From sequence record NC_070999.1: a stretch of 64,000 bases of DNA, one strand, 5' to 3'. The notes under the pieces are model-generated. The model was not told the DNA's origin. It saw nothing but the letters and a program-made list of their open reading frames with translations, and did not search any database. Positions within the stretch are counted from its first letter, which is position 1; each line of letters begins with the position of its first letter. The translations under genes and the position numbers were made by a program. Shown piece after piece: positions 1 to 64,000 of this stretch.

Positions 1-1008
1 GCTCAAGGTAATAACTCTCAACAAGCTAACTTAGATGCTTTTGATGAAACCAATATGGTTGAATATGAGTTTCAGTTAATTGATAAAGGTTATAACGTCC
101 TTAAGAACATTCCTGTTTCTGAAAACTATATGATGTGTAAACCGGGTGATGTACTTCCCCTGGTAATGGAGACATATAGTAAACAAGCTAAAATGCCAAG
201 TGGGGTGAAATACAAAGGTCTGTATTTACATCAGCCAATTGATAATCAGAATAACTATAGACAAATACTTATTCCCCAAGGTACAAGGTTAATTGATGTA
301 CCAAGTTACCTACAAGCTCACGATGAGTACGGGATTTACTCTAAAGGTTTAGGCAGTTTTTATAAGCAAGGTTATTGGTGGATCTACCCACTCTTTAATA
401 CAGAGCTTGCTGATAAACATTATCGTCCTATTGACATTATCCGTGTCCCTCAGGATAAAATCCCGACTCTTGATATGACGTTTGTTAAAACTGCTGATGC
501 ATTGACTATTATCTCTACTGGTTATTCTGAACACAGTGATAACGCTGATGTCAGGAAACAAAACAGTGGTGTAGGTAAGCGTATAGTAATGGCAGATGCT
601 ATTGCTGGTGATACTGGTTATCATTATACCAAAGGTAGAGCTGTTACTACTAGAGCTGATTCTCTCCAAGAGTATAAACTGTCAGATAGACGAAATGGTC
701 AAGAGTACATTCCACTTGATTTGAACCCAACTAGTAACGTTTCTCTTCCTATGAGTGAGAACGCTATGAACGAAGGTGAGTTCATTGAAGTAGAATGGCA
801 CAATGGCGATGTAGGGTATTTGGAACCTGGACATCCTGTTAAATACCAGTACATGGGTGAAGGTAACGATATGGTAGTAAGAAAAGGATCTTTGTTAGGT
901 TATCGACAAGACCATCTTCCTATTACCAGTGGACTAGAACCAGACATGAAACGTGTCTGTAAATTACTTCTATTCCTTAAACGTCAAGAAAAGTATAAAG
1001 CAACTTAA
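1..1008 (+). CDS. phiKZ-like virion structural protein, 5'-truncated by window edge
   Basis: Frame of ORF 55..1008 is open back to base 1. Position next to the helicase/capsid block fits phiKZ-like virion genes. No catalytic motif seen. Confidence 0.5.
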   Translation, partial: AQGNNSQQANLDAFDETNMVEYEFQLIDKGYNVLKNIPVSENYMMCKPGDVLPLVMETYSKQAKMPSGVKYKGLYLHQPIDNQNNYRQILIPQGTRLIDVPSYLQAHDEYGIYSKGLGSFYKQGYWWIYPLFNTELADKHYRPIDIIRVPQDKIPTLDMTFVKTADALTIISTGYSEHSDNADVRKQNSGVGKRIVMADAIAGDTGYHYTKGRAVTTRADSLQEYKLSDRRNGQEYIPLDLNPTSNVSLPMSENAMNEGEFIEVEWHNGDVGYLEPGHPVKYQYMGEGNDMVVRKGSLLGYRQDHLPITSGLEPDMKRVCKLLLFLKRQEKYKAT

Positions 1009-1021
1009 GAACATACATATT

Positions 1022-1053
1022 GCTAACTCTAGACCTCACGGTCTAGAGTTAGC
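1022..1053. terminator. Bidirectional hairpin terminator
   Basis: gctaactctagacc-tcac-ggtctagagttagc, perfect 14-bp stem between convergent genes. Confidence 0.85.
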
Positions 1054-1063
1054 TTATTATGAA

Positions 1064-1381
1064 TTATTGGCATTCAATACCATAACTATGATCACACGTA
1101 ATCTGGTGTGTGTACGCGTACCCACAAACAATATTAACAGGTCTTATCCCACAATTGTTAAATTCGCTATCTAATACCTGTGCTCTACTAGCATCGTTTT
1201 TAACCACCAACACCACATTTTCAAATCTACAACCAACAATACTGTTGTACGAATTAATATTAGAAAGATATCCAGGTCCCTCAATAATGCAATCACTAAC
1301 CGCATTGTGAGTACCTTTATCCATAATGGTATTAATGTCATCAGCGGATAGACGTTCACTTTTTACCATTAAACTAATCAT
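1064..1381 (-). CDS. Hypothetical protein, small beta-helix-like
   Basis: 105 aa, downstream of helicase on the same strand; repeats SDCIIEG / GCRFEN / DSEFNNC. Confidence 0.65.
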   Translation of the reverse strand: MISLMVKSERLSADDINTIMDKGTHNAVSDCIIEGPGYLSNINSYNSIVGCRFENVVLVVKNDASRAQVLDSEFNNCGIRPVNIVCGYAYTHQITCDHSYGIECQ

Positions 1382-1414
1382 GTTTATTTCCTTTTACTCG
1401 GTCAGTAAAGTTAA

Positions 1415-2953
1415 TTAACCCATGTCGTCAAAATCAGAACCACCACCCATAGCTTCACTGCGATGAGAGAGTGACTTTCTGAAAGTCTTTTTATCAAAGT
1501 TTATATCGTGCACTAAACCATTTAAGGGGTCTAGTGGATAGATACCAAATCTAGCTGATTCAGCAGCACCTTCACCCCGCATCTTACCTACATAATAAGT
1601 GAAGTAACACTCATCATTGGTCATCTTAGCTACATGGAACGTAATCTCTACATCTACCTCGTTGGTCAGCTTGGTAGAACCCTCAGTCATTGATTTACCG
1701 CCGATATCTCTTGCAAAGTAAATTTCAGAATCATCATCAGATTCACGAATAAACTTTTTAGCATCAGGGTTTAATTGATGAGGAGTAAAGAATGCAGCAC
1801 CACGTGAACTAAAGAAGTTACGAGCACGACGATACAAGTCTTGAAGTTTATCAGAACGAGATTCACCTTGACAGCCGGTAAGATCAGCCATAGCCAAGTA
1901 ATCGTACGCACCTACAATTATTTCATGTCCACGAATTTCCAGGTTACGAACACGCTGCATAATCTCAGTGATGTTATCGTGACTCGGGTTTACACGAAAG
2001 AACTGGAAATCCCAACCATTGTCTTTAAATCCACTGATGATTGTTTCTACAACAGTATCAGTAGTTGCTTCAAAGAAGTTTGGTTTAACCCCGGTTTTAG
2101 CAGTAACAAAAAGTTCGTACATGCGCTTAAAGATCAAACCAAGAGAATCCTCGGCTGACATCAAACAAACAGTTGGAATACGACTTTTATCACGCAATAC
2201 AGGTTTATTATAAAGTGGGACAGATGCCAAGATATGAGCCAGACCAAATGACTTACCGCGGTTAGTCAAAGCGTTGATCATGTAGAACAAACCACGACGA
2301 ATCCCTAAGTCTGGATAAAGCGCTTCATTCAAACCAGCTAAACCAGTTTTCATGATACCTTCAGCGGAAGTTTCAATCTTCAATAGATCAATTACAGCTG
2401 CGATAGACTTTGGATCATTACTACTGGATTTCTCTACAACTGCTTTATCAAAGTTATTATCAGTATCTGAAATCTTAGCGGAGATAAGTTCGTTAATTTT
2501 AATCCAGTCTTCTCTTGTTAGATCTTCTTCACCATCAAACAAGAAAGGTCGAACCATGGATTTAAATTCATAACCAAATTTGTTCTTGACGTCATTATCA
2601 CGAAGTTCTTTAATAATCTCAAAAATGAGTTTCCGACTATCTTCTTCGTTATATTGATCATTAAATGTATTATTAAGAAGTTTCTCTAAAGTTGGATCGA
2701 GAATAACAATTTCACCAACTTTACTGACTGACAAAGATGTTATGATGTTGGAATCAACAGGTTGTTCCCTTATCCAAACTAAAAGTTTACGTAAGAGTGC
2801 TTCTACTCGTTTATCTTGTTGAACAAGACTTTCCTTACTTTTAGGAACCGATTCAGCCAACAAACTCAATTCATCCATCATGTCTGTATCGTGCAACCGC
2901 CAAGCTTGAAACATTGCTGTTGCTATTTTGACAAGACGAATTAGGTTATTCAT
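1415..2953 (-). CDS. dnaB: DnaB-like (SF4) replicative helicase, phiKZ gp118-like
   Basis: Walker A ALTNRGKSF, Walker B-like AYDYL, H4-like TPHQLN; 512 aa; lies upstream of the capsid gene as in phiKZ. Confidence 0.9.
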   Translation of the reverse strand: MNNLIRLVKIATAMFQAWRLHDTDMMDELSLLAESVPKSKESLVQQDKRVEALLRKLLVWIREQPVDSNIITSLSVSKVGEIVILDPTLEKLLNNTFNDQYNEEDSRKLIFEIIKELRDNDVKNKFGYEFKSMVRPFLFDGEEDLTREDWIKINELISAKISDTDNNFDKAVVEKSSSNDPKSIAAVIDLLKIETSAEGIMKTGLAGLNEALYPDLGIRRGLFYMINALTNRGKSFGLAHILASVPLYNKPVLRDKSRIPTVCLMSAEDSLGLIFKRMYELFVTAKTGVKPNFFEATTDTVVETIISGFKDNGWDFQFFRVNPSHDNITEIMQRVRNLEIRGHEIIVGAYDYLAMADLTGCQGESRSDKLQDLYRRARNFFSSRGAAFFTPHQLNPDAKKFIRESDDDSEIYFARDIGGKSMTEGSTKLTNEVDVEITFHVAKMTNDECYFTYYVGKMRGEGAAESARFGIYPLDPLNGLVHDINFDKKTFRKSLSHRSEAMGGGSDFDDMG

Positions 2954-2991
2954 ACGTAACTCCTTGGTGAAAATTCTGTTAGGTAACTAAT

Positions 2992-3543
2992 ATGCAAGTT
3001 AAATTGGGATTGAAAGAGACCAACGTCTATTTCCTAAGGGAACAAGACCTTGATCTTTTGAATGCAAACAAGCTTAGACTTGTTGATCTACCTTATCTGC
3101 CTAAATTTGATAATGTGGTTGACAGTGACTGCTTGGACTGGTTGGAATACCAACGAGCAGTGGAAAAGCAATACTGTGGTTTTAAGAATACAACTTATAC
3201 ACCTCTTGGTGATATTAAAAATGTTGAATTTAACCGGACAGGTACGGTCTATAAAACAAAGTATCAAGATGTTCTAAATTCCGACAAGAAGGTTAAAACA
3301 GGAAAGCATTTTTACTTCCACACAGCAGGTGGTCAGGTATTCATCCTCAATAGTAATAATATTGTGAAGAACGCCTTGTTCACTGAAGTGCCGGGAGATC
3401 TGTCTACTGCTGTTTATCGTTCCCTGCTAAATGCAGTGGGTTCTGTAGAGTTTTATTTCCGTGACTCTAAGGACTTATTCAAAACGTGCGAAGAACGCGG
3501 TTTCGTTGATCCTGGTTTTATTCTGTCCAAAGTAGTTGCGTAA
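2992..3543 (+). CDS. Hypothetical protein
   Basis: 183-aa ORF filling the gap between helicase and capsid genes. Confidence 0.75.
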   Translation: MQVKLGLKETNVYFLREQDLDLLNANKLRLVDLPYLPKFDNVVDSDCLDWLEYQRAVEKQYCGFKNTTYTPLGDIKNVEFNRTGTVYKTKYQDVLNSDKKVKTGKHFYFHTAGGQVFILNSNNIVKNALFTEVPGDLSTAVYRSLLNAVGSVEFYFRDSKDLFKTCEERGFVDPGFILSKVVA

Positions 3544-3669
3544 TGCTTTGTGATTAATAAGGATAGTTGTACGTTTAATGAATGTTATGCGTAAAACTCA
3601 CTCCTGTTGCGCAAACAAATATATTTGTTTTCGATATCGACATGTCTTTTTAAATGGGAATTTCTCTTT

Positions 3670-5841
3670 ATGACTATCCAATTTTCCGTGAAGGGTGCTG
3701 GTAACAAAGGCGCTCACCTGAAGAACGTAATGGCTAACCTGCAGGCTGTACAATTCAAAGAGGGTAACGTCTGGGCTGGTATTACTGGTAACGAATCTCT
3801 GAACGCTGTTGAAACCACCATCAATGCCGGTATCGGTTTTAACCAGAAGAGCGCTCTGGCTTCCGCTATTGGTTCTTTTGCTGATCAAAGTTTTGCTGAT
3901 CGTGCTGCTAAATTCGCTGACATGGTTAAAGTCGGTGGTATGGAATCCTTCTCTGCTTCTATGGAAGCTGGTAAGATCAACCGTCACAAAGCCGCTACTC
4001 TGGAACTGAACGCTCGTGGTAACCGTCAATGGGATGCTGCTGAAGAACTGTTCAAAACCGTTACCATCGGTTATGCTGACGAAAACCTGCAACTGCCGAT
4101 CGACGTAGCTGGTGTCGGTGCTTACAACGTTTCCGGTAACGTAAACGAATCTTTCGAAGATCTGCGTCCGATCGCCTCTGTTCTGGCTGATGACAAGTTC
4201 TCCTCAGGTGATGACCTGAAACTGGTTCCGGTTTATCCTGCTGACGCTAACAACCCGAACCGTGCTGCTTTCGTTGCTGAAGGTGACTGGACTCCTTGGG
4301 ATGAAGCTTATGAAGCTAATGACCTGCTGGGTCGTGAAGCTCACAAGACCAACTATCTGGCAATCCGCAAAGCTAACAACCTGATGAGCCTGTGTCAAGC
4401 TCCTGGTGCTCCGCGTTTTGAACAGAACGATGAAATCGAATCTGGTTCCATCCGTCTGAACAGCTTCCTGCTGAAGATCAAAACCAAAGATGGTGAGGGT
4501 TTCGCTACCCTGGACACTTCTACCATGTCCTCTACCGCCATGCGTCCTGGTACCGGTCTGACCTCTGATGAGAAGCGTCAAATCGCTTTCGTTATCAACG
4601 GTATGGACGTTGCCAACCTGAAGACCAAAGCTGGTGCACCGACCCAACTGTTCAAAACCCTGACTGATGCCGGTCTGCAAGTCTTTGTACAGTTTGAGTA
4701 CTCTGCTACCTATCAGCGTTCTACCCGTGCTCTGTCCCCGACTGTATCTCCTGTTACCATTGCTTATGTAATGAAGAATGGTGAGAAGCTGGTTCCGGGT
4801 ACCGCTGGTATGCCTGCTGATATTCAAGCTCTGATCACCGCTCAGGCTGTAGAAGCTTCTGTTCACGGTGTTGTTCTGAAAATGAACCACAACAACGTTA
4901 ACCAGAGCCGCTACGGTACCACCGTTGTGTTCGCTAACACCATCAAGAACTACGGCGTGCGTCGTCGGAACCCGATCTCTGTTAAGTACCCGATGCAAGG
5001 CGATGACACCAACGCTGACGTACTGGCTCAGCTGATCAAGCAGATGGATGTGCTGGTTACTCGTGAAATGTCTCACGATGCTTTCCGTGCAGCCCATGGT
5101 CACTTTGCATACCTGTATGACAACAACGGTCAGCAGATGGTTAACATCAACGATGATAGCTCCTCTGTTCTGCCGGGTCAGCACTTCCTGAACACCACTG
5201 CTGTACACAGCAAGTTCAAGCTGCTGGAGCAAGTTAATACTCTGGATTCCAAAGACGCTCTGGAGAACATCCGTGCTGTCCTGGTTAACAAGATCTATGA
5301 CATCATCACCGCTCTGCGTGTGAACTCCAACGTAGCTGCTTTGAAAGAGCTGGATGGTCGTGCTGAAGAGTATCGCGTAATCGCACACTCCTCCATGGCT
5401 CCGTTCTTGATGAACGCAGGTGACTACCGTACCTTCGGTAACAACGTCAAGTTTGAAGTTGTTGAAACCAACATCAACTCTGAGAAGGGTCTGCTGTGGG
5501 TTGTGCCGAAGTCCAACACCAAAGATGACGAAATCGATATCTATGGTGGTATGGGTATCTGCGTGACCAAGGAACTGCTGGTCATCGAAGGCGCTGTAAC
5601 TCAAGCTGATCGCCAGTACCGTATGCTGATCACTCAACCTGCTTATCAGCACCACGCTCTGAGTTGTGTGGCTGGTCTGGCTGAGATCGAAGACATTGCT
5701 CAGCTGCTGAGCGACGAAGGTCTGATCAGTGCCGTCAACAAGCACATGGTACAAGTCAGTGGTTCCACTGATCCTGTCGGTACCCAGAAGGTAGAAGTCA
5801 TGAACTGGCCAGCTACCGGCGGTTCTGTACAAGTACCGTAA
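3670..5841 (+). CDS. Major capsid protein, phiKZ gp120-like
   Basis: 723 aa from ATG 3670 (MTIQFSVKG); strong optimal-codon bias; GxES putative maturation sites in the N-terminus; helicase-x-MCP-x-RNAP synteny. Confidence 0.9.
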   Translation: MTIQFSVKGAGNKGAHLKNVMANLQAVQFKEGNVWAGITGNESLNAVETTINAGIGFNQKSALASAIGSFADQSFADRAAKFADMVKVGGMESFSASMEAGKINRHKAATLELNARGNRQWDAAEELFKTVTIGYADENLQLPIDVAGVGAYNVSGNVNESFEDLRPIASVLADDKFSSGDDLKLVPVYPADANNPNRAAFVAEGDWTPWDEAYEANDLLGREAHKTNYLAIRKANNLMSLCQAPGAPRFEQNDEIESGSIRLNSFLLKIKTKDGEGFATLDTSTMSSTAMRPGTGLTSDEKRQIAFVINGMDVANLKTKAGAPTQLFKTLTDAGLQVFVQFEYSATYQRSTRALSPTVSPVTIAYVMKNGEKLVPGTAGMPADIQALITAQAVEASVHGVVLKMNHNNVNQSRYGTTVVFANTIKNYGVRRRNPISVKYPMQGDDTNADVLAQLIKQMDVLVTREMSHDAFRAAHGHFAYLYDNNGQQMVNINDDSSSVLPGQHFLNTTAVHSKFKLLEQVNTLDSKDALENIRAVLVNKIYDIITALRVNSNVAALKELDGRAEEYRVIAHSSMAPFLMNAGDYRTFGNNVKFEVVETNINSEKGLLWVVPKSNTKDDEIDIYGGMGICVTKELLVIEGAVTQADRQYRMLITQPAYQHHALSCVAGLAEIEDIAQLLSDEGLISAVNKHMVQVSGSTDPVGTQKVEVMNWPATGGSVQVP

Positions 5842-5881
5842 TAACTACGCAATGTAGTTAAGTTGTTAATACGCTAACTAA

Positions 5882-5914
5882 AACTCCTACTCTCCCAAAA
5901 GGAGAGTAGGAGTT
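5882..5914 (+). terminator. Hairpin terminator after capsid gene
   Basis: aactcctactctcc-caaaa-ggagagtaggagtt, 14-bp stem, T-rich downstream. Confidence 0.85.
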
Positions 5915-5941
5915 ATGTTTTGTCCTCTATTTTTCTTTGTT

Positions 5942-5970
5942 CTATATTTTTTCAGATAGATATTATTAAG
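5942..5970 (+). promoter_or_regulatory. Conserved early-type phage promoter motif (copy 1)
   Basis: ctatattttttcagatagatattattaag, identical to 47619..47647; resembles the AT-rich TATATTAC phiKZ early promoter class. Confidence 0.75.
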
Positions 5971-6022
5971 TTGTAATGTCAGGGAGGTTTATTTCTGATG
6001 TATTAATAATAGAGAAAATAAG

Positions 6023-7051
6023 ATGAACAATTCACGAGTACACAAAAACTCTGAATTTGGATTTCGCTCTCTTATTGAGAATAATACTTTCGAAGATCTT
6101 TATCTAGTTCATCGATCTGGTGTGAAGACTATTCTTCCTGCTAAGACTAGTGAAACGTTGAATAGAGATCCTTTCATGGTTAATCAATTGATTATCTATG
6201 GCGAAGTAGGAGTACCTGATTGTGTATTAACAGATATGATTGACACCAAAACTGGTGAGAGTCCTTTTCTGTTGGAACAACTGGGTAAACATCTATCCGA
6301 ATTCAAACAAGAACATCCTTATTGCCAACATTGGGCAACGCCTTGGGATCGTGCTTTCCATACTTGTCACGATATTAACAAGAACTATTTTGTTAGTGAA
6401 TCACTGGGGGTATTGGTTTGTAAAGTTCCGGAGTTAGATAACGTTTTAGCTAAATCGGGGTTCCTTCCCATGTACGCACTTCATAAAGAGATGCCAGAAC
6501 CTAAGTTAGGTGACGACATGTCTATTGAGGACCGTAACTTTAGCAATAGTGATATTCTTCACGCAACAGCTGTGGTAATTGACAAGCGTAATAAAATGGG
6601 TACTCTCTGGACTACTGTGTTCGGACAGACTTACGAATTACCAGTCATCACCAACTCACAATTGGAAGATGGTGTATATTTGAAATCAGGTAGCACTGGC
6701 AACGGTCCTTTTGAGTTTATTGCTTATAACTCTACTGATTTTGATAAGCTGATTCGTGAACGTAATATCCATCGTAAACGTGATGACGCAATCTTTGATC
6801 CGAGTAATAAAGAACTGGCAGCTAAGTTAACTGAACTGAGTAAACTAAAAGCTGAACATAAGAAAGTAAAACTCGAATTACAAGAGCTGATAATTGAGCA
6901 CAAGAAAGTCAAGGAGAAACATAAAGACGAGTTTGATACTTTAAAAGGTAACAGGCTTAATAATACTATACTGGATTGGTTTAGAGCAATCATGGGTCCG
7001 TTTGGAGGGGATATCAAACGTCTCATAGGTGGATTATTCACGTTTGCTTAG
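6023..7051 (+). CDS. Hypothetical protein with C-terminal coiled coil
   Basis: 342 aa; K/E-rich heptads (KLTELSKLKAEHKKVKLELQEL) followed by an amphipathic C-terminus. Confidence 0.8.
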   Translation: MNNSRVHKNSEFGFRSLIENNTFEDLYLVHRSGVKTILPAKTSETLNRDPFMVNQLIIYGEVGVPDCVLTDMIDTKTGESPFLLEQLGKHLSEFKQEHPYCQHWATPWDRAFHTCHDINKNYFVSESLGVLVCKVPELDNVLAKSGFLPMYALHKEMPEPKLGDDMSIEDRNFSNSDILHATAVVIDKRNKMGTLWTTVFGQTYELPVITNSQLEDGVYLKSGSTGNGPFEFIAYNSTDFDKLIRERNIHRKRDDAIFDPSNKELAAKLTELSKLKAEHKKVKLELQELIIEHKKVKEKHKDEFDTLKGNRLNNTILDWFRAIMGPFGGDIKRLIGGLFTFA

Positions 7052-7109
7052 TTGATAAACTAACTGGTAATGGATATAACAAGTACGACTAACATACAAA
7101 GGAGAAGCA

Positions 7110-8810
7110 ATGGATCCGCAGTTGCTAAGAAAGATCTCCAAGACCAGAGAGCCGTTTACACCGGAACTGGTTGAAGGGTGGCACGAAAAAGATTTGAACA
7201 AAAGTGTCACGTATCTTGAAAACTGTTTTAGAAATATGTTTAGATCGTTAGAAGAAAAAGGATATGTTTTCGACGGGATCGAAAAAGTTCCTCCTCTGGA
7301 GTTTTATAACGCAATCACCAAACCAGGTAACGGAACTAGTTCCGGAACAAAAGAGTTTGAAATTGCTAAGAACTCTTTTTATGGTGTGCGCGTAAAACAT
7401 CACTTCAAAGACCCTGTAACAGGTGTATGTCAAGAACTCAAAGAACCTTTGATGTTCCTACCGTACACTAATCGACATGGAGATATTTATACTCGTAATT
7501 CACTGTATGGATTGCAGTATGTGTTATCAGAACGAGGTCCTTCTGTAGACGGTGGTAAAGATAAAACTATCTTTATTCGCGTAACAGGATACAAGTTCAA
7601 AGTAACCAAGGAATTACATACCTTTAACAGGGTATATAAAGCAGGTGAGAATACAATCACCAATGCAATGAATATGACACTTCCCGCAAACCGCTTTTAT
7701 CAAGCGCGTAAAGATCGTCGTATTACCAACACCAAGATTCCGATTCCTTTGCTAAGTTGGTATCTGTTTGGTAAATATGGTTTCTCTCAGTGCATGGAAG
7801 AGTATGGTGAATGTGAGTATCGACTAGATACTGTTGACACTTTGCTTGAACATTATAAAGAGAAAGATGGTTGGGAGATTTATAGTAATACAGGTGCTAT
7901 TCACCCAAAGGCTTTTGATAGACCTTCTGGTATGCCTTTGATGGAAGATCCCGCAATTGCTATTCGTAGTAAGAATAAAGATGGGCAAGTTAGTAACCTA
8001 GCATTGCAATATACTGCTGGATTGCTATACATGTTCGGAGTATTCAACCATGATCTTGATATTACCAAATTGGATGATATCAACTATTGGCGTTTAATCA
8101 TCGGTCGCTGTTCTATTAAGTTAGCGCAGCGTACTGAAGATGATATTTATCTGAAACAGATGAACGAACATTTCCTGTCTGTTGAAGAGTACGCTGATGA
8201 TCTTACCATTGACAAGTACAACAAGTTCGATATTGAAGTAAAGAACACGTACGACTTGCTCAATTATCTCATGTTGAATTATTCTAACCTGATTAAGTTG
8301 TATGATCCAGCTGATATGCTCCACAAGGAACTCTCCTCTATGGAATTCCTAATGGATTACATGATCAACCAAGCTAACAACTTTAAGTTCCAAATCAGGA
8401 ATAAAGCAGTTATCATTCCAAAGATCATTAATCGCGAAATTGATACGTTCTTCCGTCTGTTTAACATAGACAAGAGTGTTCGTGATAATAATGTCTGCTT
8501 GGAACAAACCGGAACGGATAATCCGTTTATCGATTATGGATTGGGTGTGATTCTTCAAACCAAGGCTAATGTTGGAAAAGGTCCTGGTAGAAAGAAAGAA
8601 GACTTCGATCCCAATCATCCGGGATCCAAGATTCATGCGTCGCAACCCTTTGTCTGTAGTTATCAATTTACAACTAAACCGAATCCAGATGGACGAGGAC
8701 TACTACAACCACGAGTAAGATTGGTTGCTGGTAGATTCGTGGCGCTCCATCCGGAAGATCGACAGTTGTATGAAGCAACGAATCATCGCCTCAAGTTTAG
8801 AGAGCGCTAA
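7110..8810 (+). CDS. Non-virion RNA polymerase beta subunit, N-terminal half (phiKZ gp123-like)
   Basis: 566 aa; beta-like segments LMFLPYTNRHGDIY..LQYVLSERG; conserved position two genes after the capsid gene. Confidence 0.8.
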   Translation: MDPQLLRKISKTREPFTPELVEGWHEKDLNKSVTYLENCFRNMFRSLEEKGYVFDGIEKVPPLEFYNAITKPGNGTSSGTKEFEIAKNSFYGVRVKHHFKDPVTGVCQELKEPLMFLPYTNRHGDIYTRNSLYGLQYVLSERGPSVDGGKDKTIFIRVTGYKFKVTKELHTFNRVYKAGENTITNAMNMTLPANRFYQARKDRRITNTKIPIPLLSWYLFGKYGFSQCMEEYGECEYRLDTVDTLLEHYKEKDGWEIYSNTGAIHPKAFDRPSGMPLMEDPAIAIRSKNKDGQVSNLALQYTAGLLYMFGVFNHDLDITKLDDINYWRLIIGRCSIKLAQRTEDDIYLKQMNEHFLSVEEYADDLTIDKYNKFDIEVKNTYDLLNYLMLNYSNLIKLYDPADMLHKELSSMEFLMDYMINQANNFKFQIRNKAVIIPKIINREIDTFFRLFNIDKSVRDNNVCLEQTGTDNPFIDYGLGVILQTKANVGKGPGRKKEDFDPNHPGSKIHASQPFVCSYQFTTKPNPDGRGLLQPRVRLVAGRFVALHPEDRQLYEATNHRLKFRER

Positions 8811-8829
8811 CGCATAAGGTGGTATTATA

Positions 8830-11241
8830 ATGAACGGCGGAACACTTCTAGGTCGTAATAACCAGATGTTTAACAACAATAACAGTAACCAACCGCAAGG
8901 TAATCAGCAACAACCCCAAGGTAATATGAATCAAGGTAATCAGTTGCTTGGTCAATTGATCCAGTTGTCAAAGGGTGGTGCTAACCTTAATCAACAAGGT
9001 GGTGGTTCCAGTAGTCTGTATAACTTTAATAATGGTAGTGATCCGTCTTTTAACCAATTCCTTGATCTTAGCGACGCTCAGAGTAATGAGATCCTTAAGG
9101 GACAATCATTAGCTGAAGCAAGTCAACTTGCTGGTGTGGTTTTGCAACATGGTTTTAGACGTATTCAAGGTCCGTATTACAATGCCATTCGTCAAGGCAT
9201 GGAACTATTCCGTAGATTGGATCGCAATGCTCCGCATTTGGTTGATGATACGAGTGAACTGTTTTATAACCAGATCATGAGTAACAACAATTTATACAAT
9301 CATATTGTTGCTAATAGCTGTTTGCAGCTTTCTGCTTTGGCCGCTATGCGACTAATGAATGGTGAGAATATTCGCGGGAACGCTAATGTAATTACTGAAA
9401 TGATTGTAGATGCGGTTGGCGCGACCTGTGGTCTCCAGTTGCTGGATTGGATTTGTAAGAATCCTAATGGTTCTACCATCTTCCATAACTCCAGTCAGAA
9501 CTTTAAAGCACTCCTTCGTCGTATAGAAGGTTGCTGGGATAGTATCAAAGCTCGATACGATTTTATTCCTGGTTCTGTAATCCCCTGGGAGCGTGGACAG
9601 TTGACGGCTACCATGCGTAAAAATGATCTTCCCAATTACTTGCTTGATGCAAGGATGGGATTTAACTTTGAAGGTTTGATCGGTAACAGTTATCAAGCTG
9701 TACAAGATCTTACTCCTTCTCATCATACTGTTAAAGATCATAATCAGGGTATTGACCCGGCTGGTTACCAATTGATGATGGATTACTTCAATCGTACCAA
9801 GTGTTCTGTTGAAGACGGTACGTATCCAACAGCTCCTAGTAAGGAAGAACGAGTTCAACAACGTCAAGATTATCATAACGTTAATGATTTTGACCGCGAA
9901 GTTAAATCCACTAAGTACTTTACTATGGATACTCGTTTTGATTACCACTTTGACGATTACTTTGTTCAGATTGGTGATACTGGTTGGTACGTTGCTGAGA
10001 ACCAAGTCATGATCGATATCATGTCCAAGTTCACCAACATTAACACTGGTAAGAAATTTGTTAAATCTGAAGTGTTCTACCTTAACCTTGAATGGGTTTC
10101 ACTGTGCCGTTTTGATGTAGCTAACGGAACTGCTGAAATCAAATTCTTACGTATCCCAGGAGAAGATGCATTGAGATTCGCTCTTACAGACCCGAATCGT
10201 GTTCTTCCATTTATGTGGGAACACAATGGAGAAGTTGTTTCTTCGTTTGTTGCTAATCCGGCAGAAACTAATGACTTTGTTCGTGATAATAAAGTTATTA
10301 GTCTGGGTGAAATGCAACCTCTGGAGAAAGAACCGAATATCCTGTCTTCCAGTAATGTAGTTAAAGTAAACTCTGAAAGTGAAGCTTTTGCTAAGGTAGA
10401 CGCTTCTCTGAAGACTTTTGATAGGCAAAATCATCTCGATGCATTCATTATGGCAACTGAACTGAATGCACCGTTTACATTTGAAGAAGGAGTTGAATCA
10501 AAGAAATTCTACGAGATGTTTAACACCTTGGTTATTGGAGAAGAATTGGATTACTCTAATAGCTACGATCTGTTCAAATCTCTGGAACGTAAAGTTAAAC
10601 AGTTCGGTTCTGCTATGTTTGAACAGTTCCTGCGTACTCAACTTACCAACTTGGTTAACCGTTGGTTGAATGAGTGTCGTGGTTTCCCAGCAGAAAACGA
10701 TGGTGTAAACTTCTTTGTTAAACTTGATGATCTGTTTGATGATCTGGATGCTTTCTGTGAGTTGCTGAAGAGCAAAGATCATGAGTCACTTCGCGCTTTC
10801 TTGAATCTGGCTGATAATGAATTCCTGAAAAGTAATTTGCAATTTATCAAACCGGCTAAAGAAACTGAAGAAGATCTGTTTAAGAATGTAGATAAAGATG
10901 ATGCAGTAGCTGTAGCAGTTGCTACTAATGAGTTTGCTCAGTCAGTCGTACTCAAACGTCAAGTTATGATTACCCAACTGAGAAAAGAGATCGGTCCTGT
11001 AAGTAACGATAAAGTAACTTTGATGGAATCACTTTCACCAGCAGTATTTGCTATTGTGAAAGAAGCACGTAAACGTTCCGAGTTGTTGTTTGGACGTCAA
11101 GTTCCTGTGTTGCTGGAATTCGAAACTCCAAGTGGTAATCACACTCGATCCGCTACGTACTGTGACTTTGATCAATCTGTTATGAACATCTCGGCACTGA
11201 AAGGTCTGGGTGAACTTATCTTACTTCGTACTGTAGATTAA
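8830..11241 (+). CDS. Large hypothetical protein with N/Q/G-rich low-complexity N-terminus
   Basis: 803 aa; N-terminus NNQMFNNNNSNQPQGNQQQPQGNMNQGNQ. Confidence 0.85.
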   Translation: MNGGTLLGRNNQMFNNNNSNQPQGNQQQPQGNMNQGNQLLGQLIQLSKGGANLNQQGGGSSSLYNFNNGSDPSFNQFLDLSDAQSNEILKGQSLAEASQLAGVVLQHGFRRIQGPYYNAIRQGMELFRRLDRNAPHLVDDTSELFYNQIMSNNNLYNHIVANSCLQLSALAAMRLMNGENIRGNANVITEMIVDAVGATCGLQLLDWICKNPNGSTIFHNSSQNFKALLRRIEGCWDSIKARYDFIPGSVIPWERGQLTATMRKNDLPNYLLDARMGFNFEGLIGNSYQAVQDLTPSHHTVKDHNQGIDPAGYQLMMDYFNRTKCSVEDGTYPTAPSKEERVQQRQDYHNVNDFDREVKSTKYFTMDTRFDYHFDDYFVQIGDTGWYVAENQVMIDIMSKFTNINTGKKFVKSEVFYLNLEWVSLCRFDVANGTAEIKFLRIPGEDALRFALTDPNRVLPFMWEHNGEVVSSFVANPAETNDFVRDNKVISLGEMQPLEKEPNILSSSNVVKVNSESEAFAKVDASLKTFDRQNHLDAFIMATELNAPFTFEEGVESKKFYEMFNTLVIGEELDYSNSYDLFKSLERKVKQFGSAMFEQFLRTQLTNLVNRWLNECRGFPAENDGVNFFVKLDDLFDDLDAFCELLKSKDHESLRAFLNLADNEFLKSNLQFIKPAKETEEDLFKNVDKDDAVAVAVATNEFAQSVVLKRQVMITQLRKEIGPVSNDKVTLMESLSPAVFAIVKEARKRSELLFGRQVPVLLEFETPSGNHTRSATYCDFDQSVMNISALKGLGELILLRTVD

Positions 11242-11267
11242 AGAGTTATTCGCGAATAAATCTAAAG

Positions 11268-11295
11268 CCTATACCTGGAGTGATCCAGGTATAGG
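11268..11295 (+). terminator. Hairpin terminator
   Basis: cctatacctgga-gtga-tccaggtatagg, 12-bp stem, followed by ctattttg. Confidence 0.8.
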
Positions 11296-11419
11296 TCTAT
11301 TTTGCCGTGTAATTCTTTTTAAGCAATTGTTTATGTTAATCCAACAGAATGTATGGGTTACTTGTTACTATTGTTTAGAAAGCGTTATATAAGCTTTGGT
11401 AATATTTAAGATCCATAGA

Positions 11420-11444
11420 TTTTCAAACCTATATTACTATAGTG
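11420..11444 (+). promoter_or_regulatory. Early-type promoter motif (variant)
   Basis: ttttcaaacctatattactatagtg; contains TATATTAC (11430..11437) and shares the ttttca-N5-atatta architecture of the other copies. Confidence 0.65.
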
Positions 11445-11486
11445 TATAAACATGACAAGTGTTTATCATATTCACATATTTTCCAC

Positions 11487-11501
11487 AAGTCTAGATAAGG
11501 A
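11487..11501 (+). promoter_or_regulatory. AGTCTAGATAA(AA)GGA leader/RBS motif (copy 1)
   Basis: aagtctagataagga fused to the Shine-Dalgarno; recurs at 36495, 51790 and 53931. Confidence 0.6.
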
Positions 11502-11509
11502 ATGCAATC

Positions 11510-11950
11510 ATGAACAACTCCGCTCTGAACCTGAACTCTGACATGAACCAACCAGCACCTACTGTTTCCACTGACACCTCCAATCTAAGTCCGAACAAAT
11601 GGATCGTTGCTGGCGTAGCTATCTCTGCTGCTCTGGCTGTTAACCTGACCGAACAGGTTAAAGAAGATCGATTTGATCTGGTGTCGAACATCGCTACTGT
11701 AAGTGCCGCCGCGGTGGCTGGTGGTGTGTCGTACAAGCTGGCCAAAGACGTTGAAGGTGTACCTACTTCACTGGTGGCTACTATGGCTGGTTCCTTGGGG
11801 ATCCTGTCATCAGTAGTTGTAGCACCTGCTGTAAACGTTCTGGGTAACAAGGTTAAAGATCACTTCTCTACCAAGGTAGAAGAACAACCTGTCTGGATCG
11901 TCGATAACGATGCACTGCAAGAATACCTGGAACAGAAAGAAGTCGCATAA
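11510..11950 (+). CDS. Small putative membrane protein, probably highly expressed
   Basis: 146 aa with 2-3 Ala/Gly/Val-rich hydrophobic segments; capsid-like optimal codon usage. Confidence 0.8.
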   Translation: MNNSALNLNSDMNQPAPTVSTDTSNLSPNKWIVAGVAISAALAVNLTEQVKEDRFDLVSNIATVSAAAVAGGVSYKLAKDVEGVPTSLVATMAGSLGILSSVVVAPAVNVLGNKVKDHFSTKVEEQPVWIVDNDALQEYLEQKEVA

Positions 11951-11958
11951 TAAGTATT

Positions 11959-11984
11959 CCTACCTACCCATTTGGGTAGGTAGG
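11959..11984. terminator. Bidirectional hairpin terminator
   Basis: cctacctaccc-attt-gggtaggtagg between convergent genes. Confidence 0.8.
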
Positions 11985-11994
11985 GAATTATCAA

Positions 11995-12942
11995 TTAATT
12001 GTTTTCAACCCATTTTTTAAGCTTGTTAATAGCGTACCCAATAGTTAAAATTTGTTCATCGCAATGTTTTATCAGAGATGTGTAGTTATTAGAGCACTGA
12101 ACCATGAGTTTACAAAAAGCTTCAATATGTTTACCTCTATTATTAAGAGTCTCGTCTTTGTAGTTAGCAAAGGTCCTTGCCAACTCGTTATTAAATTCAA
12201 GATCCTTAGTTAGTTCATCTAGTCCCTCGGTCGCGATAGTCCGCATTTCTTGATAAAGTTTTTGTAACTTTACAAGTGGGTTCACAGAGTCGAACAAAAA
12301 CGTGACAGTTTTATAAATCGTTGTGTTATTTTCATTACCCTGCTCGGATGATAAACTTAATATTTCTTTTTGAATTTTTGTAAGCTTGCTGTATTTAAAA
12401 TCAGGGTCGGTTATTTTTGGTCCTGGCATACGCTCAATGTCGTGCCATTTCAATCTCAATTCCGACCCGCCGGAAACGTACTTCTCCACAAAGTTATGAT
12501 ACCGGTCGAATGTAACCAGTACTTCTTTGCCAGTTAGAAGATTCTCTACCTTTTTTAATTGCCTCTTGGCACTCTCCATAGCTTCTTGAGTTAGACCCGT
12601 AATTTCCACTGGTTTAACATTGGTTAAAAAAGTTAGTTGACTCTTAGTACTTTTTACAGCATCATCAATAGTTTTAGTTTGTTTAGAACCTTTACTACCA
12701 AAGAAGAAATCACGAATTGCTTTCAAGAAGTTCTTAATCATTTCATAGACTTTTTGAGCACCTGCTTTCACAGTACTTACAAATCCTTCGGTTCCTGCTC
12801 GGTGTTTAAAATCTACACCGTTGAGTTTAAGAACAGTTTTAGCATAAACAGAATCTGGAGAAGTAAGATCACCATTAGAAAGAGATTCAAAACCAGTTAA
12901 AGTACTTAATACGTGTTCAAGATTATCAATATTAACATTCAT
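11995..12942 (-). CDS. Putative internal head (ejection/inner-body-type) protein
   Basis: 315 aa; GFES and GTEG putative protease sites followed by amphipathic helix KVYEMIKNFLKAIRDFFFG. Confidence 0.65.
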   Translation of the reverse strand: MNVNIDNLEHVLSTLTGFESLSNGDLTSPDSVYAKTVLKLNGVDFKHRAGTEGFVSTVKAGAQKVYEMIKNFLKAIRDFFFGSKGSKQTKTIDDAVKSTKSQLTFLTNVKPVEITGLTQEAMESAKRQLKKVENLLTGKEVLVTFDRYHNFVEKYVSGGSELRLKWHDIERMPGPKITDPDFKYSKLTKIQKEILSLSSEQGNENNTTIYKTVTFLFDSVNPLVKLQKLYQEMRTIATEGLDELTKDLEFNNELARTFANYKDETLNNRGKHIEAFCKLMVQCSNNYTSLIKHCDEQILTIGYAINKLKKWVENN

Positions 12943-12984
12943 TTACTTTATTTCCTTTTAGTTAAATACAAATCATTTATAAAG

Positions 12985-13015
12985 TTATACACCTACCAAT
13001 AAGGTAGGTGTATAA
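12985..13015 (-). terminator. Hairpin terminator after portal gene
   Basis: ttatacacctacc-aataa-ggtaggtgtataa, 13-bp stem. Confidence 0.8.
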
Positions 13016-13033
13016 ATATTAGTTATTTTTTTT

Positions 13034-15961
13034 TTATTCTTCGTCAGGAAGTTTATCCTCGGGAACTACTTCTTCCTCATCATTTTCATCAGAGGTGTTT
13101 TCGTCTACCACGATATCAGGATCGGCTGCCGGTAATTCATCTTCAGCAAATGGATCAGTGTCGTTACTATCACCGCTTAAGAATGAATCTCCGCCACCCA
13201 TTGGATCTACTTGAGTTTCATCGACACCAGGTTCATTACCTTCCGGTTCATCAAACTTGGTATCTTGTTTCTCTTTCTTCTCAACGAGCTTCTTCATTTC
13301 CCTACGAGGTTTCTCTTGACCTTTGACATACTCACCAAGGAACTTAATTACGTTACATTGCAAGTTAGTAATATCATTTACCATACTCAACATACCACCG
13401 CCATCACCATTATTAAGAATCATCTCAAATGGAGAAGGAATGTTAAAACGCTCAAACGCATGTTGTAACAAAGCGGCTTTAATCTGACCAAGAAGTTCAT
13501 CAGGCTCAATATTAAGTTCTTCAGCTTTCTTCTCAATGAACTTAACACCACCACCCATTTCAATCCAAGCAGAAACAAGTTTATTAATAGATTCGATCTT
13601 ATCTTCGATCTTGTTAATAGTCTCGTTGATAGCCGGAGAAGGAAGTTCCACAAAGAAGTTATTGATAAAGTCAAGTAAGACCATTTCAACGTCATCAATT
13701 TCCTGAGATTGTTCTTCAGGAGTAATAACTTCTACACCGTCACCTTCAACGTTCTCAGGATCCTGTTCTTCTTCCTTTTTCTTCTTACCTTTCTTAGTTC
13801 CTTCTACTTCCAACTCTTGTGCTTCTTCTTTTACTTCTTCAGAATCACGTTGAGCATGAAGAGAACCAGTTTGATCAGGTTTACTATAAAGAGCTTTGTT
13901 CTCTTTAATAATAGTAATTAGATCTGTAAGAAGTGGTTCGTTACACCTAATGTGTTTCTTCATAAAGTCTGAGAAGAAACCACTAAACAAGCGAGACCAT
14001 TCAGCAGTTTGGTTACGAAGTAGTTCTTGATCAGCAAGAGCTTCAATCGCGAAGTCATTACCTTCACCAGTATCTTCCAACCAACTACGTTTCAAGCAGA
14101 AGTAACCTGCAATGGTGTTAAGCAAGCCTTCTTTACTAGACGGGTCAATAGTCTTCAAAGGTTCACGTTGCATCTGACTAGTTTCGATAGTAGGTGCAAT
14201 AACATGTTTGTTATCACCAGCATCTACCTTAATAGTCAGACTCTGTTCCTTAAAGCGATCCAATACAGCATCAATACTAACGTTGTTATAGCCCATGATA
14301 TCGTGAAGAGTCGGGTTGTTAGCGAAGTACTCATCACGCACCAGTGCAATAGTGTTACGAGCATTGACATCTTCTTTCTCTAAACCAATACGCAGTTCAG
14401 AGTGAGAAATTGCATTCTCAACGTTAGCCAATATATCAGCAGTTTCCAGAATAGCTAAACGAGTAATGTGAAGTTTAGCTTCTTCAACCAAAGAACGACC
14501 AATACCAGCGTTAGAGAAGTCCACAGCTATATAAGTAACGTATTCGGCAGGAACAAATACACAACGCACACCTTGCTGTTTAAATGCACGAGATAAGAAT
14601 AGTTTCTTATTATTCTCGCTCAGTGAAACAGTTACAGATTTCTCCAGATCGCCATTAATGAAACCTTCAATGAACTCTTTCTCCAAAATAGCGGAGCTCA
14701 TTTCTACCATCCACTCCATGTCAAGATTACACTCTTCACCTTGAGCAATCTGACGGATATGGTTAGCCATTTCATTAACTGAACCAAAAGCTGGACGTTG
14801 TGTTCCGCCTGTATTATAAAACTTACTATCGCTAGTAGATTTCAGGTATTCGCCAGTCTTAGGATCTACCATTAAGATATAACCAAATGGTTTACCAATC
14901 TCACCGTTTACATGAACTGGAATACATGCTTCACTAGGAATGTGATAAGTGACACCTAACCCACGACCAGTACCAGTGTAGAACTTACTTTGACGAACAG
15001 AGAGATGTTCATTATAAGCAAAGTTACGATTAGGATATAACTTACTTAATTGTTGATCTAAAGATTTCTTCTCAGCAATAGCTACATTATTGGCATTAGC
15101 TTTATGACGAGTATGTTTCTTTTTCTCAAAGACATTACCCAACACAGTTTGCAGAGTTTCTTGACCAGCTAAACTTGCTAAGCGATCTGCTCTGAGTTTC
15201 TGTTTAACTTCACCAACTTTTAATACGTTTACGTTATCGGTGAAAGTCCAACCTAATGCGTCATTAACTAAGTTATACTCAGCGCCAGCTTCAGGGAGTT
15301 TACCATACAGTGATTCAAAACCAGTTAGCTCATTAGCTGGTTTAGTTTTACGAATAAACCCGATGTTACGAACTTTGGTGTAAGTTTCATCAGCATAAAT
15401 CTGACTCAGTTGAGCAGTAGCGACAGTTTTGAAACTTTCTGTACCAGCGAGTTCATAACCATTAATAAGATGGTCCAAAGCTGAATGAGGAAGGTTTAAC
15501 AAGACATATGAACCGGTACGGCACAGAACGTCTTTAATAATTTGAGCTGGCATTTCTTCAAATGGATATTCTACTGTAAAGTAGTTTTCTACTCTTTGTA
15601 GTAATGCATCATGCAACTTACCATTTTTTACAGCAGAACTAGTGGTGTCATACTGTAGAATATCTTGATTACCATTTGGTTTAAGAAGTAGTGTAGTCCA
15701 GATCTGTTCAGCACGTTTGATGTAATGTGTAACAGTGCGAAGATCATTCGCAGCTTGGATATTACTACTGATAATTTCTGATAAACGTTTAACTTTACGA
15801 ATAGGAGCCTTGGCGCTCTCTTCTACCCGTTTTTCGCTACGGTGTTCCCTGTCTCTTACTAACAGTGATTGTAATCCTTTCTCCAAAGGAGAGGGGTTCT
15901 TTGTCCTGTTACTAAGAGCAGCGCGATCAATCGGTTTAAAACCTTTCGGTAGTCCACTCAC
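13034..15961 (-). CDS. Portal protein, phiKZ gp129-like
   Basis: 975 aa, GTG start with GGGAG SD; GTES/GFES/GQET putative cleavage sites; acidic C-terminal tail; divergent from a gp128-like gene. Confidence 0.8.
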   Translation of the reverse strand: MSGLPKGFKPIDRAALSNRTKNPSPLEKGLQSLLVRDREHRSEKRVEESAKAPIRKVKRLSEIISSNIQAANDLRTVTHYIKRAEQIWTTLLLKPNGNQDILQYDTTSSAVKNGKLHDALLQRVENYFTVEYPFEEMPAQIIKDVLCRTGSYVLLNLPHSALDHLINGYELAGTESFKTVATAQLSQIYADETYTKVRNIGFIRKTKPANELTGFESLYGKLPEAGAEYNLVNDALGWTFTDNVNVLKVGEVKQKLRADRLASLAGQETLQTVLGNVFEKKKHTRHKANANNVAIAEKKSLDQQLSKLYPNRNFAYNEHLSVRQSKFYTGTGRGLGVTYHIPSEACIPVHVNGEIGKPFGYILMVDPKTGEYLKSTSDSKFYNTGGTQRPAFGSVNEMANHIRQIAQGEECNLDMEWMVEMSSAILEKEFIEGFINGDLEKSVTVSLSENNKKLFLSRAFKQQGVRCVFVPAEYVTYIAVDFSNAGIGRSLVEEAKLHITRLAILETADILANVENAISHSELRIGLEKEDVNARNTIALVRDEYFANNPTLHDIMGYNNVSIDAVLDRFKEQSLTIKVDAGDNKHVIAPTIETSQMQREPLKTIDPSSKEGLLNTIAGYFCLKRSWLEDTGEGNDFAIEALADQELLRNQTAEWSRLFSGFFSDFMKKHIRCNEPLLTDLITIIKENKALYSKPDQTGSLHAQRDSEEVKEEAQELEVEGTKKGKKKKEEEQDPENVEGDGVEVITPEEQSQEIDDVEMVLLDFINNFFVELPSPAINETINKIEDKIESINKLVSAWIEMGGGVKFIEKKAEELNIEPDELLGQIKAALLQHAFERFNIPSPFEMILNNGDGGGMLSMVNDITNLQCNVIKFLGEYVKGQEKPRREMKKLVEKKEKQDTKFDEPEGNEPGVDETQVDPMGGGDSFLSGDSNDTDPFAEDELPAADPDIVVDENTSDENDEEEVVPEDKLPDEE

Positions 15962-15987
15962 GTTTATATTCTCCCTTAGGAAACATT

Positions 15988-18096
15988 ATGCTAGACAATG
16001 TAGAGTTTAACGCTTATATCCAAAAGACGATCGCATTCGCTCGTACTATTGTGATTAAGTGTGAAGATCTCGCATTGCTTGATAACCGGTTGATGGAACA
16101 GTACTACGGGATTAACTCCGGGACAGATAAGTCCAAATGGCGTTATTATCTCCACCTCAATGGCGAGTATCATAGCACTGATGAGATCATGAAAGTTCAG
16201 TCACTAGATAATAGTGACGTTATTGATTTTACAAAGGCTAATCTGGATATTCATCCAGCCACTAAACGTGCATATAGACTAGGTAGTTACTACTACACTA
16301 GACTTACGGAAAAATATCCAGCTCAGTCTAATTTAATTAATGGTATTATAAACCCGATTCCGCCTTCGGAATCCATACCAGCAAATAATTACCAAATCCT
16401 AAGATATAACAAAGATTATGTCCTTTGGAATGAGTATCAGTTGATTCCTGCTTTGCAAGAACATATTAATACCATGGTAATGACATCTTTCAAAACTGAG
16501 TATCTGTATACAGATAACTTGATGTTAACTATTTTGCTAGGTAATTTATATGCTTCTCTAGTCTCAGCCATTTTGATGATTAGGGAAGAGGCCGAAGGCA
16601 CACGGTATGTACACGAATTCCACATCTGGTCAAAGTTAACAAGTCATGGTATTAGTCCGATTTATAAATCGGTTCTTGATAACAAACAAACCATGTGGCT
16701 TTATCGTAATATCGATTGGGTACTTCGTAAACAAGGTAGAATCCAAACCTTTGACTCTTTAGTGGATATTATTCTTACTCATAGAAACATTCCATTAGCA
16801 AGACATGAGGCTCTACAAACTACTACCGACCAGTTAGAGAAGTTAATCCCTACTCCTGCGTTTATTTCTAGACCAGTTAACTTACAGAATAAACTTGGTT
16901 TATCAAGTCGGATGTTAACCGTTAATGAGTTAATTGTTAAGGAAAATAAAGTAGCAATTGATAACGCACAGGAAGAGTCCTACAGCATCGCAACTGCTGA
17001 ATACGACATCTCTACTGGTGTGCACTCAGACATCCCCACAAAGGTGTTAGAGTCAACTATGGTGGATGCTACAGATCGCAATCCAAATACGATCATGAGA
17101 GTTCTTCATAATCACTGGATTTATTTAACGGGCAATGATCTTTATCAAATCAACCACGATTTTGTTGACTTTAGAACTGGAACACACTTTAAATTATCTA
17201 CTAAAGATGCCTACATTCTCTGGGCTTACTTACTAGATAGAAATAGAAAAACCACTCAAGAGTTTATTCCAGCTTACACTTACTTTAACGTAAGGAAAAT
17301 CCTACCTCCCAACTACCTTGTATTAATGGGATTGGGAGATAAAGATATTCTTACTGAGGATGTTGCAAAAGACATTCTTAAAGTAACTGTTGAGTATTCA
17401 AGGATTATTTCTCCTGATGTGTTTTTCCTTAAAGCAAAAGAGATCTTTGATAAACAGTGGGATCATCGTAAACTCTATTCCAGAGTACTAAACCTTTTTA
17501 CTCACACCAGAGTTAAAAATGCGGTAGAGAGTTTATATGAAACTGGTGCTGTTAAGTTAACCAATGAAACACGTTATAAAGATTGGTTGACTAAACTAGA
17601 ACTTAACTTTGATGATTACAGTGAAGACGATTGTTTAGAATTAGCTTGGAACATCTGGAAGAAAGTGACTGGATGGGAAAACGCTGCATTCATGACAATT
17701 GCCGATCAACAGAAACAGTTGATTAACTTGATGAGAGATCTCACCAGTTACACTGTCCAGTACATCGGTTCTACTACTGAGGGTGAGGTAGAAGGACAAA
17801 TCCAGTTAATGGATTTAGTTGATTCTGATATTTGGTCTCCTAATTCAGAAACTGGATTAGAGTCTGATAATAAAGATCAACTTGTACTAGATGCATTAAA
17901 GGGTACTAAAGAAGCTAGTTTAACAGCTAAGGAGTATCGAGGTTCCGCAGAAGGTAATATGGTAGATCACTTAGAGATCGAATCGATTGGTTCTGGTGAT
18001 ATTCCTATTAATAGTTATTTGAAATACGTAGAAGTTGAACCTGATTTCTCTCCATTCCATTTAAATGTCGGGTTAAGGCTTCGAGAAGCTGTTTAA
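15988..18096 (+). CDS. Virion structural protein, phiKZ gp128-like
   Basis: 702 aa; WRYYLHLNGEYH-type segment; head-to-head with portal as in phiKZ relatives. Confidence 0.7.
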   Translation: MLDNVEFNAYIQKTIAFARTIVIKCEDLALLDNRLMEQYYGINSGTDKSKWRYYLHLNGEYHSTDEIMKVQSLDNSDVIDFTKANLDIHPATKRAYRLGSYYYTRLTEKYPAQSNLINGIINPIPPSESIPANNYQILRYNKDYVLWNEYQLIPALQEHINTMVMTSFKTEYLYTDNLMLTILLGNLYASLVSAILMIREEAEGTRYVHEFHIWSKLTSHGISPIYKSVLDNKQTMWLYRNIDWVLRKQGRIQTFDSLVDIILTHRNIPLARHEALQTTTDQLEKLIPTPAFISRPVNLQNKLGLSSRMLTVNELIVKENKVAIDNAQEESYSIATAEYDISTGVHSDIPTKVLESTMVDATDRNPNTIMRVLHNHWIYLTGNDLYQINHDFVDFRTGTHFKLSTKDAYILWAYLLDRNRKTTQEFIPAYTYFNVRKILPPNYLVLMGLGDKDILTEDVAKDILKVTVEYSRIISPDVFFLKAKEIFDKQWDHRKLYSRVLNLFTHTRVKNAVESLYETGAVKLTNETRYKDWLTKLELNFDDYSEDDCLELAWNIWKKVTGWENAAFMTIADQQKQLINLMRDLTSYTVQYIGSTTEGEVEGQIQLMDLVDSDIWSPNSETGLESDNKDQLVLDALKGTKEASLTAKEYRGSAEGNMVDHLEIESIGSGDIPINSYLKYVEVEPDFSPFHLNVGLRLREAV

Positions 18097-18104
18097 GGAT
18101 AAAG

Positions 18105-18425
18105 ATGCAACGACTAAAAGACCGTTATCCTGATAGTCGTTCTTTCCATGTATTGGCTAATCAAGAACAGGAAGTTCTACTCCTACTTGATAACAGACAT
18201 GTGAAACACGAAAAGGATAACTTAGCATATCTCACCGGAATACTAGATAAAACGAATAAACCTGATTTAAATGAGCGTGATGTAGTTAGTCACGTATTTG
18301 AAAAGTATCCGTTTTTGTATTCTGAAGATATTGAAAAGATTCAAGAGTTCGAAAACTACTTTACAGTAAGTGTTTATCCTAATACACTTATTCACTTTGG
18401 ACAGTTTAATATCTATAAGGGTTAA
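18105..18425 (+). CDS. Hypothetical protein
   Basis: 106 aa, AAGGA SD, operonic spacing. Confidence 0.75.
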   Translation: MQRLKDRYPDSRSFHVLANQEQEVLLLLDNRHVKHEKDNLAYLTGILDKTNKPDLNERDVVSHVFEKYPFLYSEDIEKIQEFENYFTVSVYPNTLIHFGQFNIYKG

Positions 18426-18427
18426 TC

Positions 18428-19345
18428 ATGGTAGATGTAATTGATAATGGTCGCACTAAGAGTAAACTCCCAAGCCAACTGATCTCTCCTACTGCATTTG
18501 GTACGGTAGTTTCAGCTGCTGTGAACTGTAAACAACCTTTTAATGTTCCGGCTAATACTACTCTCAATGAGAAATACGATGTTCTTGCTGTTGAATCAGT
18601 TGGCATGAAACACGGTAAGGATTTCAGTCTAGGTTATTACGGTATTGGCATTGGTGGTTCTCGTTCAGTAGGTGCCGATACCAATGGCTTGGAAGGTCGT
18701 AAGGTATATCAACACAAAGCTACCGACCAAGCTGGTTTCTACCCAATTCCCTTCCTGATCCGTACCATTGATAATGACATTGATCCAGCTATTCGCGAAA
18801 ACTATCGAATGCGTGTAGTTCGTAAGATCGGTGAAATTACTTATGTAATGTATTATCTTAAGAAGATCGGATTCCAGTTGTTCGATCCGTCTGTTAAGAT
18901 CGGTACTCGTGATGAGACTACTGGTAATGAAACCGAATATCCTTACGAGTATAAGAAGGAAGATCTTTCCCCTACTCCGTATGAACTTCTCACTACTGAT
19001 AGCATCCCGCTTTCCAATACTTATGCTAATGGCACTGGTAAACTGGATCTCTCTTTGAACAGTAGTGATCTTAATGAGATCCGTAACGTCTGTACCATTC
19101 TCTTTAACGACGTTACTAAAGCCGCTATCAATGAGATGTATTTGGTACATGGGATTGAAACTACCTTCGATGGTCAAATTGGTTCCGGCGGTACTGTTAA
19201 CTATAAAGAGCTTCTTTCAGCAGTAACTAGTTTCACTATTACTGAAGCTTGGGCTCGTGATGCTAATGCTAACTCCACCATGCCTTGGTATTTCCATATT
19301 GGCAACTCTCTGCCTATGTTAGTTGCTCAAGACGCTTTAGTATAA
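18428..19345 (+). CDS. Virion structural protein
   Basis: 305 aa, Gly-rich GYYGIGIGGS segment, within the late structural operon. Confidence 0.65.
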   Translation: MVDVIDNGRTKSKLPSQLISPTAFGTVVSAAVNCKQPFNVPANTTLNEKYDVLAVESVGMKHGKDFSLGYYGIGIGGSRSVGADTNGLEGRKVYQHKATDQAGFYPIPFLIRTIDNDIDPAIRENYRMRVVRKIGEITYVMYYLKKIGFQLFDPSVKIGTRDETTGNETEYPYEYKKEDLSPTPYELLTTDSIPLSNTYANGTGKLDLSLNSSDLNEIRNVCTILFNDVTKAAINEMYLVHGIETTFDGQIGSGGTVNYKELLSAVTSFTITEAWARDANANSTMPWYFHIGNSLPMLVAQDALV

Positions 19346-19356
19346 AGGGGTATTCA

Positions 19357-19557
19357 ATGCCAAATAAAAATGGTATACATCATGTTGTTAAAGAGCCAGA
19401 TAGTAAGCTTTGGCCAAAGGTAACACTTTGCGGTAAAGAAGTTTGGTATCATGACATGCCAATTGGCATTGAACACGCTAAAGCTTGTGTAGAACAAGGT
19501 ACGTATCTTCAACCTTGTAAAAAGTGTATGAAGAAAACACCTAAAGAACAGGAGTGA
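19357..19557 (+). CDS. Small putative zinc-binding protein
   Basis: 66 aa from ATG 19357 (SD AAGGGG); IHH...LCG...CKKC ligand pattern. Confidence 0.65.
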   Translation: MPNKNGIHHVVKEPDSKLWPKVTLCGKEVWYHDMPIGIEHAKACVEQGTYLQPCKKCMKKTPKEQE

Positions 19558-19559
19558 TT

Positions 19560-20054
19560 ATGACTGATCGATTCAGTCAGTTTTCTCCAAAGGACGGTTA
19601 CTCCCAATCAGGGAGTAACTATTCTGGATCTAACTGGCGAGCACAACAACTTCCTAGCGAAGCTGTAAAGAACAGTGATGAATTGGAATATAAGCTCCAT
19701 CCTAAAGAGTGTCGGTTTCCATTGATTAATAAACACTTCACTGTTCAGATTAATACTAAAGTAGAATTAGAGTTTCTAAGTAACGTTGAACAGAATACTC
19801 CTTTTGATTATAAGAAATTTGGATTATCTATTCCAAGACAACTCATGACATTATTGAATCAATATAATATCGGAGATGGTTGGAGTTGTAATCCACAACG
19901 TGGTAACGGTGTTGCTGCTTTCTCTCTACTCTATTTTGGAGTAGGTTCCTTAACCCCAACACAATACCAGTTGAATCGTAAAACTCCTCTAGTGGCAATT
20001 GTAGAAGTCGATACGTTTAACGGTAAAGAGGTGTTAAGTCTTGCTGTGAGATAA
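19560..20054 (+). CDS. Hypothetical protein
   Basis: ATG 19560 with GGAG SD; coupled to its neighbours. Confidence 0.75.
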   Translation: MTDRFSQFSPKDGYSQSGSNYSGSNWRAQQLPSEAVKNSDELEYKLHPKECRFPLINKHFTVQINTKVELEFLSNVEQNTPFDYKKFGLSIPRQLMTLLNQYNIGDGWSCNPQRGNGVAAFSLLYFGVGSLTPTQYQLNRKTPLVAIVEVDTFNGKEVLSLAVR

Positions 20055-20056
20055 AC

Positions 20057-20629
20057 ATGACTATAAAAATACTCGGGATTGACCCAGGAACTAATAGCTT
20101 AGGGTGTGCAGCTCTTGAGTTAGATGTTTATAACAAGAAATCATTTAAACTAATTTATGCTGATACTATTCTAGGTCAGAATAATGAGTTTGGTGTTCAG
20201 AATGATAATCCTCATCAGGTAAGAGCTAAAGGGCTTACAAGAGTCTATTCTCACATCTTTGATATGATTGATCCTAATGTAGTAGCTTGCGAAGATAACT
20301 TCTTAGGAATCAATCCTGCTTCGTTTAAACGCCTTATCGAAGTAGTCTCGTACTTTAATATCCACACTGTGATGAATAAATCTGATTGTCCATTTAAACT
20401 AGTGCTACCGAGACTTGCTAAACAAATTGTTAAAGCGGATTTCAAAGGTAGCACTAAGGATGATGTAACAATTGGATTAAAGAACTGTCCTTTTTTAGAT
20501 TTAAATGGATTTGACTTAGATCAACTTACTGAACACGCTAACGATGCAATTCTTCTGGCCCTTTATATTGCAGTGCAATACTACAAAGATTTAGGGTGGG
20601 ATATTGTAAATGACAGTAAACAACAATAA
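20057..20629 (+). CDS. ruvC: Holliday junction resolvase
   Basis: ILGIDPGTNSLG, VVACED and HANDAILLA catalytic acidic motifs. Confidence 0.9.
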   Translation: MTIKILGIDPGTNSLGCAALELDVYNKKSFKLIYADTILGQNNEFGVQNDNPHQVRAKGLTRVYSHIFDMIDPNVVACEDNFLGINPASFKRLIEVVSYFNIHTVMNKSDCPFKLVLPRLAKQIVKADFKGSTKDDVTIGLKNCPFLDLNGFDLDQLTEHANDAILLALYIAVQYYKDLGWDIVNDSKQQ

Positions 20630-21266
20630 AGAAATCACAGATAAGAATGACCCAGCTTATTACGATTGGATTCCTGCTGTATTAAGATCTACAGCAGGAT
20701 TTAATTCTTGTATGACGGTTGCCGTTACTAGCTTAATTTTTATTATGACCATTTACCATGGCGTAATAGAAAATCAAAAAGGTTGGTTTAACGGTGTTCA
20801 AATGGTGTTGATGCTCTGCGGTCCGATCGTCATTGCATGGAATTTTTCTAATGCCAAGTCTATTCTCTCAACTGTACTAACAATAGATGAAACAGAAACT
20901 ATCGAGCAAACTAAGAAAGAGATAAAGATACCACAAACAGCTGGTGTGGTGACCGACAATGACATTGCTATTGAAAGAGAACTGTTTGGTCTAAGCACTG
21001 TTCTCATGAGAGCCATAGCTGGTTGTATTTCTGTCCACGTTATCTGTTTTGTTAGTATTGTTTTCACGATCACTATTAGACAAGCTGCGATAGATGGAAA
21101 AGTTCTACCAGGTGATATGGAAGTGTTACTGGCTGTCATTGGACCAGTGATTACTAGTTGGTCTTTTGTTAGAGCAGCCAATACCCTTGCTGTATTAATG
21201 AGTTCCGGTAGTAGTTTAATAAACCTTAGAGAAAAACTTGCAGATATCATCAGACCAAGTAAATAA
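20610..21266 (+). CDS. Four-TM membrane protein, candidate holin
   Basis: Two internally repeated TM pairs, each ending GPxxxxWxFxxA; basic C-terminus; adjacent to spanins. Confidence 0.5.
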   Translation: MTVNNNKEITDKNDPAYYDWIPAVLRSTAGFNSCMTVAVTSLIFIMTIYHGVIENQKGWFNGVQMVLMLCGPIVIAWNFSNAKSILSTVLTIDETETIEQTKKEIKIPQTAGVVTDNDIAIERELFGLSTVLMRAIAGCISVHVICFVSIVFTITIRQAAIDGKVLPGDMEVLLAVIGPVITSWSFVRAANTLAVLMSSGSSLINLREKLADIIRPSK

Positions 21267-21276
21267 ACATAAGACA

Positions 21277-21310
21277 TAACTCTCACTCTCCAGTAGGAGA
21301 GTGAGAGTTA
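21277..21310. terminator. Bidirectional hairpin terminator
   Basis: taactctcactctcc-agta-ggagagtgagagtta, 15-bp stem between convergent genes. Confidence 0.85.
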
Positions 21311-21323
21311 ACTTATTTTTAAG

Positions 21324-21746
21324 TTATTTTTCGTTCAAGTTAGTGATAATCAAATCAATATTCTTAATGAGTTTATCTACAACTTGATTCAACCCATTGA
21401 TTTGTTCACTAGAGACATCTAATTCCTTAGTAGTTGCAATAAGAATTAAACGAGTAGTTGCATAACAAGCATCTTTCGCTACTTCTTTAGTGCAGTCATT
21501 GTGTTCAAGGAATTGATTAAGTTTATCCATCCTGGATTCACGTTTCTTCCAGTCAGGAACGTAAACAGAACTTGGTACATCAGTTAGATTTTGTTTCAGC
21601 GCTACTAGCTGATCCTTGTAAAGCTGAAGCTTTGTCAACTCCGACTTCATCTCCACGTAGTTTCCCGCCGCTGATACTTTCGGTTGCGATGAGCAACTGG
21701 CGAGCGTAAAGATCATCAAGAGGACTGTCAATAGCCGTGTGATCAT
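21324..21746 (-). CDS. Outer-membrane lipoprotein spanin (o-spanin, Rz1-like)
   Basis: ATG 21746; signal peptide with lipobox MITRLLTVLLMIFTLASC; start lies inside the i-spanin gene in another frame. Confidence 0.75.
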   Translation of the reverse strand: MITRLLTVLLMIFTLASCSSQPKVSAAGNYVEMKSELTKLQLYKDQLVALKQNLTDVPSSVYVPDWKKRESRMDKLNQFLEHNDCTKEVAKDACYATTRLILIATTKELDVSSEQINGLNQVVDKLIKNIDLIITNLNEK

Positions 21747-22059
21747 ATCCGTATTTCTCATAGATACCTTTGTAACCTCGTTCAAGAAGTCGATTATTAA
21801 GGATCAGTTGTTGTTCCAAGTTAGCCGCCCACTCACGCTGTTTAACAGCAGCTTGTGTAATGCTATCTGTGGCTTTAGCAAACTTATCAACAGCAACAAC
21901 CAACTTATCTACCGTCTCTTGATTTAGTTTATTAGGATCTTCTCTAAAGAACAAAAAGAAAGTGAGACAAAACACCATTACCCAAATACCTAGAGTACTC
22001 AGTAGTTTAGTTTTATCCACTTCCCCAAGAAACGACAAGGGGGTTGGAATAAGACTCAT
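21580..22059 (-). CDS. Inner-membrane spanin (i-spanin, Rz-like)
   Basis: ATG 22059 with GAGG SD; single N-terminal TM (LGIWVMVFCLTFFLFF) then coiled coil; overlaps the lipoprotein gene. Confidence 0.75.
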   Translation of the reverse strand: MSLIPTPLSFLGEVDKTKLLSTLGIWVMVFCLTFFLFFREDPNKLNQETVDKLVVAVDKFAKATDSITQAAVKQREWAANLEQQLILNNRLLERGYKGIYEKYGYDHTAIDSPLDDLYARQLLIATESISGGKLRGDEVGVDKASALQGSASSAETKSN

Positions 22060-22060
22060 C

Positions 22061-23293
22061 TCATACCGCCTCAAACGTCACGCCAGAGATCTTAAATAAA
22101 TATCCCCTAGGAAGTACTCCAGGATCGCCTTGGTTGATTTCCATACTGTTATATGGACTACCAGCAAGATTACCTGAGGATTGAATAGGATAGTATCTAG
22201 AGATTCTGACATCGTGGTTTAACAAACGCTGTCCGATCCCATACGTTTTAATATATGGAACAGGGAACAGCCCATTATCTAGCACAATAGGATGTTGAAA
22301 ACGCTCCTCAGTGTGCAAGACATTAGGATAATTAAAAGTTGTCAATGGTACAACCTCTATTCCTAATGTAGGGTTGCTAACCAGTAGAATAAAAGAGTTA
22401 TGCATAGTTAATGCATCTTTCTTATACTGATCAAGCTTAGTAAAGTTTGTTAGTTTGGGAGTACGAGTAAATTCACGATAAACTTGATAATGCTTAACAG
22501 CATCAAACCCAGATAGATTAACCATGACGGTATCTACTCCGACTTGATAAACCATTTCACTATCAGTTATCAATTGACCATTAACTACCATCCAGATGGT
22601 TTTATTGTTAAGGTCTGTATTTTCAAGTTTTACTTTCCAACTTTTTACACCATTGCTATCATACTCAAAGAGATTATCCTTGGTAATAGGAATGGTTTTT
22701 AAATTACCTAGTTTCTCAAAGCTTAACGCAGAAGCTCTTACGTCACGTTTAAGCTTAACATAGTCGCTACCAGCACCCAGCAGATAAACACCGTCAGAAC
22801 GTCCTACAGAGCGATAGAAAACACCGTTTACATTAAAGAGTGCTTTATCAACCTGTTCATTGTAATTAATCCCACCAGTATACTTGTAGTGAGTTAAACG
22901 AATGTCAGGCGCTGCTTCAGAAATAAGGTCGTTTTGTCTATCCTTTGCAAGATTAAGGTCTGCTGGATAGTGGTAAAATCCGTGAGTAAATAACCGCTCT
23001 AGCTTAACAAATTTACGGTCTTTTCCAGGTATCAAAGGAGATTGTTTTAATACATCTCCTACCTTGGTATTTAACCATTCTTGAATAGTGATCAGTGGTG
23101 TTTTAGCAAAACTTAACCGATAGTCATCAAGTGTTAAACAGATCTTCGTATTATAAAGAGTATCTGTCGCTACAATGTAAAGTACATTGTAGAGTTTCTC
23201 TAGATCTCCAACAGGATAAGAAGAGATATTAACAACGTGAAATCCCGGTTGATAATCCTTAAAACGTCCCACTGCATATAAGTAATTGTACAT
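22061..23293 (-). CDS. Virion structural protein (probable)
   Basis: 410 aa, beta-rich, co-oriented with spanins, head-to-head with the tail-fibre block. Confidence 0.6.
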   Translation of the reverse strand: MYNYLYAVGRFKDYQPGFHVVNISSYPVGDLEKLYNVLYIVATDTLYNTKICLTLDDYRLSFAKTPLITIQEWLNTKVGDVLKQSPLIPGKDRKFVKLERLFTHGFYHYPADLNLAKDRQNDLISEAAPDIRLTHYKYTGGINYNEQVDKALFNVNGVFYRSVGRSDGVYLLGAGSDYVKLKRDVRASALSFEKLGNLKTIPITKDNLFEYDSNGVKSWKVKLENTDLNNKTIWMVVNGQLITDSEMVYQVGVDTVMVNLSGFDAVKHYQVYREFTRTPKLTNFTKLDQYKKDALTMHNSFILLVSNPTLGIEVVPLTTFNYPNVLHTEERFQHPIVLDNGLFPVPYIKTYGIGQRLLNHDVRISRYYPIQSSGNLAGSPYNSMEINQGDPGVLPRGYLFKISGVTFEAV

Positions 23294-23325
23294 GCATTTT
23301 CACCTTTTGATACAGAGGTTCATCT

Positions 23326-24087
23326 ATGACAAATAATACCTCGGCGCTACAAGGACAATTGGTTTATCCTTGGAACCCGTTCCAAGATCTAGCGAGTAAT
23401 GATATTAAAGGTGAGGTTCACCACATTCCCGCTAATGCAGCAGGAAGTATCATTATTCCTCGTTGTTCACCGTTATTCTCACGTAATGTAAAGATTAAAC
23501 AACTGGATAGTTCTAGAGAGTTATCCCTAGAAGCTGGTGATTACTCTTTTGTTTTCCCATTTGGTAATTTCATTGGTAAGTACAATCGACTGGTTTATGG
23601 TGGGATTGTAATTAACAATGTCTCTAGTCCCATTAACGTTGAAGTGGATTATTCTACTATTGGTGGAGACTTCGTACTTGATGAGATTAAGTACTTAGAA
23701 GCCGTAGCTAACGCTCAGATTGCACCGCGACGCGAAGATTGGGATAAGATTATTAATCTCCCAACCGAGTGGCCAGCAGATCCTCATCCTCATCCTGCTT
23801 CTGATACTTATAACTATCTTGACATGATCACTGTCATGCGTAGTTATATTGACGCAATGTCCGGTACTGAGAACCCACTAGCTGTACAACAACTACTGGA
23901 GGAACACCTCAAAGCTAATCTTCAATCTGCGCATAAAGCTGACCTACCATCACTCGGTGTAACTAACCTAGAAGACTGGAAGATGGCAACGGTTGATGAT
24001 CTTGCTGGAAATAGTACTGAGCTCCTAGTAAACGTCAATGTCCTCAAACAAGCTATTCGGGGATTTGCACAAGGTACTTGGAAATAA
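23326..24087 (+). CDS. Baseplate/tail-fibre-associated virion protein (paralog 1)
   Basis: WDKIINLP..PHPH and EHLKANLQSAH..LGV fibre motifs shared with the next three genes. Confidence 0.7.
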   Translation: MTNNTSALQGQLVYPWNPFQDLASNDIKGEVHHIPANAAGSIIIPRCSPLFSRNVKIKQLDSSRELSLEAGDYSFVFPFGNFIGKYNRLVYGGIVINNVSSPINVEVDYSTIGGDFVLDEIKYLEAVANAQIAPRREDWDKIINLPTEWPADPHPHPASDTYNYLDMITVMRSYIDAMSGTENPLAVQQLLEEHLKANLQSAHKADLPSLGVTNLEDWKMATVDDLAGNSTELLVNVNVLKQAIRGFAQGTWK

Positions 24088-24124
24088 TATCTCCGGTATT
24101 TTCTTTTAGAAGGATGTATCGTGT

Positions 24125-25399
24125 ATGATGCTAACTCCAGATGTACCTCGTTTTAAGTTAGACCTGGAGGGAAACTCTAAGTTTAACTTTATCCCAAAAG
24201 AGTATGGTAAACGAAGTAATGAAAAGAACAATGATATCTTTGTTCCTCAATTTGCTCCGTTTTACATGAACAGTTTTAAGATGTATTTCAAAACCGGTGA
24301 ACCAATGGTCCTTGATGAGGATTACGAGTTCTACGGGATTATGTCAAAGCTAACCGAATACACTGCTAAACCAGTAGGTTTGTTTGTTAAACTACTCAAA
24401 CCAGATATTACTGAATGGTACAGTAGTTACCAAGTAGTAGGTAACTTTAACAAAGTCAATGACGATATTATTCTGATGCTAAAAGCCATTGCTGAAGATG
24501 ATCGAACAGTTGACTGGAATAACATCGATGGTAAACCAGAATGGTTTAATCCAAAACTTCACCAACATGATCTTACTTATGAAATCTTTGGGTTTACTGA
24601 TTTGATTAATGCTTGGGAAATGCTCATTGATAAAGATATCCTTGGGAAAGGTAATCTTACAATGATGTTAGAGTCATTCGAAGAGAAATTAGATGTTTAT
24701 ATCAATGGATTTAAACAACAAACAGTTAAACTCCTAGAAAGACATAAAGCGAATAAATCAGATGCTCATGGTGTACAGAAAGATCAGATTGGTTTAGATA
24801 AACTGGATAACTTTAAAACAGCTAGCTTGAACGAGACAGTAGAAGGTAAAGCTACCGATCGACACATCACAGTTTATAATGCTGCTAAAGTGGCGACTAT
24901 GATGACGGGTCAGAATGCACGGTTATTAGATAGTGGTAAACTACCTATCTTTACCTTTGCTTGTGACCCGTTAGATCCAGTGATTACCAAATCTACTGTT
25001 CCGGGTGAATATGTTCTTTACTGTAAAGCTGTACCGATGTGTATAGTCGGCGGTAAACGTTACTCTATCCCTGAAACTATTATTGATATTACTGATACCA
25101 TTGCTAATCCAGTTAACAAAACTTTGTATGTTTATTTGAACTATAAATCAGGGTCTGTTAATTACGTTATTACTGAGATTGAAACTCAGGAAACAACTAG
25201 TAATGGATTAGTTGCATTGTTGACTTGTAATGCTTCTGGTATTAATTTCCTTGAGTGTTATGACAGGTTTACGATCGTTGGTTTGGGGATTACTGATGTT
25301 AGAACTGGTAGTGCAATTCTCGCTACCAATGAATCCATTTACGCCCAAACTAATGCGAGTAATATCTTTAATAAAGCGACTGACTTGTTACCAGAATAA
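24125..25399 (+). CDS. Baseplate/tail-fibre-associated virion protein (paralog 2)
   Basis: WNNIDGKP..HQH and HKANKSDAHGVQKDQIGLDKLDNF fibre motifs. Confidence 0.7.
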   Translation: MMLTPDVPRFKLDLEGNSKFNFIPKEYGKRSNEKNNDIFVPQFAPFYMNSFKMYFKTGEPMVLDEDYEFYGIMSKLTEYTAKPVGLFVKLLKPDITEWYSSYQVVGNFNKVNDDIILMLKAIAEDDRTVDWNNIDGKPEWFNPKLHQHDLTYEIFGFTDLINAWEMLIDKDILGKGNLTMMLESFEEKLDVYINGFKQQTVKLLERHKANKSDAHGVQKDQIGLDKLDNFKTASLNETVEGKATDRHITVYNAAKVATMMTGQNARLLDSGKLPIFTFACDPLDPVITKSTVPGEYVLYCKAVPMCIVGGKRYSIPETIIDITDTIANPVNKTLYVYLNYKSGSVNYVITEIETQETTSNGLVALLTCNASGINFLECYDRFTIVGLGITDVRTGSAILATNESIYAQTNASNIFNKATDLLPE

Positions 25400-25410
25400 C
25401 CTTTAATTAC

Positions 25411-25444
25411 TTAGAGAGTGCGATCTTTTGATCGCACTCTCTAA
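25411..25444. other. Perfect 15-bp intergenic hairpin inside a co-directional operon
   Basis: ttagagagtgcgatc-tttt-gatcgcactctctaa; no U-tract on the + strand. Confidence 0.7.
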
Positions 25445-25461
25445 TCACATCTGAGGTTCCC

Positions 25462-28050
25462 ATGAAAGATTTAAATATAGTCGATATTGACTATACGGGA
25501 TCCAATTCGGCTTATCGTAAGGAAGATCTTGTTGATACTTCTACTCTTTCCGGATTTTGGATAGTACCAGAGGAAGCGCCTTTTTATACTGATTCTCTTC
25601 GCATCTTAAATGGTGGAACATTTCTAACCAAAGGTGACGATTATGAACCAGTAGAACCAGTTACAGATTTAACCGAACTAACTGGTAAAAGTGTTTCCCT
25701 ATATATCGAGTTAAAACCGCATTTAGTAAACAACAAACACAACTTAGTTGTTATCTACCAGAAAGTAGGAAGTCCTGTCATTAGCCGTAAAGTCTTATTA
25801 AAGCTTTTCGAAGACATGGGAGTTTCTGGTGGTATTGTAGATTTCAATAAGAATGTAGTAAACGTTCCCGAAACTGTTCCCAGCGCTCATCACCTGATGG
25901 ATATCTCAAGCTCTGAGGAGATGATTGGTTTCGGTGGTCTAGTTGAACTCTTTAAACATTTTACTGCTGATGAACGTAGTAAATACTCGGCTGTTGACGG
26001 TTTACTGGAACAAACCCAACAAGACATTTTTACTCAATTAAATCTACAACATAAAGTACGTAAAGACCAACTGTTTACCCATATTCAAAATTACCTCAAT
26101 CCACACGGTTTAAAGCCAAGTGATATTGAACTAGGTAATTTGAGTAACTTTAGCACTGCTCATCCTCAGCAGGATTTGGATGGTGAACGCAGTGATCTTT
26201 ATTCCACCCCTTATGGTTTACGTAGAGTAATCGAAGAAACTGAACCAGAAACTGACCCCTGGGTACTCCAAAACGAACTCCCGATGAGTTTCTACGGAAC
26301 AGGTATTTACTTGCCACCTCCTATTTACTCTGGTGTAGTGGAATCTACCACCGAATATCAGAATGGGGTTTTTGTTAAAGAGGCTAATGGTTGGATCATT
26401 GGATTAGTAAAACGAGTATATGGCGGTGCTCGTGGTCTTTATTACATCCACAATGATAAACTTATTAATCGTTATAACAAAGATAAGTTTAGACATTCCA
26501 ATGAGAAATATGTTCACTCTCACTTTACTACAGTTGGTTTAACTCCTGACGCGGTGTTATCTGGCTCTGGTGATGAATTCCTTATTACACTTGATAGTGT
26601 CGCTAAACGTGGATTCATTACTCACAGTCAATCTAGTTTAGATCCTAGAAAACACAAGTATAAAGAGATTGATTTTACTTTAATCAGGAATGCAACTGGA
26701 ACAGAAGACTTTATTGCTAATTCTCATTTTGCTAAAATTGGTGATTACATTTATTTGTTTGTAAATACTAATCAAGTAAGTGAAGAACAAGCTTTAGGTA
26801 ATTATGTACCGGCTGGAACTGGTGAAGATGATCGTAGTCGTAACTGGACAACTAAGGTCTTTAGATTCCCTGTTAGCGAAGTAAGTTCTGGTGGTAGTTC
26901 TATTGTACCTACCCTGGTAACTTTGAACTACGATAATGTTGATCGTGTCAGACGTACTAACCAGAATCGTTTTAACTTGTGTAACCATGTTAAAGGTGAC
27001 GGAACTAAGTTACTCTCCTCATTGGTTAATTACAGTGCACCAGTTACTAATTCAGTTCTAGCTAAACGGCGTTCTTATTTCATTGTAGAGAACCCTAATA
27101 ACAAAACCCAAGCAAGAGTGAGAATTCTTGCACCACACTTCTGTAATACAGGACAAGGTGGTAAGTACTTTGTTATTGTTGTTGATTATCTCTTTGACAC
27201 CGTTACTAATACATTGACATTAGATCCTAATTGGGTGAAACCAACTCTGGATGTTGTTAATAACACGTTTACTAATCTCAATGAGCAACAGTATCTAAAA
27301 GAGATCGCTCTAGGGTCTCTAGAAAGCTTTTGTTTGAACGGAGATGAGATGACTAATAGTTGGGTAGTCGGATTCGGTCCGATCACTGTAACGTCGTCTC
27401 AGGGCCTTAGGGATCGCATGAAGAAAATCATTGATAATGCGATCAATGCTTGTTGGCCTAACTCTATTTTTGAACCTAAGTTAGATCTGGACGTGGTACC
27501 GCCTTTATCAGTCGTGTACTTACAAAGTAATCATTGGGACAATCATCTTCGTGATTACGAATCCATGGGATTACCGGTAAACCAGTTAAACGACATTGAT
27601 GACCTTAATAGTTTCAGTGAAGTTATGATTGTAGATAAAACTGATGAAGGAATTCCTATTCCGAGTTATCCTTGGGTACTTAGAGTAGGAGCGGATATGG
27701 AAGTGGTGTTTAATGGAATCTCTGTGAAAGCAAAACAGACCATGTTTAACTTAAGTGGAATCGCAACTGTTTATAAGAACACTGTGTTCTATTTATATTG
27801 CATGTTAAACGGTTCTACAGCTACTTACGAGATCACTAAACAACTTAGGTTCACTAACGGTACTCAACTGCTAGTAGCTAAAGTAACTACTAATGAAACT
27901 GGTATCAGTGGGATTGAACGTTACAGTCCAATTGCCATTTCCGGATTCCCGATTACTCGAGTACGTGAAACAGGCATTCCTGCCACTGAAGGATTGTTAA
28001 GTGAACCAGGTGAATACCAGTTCCTAAAAGCGTCAGAACTTATTAGCTAA
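25462..28050 (+). CDS. Tail fibre/baseplate protein (paralog 3)
   Basis: 862 aa; HIQNYLNPHGLKPSDIELGNLSNF motif; C-terminal domain similar to that of 24125..25399. Confidence 0.7.
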   Translation: MKDLNIVDIDYTGSNSAYRKEDLVDTSTLSGFWIVPEEAPFYTDSLRILNGGTFLTKGDDYEPVEPVTDLTELTGKSVSLYIELKPHLVNNKHNLVVIYQKVGSPVISRKVLLKLFEDMGVSGGIVDFNKNVVNVPETVPSAHHLMDISSSEEMIGFGGLVELFKHFTADERSKYSAVDGLLEQTQQDIFTQLNLQHKVRKDQLFTHIQNYLNPHGLKPSDIELGNLSNFSTAHPQQDLDGERSDLYSTPYGLRRVIEETEPETDPWVLQNELPMSFYGTGIYLPPPIYSGVVESTTEYQNGVFVKEANGWIIGLVKRVYGGARGLYYIHNDKLINRYNKDKFRHSNEKYVHSHFTTVGLTPDAVLSGSGDEFLITLDSVAKRGFITHSQSSLDPRKHKYKEIDFTLIRNATGTEDFIANSHFAKIGDYIYLFVNTNQVSEEQALGNYVPAGTGEDDRSRNWTTKVFRFPVSEVSSGGSSIVPTLVTLNYDNVDRVRRTNQNRFNLCNHVKGDGTKLLSSLVNYSAPVTNSVLAKRRSYFIVENPNNKTQARVRILAPHFCNTGQGGKYFVIVVDYLFDTVTNTLTLDPNWVKPTLDVVNNTFTNLNEQQYLKEIALGSLESFCLNGDEMTNSWVVGFGPITVTSSQGLRDRMKKIIDNAINACWPNSIFEPKLDLDVVPPLSVVYLQSNHWDNHLRDYESMGLPVNQLNDIDDLNSFSEVMIVDKTDEGIPIPSYPWVLRVGADMEVVFNGISVKAKQTMFNLSGIATVYKNTVFYLYCMLNGSTATYEITKQLRFTNGTQLLVAKVTTNETGISGIERYSPIAISGFPITRVRETGIPATEGLLSEPGEYQFLKASELIS

Positions 28051-28108
28051 TTGTAAATAACGAAAGGGGAGGTAACACTTCCCTTCTTCTTTAAAGGAGT
28101 TGGTCTTT

Positions 28109-31100
28109 ATGTATGTTAATAAGGACAGACCTCTACCGATATTGGAAGATAAGAAAGATCCACTAGGTGGATTAATCAACTCTTTCATTAAGGTAGAACG
28201 AGAACGTGATAAGTTACAAGGTGATCCAGCTGGACAACTAAAACAGATCGCTGATTTTAAAACCAGAATGCAAAGTAAAGTTAATACTTTTAGTAGTGAT
28301 CTAAATAGTTTAATCTTAGGTCACAGTGAAGCTAAAGGTCCACTGCACGGTGAAACTAAAGAGACTGTTGGTTTAGGTAATAAAGATAACTTTGCTATGG
28401 GTACAATCGATGATCATATTTCTGGTCTTCGAAAAGATCTGTTCTGTAATCCAGAAGGATTAAGTTATCTTGTTAAAGATCGTGTAACTATCGATCCTAA
28501 TAGTTATCTCCCAGCTAAAGCCATCCCAATTGCTTCTGGTGGGATCTTTGGCGAGGTTCCACAAATTACTTACCACATTAACAGAAATGATACAGAGCAG
28601 AGTTCTGCTAATCCTGTTAACTATATTGGTGAGTCTAACTGGGAGTTTTGTACTCCAGCTGGAATGTTCATTTATCCAATGATGAACAACTCTCCTATTG
28701 TGGGAGTGTTTTCAGATGCTAGTAGTGAGACCGCTAAAACAGTTCAAACTCCTTGGGGTGGAACTAAAGTAAGATACTACGAGAAAGGTATCGTACCAAG
28801 ACGCACCAGACCTGTTACAATGACTTCCGATAAGTTAGCTGGACAAGGTGGTGGAGAGATGCTCAGAAGCGCTGAGGCGTTGTTTGAGCGCTCTACAGTA
28901 CACTATCTGGAAGGTGGGGTGCAAAAGGTACGAGCATTAAACAGAAACCACCTACCTTTTGATGTGTTCGATACTGAAGAAACAAATAACAAAGCCTTTG
29001 GCGGAGTATTTGCTTCTAGAGAAAACATGTTGTATCACATTCTGGTAGACATGGATCTTGGAGAACTCTTACCTATTGATCAACGACCGATGCTTGATTA
29101 CATCGCTAACCAAGTTTGGCCTCGTTCTTCCCAATATCCGTTTGATGAAAAAAATCGTTCTAGATTTGACTTTATCATTAATAAGGATTTACCGCCTATT
29201 CCTGATGATCCTTATAACGGTCCGATCAGACGCTTTTTTGATAAAGCACTCAACTTTACTTATCCGAAAGATCCGGTCAAACGACATCGTAATAAGTTCA
29301 TGGAATATATTGACCGTGGCTTGAATGCGATGTGGCCTGTTAGTAGAACTTCTATCTATAGTAAAGAAGAGTTAGAACTGGTTGATATGGTAATTAACAA
29401 GTTCTGGCCTGGACCTCGTTCTGAAAGTCAAGTTGAAGGTGAGATTATTATCAAGCTGGACTTTGTTATCAGATCGATGTTAGAGCGTGATTACCCATTA
29501 TCTACTAAGAGTACGGAAGGTGATGAGTTAATCTACAAAACTAATAAGAAGTTCGGTCAACAATTCTTAGTTCCAGCTCATGGTAAGATAACTTCTAAGC
29601 TAAGAGATACTGGCGTATTAGGTTTAGATATCAAACTTAAAGATATCATTGAACACGATGTAAGTGGATACGGTAAACTTATCAGACATATCGATAAGAC
29701 ACGTTGTCAATTGGTTTCTTTTGCTTGGCGCAATCGACTGGAAGGTAAAGCGACTGTTAGATTAAGCATCGGCTGGTACACTGTTAACAAGAGTAACTAT
29801 GTTCACGCTTATCTTGATTTGGATTTACATTTTGATGATAATGCAGGAACAGTTACCTCTACCGTAAACGTTGAAACAAGTGACAGTTGGAACCGTGTTA
29901 AACAGGAACTCAATGACAATCTGGAAGTAGTTACTGAAGGTTTGTTTAAGATGTACTCTGGGGATGTAAAAGAGCAACCTACTCACCCTGCGGTGATTGG
30001 TGGTGTGTTTGAAACCCAAGGTGGTCATATGAAGTCTTATAACTTCTATAACCGCCAGTACATTGGTTACTATCGACATGGCGTAGGTTCCACCCTTGAG
30101 TTCATTAATCGAGAGAACAATCTAATTCCAACCCCAACCGAATACAGTTACAACATCCAGTCTGTAGTCAATAGTGACATGTTCTACGGTGATCACTTAC
30201 GTCATATCCCAGTTAAGGTAGATACTACTAATAAAACAGTTCTGTATCTTACTCAAACCAGGGATTGGAAGAACAACTATCGTTGGGCTTTTGTAAACGT
30301 AGAGTCAGAAACACCTGTGGTTCAACCTGATGGTTATGTTGGTCCTAAACGGTTAAGTCGTAAATGGGTAGAAGATCGTAAAGCTTACGTTCCCAGTATG
30401 TTAATTGAGAACGATGAAACAAGTACTACGATGAACATCTCCCCGGTGGTATTTAACAACTGGAATAACTTTACTGGTTATACTAACTACACTCTTGATG
30501 AGAACTCTGATCGGCACCCAATTACTGGTGTGAACGAAGTTCAATTGAGTGTGGAAATTACTAACTGGATTAAGAACCACGTTGTAGACTGGAAGAGTAG
30601 TTATAAACAGTACTTCTTACTACAAGGTAATTTGTATTGGATTGTCCAAACTCTTGATAGCAAAGAGATGTTATCCGATGGAACAGATTGTTACTACGGT
30701 GTTATTAAGAACTGTAGTATTCAAACTACCCAGGAGAACATTAGAACTGTAATTGCTAATAACTCTATTGCTAGTTCTATCACAGTGAGTAAAACCAATG
30801 TCAACACCAAAGCCAGTTTAGATATTGATACTGGTTCAGTGTTTGGTTTTGATCAATTAGCTGGGTTAGATGTCTACGCTTTGAAAGTATTGGATGATGC
30901 AAGGGAAACTAAGTATGAAGTCATGCTTAACGTTGCACCATTTAACAACTTCTACGTAGAGATGAGAATTGAGATCAATAAGCAAACTGGTGAAGTGACA
31001 TTCAAACCTAAGTATGATGCTGTTGATCCTATATTCCCTTACAGTACAACAATTGGTTATCAAATTGACTATGATTCATTGAACAAGTATGGAAGTAAGA

Positions 31101-31633
31101 TTCCTCATCGTGTTCATGTTAACTATCAATCACCAGTGATGTTGAAAAAAGGTATGTGGAGTTTTAGAAAGACGCCTAATAACTACGGGTTCTTTACTAA
31201 GTCAGATGGTTTCGTTGTGATCAATGGGAGAGTCCAAGATAAGGTTCAAGGTATTCCTTTATATCCATTGGGTTCTGCTATTACTATCAGTGGTGAGACA
31301 CTGACCCTGAAGTATCCGATTCACAATGCAAACTTTATTGACTTCCCTAATGGGGATGAACTCTTTGTAACCAGAGATACTAACAATCAATTTGTGGTAT
31401 TTGGACGTTACAATAACAAAGGGTTTAACATTGAACCTAGTTTGAATTGTGTTCCTGTTGGATTTATCAATGATGGTAAGTTTACTTACCACGATCCTAA
31501 TAGTGTTCGCAACTCACTGTTCCCTGTATTCGAGAATAAGCGACTCAATATAGGTAATGCTGGTCAATCTATTCCGGTATTCTACGGTAAACCCGGTGAG
31601 AAATCTCCTAAGAACTTGTTCTTTAAGAAATAA
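28109..31633 (+). CDS. Tail fibre/baseplate protein (paralog 4)
   Basis: ATG 28109 with AGGAG SD; HSEAKGPLHGETKETVGLGNKDNF motif; internal helical W/Y-P repeats. Confidence 0.7.
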   Translation: MYVNKDRPLPILEDKKDPLGGLINSFIKVERERDKLQGDPAGQLKQIADFKTRMQSKVNTFSSDLNSLILGHSEAKGPLHGETKETVGLGNKDNFAMGTIDDHISGLRKDLFCNPEGLSYLVKDRVTIDPNSYLPAKAIPIASGGIFGEVPQITYHINRNDTEQSSANPVNYIGESNWEFCTPAGMFIYPMMNNSPIVGVFSDASSETAKTVQTPWGGTKVRYYEKGIVPRRTRPVTMTSDKLAGQGGGEMLRSAEALFERSTVHYLEGGVQKVRALNRNHLPFDVFDTEETNNKAFGGVFASRENMLYHILVDMDLGELLPIDQRPMLDYIANQVWPRSSQYPFDEKNRSRFDFIINKDLPPIPDDPYNGPIRRFFDKALNFTYPKDPVKRHRNKFMEYIDRGLNAMWPVSRTSIYSKEELELVDMVINKFWPGPRSESQVEGEIIIKLDFVIRSMLERDYPLSTKSTEGDELIYKTNKKFGQQFLVPAHGKITSKLRDTGVLGLDIKLKDIIEHDVSGYGKLIRHIDKTRCQLVSFAWRNRLEGKATVRLSIGWYTVNKSNYVHAYLDLDLHFDDNAGTVTSTVNVETSDSWNRVKQELNDNLEVVTEGLFKMYSGDVKEQPTHPAVIGGVFETQGGHMKSYNFYNRQYIGYYRHGVGSTLEFINRENNLIPTPTEYSYNIQSVVNSDMFYGDHLRHIPVKVDTTNKTVLYLTQTRDWKNNYRWAFVNVESETPVVQPDGYVGPKRLSRKWVEDRKAYVPSMLIENDETSTTMNISPVVFNNWNNFTGYTNYTLDENSDRHPITGVNEVQLSVEITNWIKNHVVDWKSSYKQYFLLQGNLYWIVQTLDSKEMLSDGTDCYYGVIKNCSIQTTQENIRTVIANNSIASSITVSKTNVNTKASLDIDTGSVFGFDQLAGLDVYALKVLDDARETKYEVMLNVAPFNNFYVEMRIEINKQTGEVTFKPKYDAVDPIFPYSTTIGYQIDYDSLNKYGSKIPHRVHVNYQSPVMLKKGMWSFRKTPNNYGFFTKSDGFVVINGRVQDKVQGIPLYPLGSAITISGETLTLKYPIHNANFIDFPNGDELFVTRDTNNQFVVFGRYNNKGFNIEPSLNCVPVGFINDGKFTYHDPNSVRNSLFPVFENKRLNIGNAGQSIPVFYGKPGEKSPKNLFFKK

Positions 31634-31639
31634 CTAATA

Positions 31640-31673
31640 AACTCTCTACTCCCTTAATAGGGGGTAGAGAGTT
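31640..31673. terminator. Bidirectional hairpin terminator
   Basis: aactctctactccct-taat-agggggtagagagtt (one G-U pair) between convergent genes. Confidence 0.8.
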
Positions 31674-31682
31674 ACTTTATGT

Positions 31683-32636
31683 TTAATGTGCGATACTAGT
31701 ATCCTGACCGTCACCTTGTTCTCTGTGAACGTGTTTGAGCATACTAATATCACCAGCAGAAACATCGCCACTAGATTTCATATCACCAGCGGAACTAATA
31801 CCAGCTGTGTTAGTGAGTGTTCCTGATTGAGTCATATTACCTTCGTGGTCTATGTCACCCACTAGTTTAATAGTTGGAGATTTAATAGTAGCTGAAGCTG
31901 TCGCTGACATATCAAATGTTTCACATGCTGCGGTAATGCGTTTAGCCTTCAAACCGATATGTTCTTTACCATGAAATAAAATCTCGTCTTCACAAGAAGC
32001 GATAATCTTTTTCTTATCAATAGCAAAGGTAGATTTCTCTTGATTTGAAAAAGACCAGAAATGTTTTAAGGAGTTTAATATGAACATGTTCTGTTCACCA
32101 TCTACTAAACTAAACCCACCTTGCCCAGTATCAAGTGTAATAGCATAGTTGGTTGCTTCGCCGTTGCCCTGACCGGTAAGTAATTGAATCTTTTTAGTAT
32201 GAGAAGAGATTAAGAAGATATAATAGTTATCTGGAGTTAGAGGTGCGTCTTCTTTTACATTAGGTGTAGCTGAGAAAGCGTATATAACCGTCTCCAGACG
32301 AAGCGTTCCGTCCATCCCAAAGTACATCCATCTAAATAAACTCTGACCTTTAAACTTGTAGACAACCACCTTACTACCCTTTCTAACATCAGGAGCAGTT
32401 ATTCTATTAGTATTAAATGGTAACCACTTCATCATCACTGCGTTAGAACTTAATCCAGAACTGGAGGTAGTATCACCTGTCGGGGATTGTATTGTTACAT
32501 CTTTCTTTTCTGCTTGAGCTACCACTTCTCCATCCGCCTCTGGATATAGAGAAGGAAGATATACCAATACTTCATCAGTGTCTGTAGCTTTATCCTCAGC
32601 TACAGTAGCGACACCATAACACTCTAATACATTCAT
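31683..32636 (-). CDS. Tail tip / central baseplate spike (phiKZ gp164-like)
   Basis: N-terminal OB-like region, Ser/Thr/Gly beta-helix repeats, C-terminal metal-binding HVH (LKHVHRE); likely start ATG 32636 with AAGGA SD. Confidence 0.85.
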   Translation of the reverse strand: MNVLECYGVATVAEDKATDTDEVLVYLPSLYPEADGEVVAQAEKKDVTIQSPTGDTTSSSGLSSNAVMMKWLPFNTNRITAPDVRKGSKVVVYKFKGQSLFRWMYFGMDGTLRLETVIYAFSATPNVKEDAPLTPDNYYIFLISSHTKKIQLLTGQGNGEATNYAITLDTGQGGFSLVDGEQNMFILNSLKHFWSFSNQEKSTFAIDKKKIIASCEDEILFHGKEHIGLKAKRITAACETFDMSATASATIKSPTIKLVGDIDHEGNMTQSGTLTNTAGISSAGDMKSSGDVSAGDISMLKHVHREQGDGQDTSIAH

Positions 32637-32660
32637 AACAAACATCCTTAAGAGGAATCT

Positions 32661-35144
32661 ATGATAACTGGTTTGATTTTGAAAAACTATTCTCCTCTTT
32701 ATAAAAAGGGAGTTAAGTATATTGAGCTTGATACCAAAGAAATCTTTAACATTATCTTAGGTAGAAATGGCTTTGGTAAAACCTCATTATTACAAGAACT
32801 GTCTCCTCTGCCACCTGATAACGGAAGTTACGAGCAAGGTGGTTATAAGGAAGTTAGACTAGTTAATGAAAATGGAACTTATATCCTCAAATCATCAACT
32901 GGTAAATCTAGTCATCACGAGTTTATTCACAATGGTAAGAACCTTAACGAAGGTAACACACTATTGGTGCAAAAGGAGTTAGTAAAGATTCACTTCAAGC
33001 TAACTAACAATGTCAAGAACATTTTAAGTGGATTGGATGTAAGAGATCTCTTTACTACATTAAGTACTGCTAGACGCAAAGACTTCTTAATGTCTATCAA
33101 TCCTAACGATACAAGTTATGCATTGAAGATATTTGAGAAGCTTAAGTCTAACTTAAGCACTATCAAAGGTGGACTGAAAACACAACGTCAACGTTTAGTA
33201 TCTGAGGAATCAAGAGCTAAACAATTAGCTTCCCTTTCTCCAGAAGAGTTGCAAAAAGAAATTAGTTTGATGGATAATCAAATTAAAAATGCGTTGTTAA
33301 TTCACGGAATGTTTTCTAATGTTGAATTTGAACAATATGGTGATTTGAAAAACCAGATTGGTAACATTATCTCTAGACTAATGAGCAATGATGTTAGAAT
33401 CAAATTCCCCAAGAGTACTTATCAAGAACAGTTAGATTTTCGTTATAAGGAACTTGAACGTTCTGAAAAGATGAATCTAAAGTTAACTACTGTACTGGGT
33501 GAAGTTACCACTCAGTTACAAGGTTTAGATTCTTCTACCCAAAGTTTAGACGGATATAAATCTAGACTTGAGATGATCGAGACTAGTTTGGAGTTATTCA
33601 CCCAAGAAATCGTCAATGTTCAAAGCTACTTTGTTACTCACGAGTTGTTTAATGATAATCAACTTTATAAAAATGAAGTAGTATATCGTTACTGTAATGA
33701 ATTGATTGATCAATTACAACAAGTTAGTCGTGCTAGGGATCTTGATATCACTAGCCAAGTGTTTGCTAAAGCTCAACAAGACCTAGTTCACGTTACCAAT
33801 GAGAAGAGTAATGTTGATAGAGAGATAAGTTCTATTAATCACTCTATTGAACACTTTAACAAAGCAGAATCGGTAGAATGTCCAGATTGTAATAGCAAAT
33901 TCAAATTAGGTTTTGAAAAGTTTAATGTTAAAGAACTGGAAGTTAAACGTAATGACTTAGTAAGAGTAAAGGAGAGCCTCACTGAACGTATCCAGAAGCT
34001 CTCAGATTACATTGAAGCTAACGAAGACTGGTATTCGTCTATGCAAGGGTTCCATCGCTTCCTACGTCGATTGGAGTGTTCTGAGGTAATCTATCAAATT
34101 GTTGATCATTACCAAGTTGGTAAGAAAGATCTGACTAGTTTGATTGAATTGCTAAGAAGAACTATACGTTATAACGATCTAGTTAAACAAATTGACTTGT
34201 TGGAAAAAGAACAAGTTCAAGTAAAGGCTCAAATTAACTTCCTGGAAAGTTCCGATATCAACGCATTGTTTCAACGAGCCGAAGATATAGAACGAGAGTT
34301 AGCTATTACTCAGCGTTCTATCGGTAGATTGAAAGTGGAGATTAAAGAACATCTGGAGTTAATTGATATTATCAATGGAGATGAACAGCTAAGAGATCAA
34401 CTACACATTCTGGTAGAAGAGTTAAAAGAGAAAGTTGAGAACAATGGGAAGTACAAAGTAAAGCAGAAAGTAGAACAACTTATCTCTGACTTAACTCCTC
34501 GTAAAGATCAGCTTATCAGTAACTTAATTCGGGCAGAATCTTTGAACTCTGTTATTCAGTCTATAGCCGATAATATCAAGGAACTAGAAAAACGTGAGAA
34601 ACACACTTTACTGTTGATGGATGGGTTATCGCCTGTTAAAGGACTGATCGGATATTTGATGAATGATTTCTTGGTTGCTGTAATTGCAAATATGAATGCA
34701 GTGATTCAACCTATTTGGAGTAATCGTTTACAGATACTGAATTGTTCAACTAGTAAGTCTGACGACGATGTTGATCTTAGTTACATATTTCCAGCAATAA
34801 CTGGCGATAATAACACACCCATTAAAGACGTTGGTGATTGTTCAGGCGGCGAGCGCGAGATGGTTAATCTCGCATTCCGTTGGGTTATTCTCCAATATCT
34901 TGGTAAGAACTGTGGGATGCCTTTGATAATGGATGAGGTGGGTGTAGCTCTAGATGAACTGCATAGAGGGAGGTTCTGTTCTTGGGTCGCTGAACAATAC
35001 AGACTGGACAAAATTAATCAGTCTTTCTTAGTAAGTCATTATGTTAACCAATTTGGTATGTTCACAAATGCTAACGTAATCGCGCTAAATATAGAAGGGT
35101 TGAACATCCCAGTCAAGGTAAATAGTAAAGCAATAATTAAATAA
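32661..35144 (+). CDS. sbcC: SbcC/Rad50-type SMC ATPase (phiKZ gp165-like)
   Basis: Walker A GRNGFGKTS, zinc hook CPDC, signature CSGGERE, Walker B LIMDE, long coiled coils. Confidence 0.92.
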   Translation: MITGLILKNYSPLYKKGVKYIELDTKEIFNIILGRNGFGKTSLLQELSPLPPDNGSYEQGGYKEVRLVNENGTYILKSSTGKSSHHEFIHNGKNLNEGNTLLVQKELVKIHFKLTNNVKNILSGLDVRDLFTTLSTARRKDFLMSINPNDTSYALKIFEKLKSNLSTIKGGLKTQRQRLVSEESRAKQLASLSPEELQKEISLMDNQIKNALLIHGMFSNVEFEQYGDLKNQIGNIISRLMSNDVRIKFPKSTYQEQLDFRYKELERSEKMNLKLTTVLGEVTTQLQGLDSSTQSLDGYKSRLEMIETSLELFTQEIVNVQSYFVTHELFNDNQLYKNEVVYRYCNELIDQLQQVSRARDLDITSQVFAKAQQDLVHVTNEKSNVDREISSINHSIEHFNKAESVECPDCNSKFKLGFEKFNVKELEVKRNDLVRVKESLTERIQKLSDYIEANEDWYSSMQGFHRFLRRLECSEVIYQIVDHYQVGKKDLTSLIELLRRTIRYNDLVKQIDLLEKEQVQVKAQINFLESSDINALFQRAEDIERELAITQRSIGRLKVEIKEHLELIDIINGDEQLRDQLHILVEELKEKVENNGKYKVKQKVEQLISDLTPRKDQLISNLIRAESLNSVIQSIADNIKELEKREKHTLLLMDGLSPVKGLIGYLMNDFLVAVIANMNAVIQPIWSNRLQILNCSTSKSDDDVDLSYIFPAITGDNNTPIKDVGDCSGGEREMVNLAFRWVILQYLGKNCGMPLIMDEVGVALDELHRGRFCSWVAEQYRLDKINQSFLVSHYVNQFGMFTNANVIALNIEGLNIPVKVNSKAIIK

Positions 35145-35177
35145 ATACTGCTAGTTTAATATGTTATGTAGCTGTCT

Positions 35178-35206
35178 CCGGTAAATACCTCACTGGTATT
35201 TACCGG
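35178..35206 (+). terminator. Hairpin terminator
   Basis: ccggtaaatacc-tcact-ggtatttaccgg, 12-bp stem. Confidence 0.75.
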
Positions 35207-35230
35207 GATTTAACTGTCATTTTAACCTTT

Positions 35231-35259
35231 CTATATTTTTTCAAACAGATATTATTATC
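35231..35259 (+). promoter_or_regulatory. Early-type promoter motif (variant)
   Basis: ctatattttttcaaacagatattattatc, close variant of 5942..5970. Confidence 0.7.
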
Positions 35260-35332
35260 ATGTTACACACTAGGAGTGTTACTCTAAGTCACTGAAACAA
35301 ACTGTATAACCAAACTTAAGGAAATGATCGAA

Positions 35333-36100
35333 ATGAAGACTCTAACCCTAATGCTTGTTCTGTTCCTGACGAGCATGACAGTGAACGCCTCACAGTCGAC
35401 CACCACCCGTAAGTATAGCGAACACAGTAAAACCGTTATGCTAGAGCGTTTTGACCAGATCAAAGGTGATCTGTACCACGCATCCGTTACTGCCGGAATC
35501 TCAATGGCAGAACTTACAGCTCTTGGAAGTCTAGAATCTAAACTAAGAGTAAAAGCTAAGAACCCACACAGCACCGCAGCAGGTGTTCTCCAGTACACTA
35601 GCGGTACTTGGAAGAGTAAGAAGAAGCTCTACGGTAAAGAGCTAGGTATTAAACCTAACGCACATCAGTATGATGTAAAGGCCAATCTACTGATTGGCGC
35701 TAAAGATATGCAAGAAACCAAGAAAACCATTATCGAGAAAACTCACTTGACCAATGAGACAATTCGACTTGGCGATCTATACATTTTGCATTTCGTCGGG
35801 GAGAATGGCGGACTTAAACTAATTAACTCTTATTCCCATAAACCGATTAATCAGATCATCAAACTCCATAAGGGTAATAATCGTTACTATTACAAACCTA
35901 ATGGACAAGTCCGTACAGCAAGGGAGTTCCGACAATTCATGGATACTATCGCTCAAGCTGAACTCAAGGTTTATGAACAACGTATTGTAAAGTACCAGAT
36001 GAAACAGTTCTTCCGTGATATCAAACAGGTTGTAACTGATTTCAATCCAGTACTGGAAATCGCCAAACTGAGTCGATATCAAGATCGACCATTTGGTTAA
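35333..36100 (+). CDS. Lytic transglycosylase (phiKZ gp144-type catalytic domain) with N-terminal signal peptide
   Basis: LES..KAKNPHSTAAGVLQY..TW and DLYILHFVG motifs; MKTLTLMLVLFLTSMTVNA signal peptide; no peptidoglycan-binding domain. Confidence 0.8.
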   Translation: MKTLTLMLVLFLTSMTVNASQSTTTRKYSEHSKTVMLERFDQIKGDLYHASVTAGISMAELTALGSLESKLRVKAKNPHSTAAGVLQYTSGTWKSKKKLYGKELGIKPNAHQYDVKANLLIGAKDMQETKKTIIEKTHLTNETIRLGDLYILHFVGENGGLKLINSYSHKPINQIIKLHKGNNRYYYKPNGQVRTAREFRQFMDTIAQAELKVYEQRIVKYQMKQFFRDIKQVVTDFNPVLEIAKLSRYQDRPFG

Positions 36101-36168
36101 AACAATACAGCGACCTTGATGTTCTGAACAAGATATAATAATTTTCATTTTCATAAGGTATTATTGCT

Positions 36169-36429
36169 ATGTTGCAGCAACTTCATTGCGTCGTTAATAA
36201 CGATTACACACTTTCTCCTGTTCCTTCTCCTGTTAGTAATGGTGTAATTGTTTCTTTAGCAGTCAGTTCCGATCCAGTGGGTGGAACGACTGGGGTGTTG
36301 AGTTGGAATAACCAACCGCAAGCATTCATCGTTTACGATCTAACTGGTACCCGTATTAATGGCTATACACCTGTAAGTACCGATCCTGTTACCATTAGAT
36401 CAATCGACAATATCATTCAGTCTTTGTAA
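36169..36429 (+). CDS. Hypothetical protein
   Basis: 86 aa, AAGGT SD. Confidence 0.65.
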   Translation: MLQQLHCVVNNDYTLSPVPSPVSNGVIVSLAVSSDPVGGTTGVLSWNNQPQAFIVYDLTGTRINGYTPVSTDPVTIRSIDNIIQSL

Positions 36430-36447
36430 TGCTAAGTGTAAAGGTTA

Positions 36448-36483
36448 AACTCTAGAGCTGACCAACAGGTCAGCTCTAGAGTT
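36448..36483 (+). terminator. Hairpin terminator
   Basis: aactctagagctgacc-aaca-ggtcagctctagagtt, 16-bp stem. Confidence 0.85.
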
Positions 36484-36494
36484 ATGTTTATCCA

Positions 36495-36511
36495 AAGTCT
36501 AGATAAAAGGA
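36495..36511 (+). promoter_or_regulatory. AGTCTAGATAA(AA)GGA motif (copy 2)
   Basis: aagtctagataaaagga directly upstream of ATG 36518. Confidence 0.6.
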
Positions 36512-36517
36512 ATAATA

Positions 36518-37204
36518 ATGAATTATAACAAAGTGCGTTCTTATTCTAAATCATTTCTAACTACCAAAGTTGGAAATACATCTGTTCAAGTTACTAGATT
36601 AATAACTGGTGTATTTTCTTTTGATGTTTGGTTTAATCCTACTCAGACTGATGTTTGTTATAATGTAGGATTTGAATTCGAAGCTAAACCCGGTAGAGAG
36701 AAAGTTTATAACCTCTTTATGGAAACTGTCACGACAGACTATGAAAGTTTTCCAGATGAAATTAAACCTGTTGTAGACGATTTTCTTAAACAACTTAGAA
36801 AAGGTAGAACTAAAGGTAACTTATTAACACTGTTCCATAGTTGCATAAAAGAAGTACTATACGACTACGAGAAGTTAGGAAACGTTAATAGCGTTAAATC
36901 ATCCTTTAACTACAAAGTTAATCTAGGTGAAAAAGAAGCTTTGATTTTAACCTTTGGTTTCTCTCAAGGTAAGCGTCATGTTAGTGCTAACTTTGTATTA
37001 GGTGTTCAAACGTTTGGATTTAGAGATGTATTAGGACAATGGAGTCTTGAAGGTATTTTATCTGAGATTCGCAGACAGCTTGATTTGAGAGCTATTGCTA
37101 GAAAAGAAAAGTTCTTTAATATAATCTCTACTCACGTTCGTGACAATAAGGAACAACTGGATCACTTATTGTACAGGTTCAATAATAACTTAAATATATT
37201 CTAG
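36518..37204 (+). CDS. Hypothetical protein
   Basis: 228 aa; C-terminus resembles that of 37406..38161. Confidence 0.8.
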   Translation: MNYNKVRSYSKSFLTTKVGNTSVQVTRLITGVFSFDVWFNPTQTDVCYNVGFEFEAKPGREKVYNLFMETVTTDYESFPDEIKPVVDDFLKQLRKGRTKGNLLTLFHSCIKEVLYDYEKLGNVNSVKSSFNYKVNLGEKEALILTFGFSQGKRHVSANFVLGVQTFGFRDVLGQWSLEGILSEIRRQLDLRAIARKEKFFNIISTHVRDNKEQLDHLLYRFNNNLNIF

Positions 37205-37213
37205 GGATAAGAA

Positions 37214-37393
37214 ATGGGAACCACTGTTATATACGAAAGAGAAGAGATTGTATTAAACTTTGAAAAGTTCACTTTAGTTAAAGTAGAAACTGACAAAGGT
37301 ACTTATCAATCTAGTCTACGTGGACATGATCATAATCACGATAAATTAAAACGTACTGCGCAAGGAATTGTTCAGTACGTAAACACACATTAA
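37214..37393 (+). CDS. Small hypothetical protein (not in ORF track)
   Basis: 59 aa MGTTVIYEREE...YVNTH, fills the operon gap exactly. Confidence 0.65.
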   Translation: MGTTVIYEREEIVLNFEKFTLVKVETDKGTYQSSLRGHDHNHDKLKRTAQGIVQYVNTH

Positions 37394-37405
37394 GGGGATT
37401 TAATA

Positions 37406-38161
37406 ATGAAACATTTTGACTCCACTGTTACACGCTTGGTTGTATTTCAAAATAGTACCAATCAAATCGTTGTCACTATTTCGAGAAGTTCTGCAAACAT
37501 CTATACCTTGTTGATGACTTTGTGTGATATAAAGAACGCTTACATCAAATCTCACACGTCAACACACACCACTCCAATCACAATGCGCATTTTGGAAAAC
37601 CACGTTAGTGAGATGATTGATAATAGTGGTGGTCTCCTAGAAGGAGACTTTGGAGCTCTTGTACAGTTCCGTGAGCAGTTTGGCCGTACTAACCCAAGGA
37701 AACGTATTAGTAAACAACTGAAACTGTTTACCGGTGGTTTGATGTACCAATACGAGAACCAGAATTGGTATTCAAGATACAAAGGTAATGTAGTAATTGA
37801 ATTGGCAAAGAAAGTTTATGTTGATCTTGAACAATCTGTAGATGAACAAGACAATAATAAAGTCTTTCTAAAGCTTCACATTGTGGTTGACAAACTAGGA
37901 GATTACTCTTTTGTTCTAGAGTATCGTTTACTGGTTGGTGAAGAATATGTTCCGGGACGTGTTATCCTCAAAGAGAAAGTTAAAGATAATGACGATTTTG
38001 TTTCACTAGTTCGAAAAGGACTGTTGGTAGCTAAACAACGTGGTAAACTATCAATCCATGAAGTTGAAGCTTTCTATAAAGAAGTCACTTCTTTTGTAAT
38101 GAACAATGAATTTGCAATAGAAGAGATCATTGATCGATTGAATGCTAGACTTCCGATTTAA
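37406..38161 (+). CDS. Hypothetical protein
   Basis: 251 aa, AAGGGG SD. Confidence 0.8.
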   Translation: MKHFDSTVTRLVVFQNSTNQIVVTISRSSANIYTLLMTLCDIKNAYIKSHTSTHTTPITMRILENHVSEMIDNSGGLLEGDFGALVQFREQFGRTNPRKRISKQLKLFTGGLMYQYENQNWYSRYKGNVVIELAKKVYVDLEQSVDEQDNNKVFLKLHIVVDKLGDYSFVLEYRLLVGEEYVPGRVILKEKVKDNDDFVSLVRKGLLVAKQRGKLSIHEVEAFYKEVTSFVMNNEFAIEEIIDRLNARLPI

Positions 38162-38170
38162 GGAGTTAAT

Positions 38171-40105
38171 ATGAAAAACGGTATTAAAGAGCTTCTTGAA
38201 TTGGAAGCTAAAATTCGTTATCACGACTATCTGTACTTTGTTGCTGATAAACCGTCTATTTCAGATACGGAATATGACCAACTGGTTTATAAACGTGAAG
38301 AACTACTTAAAGAGAACCCTGGCTATCGGCCAGGGTTACCACCTGGTTTCATTGAAGACAACAGTGGTTTGAAAACCGTTGTCATTGATGAACCCATGCT
38401 CTCCGTGGTTAAGAAGAAAACACGTGACGATATTGAACTGTGGCGTAAACGCAATGTAAAGGGTACTGTGAGTTACGAAGAGAAATTGGATGGATTGTCT
38501 ATCCGGTTAGTCTATCGTTACGGTAAACTCGTACAGGGTCATCTACGAGCCACTGGGTTAGAAGGGACCGATGTTACCCACAGACTTCATATGTTACGCG
38601 ATGTTCCCACTGAAATCCCTGAGTTTTACAATATTGCTGAATTCAAAGTAACTGGTGAAGGGTACTGTACCTACAAGGATCTTCTTGATTACTGCGAACA
38701 ATGGGATCTTGATCCTAAGGAAACTGAAAGTAGATCTACTTGTTCTGGTATTATGAAACGTCTTTATCCTAGTGAGAAAGACACGCTTTATCTGTACTTT
38801 AAAGCTTATAATGTAAGTAAGGTACTAAGGGATAAAGTTAGCACTTATCCAGAACTTCGCGAGTTGATGGTTAATATGGGATTTGATATCCCAATGCCGT
38901 TTAACGGAAGTCTGCTTAATGAACTGTTCTCATTAAAAGAGAAACCTAATTTCGGTTACGCTATTGATGGGATCGTTGTTAAGGATGATGACTTAAGTGT
39001 TTGGAAAGAAGACAAGATGCAAGGCTATTGGAATTACGCAGCTTGTTATAAGTTTCCGACTGCTTCAATGACCACTACTCTGATTGGTGTGGAGTGGGGA
39101 TTGACTACCAAAGGTTATTTAACTGGAACATTAGTTTACGAACCAGTTAACTACGATGGCACTACATTACGACGTGCTAAATTCGATTATCCGGATAAGT
39201 ACATCAAAGATGGTTTACGAATTGGGAGCGTGATCCAGATTACTAAGTCTAATGAAATCATTCCTAACATCATTGGGATGAAAGAAGCTGGAACTGGTAA
39301 GAAGGTGGAATTTCCTAAATTCTGTCCATGTTGTAATCAGCCTGTAGTAGTAGAGTCACCTAGTATGGTTCGTTGTGTTAACGACAGTTGTGTAGGACTA
39401 CTGATCTCTCATTTAGAACGTCTGGGTGAGAAGAAGGGTCTGAATATACTTGGTTTGGGAAGTGCTCGTATAACGGCTCTGGTGGACGCTGGTTACTTGT
39501 CAGAACCTAGTGATATCTTCAAGATAACTTTTGAAGATTATATTAAGCTAGATTTGGTTGATGAGAACACTGCAAGATCAATTGTTGATCAAGTAGAGAA
39601 TGCAAGTAAACTCTCTTTGCAAAACTGGATCTTCGCAGCTTGTATTCCCAATATAGGATACGTTCGTGCTGGGGAATTAGCTGATCAACAAGGGGTGTTG
39701 TTTACTGAATTAAATACTTTCTTAGCAACCATGAAAGATCAGAAAGTAATGGAAGAACTTTTTGGTTTAGATGGTGTAGTAGCTTGCGAGTATGTCAACA
39801 GTAATGAAAACGAGTTGGTTAATTTCTTTATTCATTACGATTTTGATAAGGAGATTAAAGTACAAGATAAGTTAATTCCAATTGGGATAACTGGATCTTG
39901 GAATATCACTCGTGATCAGTTAACAGAACAACTAGCAGAAGTTGGTTATGAACTTGCTGATAAAGTAAGTAAAAGTGTCACTAAACTGTTGGTCGGTAAA
40001 GCACCCAGCCCAGGTAAGATTGCTAAAGCAGAGAAATGGAATATTCCTGTAATAGAAATTACACCAATGACGACATTTGATCAAATTGTAAAGAAACTTA
40101 AATAA
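38171..40105 (+). CDS. ligA: NAD-dependent DNA ligase
   Basis: Ia domain YHDYLYF..SISDTEYD, motif I EEKLDG, DGIVVK, Zn finger CPCC..C..C, HhH repeats, C-terminal BRCT. Confidence 0.95.
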   Translation: MKNGIKELLELEAKIRYHDYLYFVADKPSISDTEYDQLVYKREELLKENPGYRPGLPPGFIEDNSGLKTVVIDEPMLSVVKKKTRDDIELWRKRNVKGTVSYEEKLDGLSIRLVYRYGKLVQGHLRATGLEGTDVTHRLHMLRDVPTEIPEFYNIAEFKVTGEGYCTYKDLLDYCEQWDLDPKETESRSTCSGIMKRLYPSEKDTLYLYFKAYNVSKVLRDKVSTYPELRELMVNMGFDIPMPFNGSLLNELFSLKEKPNFGYAIDGIVVKDDDLSVWKEDKMQGYWNYAACYKFPTASMTTTLIGVEWGLTTKGYLTGTLVYEPVNYDGTTLRRAKFDYPDKYIKDGLRIGSVIQITKSNEIIPNIIGMKEAGTGKKVEFPKFCPCCNQPVVVESPSMVRCVNDSCVGLLISHLERLGEKKGLNILGLGSARITALVDAGYLSEPSDIFKITFEDYIKLDLVDENTARSIVDQVENASKLSLQNWIFAACIPNIGYVRAGELADQQGVLFTELNTFLATMKDQKVMEELFGLDGVVACEYVNSNENELVNFFIHYDFDKEIKVQDKLIPIGITGSWNITRDQLTEQLAEVGYELADKVSKSVTKLLVGKAPSPGKIAKAEKWNIPVIEITPMTTFDQIVKKLK

Positions 40106-40110
40106 GTTAT

Positions 40111-40139
40111 ACCTTACACTCCAACTAGGAGTGTAAGGT
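40111..40139 (+). terminator. Hairpin terminator
   Basis: accttacactcc-aacta-ggagtgtaaggt followed by a T-rich tract. Confidence 0.8.
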
Positions 40140-40205
40140 TATTTATTTGTTTACTGTAGCAACTTTATATGAAAGTACTCAATTTATTCTAGGAGATAAG
40201 AAACT

Positions 40206-40526
40206 ATGTCAAACTCTATGAAAATCCATCTGACCTTTAAATCCGATATTACTGAACGTCAGGTTAAAGACCTGTCCACAGCTTTAGATGGTTCCGATAA
40301 CGTTCGTATTTACGATTATACCAAACGAACCATCGTAGTGATCGTACTGGATCGTCAGAAAACCAATAATCAGATATTTGATCAACTGGCTAACGTCATG
40401 TGTTGTAAGGTTGTAACCCAAACTGGTTGTGACGATCGTGGCGATAACATCTATGTATTTGTCTCTCCGTCCAGAACTATTGTTGATACCTCAGCTACTG
40501 CTAACGCTGTTCAGAAACTCTTTTAA
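40206..40526 (+). CDS. Hypothetical protein
   Basis: 106 aa, AGGAG SD. Confidence 0.75.
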   Translation: MSNSMKIHLTFKSDITERQVKDLSTALDGSDNVRIYDYTKRTIVVIVLDRQKTNNQIFDQLANVMCCKVVTQTGCDDRGDNIYVFVSPSRTIVDTSATANAVQKLF

Positions 40527-40538
40527 AAGGAATTTACC

Positions 40539-41153
40539 ATGTCATTGATCATTGATGTAGAAATTGGTGAAAAAGAACGTCGTGTTGATATCTTTAACGG
40601 AGAACAACGTCTAGTATTCGTATCTGATAATGTAACCACTAAAGTGTTTAACAATGGAGGTGAACCTGTACTTTGGGTAGAGTGTCATATCAGTTTTGCA
40701 ACTGACTATCCAGGGATCACTGAGATCGTTAAGAAGTACATCGCTGGAATTAACCTTGGGTTTGATAAACGTCTACTGGCTAATCAACGTCACACCTACT
40801 TCCAGCTATTAAGCAGATATATAGAAATAGTTGAGGGCAGGAAAACTCCTTCTGGTCTTAGCACTGGTGAAACCGAATGGGTTCGGTTACCTCTAGGTGG
40901 TATTAGTGGTAAACTTTCAACCTCTGATGAGCAAGGTAATGAAATTACTTACGAAGTTCATCGTAAGATCAAGCATCGTGAATTCGTTACTCATATTGTA
41001 AAGAAGATTAATCAAAAGTCAGAAGACTTTACTGATCGTAATCAGATTGAACACGGGAATGCTTATCATATCCACACTCAGATCGCAAACCCTTTGAAAA
41101 GTATTGAAGATATTGAGAAGTTCCTATGCGATCACGTACGAGGATATAAATAA
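40539..41153 (+). CDS. Hypothetical protein
   Basis: 204 aa, AAGGA SD. Confidence 0.8.
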   Translation: MSLIIDVEIGEKERRVDIFNGEQRLVFVSDNVTTKVFNNGGEPVLWVECHISFATDYPGITEIVKKYIAGINLGFDKRLLANQRHTYFQLLSRYIEIVEGRKTPSGLSTGETEWVRLPLGGISGKLSTSDEQGNEITYEVHRKIKHREFVTHIVKKINQKSEDFTDRNQIEHGNAYHIHTQIANPLKSIEDIEKFLCDHVRGYK

Positions 41154-41539
41154 TGAAAAGAGATCCTAAACTGAATCCGTTTGATCCACGTAATCCAGAG
41201 TACTGGTTTCGTAAACACCTGATTGGTACCACCAAGGTTGACTATAATACCAGTATTAAACCTACCCCAGGAAACTGGGGTTATAACCAGTATCTGTTTG
41301 AACCTAAAGCTATTTCGTTAATCAATCCGGCTTTGATCAAAGATTGGAATGAACGCAGTTATTCTGTTTCTATGGATCCTAACCCAGCTGAAGAAGAACT
41401 CGTGTTTATGTTAGCGCAGGAATACCCTGCCGATCCAGATTTCATTAAAGAGATTCTGGAGAATCCTGACACTGATCCTTGGATTCTTAATAAGATCAAA
41501 GAAACCAAGAAAATGATGGAAAATAAAATTACTCATTAA
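41153..41539 (+). CDS. Hypothetical protein
   Basis: 128 aa, TAATG stop/start coupling. Confidence 0.75.
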   Translation: MKRDPKLNPFDPRNPEYWFRKHLIGTTKVDYNTSIKPTPGNWGYNQYLFEPKAISLINPALIKDWNERSYSVSMDPNPAEEELVFMLAQEYPADPDFIKEILENPDTDPWILNKIKETKKMMENKITH

Positions 41540-41558
41540 AATAATTAGGAGTCTAGGA

Positions 41559-42245
41559 ATGTTTAATGCTAGATTAATTGATTTTTGTTTCCACATCTGT
41601 CCTGAAAAGACATTTGGTGAGATGTCAAAGTTTGCTGAAGAGTTGTTTAAGATCAGAGATGGTCTTGCTAACGGAAACGAATACAATCCAATCATTGGAA
41701 TAGTAGACGGTCAACAGATCATCTTGACTCCCATCTCTACTGAAAACTCTATTACTTATAAACTAGAACTAGGTTCTCTTATTTGGGTTATACATGATAA
41801 CATCAATGGAGAACCCAATCAGGATTTTAGTAGACAAATTTTACAGTACATGGCTTGGCATTTTAATGATAAGACTTTGTACGATATTTTTAACTTAGAA
41901 TATCGGGTAGTTAAACCTAAGATTTCTGATCTTTATGCTCTTTGGATTAAACTAATTGACGGGTTTAACTTGAACCCATTGGGATTTAGCGAAAGGACGA
42001 TATCCCTAGGGCAAGAAAAATGCATTAGGATAATTAAACCACGGACCACTAAGTATCCTGATCTTGTCATTGGTAGAGTGGATATCATAGATAACGGCGG
42101 CCTTGATAGTTTTGTGTTCACTACAGACGGAATACCCTTTAAGGAAGCTATGAAACTTAGAACTACTCTGATTAAACAGAAAGGCAGTTTTATTCCACAA
42201 CCAACTCTTAGTTCTAATCCAGATTTTACTCAGAAGGAATTCTAA
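41559..42245 (+). CDS. Hypothetical protein
   Basis: 228 aa, AGGA SD. Confidence 0.75.
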   Translation: MFNARLIDFCFHICPEKTFGEMSKFAEELFKIRDGLANGNEYNPIIGIVDGQQIILTPISTENSITYKLELGSLIWVIHDNINGEPNQDFSRQILQYMAWHFNDKTLYDIFNLEYRVVKPKISDLYALWIKLIDGFNLNPLGFSERTISLGQEKCIRIIKPRTTKYPDLVIGRVDIIDNGGLDSFVFTTDGIPFKEAMKLRTTLIKQKGSFIPQPTLSSNPDFTQKEF

Positions 42246-42246
42246 A

Positions 42247-42921
42247 ATGGATATGTTTCAAGAAAAACTCAAGTCTTATGAAGAAGTATTAGAAGCAGTT
42301 ACTTATCGTACACAGATGGTCAGAGATCCCTCAATTGGTCAGGAACAGATAGTCAATCAATTGATCGTGTATAAACACGGGTTCTTTATCAATTGCAATA
42401 AAACTGTTGTGGAGATTTGTCCTACAGTTAGCTCATATTCAGGTGGTTTTTCGCACTTAGGAAATAGCGTAAAGATAGGTGTTAAGTTACTTATCAATGG
42501 TGACGAAGTTTTATCCATTAAAGAAGTACAACATGTAGACGACTGGATCGACTATAAGAACATCAAAATGATTGACTTCGTTGCAAACATGGTTGTTCTT
42601 GGTTATTTAAAACCAGGTTACGAACTCGATAAAGTCGTCGGATTGCTGTATCCTTGTTTTCAATCATTAGGTATTGTTTATCATTCCAGTGTTGAAAATT
42701 GGGTGGATATTCCATTTGACGATGGTGATATTCAAAAATCTATAGATGGTAAGACTTATTGGTGTATGAGAAAATACACCAACGGTTATTATGTAACCAA
42801 GTATATGTCATCAAGTTACCATAAACACTCGGAATGTCCTGGTAGTAAAGTGGTAATTAGTGAGAAAACTAAAGAAGCACTCCCTGTGACTTTACAGGAG
42901 GCTTTAGACGCCTTGTCATAA
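42247..42921 (+). CDS. Hypothetical protein
   Basis: 224 aa, operonic spacing. Confidence 0.75.
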   Translation: MDMFQEKLKSYEEVLEAVTYRTQMVRDPSIGQEQIVNQLIVYKHGFFINCNKTVVEICPTVSSYSGGFSHLGNSVKIGVKLLINGDEVLSIKEVQHVDDWIDYKNIKMIDFVANMVVLGYLKPGYELDKVVGLLYPCFQSLGIVYHSSVENWVDIPFDDGDIQKSIDGKTYWCMRKYTNGYYVTKYMSSSYHKHSECPGSKVVISEKTKEALPVTLQEALDALS

Positions 42922-42931
42922 GGAGTTTGTA

Positions 42932-43486
42932 ATGGAAGATTGTAAAGAGACTAAAAGTTGGGTCTGTTATAGTGATGGTTCAAAATTAGGTGAAAGTACC
43001 ACCGATGGAGGTCCCGGTGGCTGGGGTTTTCATGCAATCTATGGGGAGCTGATAGTAGAGAAGTCTTGTGGGTATTTTAAGACTACTAATAATAGGATGG
43101 AGATATTAGCTATTATCTCTTTCCTAGAGGAGTTTCAAGAACCCACTAAGGTTACTATACGAAGTGATTCTCAGTACACCATTGACGCTGTTACTAAATG
43201 GATCTATGGTTGGATTAAGAATGACTGGGTAACTTCTCAGGGACAACCTGTAAAGAACAAAGACTTATTTGAACGATTGTTTAAATTAGTAAAGTTCCAT
43301 ACAGTAAAATTTGAAAAAGTAAAAGCTCACTCTGGTATTATTGGTAATGAACGTGCTGATGAATTAGCCAAGGAAGCAGCAGGAAATCCAACATTAGTTG
43401 ATGAAGGTTATATACCTCCAGATCCTAATGAAGTTAAACCTGTGGTTGTAAAGAAACCTTGGTGGATGAAGTATAAAAAGAAATAA
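42932..43486 (+). CDS. rnhA: Ribonuclease HI (phiKZ gp155-like)
   Basis: YSDGS, GPGGWG, TTNNRMEI, SDSQY, VKAHSG, NERADELA. Confidence 0.95.
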   Translation: MEDCKETKSWVCYSDGSKLGESTTDGGPGGWGFHAIYGELIVEKSCGYFKTTNNRMEILAIISFLEEFQEPTKVTIRSDSQYTIDAVTKWIYGWIKNDWVTSQGQPVKNKDLFERLFKLVKFHTVKFEKVKAHSGIIGNERADELAKEAAGNPTLVDEGYIPPDPNEVKPVVVKKPWWMKYKKK

Positions 43487-43487
43487 A

Positions 43488-43517
43488 GTTCACCCAACTC
43501 AATAGAGTTGGGTGAAC
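43488..43517. terminator. Hairpin terminator
   Basis: gttcacccaactc-aata-gagttgggtgaac, 13-bp stem. Confidence 0.8.
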
Positions 43518-43642
43518 AATTCATAATAATTTATTTATTCTATATTACATTGACCAAGTAAATGACATTTGTAGAACACAATCTTATATTCTACTACAAC
43601 TTCAATAAATATAAACCCGGCGAAGCAGGGTAGTGTTTTTAC

Positions 43643-44086
43643 TCACGCTATGTTTGTTAGGTTATCCCCAACTAGGTAATTAGCAGCAGAAGCCATGAGC
43701 GACGTATAGCCAACCTTAAACCGGTTGTTTTTAATGATCGCAGATTGTATAACCGTAGTGTTATTGACATCAAACGCACCATCAGTAGAGCAACCGGTCA
43801 TCATCAGATTGACCCTGTATGCAGATACCGATGTGAAATCTAGTGCTTTTGCGGTCAGATTGCGATTAAGCAGAGTCACACCGGTCATCACTACGTCACA
43901 AGTGGCACCACCGAGCAATTGGTAGGTGTGTGAAGTGGCCGCCGCCCGGCCCGCATACGAATTGAAGCCTGACAGGTTTATCCTTCCGGCCCCACTGATA
44001 CCGAATGATGGGCTCTGCACGTCTTCACCACCTGACTTAATGAACCGCTCACAGGCTATCATTGGTGCTCTGTTTATCTGGCCCAT
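43643..44086 (-). pseudogene. Probable orphan C-terminal fragment of a displaced beta-helix tailspike
   Basis: Beta-strand/turn composition; GC-rich (31/60 GC at 43861..43920); no clear RBS; in-frame TAG two codons upstream; lies behind the terminator of the intact spike. Confidence 0.55.
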
Positions 44087-44298
44087 CCCCGGCTAGAACA
44101 AGGATATCGTGGTTTACATGACAGAACAGGTGTCAGGAATATTAACGTCTTGCGTGACATACTGGGTCGGATTCAACCAGGGCGAGTGCCAATAAGGACT
44201 CGTTGATACAGCGATGACGGGCACCCGCGCCCGGTGTTCGTGTACCAGATACAGGCCGAAGTGATACAAGACTGGCTGATGGAATACTGCAAAATGAA

Positions 44299-44320
44299 AA
44301 AGCCCCTCTGAAGGGGCTTT
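44299..44320. terminator. Classical GC-rich intrinsic terminator, atypical for this phage
   Basis: aaagcccct-ctga-aggggcttt, short stem with A/T tracts on both sides. Confidence 0.8.
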
Positions 44321-44323
44321 GTT

Positions 44324-46420
44324 TTAGTTTGTAAACACGTACCGCAAGTACGGCGTACCAGAGACAGACGAAATGTTAACCCCGCTTACTGTGAATGTCA
44401 TCACTATTGCCCCAGACAGGTTCGATTTCAAAGTGATGCTAGCACCGCTTGCGATGTATCCATTAATTTCAGCCCTGCTGAATTTTGATACAAACGACGA
44501 ACCGGATACTGTATCAGAAACATGGAACATCATGTTATTTACCAATGCCGCGTTGGTAATAGTGATTGGCCCAGCCACGGCTGGCGACCCTGGTCCAGTG
44601 TATCCGGCTGACAGAGTGTTGCTCTCCCCTACAATCAGTTTTGGTTTTGACTGGATAGTTCCAAACACAGAAATAATGGCCGCTCTTGGTGTGGTGTTTG
44701 CCGTTATATCCGAGCTGCTCTCCACGGCTATTGCGTAAGCTCTAAATCCATTTACACGTGTCACAGTGCAGACCCCGAATTGGAATCCGATATCATTGGA
44801 CACCCAAGCTTCATCCGCAAACGAGAAAGTCAACGAAGTCCCGTCACTCATGCCAGCAACAATGGTTTTAATCGCAGAGCCTACAGAAAGCGTGGCAATA
44901 TTGATACCTATGTCATTTAGACCGTTATATAAGTGGAATTTGTTCCTTGGAACACTTCTTACCAATAACCCTGCCTGATCTTCTTTATAGATGCTCTTGA
45001 CGACACCTGACCCGCCATCAAATAGTTGCAACAGGCTTATCTTACCGTCAAGTATGGAAATACCTTGCGGTTCATGTTGAGTAAGCGTTGTGATTGATAG
45101 CGGCGCACCCATCGAACTCCTTCTGAATGCCATGTAATCAAGAAGTACTCCGCCAGTAGACATCTTATATAGCGTCCAGTAGTCGTTCCATGCTCCGCCA
45201 GTCGATGACGCCCAAGCGCCACCGCATGTGACATACAGCTGACCGCCGCTGTATGTCAAACCTTGGGGGTAGCCGCCCTTCACCATCATTAAAGGAATGT
45301 TTGTATCACCTAGGAATCCATTCACCCTATCAAGGATGGACAGCCTGACGATAAAGGCGCTGGTGGCGTTGACATCTTGCAGTTGATATATCCTATCGGA
45401 GTCCTTGTCGTAGCAGAAGGGGAAATCCTTATACAGACCTGTGCATGTCGTCTCAGTCACCAAGCCGGTTACGAAGCTGTAAGTCGCAATCTTCGAGTCA
45501 GTGGACCCTCCGATAAAAACAACGTCATCGCTGATCACACCAATCCCTTGACCGTGACTAGCGATGTAGGGGGACCCAGCTGATTTGACGCCAGTGGATT
45601 TGTTTATGCGATATATTTTTGAATTGTATGGCGACCCAGTGCCGTCATCTTCTGTGATAAAATAATAGTTCTCACTCTCGGCTAGAGCTTGCGGATATGC
45701 AGCCCCGGACAGCGGCTCTTCCCACTGGGAAGAATATTTGGTAGGTAGGAAACCACGGTTTGCGGAGATAGTCATTGCCTCCACAACCCCATCGGAATCA
45801 AGCAGTGATGTATTGAGGTTTGTTCTAGTTGCGAGTGAAGAAACTAAATCTTCGTTAAAAAGCTCGTTACTTCTATCAACAAACCCACCGCTCGACGGAT
45901 TTGTACCAGCGGCAACAGCTCCAGCGGGGCCAGAGAACGCCTTCCCGGTACTCTCTTGCAGCAACACATCGTTAACGTTTACCAGTCTTCCACCTTGTTC
46001 AAAACTACCGTCAACCAGGTTGTATCCTGATTCTAAATAAGTTCTACGTAAAGCTTCTCTTGTAATTACACGCTCATCCCTAGTTACAATACCCCAACCT
46101 TTCTTACCACCTGGGGTAGGGGAACTATTAGCTGGAACTACATAGGGTAATTTACCATTCCAACTGTACCAGTATCCATCCGTTGGATAAAAGACGCATT
46201 TATCCCGATCACCAATACCTAAAGTCCCTCCACTAACAAAGTCAAAACCAGCTGGTTTAAACCCAACATCTTTCAAAGCTTGTTGTACAGTCTTGTGTTG
46301 TTTACCGAAACGATCCTGCCACAAAGCAGCTGGGGAATTCATCGCATAATCAAGCGAAATAGCGTTGTCTTGTAAGTCTTCTGTTGCTGAAGATCCAATA
46401 GGATTTTGTGTGAAAAACAT
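44324..46420 (-). CDS. Tailspike/RBP 1: shared anchor plus probable beta-propeller head
   Basis: N-terminal DRFG..PAGFDF.GG and REALRRTY..GSFEQGG modules; head with SHGQGIG, YPQGLTY, HEPQGIS motifs. Confidence 0.8.
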   Translation of the reverse strand: MFFTQNPIGSSATEDLQDNAISLDYAMNSPAALWQDRFGKQHKTVQQALKDVGFKPAGFDFVSGGTLGIGDRDKCVFYPTDGYWYSWNGKLPYVVPANSSPTPGGKKGWGIVTRDERVITREALRRTYLESGYNLVDGSFEQGGRLVNVNDVLLQESTGKAFSGPAGAVAAGTNPSSGGFVDRSNELFNEDLVSSLATRTNLNTSLLDSDGVVEAMTISANRGFLPTKYSSQWEEPLSGAAYPQALAESENYYFITEDDGTGSPYNSKIYRINKSTGVKSAGSPYIASHGQGIGVISDDVVFIGGSTDSKIATYSFVTGLVTETTCTGLYKDFPFCYDKDSDRIYQLQDVNATSAFIVRLSILDRVNGFLGDTNIPLMMVKGGYPQGLTYSGGQLYVTCGGAWASSTGGAWNDYWTLYKMSTGGVLLDYMAFRRSSMGAPLSITTLTQHEPQGISILDGKISLLQLFDGGSGVVKSIYKEDQAGLLVRSVPRNKFHLYNGLNDIGINIATLSVGSAIKTIVAGMSDGTSLTFSFADEAWVSNDIGFQFGVCTVTRVNGFRAYAIAVESSSDITANTTPRAAIISVFGTIQSKPKLIVGESNTLSAGYTGPGSPAVAGPITITNAALVNNMMFHVSDTVSGSSFVSKFSRAEINGYIASGASITLKSNLSGAIVMTFTVSGVNISSVSGTPYLRYVFTN

Positions 46421-46534
46421 ATAAAACCTCTTTGATTAATAGGTAGTTAAAGAAGTCATTTAAGCTTCTTTAAAATCAGTTCATAAGATCTGAGTTAATG
46501 ATTATTTGCGATAAGTTTATATAAAGGAACTATT

Positions 46535-47551
46535 ATGCAAATTAATCAATTTAAAAACTCTGAATTAAAAGAGTTTTATTTAAAAGCTAAAATGGATATT
46601 GAACTCATTGAAACCAATATCCTAATGAACAAAGAAAAGTACGATGGTTGTGAATCTAGTTCTGATGAACAGTCATTGTTGAATCAAGTTTCCTCTTACG
46701 CAAAAGAAACTTACAATGAAGATGTTACCCCTGACATCGCTGGTATGGAAAGTTTGGTAGAGAAACTTAAATCGGGCTGGGGTAAGATCAAAGAGTGGTT
46801 TAAATCTAAAGATCGTAAGAGTAAAGTTTCTGGACATATTGGTAAAACCAAGAAAGAACTTCAGCTGTACGCAACTGATGCTTGGTTAAATCAAATGACT
46901 TTCAAGAACGTAGGTAAAGCTAAGTTTAAATTACCTGAGATTTTTAAGGAAGTCAACACTCCAAATGGTGTTAAGAAGATCATTGAATCTTCCCTTAAAC
47001 AAGTACAGTCCGAATACCAGAAACAACACCAAAATAGTTCAGCACGTTTAAGTAATGGTTTGAAACTATTCAACCAATACGATAAGGTTAAAATCCCAGA
47101 TACTTTATCTAAAGAAGATTTCGATAAATACGAAACGGAATTAGCCAAGCACTTTCCGATTAAACCTGAAAAGCTTAAAGACACTAGTATTGATGAAGTT
47201 GTAAAGATGTTTAATCTTTCTACGGAAGTCGCTGGTGAGCTTCCTGTGTTAAATAAGGAAGGGGTGAAAGAAGCCGTTAAAGTAATGTCAGAACTATGTG
47301 ACATCGCCAGTGGGTTTGAGAGCAAAACAGTCGATTTATTGTCAGCTGGTATTGATTACGACGATCGTGATGGTTCTGACTTCTGGTATCGAATGCATGA
47401 GAAACATTCTAAATACGAGAAAGAACTTTTCAGTGCTATCAACTGGGGTGAAGTAACTAGTTCAGTAGTGGATATTGAAATCGGTTTTGAGAAACAAGTT
47501 ATTAAGCTACTTAAGTTTCTTGAAATGTGGATCTGGTGTTCTATTAAATAA
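46535..47551 (+). CDS. Putative internal head (ejection-type) protein
   Basis: 338 aa; IAGMESL putative protease site followed by amphipathic KLKSGWGKIKEWFK. Confidence 0.6.
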   Translation: MQINQFKNSELKEFYLKAKMDIELIETNILMNKEKYDGCESSSDEQSLLNQVSSYAKETYNEDVTPDIAGMESLVEKLKSGWGKIKEWFKSKDRKSKVSGHIGKTKKELQLYATDAWLNQMTFKNVGKAKFKLPEIFKEVNTPNGVKKIIESSLKQVQSEYQKQHQNSSARLSNGLKLFNQYDKVKIPDTLSKEDFDKYETELAKHFPIKPEKLKDTSIDEVVKMFNLSTEVAGELPVLNKEGVKEAVKVMSELCDIASGFESKTVDLLSAGIDYDDRDGSDFWYRMHEKHSKYEKELFSAINWGEVTSSVVDIEIGFEKQVIKLLKFLEMWIWCSIK

Positions 47552-47554
47552 AAT

Positions 47555-47586
47555 AACCTACCTAACCGTAATTGGTTAGGTAGGTT
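47555..47586 (+). terminator. Hairpin terminator
   Basis: aacctacctaacc-gtaatt-ggttaggtaggtt. Confidence 0.8.
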
Positions 47587-47618
47587 TAAATCCTGTATAA
47601 TTAAAAATTTACTGTGTC

Positions 47619-47647
47619 CTATATTTTTTCAGATAGATATTATTAAG
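47619..47647 (+). promoter_or_regulatory. Early-type promoter motif (identical to 5942..5970)
   Basis: ctatattttttcagatagatattattaag. Confidence 0.75.
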
Positions 47648-47694
47648 ATGAGTAAACCAAGTAAGTTGTTTCAAAACAGTCTAGGAGAATGATT

Positions 47695-48066
47695 ATGCGT
47701 TTTAAACACGATAGTTTAATGAAAGTAAAGAAGGTTTTAATGACTCGTGTAAGTTACATCATTAACTTGCAAATCCGTAATGGTGAGAAAGCTGTTGATC
47801 TCGCTACCAAGTACAAAATCAACCCCAGTACTATTTCTGAACTGAAACTTCAGAAAGTTGATAAGATGAGTTTAGATCGTCTTATTACTTGTGTTGATAA
47901 AATGGGATTGGAATATTCCATCGGGATTGCGAATTCCAATGGTTATAAAACTATAGACGTTTCTTTACCGAAGTATGACAATGATCCAGTTATTCGTCAG
48001 ATTGATATGACACGTCATCAACACAAACATGAATCTAGCAAAAACGTAACAACTCGAGCGGTATAA
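47695..48066 (+). CDS. XRE/HigA-like helix-turn-helix protein
   Basis: KAVDLATKYKINPSTISELKLQKVDKMSLDRLI pattern; AGGAG SD favours ATG 47695. Confidence 0.7.
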   Translation: MRFKHDSLMKVKKVLMTRVSYIINLQIRNGEKAVDLATKYKINPSTISELKLQKVDKMSLDRLITCVDKMGLEYSIGIANSNGYKTIDVSLPKYDNDPVIRQIDMTRHQHKHESSKNVTTRAV

Positions 48067-48070
48067 AGAG

Positions 48071-48412
48071 ATGATCAAAGAAATTCTATCTAATAGTGAA
48101 TGTGTAGAGAAACAACTCATTAAAACATTCCCGGAGTTTAATCAGCAATTCCCGGAAGAGTTAAAGCTAACTTTGATCAATATGATCAAACACGATGAAA
48201 CGGTTACTGTATTCCCTAACACTGTGGAAGTTCAAAATAGTACCTTTAAGCAACTTGTAATCAAAATCTGTAAAGAGTGGGTGATCTTTATTACCGAGGA
48301 GTTGACTGAATACACTTGTTTCTATCGACAAGCTAATTTGGATAAACTTAAATCTTTTATTGCACTACACAGTGAACAAACACTAGTAGGAGAATTATAC
48401 GCTAAGTGTTAG
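48071..48412 (+). CDS. Hypothetical protein
   Basis: 113 aa, operonic spacing. Confidence 0.7.
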   Translation: MIKEILSNSECVEKQLIKTFPEFNQQFPEELKLTLINMIKHDETVTVFPNTVEVQNSTFKQLVIKICKEWVIFITEELTEYTCFYRQANLDKLKSFIALHSEQTLVGELYAKC

Positions 48413-48425
48413 GAGATTTGTTAAA

Positions 48426-48527
48426 ATGAAATTAACAAAACGTTCCGGAACAGTTATTGTAATTACAGTAGTGTTCTGGGTAATAACAGGGATAGTTGGA
48501 TACCAACTTTACCATGCCGCAGTGTAA
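48426..48527 (+). CDS. 33-aa single-TM membrane peptide (not in ORF track)
   Basis: MKLTKRSGTVIVITVVFWVITGIVGYQLYHAAV, AGGAG SD. Confidence 0.6.
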   Translation: MKLTKRSGTVIVITVVFWVITGIVGYQLYHAAV

Positions 48528-48541
48528 AAGGAAACAATGAA

Positions 48542-49876
48542 ATGACCAAGAAAAACAAAGAAGCTAAAGCAACAGAAGTTCCCCCGGTAGAAACTACCGA
48601 AGTTGTAGTTGAAAAAATTAAAGATCAGTCAGAAGCTACTTTTGACCATATTTATCCGGTAGTTAAAGTTGTAGAACCTGTGGTAATGGATAACGTAGAG
48701 ATTCGTCCTAAGTACCCAATGTCACGAGTTACTGACAAACCTTTGCTGGTTGTGGGTGGTAAACAGATTGAACTGAAAGAAGTGGAACTCAGTACCGATT
48801 ACTTCTTTAGCAATATTGGACACCGCCGCTTCCCTAGTAACTATCGATTCAATTCTCACTTTAACCCACAAGAGATGAAGAGTGTCGATAAAGAACCTAA
48901 GTGGTACGGTGCAGAAGTAAATGGAATCCAATTCTTCTTGACCTGTGGCTCTCACGTTGAAATCGAACGACTAAATAACGATACTACATTTGGTAGTATC
49001 GTGACAGATGGTCGTAAACCAGCTATTAAGTTCGCTTACTCCAGTATGATAGTGGAGACTCTGGGTATTCGTAGTTACGAGGAAACCAAACTCTTTAATG
49101 TAGGTATCCGAGCGAGTTACTTGGGTCTTGATAATGTTAAACTTACAGATGGCCATTTCCACATCGACAACTCTTGTGATTTGTCAAACGTAGATCTGGG
49201 TATCTTTAATGTTTCATCTGTACGTTCACTGCGTATCAGCCAATTCACTGGACATCGACTTTCTCTTAATGGTTTTGGTAATATCAATATCCATAGTGTA
49301 AGTTGTTACTGTAATGACGAAAATGCTTTCATTTTGGAACTTCCTGCTAATAAATCAGTTGATCTGGTTATTAGCAAGACTTCTCTGAATGACTTCAAGT
49401 TTATTCATTATGGTCGTGATCTAGCAACCGGCATTGATACTCAATCAAAGATAGTTATTAATAAGCGTTTGGATTATGGTCACATTGTAGGTGTTAATCC
49501 TGTACCGTTCGTTAAAGTTGGTAAGAGTTCTATCTTGGTAGGTGAGAAGTTGTTCACTGCTGTAGAGATGCTCGGTAAGATCTCTATGAACACTTTGGGG
49601 GAGATTGCACCACTATCCCCTTGGTACCCTACTCCGGCGTTTGGCTCACCTCGTACGCTTGATCCATTGGTTGGTAAGGACACTGCTGATAAAGCTTACG
49701 CAGTTGCTTTCTATAACGGAGCTAATGGAAAAGTACCTGATCATCAACCTGATCAAATCGTAGTTGATATTGTTCAAACTACAATTGATCAAATTCGATC
49801 TAAAGTTAAAGTGTTTGCTTTGATCGAAACACTAGAACCCGATGGACATCATTATGCCGATGAATATCCGTACTGA
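48542..49876 (+). CDS. Hypothetical protein with central beta-solenoid-like repeats
   Basis: 444 aa; NVKLTD..HIDNSCDLSNVDL..NVSSVRSLRISQ pattern. Confidence 0.8.
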   Translation: MTKKNKEAKATEVPPVETTEVVVEKIKDQSEATFDHIYPVVKVVEPVVMDNVEIRPKYPMSRVTDKPLLVVGGKQIELKEVELSTDYFFSNIGHRRFPSNYRFNSHFNPQEMKSVDKEPKWYGAEVNGIQFFLTCGSHVEIERLNNDTTFGSIVTDGRKPAIKFAYSSMIVETLGIRSYEETKLFNVGIRASYLGLDNVKLTDGHFHIDNSCDLSNVDLGIFNVSSVRSLRISQFTGHRLSLNGFGNINIHSVSCYCNDENAFILELPANKSVDLVISKTSLNDFKFIHYGRDLATGIDTQSKIVINKRLDYGHIVGVNPVPFVKVGKSSILVGEKLFTAVEMLGKISMNTLGEIAPLSPWYPTPAFGSPRTLDPLVGKDTADKAYAVAFYNGANGKVPDHQPDQIVVDIVQTTIDQIRSKVKVFALIETLEPDGHHYADEYPY

Positions 49877-50570
49877 TACACTAAGCGCACTTGAAAGAAT
49901 TACTAGAAAGTTTGGAGATATGTATCTTCATCTTTCTGGTGAAGGGAAAGTTTCTTTTCAAGGATTAAGAGACAGTTCCGCAAGTGGGTTCATTGTAACC
50001 CGCTTTGACGGTACCTTTGGTTGTATGGAACGTTTAATCGAAGATTGTACTTGTGCTTTGCAAGATGCAATCTTGTTCATGGGAAACCTGAACATCGTCC
50101 CTAATCTGAACTTAGATGAAAATACCAAGTACGTACTAACTCCAGAGGAGTGGAATAAGGAACTATCTGATTTTGCTAAGAAAATCGAAGAAAATCCTTT
50201 TAAAAAGGATTTTCACCATTACATTTATTACAAAGATAAAAATGGTAAGGATGAAACAGTAATCAGCATCGTTTTACAACCTCTTTGTAATGCCGAAGTT
50301 ATCGGTGAATTTCACGCCAGTAGTGAAGCAGAGTTCTTGGGAGAGGTTACTGCTGTTAAAAGTAAAGATGGTTACGACACTATTATGTTCACCTCTGATA
50401 AGTTTGCGTTTTTATTGGAGACCACTAACGACAAACATCTTTACGACGATGAGAACTGTCTAAAATACAGAAGACATATTCCTACAGCAGGTGATTACCT
50501 ACTAAGAGATAATGGTTCTGGTAAACTGATAGTTTTACCTCGTAGAGATTATGTAGGGTATTACCACTAA
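49842..50570 (+). CDS. Hypothetical protein
   Basis: About 240 aa; exact start uncertain (49842/49854/49860). Confidence 0.75.
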   Translation: MDIIMPMNIRTDTLSALERITRKFGDMYLHLSGEGKVSFQGLRDSSASGFIVTRFDGTFGCMERLIEDCTCALQDAILFMGNLNIVPNLNLDENTKYVLTPEEWNKELSDFAKKIEENPFKKDFHHYIYYKDKNGKDETVISIVLQPLCNAEVIGEFHASSEAEFLGEVTAVKSKDGYDTIMFTSDKFAFLLETTNDKHLYDDENCLKYRRHIPTAGDYLLRDNGSGKLIVLPRRDYVGYYH

Positions 50571-50575
50571 GTTAG

Positions 50576-50603
50576 AGTGCAACTGGGAACTCCCAGTTGC
50601 ACT
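50576..50603 (+). terminator. Hairpin terminator
   Basis: agtgcaactggg-aact-cccagttgcact followed by atttt. Confidence 0.8.
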
Positions 50604-50615
50604 ATTTTACCTGCT

Positions 50616-50645
50616 CTATATTTTTTCAGATAGATATTATTTAAG
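50616..50645 (+). promoter_or_regulatory. Early-type promoter motif (one extra T)
   Basis: ctatattttttcagatagatattatttaag. Confidence 0.75.
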
Positions 50646-50677
50646 TGTAAATCTAGGAGTGTATAAAGGAAACTAAG

Positions 50678-51475
50678 ATGTCTAATAAGAAAAAGAGAAA
50701 TGAAGCTAAAAATCAGAAGAAGAAACAAGCTATTGCTGCTCACAAGCAGTTCTTTGCGCATCGCGCTAAAGTAACACATATCACCCAATCTCTTAATCAC
50801 GCTCTAGGTAAGTTTTATATCATTGGGGATAAGAATCATCTTCCTATGACTTTTGGGTTGTGCGAGCTCAAGAACCGATTAAAAGGAGAAGATCTTAAAA
50901 TCGGGTTAGAAGAAGCTATGAAGTTTCTACTCGATACTCCTAATACCTGGGTGATTGCTATTTATCATTTCTTTGATATCGATGGGATAGTGGAGGTAAT
51001 CCCGGTTACTTGCACAGTTCCAGATTTCACTTTAGGTATTGCTTGTGATCTAGTTCCTGCTTTAATAGAGGAAACTAAAGTTTGTATTTTGGAAACTGAA
51101 GAGTATAAAGATCTTAAAGATTATTACTCTCACCATGGGTATTACATTAACTACGGAAATGACCTTAATTTTGATAAAATGGATGGTGATTTAATCAACG
51201 CCATGTTCACCGTCAGTAAAGACCTTCAGATGACTTCTGATAACATTCCAGAGGTAAACGGATATAAGGTACTAGATAACATTCTGAAGGATCCTAGCGA
51301 GGTTACAGGAAGTTCTGAGAGTGTTCCTCTTTGTAGTAATATGGTGGAACTAACTGAGGAATTGTTAAATGGTTTTATTTTGAATAAAGAAGAAAGTGTA
51401 GAAGAACTGGATGAGTTGTTTTCTGGGATTATGGGAGAGGGATTAAATGAATCAGTTGCAGTTGAGTGTTGTTAA
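50678..51475 (+). CDS. Hypothetical protein (basic N-terminus, acidic C-terminus)
   Basis: 265 aa, AAGGA SD, first gene after the promoter motif. Confidence 0.8.
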   Translation: MSNKKKRNEAKNQKKKQAIAAHKQFFAHRAKVTHITQSLNHALGKFYIIGDKNHLPMTFGLCELKNRLKGEDLKIGLEEAMKFLLDTPNTWVIAIYHFFDIDGIVEVIPVTCTVPDFTLGIACDLVPALIEETKVCILETEEYKDLKDYYSHHGYYINYGNDLNFDKMDGDLINAMFTVSKDLQMTSDNIPEVNGYKVLDNILKDPSEVTGSSESVPLCSNMVELTEELLNGFILNKEESVEELDELFSGIMGEGLNESVAVECC

Positions 51476-51776
51476 TAGCCAAGCAAATATTGAAACATTT
51501 CTCAAATCTAGTTTTGAAGCCAGTCATAATACAGGTGGAACTCTAGATCTTTATCTTTCCGATAAACTTCATCTTACTGTTGCACTACATGCAGATAGTA
51601 AACAGTGTTGGATCCAACCTTGGTTGTTTGTAAAGAACGGTAAAAACTACTGGGAAGATAGCACTGGGTATTACCTTAATACCATTTACTGTAAATCGAA
51701 TAACACTGACAAGGTTGCAAATATTGTTTCGCATCAACTTCACCAAGTTGTATTGAATCAACTTTGTAATCTTTAA
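51447..51776 (+). CDS. Hypothetical protein
   Basis: 109 aa, GGGAGAGG SD inside the upstream gene. Confidence 0.7.
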   Translation: MNQLQLSVVNSQANIETFLKSSFEASHNTGGTLDLYLSDKLHLTVALHADSKQCWIQPWLFVKNGKNYWEDSTGYYLNTIYCKSNNTDKVANIVSHQLHQVVLNQLCNL

Positions 51777-51789
51777 TACCAACTTAATT

Positions 51790-51805
51790 AGTCTAGATAA
51801 AAGGA
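51790..51805 (+). promoter_or_regulatory. AGTCTAGATAA(AA)GGA motif (copy 3)
   Basis: agtctagataaaagga upstream of ATG 51815. Confidence 0.6.
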
Positions 51806-51814
51806 ATATAGAAA

Positions 51815-52192
51815 ATGAAACAACAACACATTGATAAACTCGCTTCCCTGATGACCAACGAAAAGTCAGAGTTTCGGATGCAGGTTTCTGCTCTAAATGG
51901 CAAAGGTGAACTGCGTATCGGGGGAAGTACTTTTGCGGTAGGTACTTTCGAGATCGTTGCGCATTATGACGGCAAAGAAGTAACCTGTTCTGGTCACATG
52001 GGTCGTCAATACCTCACTATGACACAAGTCAGTAACGCCGAAATTGATCCTAGTAAACCTTGCTTCAAAGTTAACATCACTCGTCGCAATGGTGCCTTTA
52101 TCAAGAACGATCAGTACATCAAAGCTGAAGAACACGCCGTAGCTAAGTTCTTTGCTGACTGGAGCATTGATGTAGAACTTGATAATAAATAG
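51815..52192 (+). CDS. Hypothetical protein
   Basis: 125 aa, optimal-codon bias. Confidence 0.8.
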   Translation: MKQQHIDKLASLMTNEKSEFRMQVSALNGKGELRIGGSTFAVGTFEIVAHYDGKEVTCSGHMGRQYLTMTQVSNAEIDPSKPCFKVNITRRNGAFIKNDQYIKAEEHAVAKFFADWSIDVELDNK

Positions 52193-52201
52193 GAACTTGT
52201 A

Positions 52202-52594
52202 ATGAGTACCATATCTGCGAACGTGTTTAATCAGATCATTGACTCCATCATTAGTGCTGGTGGAGTCGGTTTCTGGGTAGAAGATAACTTAATTAGAACA
52301 TTGAAACAACATAATCATTTACGGTTCTGGCAAACAGCTAGTCATAGACCAGAGTTGTCTATTGAAAGTCCTAAAGCTAAACTAGAGTTTCGTTTAGTTA
52401 ATCCTCGTAATCACGAATGGTCTTTCACCATTAGTTCTCAAACTGGAATGAGAAAGTCTGTAAGTTTAACCTGGATGGGGAACTTATCTAATCCTAAAAC
52501 TAATCACGAACAAGGTAAATTACTTAGAAGTGAAGTAGGGTTAGTGTTAAGACAGTTTCTAGTTCAATCGGGAATTAAATTCATTCCAAGTTAA
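52202..52594 (+). CDS. Hypothetical protein
   Basis: 130 aa, AGGA SD. Confidence 0.75.
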   Translation: MSTISANVFNQIIDSIISAGGVGFWVEDNLIRTLKQHNHLRFWQTASHRPELSIESPKAKLEFRLVNPRNHEWSFTISSQTGMRKSVSLTWMGNLSNPKTNHEQGKLLRSEVGLVLRQFLVQSGIKFIPS

Positions 52595-52606
52595 AGGGTT
52601 ATAGTT

Positions 52607-53002
52607 ATGCCAGATCCTAATTTGAAATTATTACCTATTAGTAAAGACATTGTTTCAACTATTGATAAAAGTAATATTGATACTTGGACTAAACACTTGC
52701 TCCCTCATCCAACACCTTTCTGGGAGTTCTGGAATACAGAGGAAGAGTTTAAATATCCATTTGTTTCTCTTTGTACTATTTATAACGAAGAGGGATTAAT
52801 TAAACCTGAATTGTTGGTAGCGAAACCTGGAATTAACTATGAAGATGCAATTAAACATCTGGAATTGGTTTTAGTTCCAAATGTCTGGATCCTGCATGAT
52901 GAGATTGGAATTCGTGCTGGTTCTTATTTGATTGCACTTTGGTTTACACCTGAAAGTGTTGTTTCTGAATTGAAAAGATTATTAGGAGATAAAAATGGAT
53001 AG
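52607..53002 (+). CDS. Hypothetical protein
   Basis: 131 aa, AAGGG SD. Confidence 0.75.
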   Translation: MPDPNLKLLPISKDIVSTIDKSNIDTWTKHLLPHPTPFWEFWNTEEEFKYPFVSLCTIYNEEGLIKPELLVAKPGINYEDAIKHLELVLVPNVWILHDEIGIRAGSYLIALWFTPESVVSELKRLLGDKNG

Positions 53003-53591
53003 TAATTTCCCTTATAACAATCGGATTAATTATAACACATTTGTAACTGGCGTTTGGATTCCGTACAACGGGTGGCGGGTAAAGAGTCTTCACGACATTA
53101 AACTTCACGATGGCACTATACTAAAACAGATGCAGCCAAATGCTTGTGCTTGGTTTGGTTCCGTAGGAAGGGTTGAAGATGATCAAGTTTTAGCCATTCG
53201 GGTTGTTCCTGATGAAGAACGTGGTAAATATGAATACACTGGTAAATCTAGAATTGAACGCGATCTTCGTTATTTTGGTCACTCTATCCCTGTTTGGTTG
53301 GAAGATGAACAACGTTTCATTTATCCTGACGAAGTTCCAGAAGGTAAATTCATTACCCCTTTGCAACAAGCGCTGTGGAAGAAGTGTTGTACAAAGGAAG
53401 GTGATAAAGAAGAGTCATGGGAAGTAATTGTTTTAACAATTACTGGCAATCTAACCGATATGAATCTTAAAAGTTTCACTGATGGTGAACTTACTCGTTT
53501 ATTCGATGAATGTGACGAGAGGTTGGTTACACCGGATGAACTTTCTGAAAGAATCAGAAGACGTGTTCTTTCTAACTACAACAGTTTTTAA
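52995..53591 (+). CDS. Hypothetical protein
   Basis: 198 aa, AGGAG SD, 8-bp overlap with upstream gene. Confidence 0.8.
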   Translation: MDSNFPYNNRINYNTFVTGVWIPYNGWRVKSLHDIKLHDGTILKQMQPNACAWFGSVGRVEDDQVLAIRVVPDEERGKYEYTGKSRIERDLRYFGHSIPVWLEDEQRFIYPDEVPEGKFITPLQQALWKKCCTKEGDKEESWEVIVLTITGNLTDMNLKSFTDGELTRLFDECDERLVTPDELSERIRRRVLSNYNSF

Positions 53592-53602
53592 GGATAAGTA
53601 AA

Positions 53603-53920
53603 GTGGAAACGGTATTTGAAAACCTTACGGATAAAGGTAAAGAGCGGTTGTTGTACGGATTGGAAACCAGTATCAAATCTTTTAGTACATCTCGACATAA
53701 AGATTTTAAAAGATTCAATCTATGTAATGGTTCTTCAGTTTTGGTAAAGTTGGAACCTTACATGAGTTACAAAGAACATCTATCAGTTTTAATTACAAAC
53801 CCCAAATCCAAGCAAGTTGTTAAAGAAGATTTCTATTTCCCTCTAACAGCTATAGGAAGGACAGGGGTATTTGAAACTAAGGCTAAAGAAATGATTAAAG
53901 TTATTTCTGAATTAATGTAA
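53603..53920 (+). CDS. Hypothetical protein
   Basis: 105 aa, GTG start, AAGGA SD. Confidence 0.7.
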   Translation: METVFENLTDKGKERLLYGLETSIKSFSTSRHKDFKRFNLCNGSSVLVKLEPYMSYKEHLSVLITNPKSKQVVKEDFYFPLTAIGRTGVFETKAKEMIKVISELM

Positions 53921-53930
53921 TCGTAACCTT

Positions 53931-53945
53931 AAGTCTAGATAAGGA
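53931..53945 (+). promoter_or_regulatory. AGTCTAGATAA(AA)GGA motif (copy 4)
   Basis: aagtctagataagga upstream of GTG 53952. Confidence 0.6.
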
Positions 53946-53951
53946 TATGCC

Positions 53952-54302
53952 GTGAAAGCTCTTGTAACACTCTCTATTGTATTTCTGTTAACTATCTTTA
54001 GCTTCACAGCTATTAGCAAAGATAATCAACCTAATACCTCTCAGAAACGTTATATGAAAGGTACAGTTGTGCACGTAGATAACTGTGATGTAGAAACCAG
54101 TTATCACAAACTCTGTGTTGTGGTTATTGAACATAACGGAGTAGATAAACCTGTTACTGTTCTAGGTAAAGTTGATATTGGATCTGTAGTATACAAAGAG
54201 TGTAGAGTTAAACTTGGTTCTGTCCAGTGTAAAGAAGATTGGAAGAACTATATCAATGAAGACTTCTTAACTGGTGGAATTTATATTAAGGATAACACAT
54301 GA
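53952..54302 (+). CDS. Small exported protein (signal peptide, four Cys)
   Basis: MKALVTLSIVFLLTIFSFTAIS signal; two Cys pairs (NCD..KLC, KEC..VQC). Confidence 0.7.
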   Translation: MKALVTLSIVFLLTIFSFTAISKDNQPNTSQKRYMKGTVVHVDNCDVETSYHKLCVVVIEHNGVDKPVTVLGKVDIGSVVYKECRVKLGSVQCKEDWKNYINEDFLTGGIYIKDNT

Positions 54303-54457
54303 CTTTACAAGAACGTTTGGAACAAGAAAGTAAAGAAACTTCAGTAATACAAGTACCTCTGGGAAATGTTAACGACAACAGTATTCTGGAACAATATCCA
54401 GGAGAAAGGGTAACTTTAGCTGATTTTCAAAATAGTATTGATGTAACACCAAACTAA
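54299..54457 (+). CDS. Small acidic hypothetical protein (not in ORF track)
   Basis: 52 aa MTLQERLEQE...DVTPN, ATGA overlap, AAGGA SD. Confidence 0.55.
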   Translation: MTLQERLEQESKETSVIQVPLGNVNDNSILEQYPGERVTLADFQNSIDVTPN

Positions 54458-54476
54458 TTTGGTAGAATAACTAATA

Positions 54477-54510
54477 AACTCTCTACTCCCAATTAAGGGA
54501 GTAGAGAGTT
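54477..54510 (+). terminator. Hairpin terminator
   Basis: aactctctactccc-aattaa-gggagtagagagtt, 14-bp stem. Confidence 0.85.
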
Positions 54511-54605
54511 ATAATTTTATTTGTGTTTTTTTGTTTCAAGATCTTATGACCGTTCTGAGGAATCACTTTAATAGTGATTTGAATTTTCATAAGAGGAACA
54601 GATTA

Positions 54606-56801
54606 ATGTCTAGCAATAAACCTTTCCCGTCGTCAGATCTTGACGTATTTAAAGACAACAGTCTTATATTAGACAACTTTGTCAACAGTCAGGATAATGA
54701 ATATCCTGATCGTTTTGGTCGTAAGAGACCAACTATTACAGGGATCATCAAAGAAGCCTTTAACGTTCGTACTGACATTTCCAATATGAATGAAACTCTT
54801 ATTGGTCAAAGTCGTTGGGACACGGTTCCTAAGAACACCAGTTTGACTTTAGGTGGCGATAACGGAGCTTTGAACAAGCAAGCACAAGCATTGTTTAACC
54901 GTACTGAAATGTTGAAAGTTCACTCTAGAGAAGCTTTACGTAGAACTTATTTAGAAGTGGGCTTAAATTTAGTTGAAGGCAGTTTTGAAGAAGGTGGGAC
55001 TTTAGAAACGCTCACAGACATACTCATCGAAGATAAAACAGGTAAATGTTATTCTTGGAAAGGTTCACTCCCAAAAGTAATCAATAAAGGTGAAACACCA
55101 AGCGAAAATGGATGGTTTTTGGTTTCTAAGTTATCTCCTGAACATTTTGGCGCAGGTGGGGAAGGAAGCACCGATGACACCTTGGCACTTAAAAGGTTTA
55201 TTCAGGCGATTTTAGATGGTGTTGATTGTAAATTTCAAAGAAATAAGATTTACAATGTTAGTTCTAACTTAAGTTTTATTCTATCTGATAAAATTTACGA
55301 AATAGATTTTAAGGATTGTGTTATTAGGTACATAACACCAATCCCCGAAATGACACTGGTCAAGGTGCTTAATTTCACCCAACCTGACCACACAAAACAA
55401 ACATCATTGAAAGTTAGTAACTTAAAAATTATTTCAGATATCCCCTATTTTGAATCGGTAACTGCTAGTGATAGACGAGGGATTTGGGGGATGACATTTA
55501 CAGGAATAAAAGATTTTACAGTAGAAAACTATAAAGCTGAGAATTTGTTTTACGGGTCAGGGTTAACAGCTAGTAAATATAATAAAGGTTATATCAGAAA
55601 TATTAATTTTGTTAACGTTGGGAGTAAATTTAACCCAACTAAAGATGACGTTTCTGCGTCGGATGCAGCAGGTGATGGTTTCCATTTTTACGATGTTATT
55701 GGCGATGCTTCTACGGTAATGGAAAATGTAACCACAAGTTCTTACACTGACAAGATAGGCAGGTGCGGAGTGGCTTTAGAAGCCTTTGGGAACTTAGGTA
55801 CTTCGCATAACGTTTCAATAAAAAATGGGAATTTCTTTGGGTACCATCGTGTTGTACATCAGGAAGATGGTGGAATTTCTGTTATAAGTTGGGAAGGTGG
55901 GGAGGTTAGAGATTTTTCAAACCTTTTTGTTTCTGTACAAGGTACCGTGGGGAACTTACGTGGTGTTTTTAATAATCTAAAAATCACTGTTAATCAAAAA
56001 ATTGCATATGGCGGTGTCTCTGGTTTAGTTAATTTTCAGCAGGGTGGGCGATTAGTTTTAAATGAATGTTTTATAAAATACCTGAGCAGTGTCCAGCAAA
56101 AAGGTCCGTTGACTATAAATAATTCAGTATTGGATCTTGGGTCTAAAACAATTTTTCATGCCAGTTTAAATGAAATTATTTATAACAATTGCAATTTAAT
56201 TGCTGATAATGGAAAATTTGACACATCTGGTCAGCCAAAGGGGTTTGTATTTAATAATTGTTTTGGAAAGAAATTCGTTATAGTTAGTCAAAATCCTATA
56301 GTTAAAATATCTCATTGTGAGTTCGAAGACGTTAATTTTAAACTTACCAATACAGGGACTAGAAATAGCGAAATTCGAGACACTAGTATTCACTACAGCT
56401 TAGGTACAACAATTTTAGAAAATTCTTATAACTGTGGAATTGATTTTTTAAACACCAATATCACATCTATCGGGATCTCAGTAATTTATGGCGACGGAAA
56501 CGTGGACAGCAACGTTAAGTCATGTACTTTGAAAAATGTAAAACTGCAGATTTCGAATGGAAACGCTGATCCAGAAGGTAGAGATGTAGTTCAGATAACA
56601 GGGACTAAATTCATTGCTACAGAATCAAGTTTCGGAACGTCTTTTTTTAACAAATACCAAGCTGCTGGAGTTGTTCAATCCTGTATTTTTATAGATAAAA
56701 CAACGGAACAAACATTAGTCAAAGAGACAGATGGACCTGTGTTTTTGGTCACTGGGCGCGGTAACGTATTAATAAATAAAGCTGGCGGACAGAGTATTTA
56801 A
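54606..56801 (+). CDS. Tailspike/RBP 2: anchor plus right-handed beta-helix (putative depolymerase)
   Basis: ATG 54606 with GAGG SD; DRFG motif, GSFEEGG module, PEHFGAGGEGSTDDTLAL pectate-lyase-3-like entry, beta-helix repeats. Confidence 0.85.
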   Translation: MSSNKPFPSSDLDVFKDNSLILDNFVNSQDNEYPDRFGRKRPTITGIIKEAFNVRTDISNMNETLIGQSRWDTVPKNTSLTLGGDNGALNKQAQALFNRTEMLKVHSREALRRTYLEVGLNLVEGSFEEGGTLETLTDILIEDKTGKCYSWKGSLPKVINKGETPSENGWFLVSKLSPEHFGAGGEGSTDDTLALKRFIQAILDGVDCKFQRNKIYNVSSNLSFILSDKIYEIDFKDCVIRYITPIPEMTLVKVLNFTQPDHTKQTSLKVSNLKIISDIPYFESVTASDRRGIWGMTFTGIKDFTVENYKAENLFYGSGLTASKYNKGYIRNINFVNVGSKFNPTKDDVSASDAAGDGFHFYDVIGDASTVMENVTTSSYTDKIGRCGVALEAFGNLGTSHNVSIKNGNFFGYHRVVHQEDGGISVISWEGGEVRDFSNLFVSVQGTVGNLRGVFNNLKITVNQKIAYGGVSGLVNFQQGGRLVLNECFIKYLSSVQQKGPLTINNSVLDLGSKTIFHASLNEIIYNNCNLIADNGKFDTSGQPKGFVFNNCFGKKFVIVSQNPIVKISHCEFEDVNFKLTNTGTRNSEIRDTSIHYSLGTTILENSYNCGIDFLNTNITSIGISVIYGDGNVDSNVKSCTLKNVKLQISNGNADPEGRDVVQITGTKFIATESSFGTSFFNKYQAAGVVQSCIFIDKTTEQTLVKETDGPVFLVTGRGNVLINKAGGQSI

Positions 56802-56804
56802 TTA

Positions 56805-56837
56805 AACCCTACTTACTCCTAAGGAGTAAGTAGGGTT
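56805..56837 (+). terminator. Hairpin terminator
   Basis: aaccctacttactcc-taa-ggagtaagtagggtt followed by atttt. Confidence 0.85.
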
Positions 56838-56898
56838 ATTTTATATTCTTTATTTTACTGATTTTATGACCTTAGAAATTAAATCAAGGAATAAGTAT

Positions 56899-59181
56899 AT
56901 GAGTCATAACACTGGTAATGATTTAGAATCTTCAGATATCTTAGATTTTGAAGATAACTGTGAAAACTTAGATGTTTTAATGAACACTGATCAAGACCAC
57001 TGGACAGATCGTCTTGGTAACAAACGTCCTACAATTGATTACGCTTTGCGTATGGCTGGATTCACTCCTGCTGGTTTTGATTTCACTACAGGCGGTGTTT
57101 TAAAGAATGGTGATAGAAACAAGTGTGTATTTAACCAAGCTGATCAAACTTGGTATAGTTGGTCAGGAGATCTTCCTTATAATGTAATTGCTGGAAGTGT
57201 TCCTGGAGAAGGTTGGAAAGTTGTCAATAGGCATTCCTTAATCATAGCAAGAGAGGCACTTCGTAGAACTTATCAAGAAGTTGGATTAAATCTGGTTGAA
57301 GGTTCTTTTGAACAAGGTGGCACCCTTGTAAATAGTAATGATGTGTTACTCCACGAAACTAGTAGTAAGGTATATGCTGGTGAGGTAGGATCATATCCAG
57401 CTGGAACAGAACCTGTTGGGGCTACTTGGATAGATATGTCAGCTGTGTCTGTGCGGGATCAGTTATCTGTCAATAACGGCGCCTCGATGATTGGCACCTC
57501 GGTAGGCCGGACTATTGAAAACAGACTATCAGACACCATTAAAGTTATTGACTATAAAACCCTTGGTAGGACATACCCAGAGGCTATTGCGACCTGTATA
57601 GCCTACGCAAAGGAGCTACAAGCCTCTGGGAAGTCGGTAAAAATATCCTTCGAAAATTGCGATGCTTTTATAACAACGACAGTGGGGTTTGTTCTCGACT
57701 TCCCCGTTATCTGGGACCAGTGTAAAACTAGGATTACTGGCGATGGTTCTATACCCACCCTTTTAAAATGTACAGCTGCTGACATTTGGTTGTGTAACTT
57801 TAGCCTTCGCGGGGTGGGTGACGGCGACAACACTAGACTACTGTGGATGAGTGGCGCGCCTAGTTTCCGCATTCAGAACGGTGACGTCAGTAATGGTAAG
57901 GAGGGCTGGTGGTGTGATGGTGGATCTTACGGTGGATTCATTGATGTCTTCACGGTCAACAACAATGTGTCACGCGGGATATACTGTGATGTTGTGACCA
58001 GCGCAGAACATTCGTGGCGTGACGTGTACGTTGGGTTGTCGAAGTCATACCTAACCGACTCTACAGTTGGCATTGAAATGTACTCAAGCAGTGTGATCGA
58101 TTCTGGCGGGTATCACTGGTACAACGTGTTAGTCGTAAATAACACGGCTGCTGGCGCGAAAGCTGGTAAAGGTGTTTATCTGAATGGGTCAAATTTCCAA
58201 GGCATTACTCCGATTCATTGGGTTGGTGGGGGCGCTGATGGTTTTATCAAAGCTAACGGTAAGACTGGCGTGAACATCAGAAACTGGGCGCAGGTTAAGT
58301 GCGTTAACGTCTGGACATCTAACTGCGAAATCAACAGCGCAGATAGCCCTCAGTGGATTGGTGGTAATTGTTCAACTGGTTTTACCCTCAAGGGTACTAT
58401 TAAAGACCCAGCATTCATCGCCCCACGTTGCGGCGAGGCGGTAGATGGAGCTTATCTGCTAGACCCAGCGCTCACGATAACTGGATTTATCAGAGAGTAT
58501 AATACAATCACCTCTCTAATAACCAATAACCTTACTAAATGGATTTTTTATACGAGAAACTCGCTTGTAAAAACCACATCAACAGAAAGCTCTTTTACAG
58601 CCGAAAGGTACAGTGATCAGACTGGGTTAACCAAGTTTTACCGTCGCATAAATTCTGTCGGTGAAAACACTTTCCTTAAAAGCGATTTCACCGACCACAC
58701 AGTAATGCGACAAAATGGCCAGTTGTATGTCCCAGGTGGGTATGCGCCGTTCACCGGTGTTCACCAGATGCGTTCTAGTGAGTACATTGATAATGGGAAA
58801 GTTGTCATATTTGTGAATTCAGAACAAATTGTTGATCGTCTAACCGTATACAACTCTGAATTAGAAGTCGATGAGGATGTCGCTGTAGTGACAGAGGGTG
58901 AGGTAAAGCTGTGTAACGAGGATGACTCTCTGTTGTTTGCTGGGATTGTAGTTGAGTCACAGCTAATCGGTGACTACTATCTCGTCACTGTTGCAGCATC
59001 TGGTGATAACTCAATGCCACAACTCGATTGCGTGGCTGTTGATGGTGATTTCTCAATTGGCGACCTATTATCAACGTCAGCAACAGGTCTGCTTAAGCGG
59101 TATGAAGGTAATGATTTGCGGATCCCTTGCTTGCGTGTGAAAGGAGTTAGAAACGGAAAGGCCTATGGGTACTTCCTTTGA
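56899..59181 (+). CDS. Tailspike/RBP 3: anchor, beta-helix and probable C-terminal chaperone-like domain
   Basis: ATG 56899 with AAGGA SD; NTGN..DRLG, PAGFDF and GSFEQGG modules; GASMIG neck; C-terminal FTGVH...GDLLSTS. Confidence 0.85.
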   Translation: MSHNTGNDLESSDILDFEDNCENLDVLMNTDQDHWTDRLGNKRPTIDYALRMAGFTPAGFDFTTGGVLKNGDRNKCVFNQADQTWYSWSGDLPYNVIAGSVPGEGWKVVNRHSLIIAREALRRTYQEVGLNLVEGSFEQGGTLVNSNDVLLHETSSKVYAGEVGSYPAGTEPVGATWIDMSAVSVRDQLSVNNGASMIGTSVGRTIENRLSDTIKVIDYKTLGRTYPEAIATCIAYAKELQASGKSVKISFENCDAFITTTVGFVLDFPVIWDQCKTRITGDGSIPTLLKCTAADIWLCNFSLRGVGDGDNTRLLWMSGAPSFRIQNGDVSNGKEGWWCDGGSYGGFIDVFTVNNNVSRGIYCDVVTSAEHSWRDVYVGLSKSYLTDSTVGIEMYSSSVIDSGGYHWYNVLVVNNTAAGAKAGKGVYLNGSNFQGITPIHWVGGGADGFIKANGKTGVNIRNWAQVKCVNVWTSNCEINSADSPQWIGGNCSTGFTLKGTIKDPAFIAPRCGEAVDGAYLLDPALTITGFIREYNTITSLITNNLTKWIFYTRNSLVKTTSTESSFTAERYSDQTGLTKFYRRINSVGENTFLKSDFTDHTVMRQNGQLYVPGGYAPFTGVHQMRSSEYIDNGKVVIFVNSEQIVDRLTVYNSELEVDEDVAVVTEGEVKLCNEDDSLLFAGIVVESQLIGDYYLVTVAASGDNSMPQLDCVAVDGDFSIGDLLSTSATGLLKRYEGNDLRIPCLRVKGVRNGKAYGYFL

Positions 59182-59384
59182 CAACAAACCTTTAAAAAGG
59201 TACCATGCTGAAACAAGTGATGGTATTTGGAGAAAATATTTAAAATTTGGTAAAGTTCAGACAGCTGCACTGGGGTGGTAATTCTTATCGGTAGTGGGGG
59301 TAACTGTTACAGTTAAAAATAACCTCTGTATCACTACACCCTCCCCCACACTGTTGTTACTGTTAATTTTTAAGGAGTTGAGAA

Positions 59385-59786
59385 ATGACTTTACAAGATT
59401 TCCTTTCTCACTATCAATACAAACCTGATCCTGTTAAGAAAGATATTTGGATTATTCCTAACAAAGTTAACAATCAATATCTTGATGATTGTGATGGATT
59501 CTGTTTAGGAGTGTTATTCTACGTTCTTGCTAATAGTTCACTTCTTACGTTCTGGTATTTGTTACTGTTTACAGATACTAGAATTTATTATGTGATTACT
59601 AGTAAAAACATTGGTCATGTAGTATTGAAACACAAAGGTCTTTATATTGACACTTATTCAAAAGCTTGGGTGAGTAAAGAACAGATGTCGTCTTATGGAC
59701 ATAAGTTCCATTGGTCTAAAATGTTCTTTTTCTGGCAAGTTGCTTTGAAGATGTTAATTGGTAAGATCTTAGTTAAAATGAAATAG
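59385..59786 (+). CDS. Transglutaminase-like (BTLCP/LapG-like) cysteine protease
   Basis: YKPDP..DIW, DDCDGF (Cys), GHVVL (His), YID (Asp) in papain/transglutaminase order. Confidence 0.6.
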   Translation: MTLQDFLSHYQYKPDPVKKDIWIIPNKVNNQYLDDCDGFCLGVLFYVLANSSLLTFWYLLLFTDTRIYYVITSKNIGHVVLKHKGLYIDTYSKAWVSKEQMSSYGHKFHWSKMFFFWQVALKMLIGKILVKMK

Positions 59787-59795
59787 TAATAAATA

Positions 59796-59829
59796 CTCTC
59801 TACTTCTCCAATTAAGGAGAAGTAGAGAG
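59796..59829 (+). terminator. Hairpin terminator
   Basis: ctctctacttctcc-aattaa-ggagaagtagagag. Confidence 0.8.
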
Positions 59830-59885
59830 ATTCTTTAATTGATTTTATGTACTTTAGTTTAACAGTAAAGAGAAGGTAAAGATTT

Positions 59886-61001
59886 ATGAGCTTTAATACA
59901 GGTAACGATTTACCGAGCTTAGACGAGCGTGATCTCTACGATAACGCTACTAATCTTGACAAAGCAATGAATAGCACTGATCCAACCTGGACAGATAGAT
60001 TTGGAGTTGAGAAACCTACAATTGACGCAGCTTTGAAATCTGCAGGATTTATGCCAGCTGGTTTTGACTTTGTAACTGGCGGCACTCTTCAACCTGGAGA
60101 TCGTAATAAAGCTGTTTATAACCCAGCACCTAATGGTGATAATAACTGGTATCGTTGGAATGGGTCGTTTCCAAAGGAAATTGCTGCTAATAGTCAACCT
60201 AATCCTAAAGATGAAAATAATTGGGTTCCTGTTATATTTAAATCTAGGTTCGGCAGAGAAAGCGATATTTTACAGTATATGATCGGACCTAATAAGGTTT
60301 CAATCACAGCTCATCGTGGATACTGGAGATTTTCTACTGAAAACTCTATTAAATCTATAACTAAAGCAGGTATGCTTGGTTTTGACATGGTGGAGTTAGA
60401 TGTAGAGTTTACCTCTGATATGGTCCCTGTTTTGTTACATGACGTGACTTTAGATAGAACCACATCTGGTACTGGTAGCGTTAGAACAAAGACCTTTTCG
60501 GAACTTTCCGGTTTATACTTAACCAACGACCCGGATGGTGATCGTGAACCAATCCCTACATTCAGGGATGCTGTGATCGCATGTAAGAAGTTTGGTCTTT
60601 CGATTAACATAGATTGGAAATTTTCTGGGACGTGGTACGATGACGATAAGTATTTGCGTATCGTTTATGATATTTTAATTAAGGAAGGTTATAGTCATAA
60701 ATCATTTTTCATGATTAATGACCACAAAAACCGGCTCCAAATGAAAAATATAGATCCAACGATGTCTATGGGATTTTTAACTACTAATCCTTCCGATATT
60801 AATATTATAAACACCTTTTATCCTGGATGTTTAGTTGGAATGAGAGTAGGAACCTCGCAAACCATCATAGATCAGTTTTTAGCTAATAAAACACCAGTCT
60901 ACATCTATGGGTGTGAAACACATCAGCAGATTGAACAGGCGTTAAAATCTGGCGCTAGTTTTATTGAAACTAACGACTTTATACCTTCTGGAGTGATCTA
61001 A
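59886..61001 (+). CDS. Tailspike/RBP 4: anchor fused to glycerophosphodiester phosphodiesterase (GDPD)
   Basis: N-terminal NTGN..DRFG..PAGFDF module; ITAHRG, TENS, VELDV..TSD..VLLHD..LDRTT GDPD motifs. Confidence 0.88.
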   Translation: MSFNTGNDLPSLDERDLYDNATNLDKAMNSTDPTWTDRFGVEKPTIDAALKSAGFMPAGFDFVTGGTLQPGDRNKAVYNPAPNGDNNWYRWNGSFPKEIAANSQPNPKDENNWVPVIFKSRFGRESDILQYMIGPNKVSITAHRGYWRFSTENSIKSITKAGMLGFDMVELDVEFTSDMVPVLLHDVTLDRTTSGTGSVRTKTFSELSGLYLTNDPDGDREPIPTFRDAVIACKKFGLSINIDWKFSGTWYDDDKYLRIVYDILIKEGYSHKSFFMINDHKNRLQMKNIDPTMSMGFLTTNPSDINIINTFYPGCLVGMRVGTSQTIIDQFLANKTPVYIYGCETHQQIEQALKSGASFIETNDFIPSGVI

Positions 61002-61924
61002 TGTATATCAGTAATAGTTTGCTTTTAACACCTCTCTCTTGTGGAGGCGGTGGTGGTCAGGGTAAGTTATTCACAACTATACCTAGTGAGTTGGCAGAAA
61101 GAAAGGTACTTATTAACTCACCTGAAAAAAGTTGGTTTAAAATGGGTGCGTTAGATCCGTATCTGGAGCATCATTTTCCTAATGTTGGACCTGGAATGAT
61201 TGTTAATATTAAGTTGACAATACAAACTCCAGGTAAGACCTTTAAAATCACTGGTCTAGGACAGGATTTAAGCTTCAACGTCGTTCCAAACGTAACCACG
61301 CCTTTTGATATTAACATTCCTATTTTTACCAATCCTACACAGAAATATATCAATATTAGAGGAATGGAAATTAACACTGTTTTATCAGATGTTAGAATTT
61401 CAATAACTGGTAACGAAGTCTTTCAAGACTTTGTAGTGATGAGAACACCCGCGACACTGCTTGAAAATATACATTATTCCCCATCCGTTAATAACATCAT
61501 ACCCACTAAGATGAATCTGTCAAAAGACTTGCTTACATCTGGTGTTATTGTAAAAACAGATCAGGGAATAAATTGGAATTCAGGTCCGGAAAATAAGCAA
61601 AAAACATTTGGACCAGTTAGGATCGTCCCAGTTGAAATGCAGGGTGGGGTCTTAATGGCGCGTTTTAAATACAGTTCCAATTTACCCTTTATGTTAAGAC
61701 TATGGAGTCTTACAGGTGTAACAACAGATCTGTTTTTTCCAGCCGGGGAAAATCAAGACATTTTTAGAGATACTTACGTAAAGACTAAAAATGACGTTAT
61801 TATAGCAACAATGTCCAATTTTGATTACGCTGGGACTTGGAACTGTTCCGTCCAAGCTGCTGATTTTTCTTTCACTTCTATCAATAGTGACGTGAAGTTG
61901 ATAAGAGAATTTAAAGGTTGGTAA
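61001..61924 (+). CDS. Probable virion accessory protein coupled to the GDPD spike
   Basis: 307 aa; TAATG overlap; N-terminal LLL..GGGGG; two beta-rich halves. Confidence 0.65.
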   Translation: MYISNSLLLTPLSCGGGGGQGKLFTTIPSELAERKVLINSPEKSWFKMGALDPYLEHHFPNVGPGMIVNIKLTIQTPGKTFKITGLGQDLSFNVVPNVTTPFDINIPIFTNPTQKYINIRGMEINTVLSDVRISITGNEVFQDFVVMRTPATLLENIHYSPSVNNIIPTKMNLSKDLLTSGVIVKTDQGINWNSGPENKQKTFGPVRIVPVEMQGGVLMARFKYSSNLPFMLRLWSLTGVTTDLFFPAGENQDIFRDTYVKTKNDVIIATMSNFDYAGTWNCSVQAADFSFTSINSDVKLIREFKGW

Positions 61925-61954
61925 AGTATCCCGGACTTCGGTCCGGGATACTTT
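61923..61954. terminator. Bidirectional terminator with C(UUCG)G loop
   Basis: aaagtatcccggac-ttcg-gtccgggatacttt between convergent genes. Confidence 0.9.
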
Positions 61955-64000
61955 TATCTTTTCATTTCAACATTAACTATTACATCCCAACTTCTTTCAT
62001 TATCAGTTAGAATGACTCTCAATTGTGTTTCTCCTATTTTACCTGTGCTAGAAACATTAATTCTATATCTTCCGTCTTCTACTAATTTAAGTCCTTTACC
62101 AACTGTGTGGATATAAGTGGGATCAAAACTAATATTTGCAATTACATCGGTATTCAGTGGAACATTTGGATTATTGTATTTATCTAGTTTAACAGTAAAG
62201 TCGATATCTGAATTGACGTTAAGAACAGCTATTCCATCTGTAACATCTGTAACTTTAGGTATGGTTGGGTTAACTTCAATCTCGTTCTTGTCAGAACGCA
62301 CGACAGTTCCACCTAAGTTCACACTAATAATAAACCCAGCTTTACCACCTAAGTGACTTAACATCAAATGGGATTGATAAATACCATTCACTGGATCAAT
62401 AAGGTCAATAAAACTATCTGTCCCAATAATGGTCGGTAAATTATTATCTCCATTCTCATAACCCACACCGGCTGTTCTAGCATTGTAGATATAAGACCCA
62501 GTTTGATCTTTGAGTTTATACAAAATAGCTTGTTTGGTACTAGCAGCAAAGTTCTTAGTTAGTAATTCAACAGTTATCCCTGTAATAACCTTTCTTGTTA
62601 CCTGTACTAATCCTCCTACTTCCTTCCTATATAAACTAACACCATCTAATAATCTAACTTCCAAATCTATTTCAGAAATATCAACTTCTCCCATAGGAAC
62701 AGACTTAGTAGTTTCCAAAACTATTCCATCTGGTTCAATTGATTTAACTAAAACTTCTGAGGAACTTAATTTTACATTTACAGTTATTCTAGGATCTGTT
62801 AACAAAACAGTATTTCCATTATAACTAACTGAAACATTAAGCTTTTTACTTAAGTACGATTCAATACTCACCATTCCGTCCATATTAACTTTCAATGGAT
62901 AAGAAGGTTGAATATCACTGTTTACTAGCAACTCACCGATATCATCAGGATTAGCACTATCATTAAACTTCAATACCGAAGTTACTGGGCCCTGTTCCAC
63001 TAAACTATAACCAATAGTAATAAACTGTTCAGTTACTTTCCTCAGTGGATTAAAATTGATATTAGGGTACAAAGTTGACAACTCAGGTTTATATTGAACT
63101 CTAGTGTTTATCCGTTCACGTTTATTATAAACACAAACATCAAATTCCCCAGTTTCCAATTCCCTTCCTTCCAAGTCTTTAGATTTAGGTAACAAAACCA
63201 AATCAGGTCCAGTGTAGCCTAAAATCTCAAACTCCTGTTCCCAAGAGAAGTCCTTCTCAATCCCATCTACCAAAACTTTAAATTTGAAATTAACTTTCTT
63301 ATTAACAGTTGTACTTTCCCCATCAACAACTATCCAACTATTCTGAATAGTCCAAGGATCAAAGTTCATTATTACTGGGGAAGTTTCACTGTTCTCAATA
63401 TTCACATCTCTAACTTTATCACTTGACTCATTACCATTAATATAAACTTGAAATGGTAAAGGTCCTTTCTGATAACGTTCAACAGTTTTATTAAAACTAT
63501 TTCTAGGTCTAAGATCTACAGTAGAAACTTTAATAACTTCTACATTTAACTTGTCAGTTCTAGAGTAAAGTTCTCCATTACTAGCGGGATACTTTAATCC
63601 AAAGTTAATTGTATCAGTAATGATCGTTCCAGGTGAATTAGAATCCTGAACAATTTCATATCCAAAACTCTCTGTATCGATGTCTGTGACATTTATCAGT
63701 TGTCTTTGACCTACCAGGCCAGTATTAACACCACACTGATTTAAAGTGATTGGGGAACCCTTTAACTTAACCTGATAAGTTATACTTCCAATATCACCTT
63801 TCTCACCTTTAATTAGCACTGGTTCTAAGTTAACTAACTCTAACTGATCCTGTTCACCTAAAGGCTTAACTACTTCTAACTCTACAAACAAGTTGCCTTT
63901 ATTTCCCAGGTAACTAAATTCTCCAATAATAAGATCATTGAAACTAGAATTGTAATCAGGAAGAATAGTAGTTGGTACACCTGTATAAAGTAACCCATCT
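61954..64000 (-). CDS. Large beta-rich (Ig-like repeat) virion protein, 5' end beyond the window
   Basis: Frame stays open from the TTG at 63891 to the window edge; V/I/N/D/T-rich beta-sandwich-like segments. Confidence 0.65.
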   Translation of the reverse strand, partial: DGLLYTGVPTTILPDYNSSFNDLIIGEFSYLGNKGNLFVELEVVKPLGEQDQLELVNLEPVLIKGEKGDIGSITYQVKLKGSPITLNQCGVNTGLVGQRQLINVTDIDTESFGYEIVQDSNSPGTIITDTINFGLKYPASNGELYSRTDKLNVEVIKVSTVDLRPRNSFNKTVERYQKGPLPFQVYINGNESSDKVRDVNIENSETSPVIMNFDPWTIQNSWIVVDGESTTVNKKVNFKFKVLVDGIEKDFSWEQEFEILGYTGPDLVLLPKSKDLEGRELETGEFDVCVYNKRERINTRVQYKPELSTLYPNINFNPLRKVTEQFITIGYSLVEQGPVTSVLKFNDSANPDDIGELLVNSDIQPSYPLKVNMDGMVSIESYLSKKLNVSVSYNGNTVLLTDPRITVNVKLSSSEVLVKSIEPDGIVLETTKSVPMGEVDISEIDLEVRLLDGVSLYRKEVGGLVQVTRKVITGITVELLTKNFAASTKQAILYKLKDQTGSYIYNARTAGVGYENGDNNLPTIIGTDSFIDLIDPVNGIYQSHLMLSHLGGKAGFIISVNLGGTVVRSDKNEIEVNPTIPKVTDVTDGIAVLNVNSDIDFTVKLDKYNNPNVPLNTDVIANISFDPTYIHTVGKGLKLVEDGRYRINVSSTGKIGETQLRVILTDNERSWDVIVNVEMKR

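What the first reader, a model, noticed from the sequence alone, without database searches (positions are those of the whole stretch)
44324..61924. Four-spike mix-and-match adsorption system, possibly aimed at phosphodiester-linked surface glycans
Four genes share N-terminal bricks in different combinations. Brick A (NTGN/SSD..DN...DR[FL]G) is in all four. Brick B (PAGFDF..GG..WY.W.G) is in RBP1, RBP3 and RBP4. Brick C (REALRRTY..GSFE.GG, tail-spike TSP1/gp66 N-domain-like) is in RBP1, RBP2 and RBP3. The heads are unrelated (propeller, two beta-helices, GDPD) and differ in GC content. Two heads resemble teichoic-acid-directed modules, suggesting hosts with glycerol- or ribitol-phosphate O/K antigens. 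The common anchor implies interchangeable docking on a phiKZ-type virion.
Basis: partly seen in the sequence, partly recalled or inferred. Interest (0 to 1): 0.75.

Follow-up and report, generated by a model that had tools for sequence, protein, structure and literature searches.

The report
Four swappable-head tailspikes, Aeromonas jumbo phage
The window comes from the published Aeromonas jumbo phage pAEv1810, and the finding is its set of four tailspike genes, which keep position-specific attachment ends but carry heads swapped in from unrelated phages; this design is well known, and the one unusual part is a phosphodiesterase head that is rare in phages of Gram-negative bacteria.

Summary
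The window is Aeromonas phage pAEv1810 (genus Ferozepurvirus, a phiKZ-like nucleus-forming jumbo phage).

- **Heads.** The four heads are unrelated to each other: a beta-propeller (RBP1), a beta-helix (RBP2), an unverified fold (RBP3) and an intact GDPD phosphodiesterase (RBP4).
- **GC content.** The RBP1 and RBP3 heads are GC-rich (0.47) against a window mean of 0.38.

New points from this check:

- **Bricks B and C are tandem copies of one domain** (Pfam PF18668). Together with the brick-A helix they match the 'head domain' of CBA120-type tailspikes and the N-terminus of Shigella phage Sf11 gp13, which docks on a baseplate adaptor helix.
- **Anchors are slot-specific, not interchangeable.** They are 85-100% identical within a slot across five related phages and only 33-56% identical between slots.
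- **Heads vary.** There are 14 head types among 18 full-length spikes, and all four pAEv1810 heads are unique in the genus.
- **Direct evidence of exchange.** Brick C plus the head of RBP1 is 88% nucleotide-identical to a spike of the unrelated 53-kb phage BUCT696.
- **Shared upstream motif.** Every slot in all five phages is preceded by the 12-nt motif GATYTTATGWMC, with one copy out of twenty missing the exact pattern.

The 'teichoic-acid-like target' idea is only a lead. The likeness to Gram-positive phage modules is real at fold and family level, but no glycerol-phosphate glycan of Aeromonas was found.

Verdict: a new member of a known kind, of moderate interest.

The parts
44324..46420 (-). 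RBP1 (slot 1), 698 aa: brick A + brick B + brick C + beta-propeller + C-terminal beta-sandwich
   Evidence: ORF; RefSeq 'tail fiber protein'; AF2 model with mean pLDDT 70.9; Foldseek top hit is the phage P68 tail fibre (6iab), E 3e-11, followed by NHL and WD40 propellers.
46061..46420 (-). RBP1 slot-specific anchor (brick A aa 1-52, brick B aa 53-120), GC 0.417
   Evidence: 94-98% identical to slot-1 anchors of AVP1, ACP1, PS1 and PS2; aa 4-111 match Sf11 tailspike gp13 (PDB 9occ), E 7e-9; PF18668 hit at aa 61-105.
44218..46060 (-). Imported cassette: brick C (aa 121-190), the head of RBP1 and about 100 nt past the stop; GC 0.47-0.51
   Evidence: 88% nucleotide identity to Chaseviridae phage BUCT696 gp64 over window 44218-46033; 92% amino-acid identity over aa 122-698; GC step.
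43643..44086 (-). 147-aa ORF inside the same GC-rich island (GC 0.49); absent from the four relatives; function unknown
54606..56801 (+). RBP2 (slot 2), 731 aa: brick A (aa 1-52), slot-2-specific helical segment in place of brick B (aa 53-107), brick C (aa 108-175), right-handed beta-helix head (aa 176-731)
   Evidence: the AF2 head has block-mean pLDDT mostly above 90; Foldseek top hits are CBA120 TSP3 and TSP1, GH110, the Phi92 colanidase and the HK620 spike; profile hits to GH55, pectin lyase and phiAB6 spike caps. The head has no relative in 50,697 phage records and only 18 distant ones (27-35% identity) among 1.84 billion representative proteins.
56899..59181 (+). RBP3 (slot 3), 760 aa: brick A + brick B (aa 1-117), brick C (aa 118-185), GC-rich head of unverified fold (aa 186-760)
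   Evidence: two PF18668 stretches. Head homologues are 77-87% identical and include a 951-aa fibre of a P2-like prophage in a 60%-GC bacterial contig. The last 145 aa are 36% identical to the Shewanella phage X14 tailspike. No solved relative for the head.
59886..61001 (+). RBP4 (slot 4), 371 aa: brick A + brick B (aa 1-120), short linker, C-terminal GDPD phosphodiesterase domain (aa ~135-371); no brick C
   Evidence: PF03009 E 6.5e-23, 82.5 bits against a cut-off of 23.6. The HRG, ExD, HD and D-x-K motifs align with solved GDPDs.
61001..61924 (+). 307-aa orphan ORF whose start overlaps the RBP4 stop by one base (TAATG); possible partner of the GDPD spike; unknown function
   Evidence: No hit in Pfam, PHROGs, phage records or IMG/VR.
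59385..59786 (+). 133-aa ORF conserved between slot 3 and slot 4 in all five phages; unknown function
   Evidence: no family hit.
46479..46490 (-). 12-nt motif GATYTTATGWMC upstream of RBP1
54540..54551 (+). Same motif upstream of RBP2
56860..56871 (+). Same motif upstream of RBP3
59841..59852 (+). Same motif upstream of RBP4
54477..54510 (.). 14-bp-stem hairpin (terminator-like on both strands) just before the RBP2 motif
56805..56837 (+). 15-bp-stem hairpin between RBP2 and RBP3
59796..59829 (.). 14-bp-stem hairpin before the RBP4 motif
61923..61954 (+). 14-bp-stem hairpin closing the cluster after the 307-aa ORF
44299..44320 (.). 9-bp-stem hairpin directly after the RBP1 stop

Best explanation
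The four genes encode the tailspikes (receptor-binding proteins) of Aeromonas phage pAEv1810.

**Transcription units.** Each gene is its own unit: a hairpin, then the 12-nt motif, then the ORF.

**Protein layout.**
- Each protein starts with a helix (brick A). By homology with Sf11 gp13, this helix forms a trimeric bundle that clasps an adaptor helix on the tail or baseplate.
- One or two small beta-domains of the PF18668 type follow (bricks B and C). Together with brick A they correspond to the D1/D2 or TD1/TD2 'head domain' of CBA120-type spikes.
- Bricks A and B are specific to each genomic slot and are kept by all relatives, so each spike probably has its own docking site.
- Brick C with its leading helix is the neck and junction, and it travels with, or borders, the exchangeable head.

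**Head exchange.** Heads are replaced by recombination at either edge of brick C. The donors include unrelated phages and prophages of the same hosts.

**Function.** Each head recognises, and in at least two cases probably cleaves, a different surface glycan. RBP2 is a beta-helix depolymerase fold, and RBP4 is a metal-dependent phosphodiesterase with intact catalytic motifs. The set of four therefore fixes which Aeromonas surface types the phage can adsorb to.

**Shown versus inferred.**
- Shown: the domain layout, the slot-specific conservation, head turnover, the imported cassette, the intact GDPD motifs and the shared motif.
- Inferred: trimer formation, docking geometry, presence in the virion, promoter function of the motif and all substrates.
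For: - **Identity and annotation:**
- **Brick pattern:**
- **Bricks B and C are both PF18668 and are homologous to each other:**
- **Bricks A and B match the Sf11 gp13 N-terminus**. Residues 4-59 of gp13 bundle with an adaptor helix of the distal tail protein (PMC12724387).
- **Brick C aligns to the D2 region of CBA120 TSP3**.
- **The anchor module is widespread:** it occurs in 755 phage records, mostly as a single-copy tailspike in 45-50 kb phages.
- **Within-slot versus between-slot identity, and 14 head types among 18 full-length spikes:**
- **Breakpoints** fall at about aa 110-130 or aa 170-195.
- **BUCT696 cassette:**
- **The RBP1 head family sits on P22, T7 or PF18668 anchors**, and the RBP2 head family sits on T7 or P2 anchors.
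- **The RBP3 head occurs on a P2-like prophage fibre**.
- **Folds:**
- **GDPD motifs:**
- **Motif and hairpins:**
Against: - No virion proteomics or baseplate structure exists for this genus in the literature I could search.
- The genes do not lie in a recognisable baseplate module. Their neighbours are an RNase H, an HTH protein and unknowns.
- No adaptor protein was identified.
- AF2 gave low confidence for the anchors as monomers.
- The RBP3 head fold is unknown.
- High GC alone does not prove import, because the major head protein gene is equally GC-rich.
- Slot 3 is reduced to an anchor-only ORF in PS1 and PS2, so not every slot is essential.
Confidence: 0.8

Rival explanations
1. The spikes form a branched complex as in Ackermannviridae (CBA120): only one or two spikes touch the baseplate, and the others hang on them through their TD1-like domains.
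For: The B/C tandem equals TD1/TD2. In CBA120, spikes that have only these domains (TSP1, TSP3) attach to other spikes rather than to the virion (PMC6517402; PMC11414711). RBP2 has a distinct, long helical segment in place of brick B that could serve as a platform.
Against: None of the four has the 170-340-residue XD or anchor region that builds the CBA120 branch. Heads start at about aa 120-190, and no family or solved-structure hit covers such a region. All four have their own brick A helix, which in Sf11 binds a tail adaptor directly.
Confidence: 0.2
2. The GDPD head of RBP4 is not a serotype-specific receptor-destroying enzyme. It acts on a common envelope phosphodiester (a lipid head group, a phosphoglycerol decoration or a glycan-lipid linkage) to help penetration, as proposed for the GDPD 'petal' of the phage 812 central spike.
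For: - In Gram-positive phages, GDPD sits on central spikes or tail tips.
- The E. coli K-12 phage DTL carries a GDPD-ended tail protein. I recall K-12 as lacking O antigen; this was not checked here.
- No glycerol-phosphate O antigen of Aeromonas was found.
- The GC of this head equals the genome background, so it is not an obviously recent, serotype-driven import.
Against: The head sits on a lateral-spike anchor, in a slot whose head differs in every host group, and it is unique to pAEv1810 in the genus. That is the pattern expected of a specificity module. Glycerol-phosphate O antigens do exist in other Gram-negative genera (reference list of PMC3210612).
Confidence: 0.3
3. One or more of the four genes is a dispensable or non-virion relic, so the 'four-spike system' overstates what is on the particle.
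For: Slot 3 is only a 130-131-aa anchor in PS1 and PS2. RBP1 lies 8 kb away on the other strand. There are no proteomic data.
Against: All four pAEv1810 ORFs are intact and full length. All four have conserved anchors, the upstream motif and flanking hairpins.
Confidence: 0.12
4. The GC differences reflect codon adaptation of highly expressed genes rather than foreign origin.
For: The major head protein gene has the same GC (about 0.50) as the RBP1 and RBP3 heads.
Against: Within RBP1 and RBP3, GC steps up at the brick B/C boundary inside a single ORF. The RBP1 segment is 88% nucleotide-identical to a 49%-GC phage. RBP3 head relatives sit in a 60%-GC prophage.
Confidence: 0.1

Closest known systems
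Four-tailspike complex of Ackermannviridae (E. coli phage CBA120 TSP1-4)
   Same: Four spike genes, conserved N-terminal domains and variable C-terminal heads. The tandem PF18668-type domains (D1/D2 = TD1/TD2) have an embedded N-terminal helix bundle. Recombination at the conserved 5' ends is thought to drive host change.
   Different: There are no XD (gp10-like) or long anchor regions. The genes are not one contiguous block, since RBP1 lies 8 kb away on the other strand. The virion is a nucleus-forming jumbo phage. One head is a GDPD and one is a propeller, instead of four beta-helices.
Shigella siphophage Sf11 tailspike gp13 docked on distal tail protein gp17 (PDB 9OCC)
   Same: The N-terminal ~110 residues (bricks A and B) are homologous, E 7e-9 to 3e-8. 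This is the only solved example of how this anchor meets a tail: three helices bundle with one adaptor helix.
   Different: Sf11 has one spike type on a non-contractile tail. Here there are four paralogous anchors on a contractile-tailed jumbo phage, and the adaptor is unknown.
Aeromonas phage BUCT696 gp64 (Chaseviridae), annotated 'putative pectin lyase'
   Same: 92% amino-acid and 88% nucleotide identity to brick C plus the head of RBP1.
   Different: It has a different N-terminal 70 residues and belongs to a different virus family, with a 53-kb genome. The 'pectin lyase' label does not fit the predicted propeller fold.
GDPD domains of Gram-positive phage tail proteins (for example the Staphylococcus phage 812 central spike 'petal', PDB 9EUL/9EUF)
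   Same: Same enzyme family, E about 1e-9, and a proposed role in cutting phosphodiester-linked wall polymers.
   Different: Those sit on central spikes or tail tips of phages of teichoic-acid-walled hosts. RBP4 puts the domain on a lateral tailspike anchor of a Gram-negative phage.
GDPD-ended tail proteins of Drexlerviridae phages DTL (E. coli) and Snitter (Erwinia)
   Same: Gram-negative hosts, GDPD at the very C-terminus (27-31% identity, E 2e-16 and 3e-14), followed directly by an ORF of about 265-310 aa.
   Different: Their N-termini are unrelated. Their downstream ORFs are homologous to each other (E 8e-26) but not detectably to the 307-aa ORF here. Their records give only a putative tail-protein label, and I know of no functional study; I ran no literature search on them.
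Staphylococcus phage P68 tail fibre (PDB 6IAB)
   Same: It is the best solved-structure match of the RBP1 head, Foldseek E 3e-11.
   Different: Only 11% identity with low TM-scores (0.25 and 0.34), and the same model also matches generic NHL and WD40 propellers. This is a shared fold class, not family membership.

Membership tests
PF18668 (Tail_spike_N) / CBA120-type tailspike 'head domain' | Score above the Pfam gathering cut-off (25 bits) | tested here: met
   RBP2 28.6, RBP3 32.5 and RBP4 27.5 bits. RBP1 scores 22.5 bits as a whole protein and 26.1 bits for its N-terminal 190 aa.
PF18668 (Tail_spike_N) / CBA120-type tailspike 'head domain' | Two tandem copies (D1/D2, TD1/TD2) preceded by an N-terminal helix | tested here: met
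   RBP3 has two Pfam stretches. Bricks B and C are mutually homologous. A helix is predicted at aa 13-28 of RBP1 and aa 9-26 of RBP2. RBP4 has only copy 1 and RBP2 only copy 2.
PF18668 (Tail_spike_N) / CBA120-type tailspike 'head domain' | Homotrimer | not testable with these tools
   Only monomer models could be made.
Ackermannviridae branched TSP complex | XD (T4 gp10-like) domains and a baseplate anchor domain in two of the spikes | tested here: not met
   There are no such hits in Pfam, PHROGs or PDB sequences, and the N-terminal regions are only 120-190 aa long.
Ackermannviridae branched TSP complex | Four adjacent tsp genes | tested here: not met
   Three genes are clustered at 54.6-61.0 kb, with a 133-aa ORF between two of them. 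The fourth lies at 44.3-46.4 kb on the opposite strand.
GDPD (PF03009) glycerophosphodiester phosphodiesterases | Domain match above the cut-off | tested here: met
   E 6.5e-23, 82.5 bits against 23.6. There are thirty solved relatives with E up to 1, the best at 1.5e-17.
GDPD (PF03009) glycerophosphodiester phosphodiesterases | Catalytic and metal-binding motifs (HRG; ExD; HD; E/D-x-K) | tested here: met
   All four motifs align with 3i10, 3qvq and 2pz0. The last acidic ligand is D here, as in 3i10, and E in 3qvq and 2pz0.
GDPD (PF03009) glycerophosphodiester phosphodiesterases | Activity and substrate | not testable with these tools
   No substrate can be derived from the sequence.
Right-handed beta-helix (pectin-lyase-like) tailspike depolymerases | Beta-helix fold with the N-terminal cap motif | tested here: met
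   For RBP2: the head's block-mean pLDDT is mostly above 90, the Foldseek top hits are CBA120 TSP3 and TSP1 and other spikes, and the profile hits cap regions of GH55, 7chu, Phi92 gp150 and phiAB6. Two family members hit PF13229.
   Only a 51%-probability hhalign match to the RBP2 family, and it is driven partly by brick C. There are no Pfam or PDB hits for the head.
Beta-propeller receptor-binding heads of staphylococcal phages (P68 type) | Propeller fold | tested here: met
   Strand pattern at aa 228-500. Foldseek hit to 6iab at E 3e-11, followed by NHL and WD40 propellers.
Beta-propeller receptor-binding heads of staphylococcal phages (P68 type) | Sequence relationship or teichoic-acid binding | tested here: not met
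   11% identity and no sequence hit to any solved head. All 21 sequence relatives carry anchors of Gram-negative phages or none. Binding itself is not testable here.
phiKZ-like (Chimalliviridae) virion | Taxonomic placement and hallmark genes | tested here: inconclusive
   The record places the phage in Ferozepurvirus. PMC12837969 puts the genus in Chimalliviridae, with PhuZ, multisubunit RNAPs and inner-body proteins. In the window I saw only a sub-threshold phiKZ_IP hit, 20.5 bits against a cut-off of 27.

The most novel reading that the evidence does not exclude
RBP4 is a lateral tailspike whose enzymatic head is a phosphodiesterase rather than a glycosidase or lyase. It would cut a teichoic-acid-like, glycerol-phosphate-containing O antigen or capsule of an Aeromonas veronii serotype that has not yet been described chemically. 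With the adjacent 307-aa orphan protein, it would form a two-protein module also present, in non-homologous form, in the few Gram-negative phages that have GDPD-ended tail proteins.
Probability: 0.25. Interest if true: 0.6.

Novelty: new member of a known kind. Interest (0 to 1): 0.4.

Why it matters
Aeromonas phages are being developed for aquaculture, and host range is their main limitation.

- **Reading guide for the genus.** Four fixed slots, a 12-nt motif that flags each slot, slot-specific anchors, and heads that turn over completely between close relatives. Host specificity can therefore be read from four short gene segments.
- **Cross-family exchange.** A nucleus-forming jumbo phage draws spike heads from the same pool as small Chaseviridae, P22-like, T7-like and P2-like phages of its hosts. 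This is a clean, sequence-level example of exchange between virus families.
- **The GDPD spike.** It points to a possible class of phosphodiester-linked surface polymers in Aeromonas that has not been described. It also points to a phosphodiesterase type of phage 'depolymerase' for which I found no characterised example in phages of Gram-negative hosts.

Tried and rejected
- **RBP2 head homologues.** The word-indexed protein search found only the protein itself. The exhaustive HMMER search was needed.
- **Related heads in bacterial genomes.** Two scans of genome contigs with the RBP3 head and with its alignment found nothing. The host species of the prophage carrying the related fibre therefore rests only on its 60% GC.
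- **IMG/VR scans.** Scans for the 307-aa ORF and for the GDPD head found nothing.
- **The 307-aa ORF.** I tested whether it is a relative of the ORFs that follow GDPD tail proteins in DTL and Snitter. BLASTP and hhalign were both negative.
- **The 147-aa GC-rich ORF.** I tested whether it is a remnant of a displaced slot-1 head. There is no similarity to any relative's spike.
- **Adaptor or baseplate protein.** I looked among the genes between RBP1 and RBP2 and in the 1049-aa neighbour. PHROGs and PDB sequences gave an HTH protein, a membrane protein and unknowns.
- **Glycerol-phosphate glycans.** Literature searches for Aeromonas O antigens containing glycerol phosphate found none; they found only examples in Citrobacter, Proteus and Hafnia.
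- **sigma-70-type promoter scan.** It found fewer sites than in shuffled sequence (39 against 51.9) and was discarded.
- **GC as proof of import.** I rejected 'high GC proves import' after seeing that the capsid gene is equally GC-rich.

Full report
**Identity of the window.** A megablast of 44000-62000 gives 100% identity over the full length to Aeromonas phage pAEv1810 (OL964756.1 / NC_070999.1, 235,066 bp; window coordinate = record coordinate minus 124,000). The record places it in the genus Ferozepurvirus. A 2025 paper on the relative Z90 places that genus in the Chimalliviridae, the nucleus-forming phiKZ-like phages, and names A. veronii as the host of pAEv1810 (PMC12837969). RefSeq already labels the four genes 'tail fiber protein', and the AVP1 record labels its four 'putative tailspike protein'.

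**The observation.** The four ORFs are RBP1 44324-46420 (-), RBP2 54606-56801 (+), RBP3 56899-59181 (+) and RBP4 59886-61001 (+). The ortholog N-termini support the RefSeq starts of RBP2 and RBP3 rather than the earliest possible start codons.
- Paralog E-values run from 1e-19 to 1e-52 where two or more bricks are shared, and are about 2e-5 for RBP2 against RBP4, which share brick A alone.
- A tblastn of the four N-termini against the whole window finds just these four loci.
- The heads have no mutual similarity.
- GC is 0.476 (RBP1 head), 0.352 (RBP2), 0.468 (RBP3, aa 186-560) and 0.373 (RBP4 GDPD), against 0.383 for the window.

**What the bricks are.**
- Pfam PF18668 (tail spike TSP1/Gp66 N-terminal domain) hits brick B in RBP1/3/4, brick C in RBP2 and both in RBP3.
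- A profile of brick B finds brick C of RBP2 at E 3e-8, and hhalign gives E 1e-4. B and C are therefore tandem copies of one small beta-domain.
- Brick C aligns to residues 99-144 of CBA120 TSP3. That is the D2 subdomain of the 'head domain', which consists of D1 with an embedded three-helix bundle, D2 and a helical neck (PMC6517402). These are called TD1/TD2 in PMC11414711.
- Bricks A and B (aa 4-111) match the N-terminus of Sf11 tailspike gp13 (PDB 9OCC) at E 7e-9. In that cryo-EM structure, residues 4-59 of three gp13 chains form a bundle with one adaptor helix of the distal tail protein (PMC12724387).
- The A+B module occurs in 755 phage records, mostly as a single copy in 45-50 kb Salmonella, Escherichia, Klebsiella and Pseudomonas phages. 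Among jumbo phages it appeared only in the Aeromonas group.

**Comparison across relatives.** I fetched the syntenic loci of AVP1, ACP1, PS2 and PS1. All have the same four slots.
- The first 110 residues are 85-100% identical within a slot and 33-56% identical between slots.
- Heads (from aa 200 on) are shared only between AVP1 and ACP1 (slots 1 and 2) and between PS1 and PS2 (slots 2 and 4).
- Counting types gives 4, 3, 3 and 4 in slots 1-4, or 14 head types among 18 full-length spikes.
- None of the four pAEv1810 heads occurs in the other four phages.
- In PS1 and PS2 the slot-3 gene is an anchor-only ORF of 130-131 aa: one truncated gene in each phage.
- Similarity between orthologues ends either at about aa 110-130 or at about aa 170-195, which are the two edges of brick C.
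- The presence of brick C varies within a slot.
- Bricks A and B therefore belong to the slot, and brick C belongs to the exchangeable part or marks its border.
- This contradicts 'interchangeable docking'. The anchors share a fold but fall into four conserved orthologous groups, as expected if each has its own site.

**Direct evidence of exchange.**
- Window 44218-46033 is 88% nucleotide-identical to gp64 of Aeromonas phage BUCT696, a 53-kb Chaseviridae phage of A. veronii. At protein level, aa 122-698 of RBP1 are 92% identical to aa 72-648 of gp64.
- The junction is the start of brick C, and GC steps from 0.417 to 0.471 there. The BUCT696 locus has GC 0.49.
- The wider RBP1 head family (21 proteins, 38-96% identity) is attached to P22-type head-binding domains (PF09008), T7 fibre N-termini (PF03906) or PF18668 anchors.
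- RBP3 head relatives (77-87% identity) include a 951-aa fibre with a P2-type N-terminus, inside a P2-like tail module of a 60%-GC bacterial contig.
- RBP2 head relatives carry T7 or P2 N-termini.
- One caveat applies. The major head protein gene (window 3670-5841) has the same high GC, so GC alone is not proof of import.

**The heads.**
- **RBP1.** The AF2 model (22-sequence alignment, mean pLDDT 70.9, head mostly 75-95) shows a run of four-stranded sheets at aa 228-500 and a C-terminal beta-sandwich at aa 528-697. The best Foldseek match in the PDB is the S. aureus phage P68 tail fibre (E 3e-11, 11% identity, TM 0.25 and 0.34), followed by NHL and WD40 propellers. The propeller is confirmed, and the likeness to a staphylococcal receptor-binding protein is at fold level only. 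The inherited 'pectin lyase' label does not fit.
- **RBP2.** It has no relative in phage records and only 18 distant ones among 1.84 billion representative proteins. The AF2 head has block-mean pLDDT mostly above 90. The top Foldseek hits are CBA120 TSP3 and TSP1, PfbA, GH110, the Phi92 colanidase, the K1 lyase and the HK620 spike. The profile matches the cap motif of GH55, 7chu, Phi92 gp150 and phiAB6. The beta-helix is confirmed.
- **RBP3.** There are no Pfam or solved-structure hits for the head, and only a 51%-probability profile match to the RBP2 family. The fold is not verified.
- **RBP4.** PF03009 scores E 6.5e-23. The HRG, ExD, HD and acidic-x-K motifs align with solved GDPDs, with D instead of E at the last site, as in 3i10. 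The domain ends at the protein's C-terminus.

**GDPD in phages.** A tblastn of the domain finds 299 phage records: Staphylococcus 245, Lactobacillus 18, Enterococcus 8 and Listeria 4, but only Salmonella 3, Escherichia 2, Erwinia 1 and the query itself among Gram-negative hosts.
- The solved phage example is the central spike of Staphylococcus phage 812, whose GDPD 'petal' is proposed to cleave teichoic acid.
- In the Drexlerviridae phages DTL and Snitter, the GDPD is likewise the C-terminal end of a tail protein.
The host, however, is Gram-negative, and my literature searches found glycerol-phosphate O antigens in Citrobacter, Proteus and Hafnia but none reported for Aeromonas. The proposed target remains a hypothesis.

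**Gene organisation.**
- Each spike gene is preceded by the motif GATYTTATGWMC, 35-60 nt before the start codon and in the gene's orientation. These four are the only exact matches in the 64-kb window.
- I derived the pattern from these four regions, so its count in the window is not an independent test. The same pattern, however, is found at all four slots of AVP1, ACP1 and PS2 and at three slots of PS1, including the anchor-only slot 3, and nowhere else in those 22-26 kb loci.
- Long-stem hairpins (9 to 15 bp) stand before or after the genes, at 44299-44320, 54477-54510, 56805-56837, 59796-59829 and 61923-61954. Terminator-like sites are enriched overall, 28 against 11.4 +/- 3.4 expected.
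- The picture is four independent cassettes of hairpin, motif, anchor and head. The TATG core recalls what I remember of phiKZ late promoters. That is memory, not a test.

**Neighbours.**
- The 307-aa ORF (61001-61924) starts at the last base of the RBP4 stop codon (TAATG). It has no relative anywhere I could search.
- DTL and Snitter also have an ORF directly after their GDPD tail gene. These two are homologous to each other (E 8e-26; unannotated in DTL) but not to the 307-aa ORF.
- The 133-aa ORF between slots 3 and 4 is conserved in all five phages and is unassigned.
- The genes between RBP1 and RBP2, and the 1049-aa neighbour, gave no structural assignment. No adaptor was identified.

**Verdict.** Two points of the interpretation fail or remain open: docking looks slot-specific rather than interchangeable, and the teichoic-acid-like target rests on one enzyme family only. 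The system is a new member of the well-known anchor-plus-exchangeable-head class, in an already published and annotated genome. The GDPD lateral spike and the per-slot motif are the modestly new elements.

**Rules.** I took no step that repairs, joins or redesigns any sequence. I built profiles of bricks B and C only to test their homology, and I used the consensus lines that the tools printed for nothing.

Noticed in passing
window 43643-44086 (-) and 44087-44323: A 147-aa ORF and the spacer up to the RBP1 stop have GC 0.49-0.51. They are absent from the four relatives and have no family hit. They lie in the same GC-rich island as the imported RBP1 head but outside the BUCT696 match, so they probably came from a different donor or a longer cassette.
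   Followed up: partly
window 3670-5841 (+): The major head protein gene is as GC-rich (about 0.50) as the imported spike heads, in a genome of about 0.38. High GC here can also mark a highly expressed core gene.
   Followed up: partly
window 43488-43517, 47555-47586, 50576-50603, 54477-54510, 56805-56837, 59796-59829, 61923-61954: These intergenic hairpins have 12-15 bp stems, and several have related stem sequences. Terminator-like sites in this region number 28, against 11.4 +/- 3.4 in shuffles.
   Followed up: partly
L010 3165-4028 (Escherichia phage DTL) and L011 3207-3998 (Erwinia phage Snitter): A conserved ORF of about 265 aa (32% identity, E 8e-26) directly follows the GDPD-ended tail protein in both phages. 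In the DTL record it is not annotated.
   Followed up: partly
L004 16610-17002 (PS2) and L005 15595-15990 (PS1): Slot 3 is reduced to an anchor-only ORF of 130-131 aa that still has the upstream motif. This is one truncated gene per phage.
   Followed up: partly
L002 13361-14377 (AVP1); L004 17514-18560 and 130-1614 (PS2); L005 1-1482 (PS1): HNH endonuclease genes sit next to spike slots in some relatives but not in pAEv1810. They may be linked to cassette turnover.
   Followed up: no
window 59385-59786 (+): A 133-aa ORF is conserved in all five phages between slots 3 and 4. It has a hydrophobic stretch and Cys/His residues and no family assignment.
   Followed up: partly
window 44219-44259: A 41-nt stretch just downstream of RBP1 is 97.6% identical to a spot in the unrelated 122-kb Aeromonas phage phiA047. 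It lies about 40 nt from the terminator-like hairpin at 44299-44320 and does not overlap it.
   Followed up: no
window 61954-64000 (-), continuing beyond the window (L008 55-3204): A 1049-aa protein is conserved next to the spike cluster in all relatives. It has no hit in PHROGs or among PDB sequences.
   Followed up: partly

Follow-up and report, generated by a model that had tools for sequence, protein, structure and literature searches.

Tailspike anchor joined to a predicted GDPD head, with an overlapping gene for a predicted all-beta partner, in Aeromonas phage pAEv1810

The gp189 protein of pAEv1810 (NC_070999), a jumbo phiKZ-like Aeromonas phage (Ferozepurvirus), consists of a Tail_spike_N-type anchor and a GDPD domain, and its gene is followed directly by that of a predicted all-beta protein, gp190. 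The reading that we favor, with a probability of about 0.55, is that gp189 is a virion-bound phosphodiesterase acting on a glycerophosphate-bearing surface glycan of the host and that gp190 serves it in trans as a binding subunit. The strain range of a phage is set by its tailspike enzymes, and jumbo phages of this sort are considered for biocontrol of Aeromonas, a major fish pathogen. To our knowledge, the classes of tailspike enzyme that occur on Gram-negative phages comprise glycosidases, lyases and acetyl-esterases, and virion GDPD enzymes have been described so far only from phages of Gram-positive bacteria. A phosphodiesterase head would add new chemistry to the Gram-negative tailspike enzymes, and would suggest that O-antigens or capsules bearing glycerophosphate serve as receptors in Aeromonas.

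The DNA analyzed was a 64-kb stretch, 100% identical to the pAEv1810 genome and referred to below as the window, and its relevant features are collected in Table 1. A phiKZ-type major capsid protein is encoded in the window (E 4.8e-180), in agreement with the preliminary description of this DNA as that of a phiKZ-like phage. The same description had called the tailspike anchor enterobacterial, which is incorrect; the host is Aeromonas and the anchor of gp189 is of a type common to the phage genus.

Table 1. Features of the gp189-gp190 region and related tailspike genes (positions are those of the window)
Feature	Position	Strand	Basis
gp170, fourth tailspike, anchor of the same type, GC-rich segment	44324-46420	-	
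gp186, neighbor tailspike, more distant anchor version	54606-56801	+	Tail_spike_N E 1.5e-6, alignment A1
gp187, neighbor tailspike, homologous anchor	56899-59181	+	Tail_spike_N; RefSeq start
gp188, 133 aa, conserved small neighbor between tailspike genes, outside the cassette	59385-59786	+	same place in AVP1, L002
Hairpin after gp188, 14 bp stem, terminator-like on both strands, 5' edge of the gp189-gp190 unit	59796-59829	+	terminator scan
AT-rich motif between hairpin and gp189 start	59840-59860	+	pattern search, alignment
gp189 (PQC65_gp189), 371 aa, tailspike anchor and GDPD head	59886-61001	+	ORF list, Pfam, PHROG tail fibre/tail spike families, RefSeq 'tail fiber protein'
N-terminal anchor, Tail_spike_N type, aa 1-119, part common to sister phages	59886-60242	+	
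Variable cassette, GDPD head and gp190, replaces other heads of sister phages	60243-61950	+	blastn
GDPD catalytic domain, aa ~135-371	60288-60998	+	Pfam, PDB matches, alignment A3
Coupling junction: GGAG 60990-60993, gp189 stop TAA 60999-61001, gp190 ATG 61001-61003	60990-61003	+	
gp190 (PQC65_gp190), 307 aa, all-beta partner without family assignment	61001-61924	+	ORF list
GC-rich hairpin terminator between convergent gp190 and gp191	61923-61954	+	terminator scan, sequence
gp191, 1049 aa in full record, runs past window end, right-hand conserved cassette flank	61954-64000	-	

The anchor and the GDPD domain of gp189

The N-terminal part of gp189 matches Tail_spike_N (PF18668) at residues 59-106 (E 3.5e-6; 27.5 bits against a gathering cut-off of 25), tail spike PHROGs (E 6e-13) and the tailspike gp13 of Shigella phage Sf11 (residues 5-108; E 5e-9). 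This anchor is 85-87% identical to the tailspike N-termini of AVP1, PS1, PS2 and ACP1. Within pAEv1810, four proteins are of the Tail_spike_N type (gp170, gp186, gp187 and gp189), and the gp189 anchor shares 50% identity with the N-terminus of gp170 and 56% with that of gp187. In relatives the same anchor bears GDSL esterase and pectate-lyase-like heads; the close relative P0004 has a GDSL/SGNH esterase head on a 97%-identical anchor. The gp170 segment has a GC content of 0.48, and nucleotides 46184-46280 form an inverted repeat with 60029-60125.

The GDPD family PF03009 is matched by residues 143-299 (E 6.5e-23; 82.5 bits against a gathering cut-off of 23.6), PHROG 16641 spans residues 139-357, and the best sequence matches among solved structures are the GDPDs 3i10 (E 1.5e-17) and 2pz0 (E 2.7e-11). 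At the level of sequence, the domain matches are far beyond chance. With both Pfam domains present, the fusion of a tailspike anchor to a GDPD stands as first reported. There is hardly any neck between the two parts; a short linker leads from the anchor to the GDPD domain, and the neck segment conserved in gp170, gp186 and gp187 is absent from gp189 (alignment A1).

In alignment A3 there is no variation in the columns of H143, R144, E152, N153, E170, D172, H185 and D186. The catalytic residues H143 and H185 fall on the HRG and HD motifs when aligned with 2pz0 and 3i10, and the metal ligands E170 and D172 are kept. The third ligand position is D243, in the motif D243/K245, and is a Glu in most GDPDs; Asp is found in this column also in PDB 3i10 and in the 49%-identical head of L007. 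According to a published survey, the required residues are a pair of His and three acidic residues that bind metal (PMC10194240). The earlier claim that all canonical motifs are present is therefore correct for both His and two of the metal ligands but not for the third, i.e. one of the five canonical residues is changed, from Glu to Asp243. The Pfam match covers profile positions 1-167 only, the domain being divergent in its second half. The barrel appears complete in sequence because G356 and T362 near its C-terminus are conserved. A match to a Salmonella FSL SP-031 tailspike that reached into the GDPD region was set aside, as Pfam finds a beta-helix there and no GDPD.

We consider it probable that gp189 is a virion-attached, active phosphodiesterase; its virion location, its activity and its substrate are predictions. 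By analogy with the cryo-EM structure of Sf11 gp13, in which N-terminal helices bundle with a helix of the tail adaptor, gp189 would form trimers and attach to the virion through its anchor. A point against the proposed spike arrangement is that the TIM-barrel head is without an obvious trimerization surface.

GDPD matches were found in 309 of 50,697 phage records, about 95% of the 309 being phages of Gram-positive bacteria, and pAEv1810 was the only record in which GDPD and Tail_spike_N occurred together. The architecture had been called unusual, and it is rare by these counts but not unique; GDPD-ended tail proteins also occur in metagenomic relatives and in one T1-like phage each of Erwinia and E. 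coli.

gp190 and the exchangeable cassette

The last base of the gp189 stop codon is the first base of the gp190 start codon, an overlap of 1 nt, and gp190 has its own GGAG 7 nt upstream of its ATG. Both ORFs, which lie exactly at the coordinates first given, their overlap and the all-beta model of gp190 agree with the translationally coupled, beta-rich partner of the preliminary description. By its substitution pattern, gp190 is a real gene under strong purifying selection, with a dN/dS of 0.055 relative to an 87%-identical homologue and differences that are mostly synonymous. Production of a gp189-gp190 fusion by frameshifting was rejected; the junctions of homologous pairs vary (1-nt and 4-nt overlaps, short gaps), and there is no long fusion frame, since the frame of gp190 closes some 10 codons before its ATG.

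A HMMER scan of 1.84 billion representatives yielded only two gp190 homologues, both directly downstream of GDPD genes. A 26%-identical homologue holds the same position behind a related GDPD, in the L007 pair, in which the head is 49% identical to that of gp189 and the overlap is 4 nt. Relatives of gp190 were absent from IMG/VR and from GenBank phages other than pAEv1810 itself, and gp190 had no sequence match in Pfam, PHROG, NCBIfam or PDB. It also showed no similarity to the C-terminal parts of the esterase spikes carried on the same anchor. The AF2 model of gp190 is all-beta and arranged in two blocks, at low confidence (mean pLDDT 48.7). Its Foldseek matches are tandem-CBM structures, the same as those hit by partner family C (below), with TM values of only 0.22-0.31, and matches at this level could be meaningless.

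In five further Gram-negative phage contexts, a GDPD-ended tail protein is followed directly by an ORF of 256-418 aa without a family match. A GDPD head with a directly adjoining downstream ORF was seen in pAEv1810, L006, L007, L002, L003, the lambdoid contigs L014/L015, Erwinia phage Snitter and E. coli phage DTL, the last two being T1-like. L003 and the lambdoid contigs carry the same head-partner pair on an anchor that is only 34% identical. The partner genes are annotated as hypothetical or, in DTL, bear no annotation. Adjacency by itself is expected of any next gene in a tail module, and this counts against reading the downstream ORF as a partner.

By hhalign, partner family C is remotely homologous to family D (probability 79%, E 1.6e-5). 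The model of family C is a confident one (pLDDT 79.6); it contains two beta-sandwiches and matches CBM4, CBM16, CBM22, CBM61 and hyaluronan- and porphyran-binding modules with target TM values of 0.5-0.65, as well as phage tail fibre proteins. No significant sequence or profile similarity was detected between gp190 and partner families B, C and D, the best value being E 0.058 to family C. BLASTP and hhalign likewise gave nothing significant between gp190 and the L002, L003, Snitter and L011 partners, and the sole link obtained among the families was that of C with D. Families B and C had no match in GenBank phages, and in a word-indexed search the Snitter partner matched only itself. The conserved pairing and the CBM-like partner models lend indirect support to the proposal that the partner supplies binding. 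We consider it close to an even bet, falling slightly short of one, that gp190 is a glycan-binding subunit; its fold and role, and a physical complex with gp189, are putative.

In phage lipoproteins one expects a lipobox within a signal peptide, together with a Cys that is conserved. An Llp/Cor-type receptor-blocking lipoprotein was rejected as an identity for gp190, which lacks a basic n-region and has only a short hydrophobic stretch. Cys14 of gp190 is Ala in the homologue P0080, and the other partner proteins begin without a hydrophobic leader.

In blastn comparisons with AVP1 (L005) and L002, homology stops at 60241-60242 and restarts at 61951-61952. The same slot in AVP1 is occupied by one 622-aa tailspike and two small ORFs. 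As judged from these nucleotide alignments, the GDPD head and gp190 constitute one swappable cassette, a result new to this analysis. The GC content of the cassette, 0.33-0.41, is the same as that of the phage background. The idea that the GDPD head was captured recently from a host gene was rejected, as scans of genomes and metagenomes yielded nothing but generic GDPDs with 25-43% identity; among the cellular GDPDs nearest to the head in these scans, none came from Aeromonas. On the right-hand side, gp191 is conserved in the genus (88-91% identical in AVP1 and L002) and has no Pfam match, and on the left gp188 has no Pfam or PHROG family match. A hairpin similar to the one after gp188 lies ahead of gp187 (56805-56837), and another lies ahead of gp186. 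The AT-rich motif has two matches in the window, the one upstream of gp189 and one upstream of gp187 (56836-56856), where 0.11 were expected; it is possibly a phage promoter.

A general design rule is suggested by this conserved association of GDPD heads with beta-sandwich proteins that are encoded separately. A binding subunit in trans may complement the enzyme because the latter is compact, of monomer type and without the long binding groove of a beta-helix. We tentatively propose that a GDPD head and a trans-encoded tandem-CBM partner form a distinct and previously unrecognized two-subunit class of receptor-modifying proteins in Gram-negative phages, a cassette that would move among jumbo phiKZ-like, lambdoid and T1-like phages and would target phosphoglycerol-decorated or phosphodiester-linked surface glycans. 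If this were true, phosphodiester chemistry of the O-antigen or capsule would be a determinant of host range beside glycosidic and acetyl-ester chemistry.

Proposed action on the host surface and its alternatives

According to the favored reading, gp189 would be a receptor-binding and receptor-modifying protein of the pAEv1810 virion. Its anchor of about 119 residues is probably a trimeric helical/beta module that docks on the tail or on a baseplate adaptor in the manner of the Sf11 gp13 N-terminus, and in each chain a metal-dependent GDPD TIM-barrel would take the place of the usual neck and beta-helix. The barrel is predicted to hydrolyze a glycerol-phosphate phosphodiester bond in the O-antigen or capsule of the host, either cutting a teichoic-acid-like backbone or stripping a phosphoglycerol side group, and the tail would then reach the outer membrane. 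Coupled translation of the transcript that carries gp189 would also yield gp190, which would act as a two-domain, CBM-like, glycan-binding subunit joined non-covalently to the GDPD head. Both genes would be exchanged between phages as a unit.

The two modes of action are sub-cases of this reading. In the first, the GDPD would remove phosphoglycerol (or glycerol) from an O-antigen that is otherwise left intact, as deacetylase tailspikes do with their substituent. GDSL/SGNH esterase heads occur on the same anchor in close relatives, and the tailspike adjoining in L002 matches domains of G7C gp63.1; therefore, this lineage already uses decoration-removing enzymes. Among Aeromonas O-chains, that of A. 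caviae ATCC 15468 is documented to bear a phosphoglycerol substituent, which is an immunodominant epitope (PMC3210612). The glycan of ATCC 15468 may differ from that of the host strain, and the substrate is a predicted one, so that we regard side-group removal as a tentative assignment.

In the second mode, the GDPD would cut main-chain phosphodiesters of a teichoic-acid-like capsule or O-antigen, which corresponds to the depolymerization originally predicted from this DNA. The GDPDs in virions of Gram-positive phages are thought to cleave the poly(glycerol phosphate) of teichoic acid (PMC13433997, PMC10194240). Sister-phage tailspikes in the same slot bear pectate-lyase-like depolymerase heads, and the sister phage Z90 makes halos, but the Z90 halo is not attributable to a GDPD. 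The searchable literature gave no Aeromonas glycan with glycerol phosphate in its backbone, and the one documented Aeromonas case carries it as a substituent (PMC3210612). Because the only documented Aeromonas glycerol phosphate is a side substituent, removal of a side group is at least as likely as depolymerization; the latter stays as one option, and a somewhat unlikely one.

A different role for gp190 is that of an assembly chaperone of the GDPD spike, or of a protein otherwise absent from the virion. The genes of tail fibre chaperones such as lambda Tfa and T4 gp38 typically come right after that of the fibre and vary together with the C-terminal head that it encodes, and the behavior of head and gp190 as a cassette would fit this pattern. 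Such chaperones are small, unlike the partners, which are large (256-418 aa), all-beta and, where confidently modeled, tandem-CBM-like. Neither gp190 nor any other partner matched a chaperone family in Pfam, PHROG or NCBIfam. Moreover, cellular GDPD barrels occur as stand-alone proteins of about 250 aa. We consider the chaperone role unlikely.

The target of the GDPD could instead be a lipid-linked phosphodiester, either in a phosphoglyceride/lyso-phosphatidylglycerol anchor of a polysaccharide or in a lysophospholipid, such that the polymer would be freed from the membrane. The gp189 domain has a weak likeness to the NCBIfam lysophosphatidylglycerol phospholipase D (E 4e-9), with a score well under the cut-off of that family. 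DTL, a phage of E. coli K-12, has a GDPD fibre; K-12 is without O-antigen, and a phosphodiester bond links ECA to its lipid anchor. A membrane-proximal anchor, however, would be hard to reach for a distal spike, and a lipid-linked target is very unlikely. Most improbable is a catalytically dead GDPD that serves as a binding module only, to which the Glu to Asp change at the third metal ligand and the divergence beyond the Pfam match could point, as both catalytic His, Arg144, E152/N153, E170 and D172 are kept and an Asp, present also in 3i10 and the L007 head, is still able to bind metal.

Comparison with known systems

The gp189 head belongs to the same domain family as cellular GlpQ/UgpQ-type GDPDs (PDB 3i10, 2pz0) and has the same catalytic residues. 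The cellular enzymes differ in acting as stand-alone proteins on small diesters or teichoic acid, and the nearest are 25-43% identical. With the multi-tailspike phages that use Tail_spike_N (CBA120 TSP1-4, G7C gp66, Sf11 gp13), pAEv1810 shares attachment by an N-terminal module and exchangeable heads; the heads of those spikes are trimeric beta-helices, whereas gp189 has a monomer-type TIM barrel straight after the anchor. The SGNH/GDSL esterase tailspikes, of the type of gp63.1 of E. coli phage G7C, reportedly an O-antigen deacetylase, resemble gp189 in placing a non-glycosidase, glycan-modifying head on the same modular anchor system. In gp189 the predicted chemistry is that of a phosphodiester rather than a carboxyl ester, and the C-terminal ~300 aa that the esterase spikes carry in-chain correspond in position to a separate gene.

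T2/S16-type gp38, at the tip of the long tail fibre, and Tuc2009 BppA are separately encoded adhesins or accessory carbohydrate-binding proteins. Like them, gp190 is encoded right after the fibre or receptor-binding protein gene and co-varies with the tip, and it would bind in trans, its attachment and binding being putative. Searches of Pfam, PHROG, NCBIfam and PDB gave no sequence or family relation of gp190 to these proteins.

Among the closest parallels are the baseplate GDPD of Lactobacillus phage Ld17 and the central-spike 'petal' of Staphylococcus phage 812/K (PDB 9euf), which are tail-borne PF03009 domains with the same catalytic residues as gp189 and are reportedly assumed to cleave glycerophosphate polymers of the envelope ahead of DNA delivery. 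Identity of gp189 to virion GDPDs of Gram-positive phages is only 22-37% and is confined to the GDPD domain. The Ld17 and 812/K domains reportedly sit in central spike or baseplate proteins of the Tal/BppU type. In gp189 the part outside the GDPD is a side-tailspike Tail_spike_N anchor, which sets it apart from the baseplate and central-spike GDPDs. The central spike of phage 812 combines a lectin-like knob and the GDPD petal in one virion protein (PMC13433997), whereas pAEv1810 has the putative binding part as a protein of its own.

The gp189–gp190 gene pair

Both ORFs of the proposed tailspike–partner pair were borne out by the ORF list and by RefSeq. The last A of the gp189 TAA stop codon is also the first base of the gp190 ATG, and a GGAG sequence precedes that ATG by 7 nt. 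From the overlap geometry we reasonably infer that the two genes are translationally coupled. As strong hairpins were identified on both sides of gp189–gp190, the pair has the appearance of a two-gene unit. A long frameshift fusion is unavailable because the gp190 reading frame closes roughly 10 codons upstream of its ATG. Similar 14–15 bp hairpins precede gp186, gp187 and gp189, and an AT-rich motif common to gp187 and gp189 lies downstream of their hairpins. Hairpin plus motif could constitute terminator-plus-late-promoter units that are also recombination junctions for cassette exchange.

Features of the pAEv1810 window (window position = position in record NC_070999/OL964756 − 124000) and of related records
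Feature	Coordinates	Strand	Product	Remark
Capsid gene	3607-5841		phiKZ-type major capsid protein	PF25620, E 4.8e-180; GC-rich island
gp170 island	44324-46420	minus	tailspike	GC-rich island
gp170 neck segment	45990-46060
gp186 hairpin	~54470-54510
gp186 neck segment	54927-55000
gp187 hairpin	56805-56837
gp187 AT-rich motif	56836-56856
gp187 neck segment	57250-57323
gp188	59385-59786		133 aa
gp189 hairpin	59796-59829			terminator scan
gp189 AT-rich motif	59840-59860
gp189	59886-61001		371 aa	RefSeq 'tail fiber protein'
End of homology to AVP1 and L002	60241-60242			gp189 codon ~119
gp189 stop codon	60999-61001			TAA
gp190	61001-61924		307 aa	RefSeq 'hypothetical'
Downstream hairpin	61923-61954			terminator scan
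Restart of homology	61951-61952			after gp190 stop
gp191	61954-64000	minus	1049 aa	gene extends past the window end; 20155-23304 in L001
L007 acyltransferase gene	2381-3331	minus	Acyl_transf_3
L014/L015 cassette	8352-10771		549-aa protein and partner
DTL ORF (L176, MG050172)	4231-5028		265 aa	unannotated

The N-terminus of gp189 belongs to the tail spike families of PHROGs, and Pfam places Tail_spike_N at residues 59–106 (27.5 bits against a cut-off of 25). Similarity to the Shigella phage Sf11 tailspike gp13 (E 5e-9) covers the first 106 residues. In the Sf11 cryo-EM structure, the three N-terminal helices of the gp13 trimer form a bundle with the distal tail protein's adaptor helix (PMC12724387). 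This mounting would be the best available model for gp189 attachment. The anchor extends to about residue 119 and the GDPD domain begins at about residue 135, and gp189 lacks the post-anchor neck found in gp170, gp186, gp187 and the sister-phage spikes; the preliminary description of the enzyme as fused directly to the anchor was thus accurate. The neck-coding segment is 80–83% conserved at the nucleotide level among gp186, gp187 and gp170 and is likely a crossover site for head swapping. For gp187, the mechanical ORF begins at 56866, yet homology of the anchor N-terminus and RefSeq favor the ATG at 56899.

Pfam places GDPD at residues 143–299 (82.5 bits against a cut-off of 23.6), and residues 139–357 fall in a PHROGs 'tail fiber protein' family whose members contain a GDPD-like segment. 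In an alignment of divergent GDPDs, H143, R144, G145, E152, N153, E170, D172, H185 and D186 were invariant, and these residues align with the matching motifs in the GDPD structures 3i10 and 2pz0. GDPDs require two catalytic His residues and three acidic metal ligands, i.e. two Glu and one Asp (PMC10194240). While gp189 retains both His residues, E170 and D172, the third ligand column contains Asp243, which is Glu in most relatives. Asp also occupies this column in 3i10 and in the 49%-identical head encoded by contig L007. We read Asp243 as a conservative variant of what is probably an active enzyme rather than as loss of function. Genome and metagenome scans revealed no close cellular relative of the head, and none in Aeromonas; its GC content is that of the phage background.

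A tailspike slot and its cassettes

In nucleotide comparisons, homology to sister phage AVP1 and to L002, a metagenomic contig syntenic with pAEv1810, ends within gp189 and restarts just downstream of gp190. In AVP1 the slot is filled by two small ORFs and what remains of a 622-aa tailspike; in L002 it holds another GDPD head (P0002) and, after it, an ORF of 404 aa. Contigs L003 and L004 encode P0003, in which an 83%-identical anchor bears a third, highly divergent GDPD head; the next ORF (256 aa) overlaps its gene. Other proteins carry GDSL esterase or pectate-lyase-like heads on the same anchor (84–97% identity). The varied slot contents and heads indicate that this is a host-range cassette site, which GDPD cassettes entered at least three times.

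Two neighboring genes are also conserved. gp188, which has a hydrophobic central stretch and no family match, lies between tailspike genes in pAEv1810, AVP1 and L002. gp191 is conserved across the genus, is convergent on the cassette and has no Pfam or PHROG match; it may have a structural role in the tail, possibly as the spike adaptor.

The pairing extends to other phages. The 256-aa L003 partner (family C) recurs at >90% identity in contigs L014 and L015, which are lambdoid siphovirus-like (tape measure, NlpC/P60, RecT, NinG and DnaB genes), where it overlaps by 1 nt the gene for a 549-aa Tail_spike_N–GDPD protein. The head of this protein is ~70% identical to that of P0003, whereas the anchor is only 34% identical, indicating that head and partner moved together between unrelated phage types and that the same cassette serves a non-contractile tail. 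The 549-aa protein apparently has two anchor-like repeats and, with its partner, is encoded directly after the tail tip genes.

Two cases come from cultured phages. Erwinia phage Snitter (Drexlerviridae) encodes a 634-aa tail protein ending in GDPD (407–630), with a 263-aa ORF one base later, and E. coli K-12 phage DTL encodes a 458-aa fiber ending in GDPD (229–451), followed by an unannotated ORF. The DTL partner is 32% identical to the Snitter partner (hypothetical protein QXG07654; E 8e-26), and its gene appears to have been missed in both DTL records. Profile comparison identified families C and D (the Snitter/DTL partners) as remote homologs (hhalign probability 79%, E 1.6e-5, 131 columns). 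Families A (gp190) and B (the L002 partner) had no significant link to C or D, the best match, 98 columns long and consistent in register, reaching E 0.058. Two IMG/VR contigs encoding long GDPD-ended proteins followed by a co-directional ORF carry little weight. An Acyl_transf_3 acyltransferase gene adjoins a distant GDPD–partner pair on L007; in temperate phages, genes of this kind frequently serve to modify O-antigen.

The partner protein

The least secure part of the whole reading is the role of gp190. No sequence match was found in Pfam, PHROG, NCBIfam or PDB, and HMMER, run over all 1.84 billion representative proteins, identified only two relatives. P0079, on a 1.1-kb contig, is 87% identical and is preceded, with the same overlap, by a gp189-like GDPD C-terminal end. 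P0080 (418 aa, 26% identical) shares 4 nt with the end of a gene for a GDPD that has 49% identity to the head of gp189. Comparison with P0079 yielded a dN/dS of 0.055, indicating that gp190 encodes a protein under strong constraint. Its N-terminus is unlike that of a signal-peptide protein or lipoprotein, and Cys14 is not conserved.

The AlphaFold model of gp190, with three sequences behind it, is poor (mean pLDDT 48.7); in this low-confidence model the protein is all beta in two blocks (residues 22–136 and 190–293). All Foldseek matches were tandem carbohydrate-binding beta-sandwich arrays (GH101 accessory domains, Vip3 C-terminal domains, CBM22 and CBM51 tandems, SGBP-B), a likeness that is no more than suggestive as the TM-scores were only 0.22–0.31. 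The family C model, from 12 sequences, has a pLDDT of 79.6 and two all-beta domains (residues 10–131 and 138–255) matching single carbohydrate-binding modules in PDB at target-normalized TM-scores of 0.5–0.65: a porphyran-binding CBM (8xmz), CBM4 (1gui), a hyaluronan-binding module (4d0q), CBM61, CBM16 and CBM22. Family C also matched the CBA120 TSP4 and K2-2 tailspikes and the tandem arrays matched by gp190; among predicted viral structures it matched tail fiber, tail spike and 'CenC-like carbohydrate-binding' proteins. The family C model thus supports the suggestion that the partner supplies substrate binding, but the link to gp190 is by analogy (same position, all-beta two-block layout, like matches), without proven homology.

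Host, substrate and known systems

Window positions 56800–63950 match Aeromonas phage pAEv1810 at 100% identity. By record classification pAEv1810 is a Ferozepurvirus, a genus of the nucleus-forming, phiKZ-like jumbo phage family Chimalliviridae, and its host is A. veronii (PMC12837969). Genus placement and the capsid protein uphold the phiKZ-like assignment; the host is Aeromonas, so the spike is not enterobacterial. The capsid gene and gp170 form two GC-rich islands (~0.48–0.49 against a background of ~0.37), for which expression level and recent acquisition are candidate reasons.

The most economical reading is that a trimeric anchor would dock gp189 on the tail beside three other spikes (gp170, gp186 and gp187), each chain presenting a GDPD barrel that would hydrolyze a glycerophosphodiester bond in a surface glycan, while gp190, made in step with gp189, would supply glycan affinity in trans. 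The preliminary interpretation was largely right but over-specific on substrate and imprecise on host. In the O-chain of A. caviae ATCC 15468, phosphoglycerol is a side substituent and an immunodominant epitope (PMC3210612); no other glycerol-phosphate Aeromonas glycan is documented in the searchable literature, nor was an Aeromonas polymer with a backbone phosphodiester found there. Side-group removal, comparable to what deacetylating tailspikes do, is accordingly no less likely than the depolymerization predicted earlier. A third option, cleavage at a lipid anchor, is weaker.

A GDPD-domain query matched 309 of 50,697 GenBank phage records, by organism name including Staphylococcus (246), Lactobacillus (18), Enterococcus (8), Listeria (6), Weissella (3) and Bacillus (3). 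The convincing Gram-negative cases were pAEv1810, DTL and Snitter, and pAEv1810 was the only GenBank phage record combining this anchor with GDPD. Full-text searches of the literature turned up no GDPD tailspike of a Gram-negative phage and no paper linking GDPD with receptor binding protein and O-antigen; database labels say no more than 'tail fiber protein' and 'hypothetical protein'.

Each element of the proposed mechanism has a precedent. The pair relates to two known kinds, virion GDPDs and modular tailspikes, and adds to them a GDPD enzyme that, in several phage lineages, moves together with its own dedicated partner gene. The central spike of phage 812 joins a lectin-like knob and a GDPD petal (PMC13433997), and esterase spikes on the gp189-type anchor carry ~300 extra C-terminal residues in cis, where gp189 would rely on gp190 in trans.
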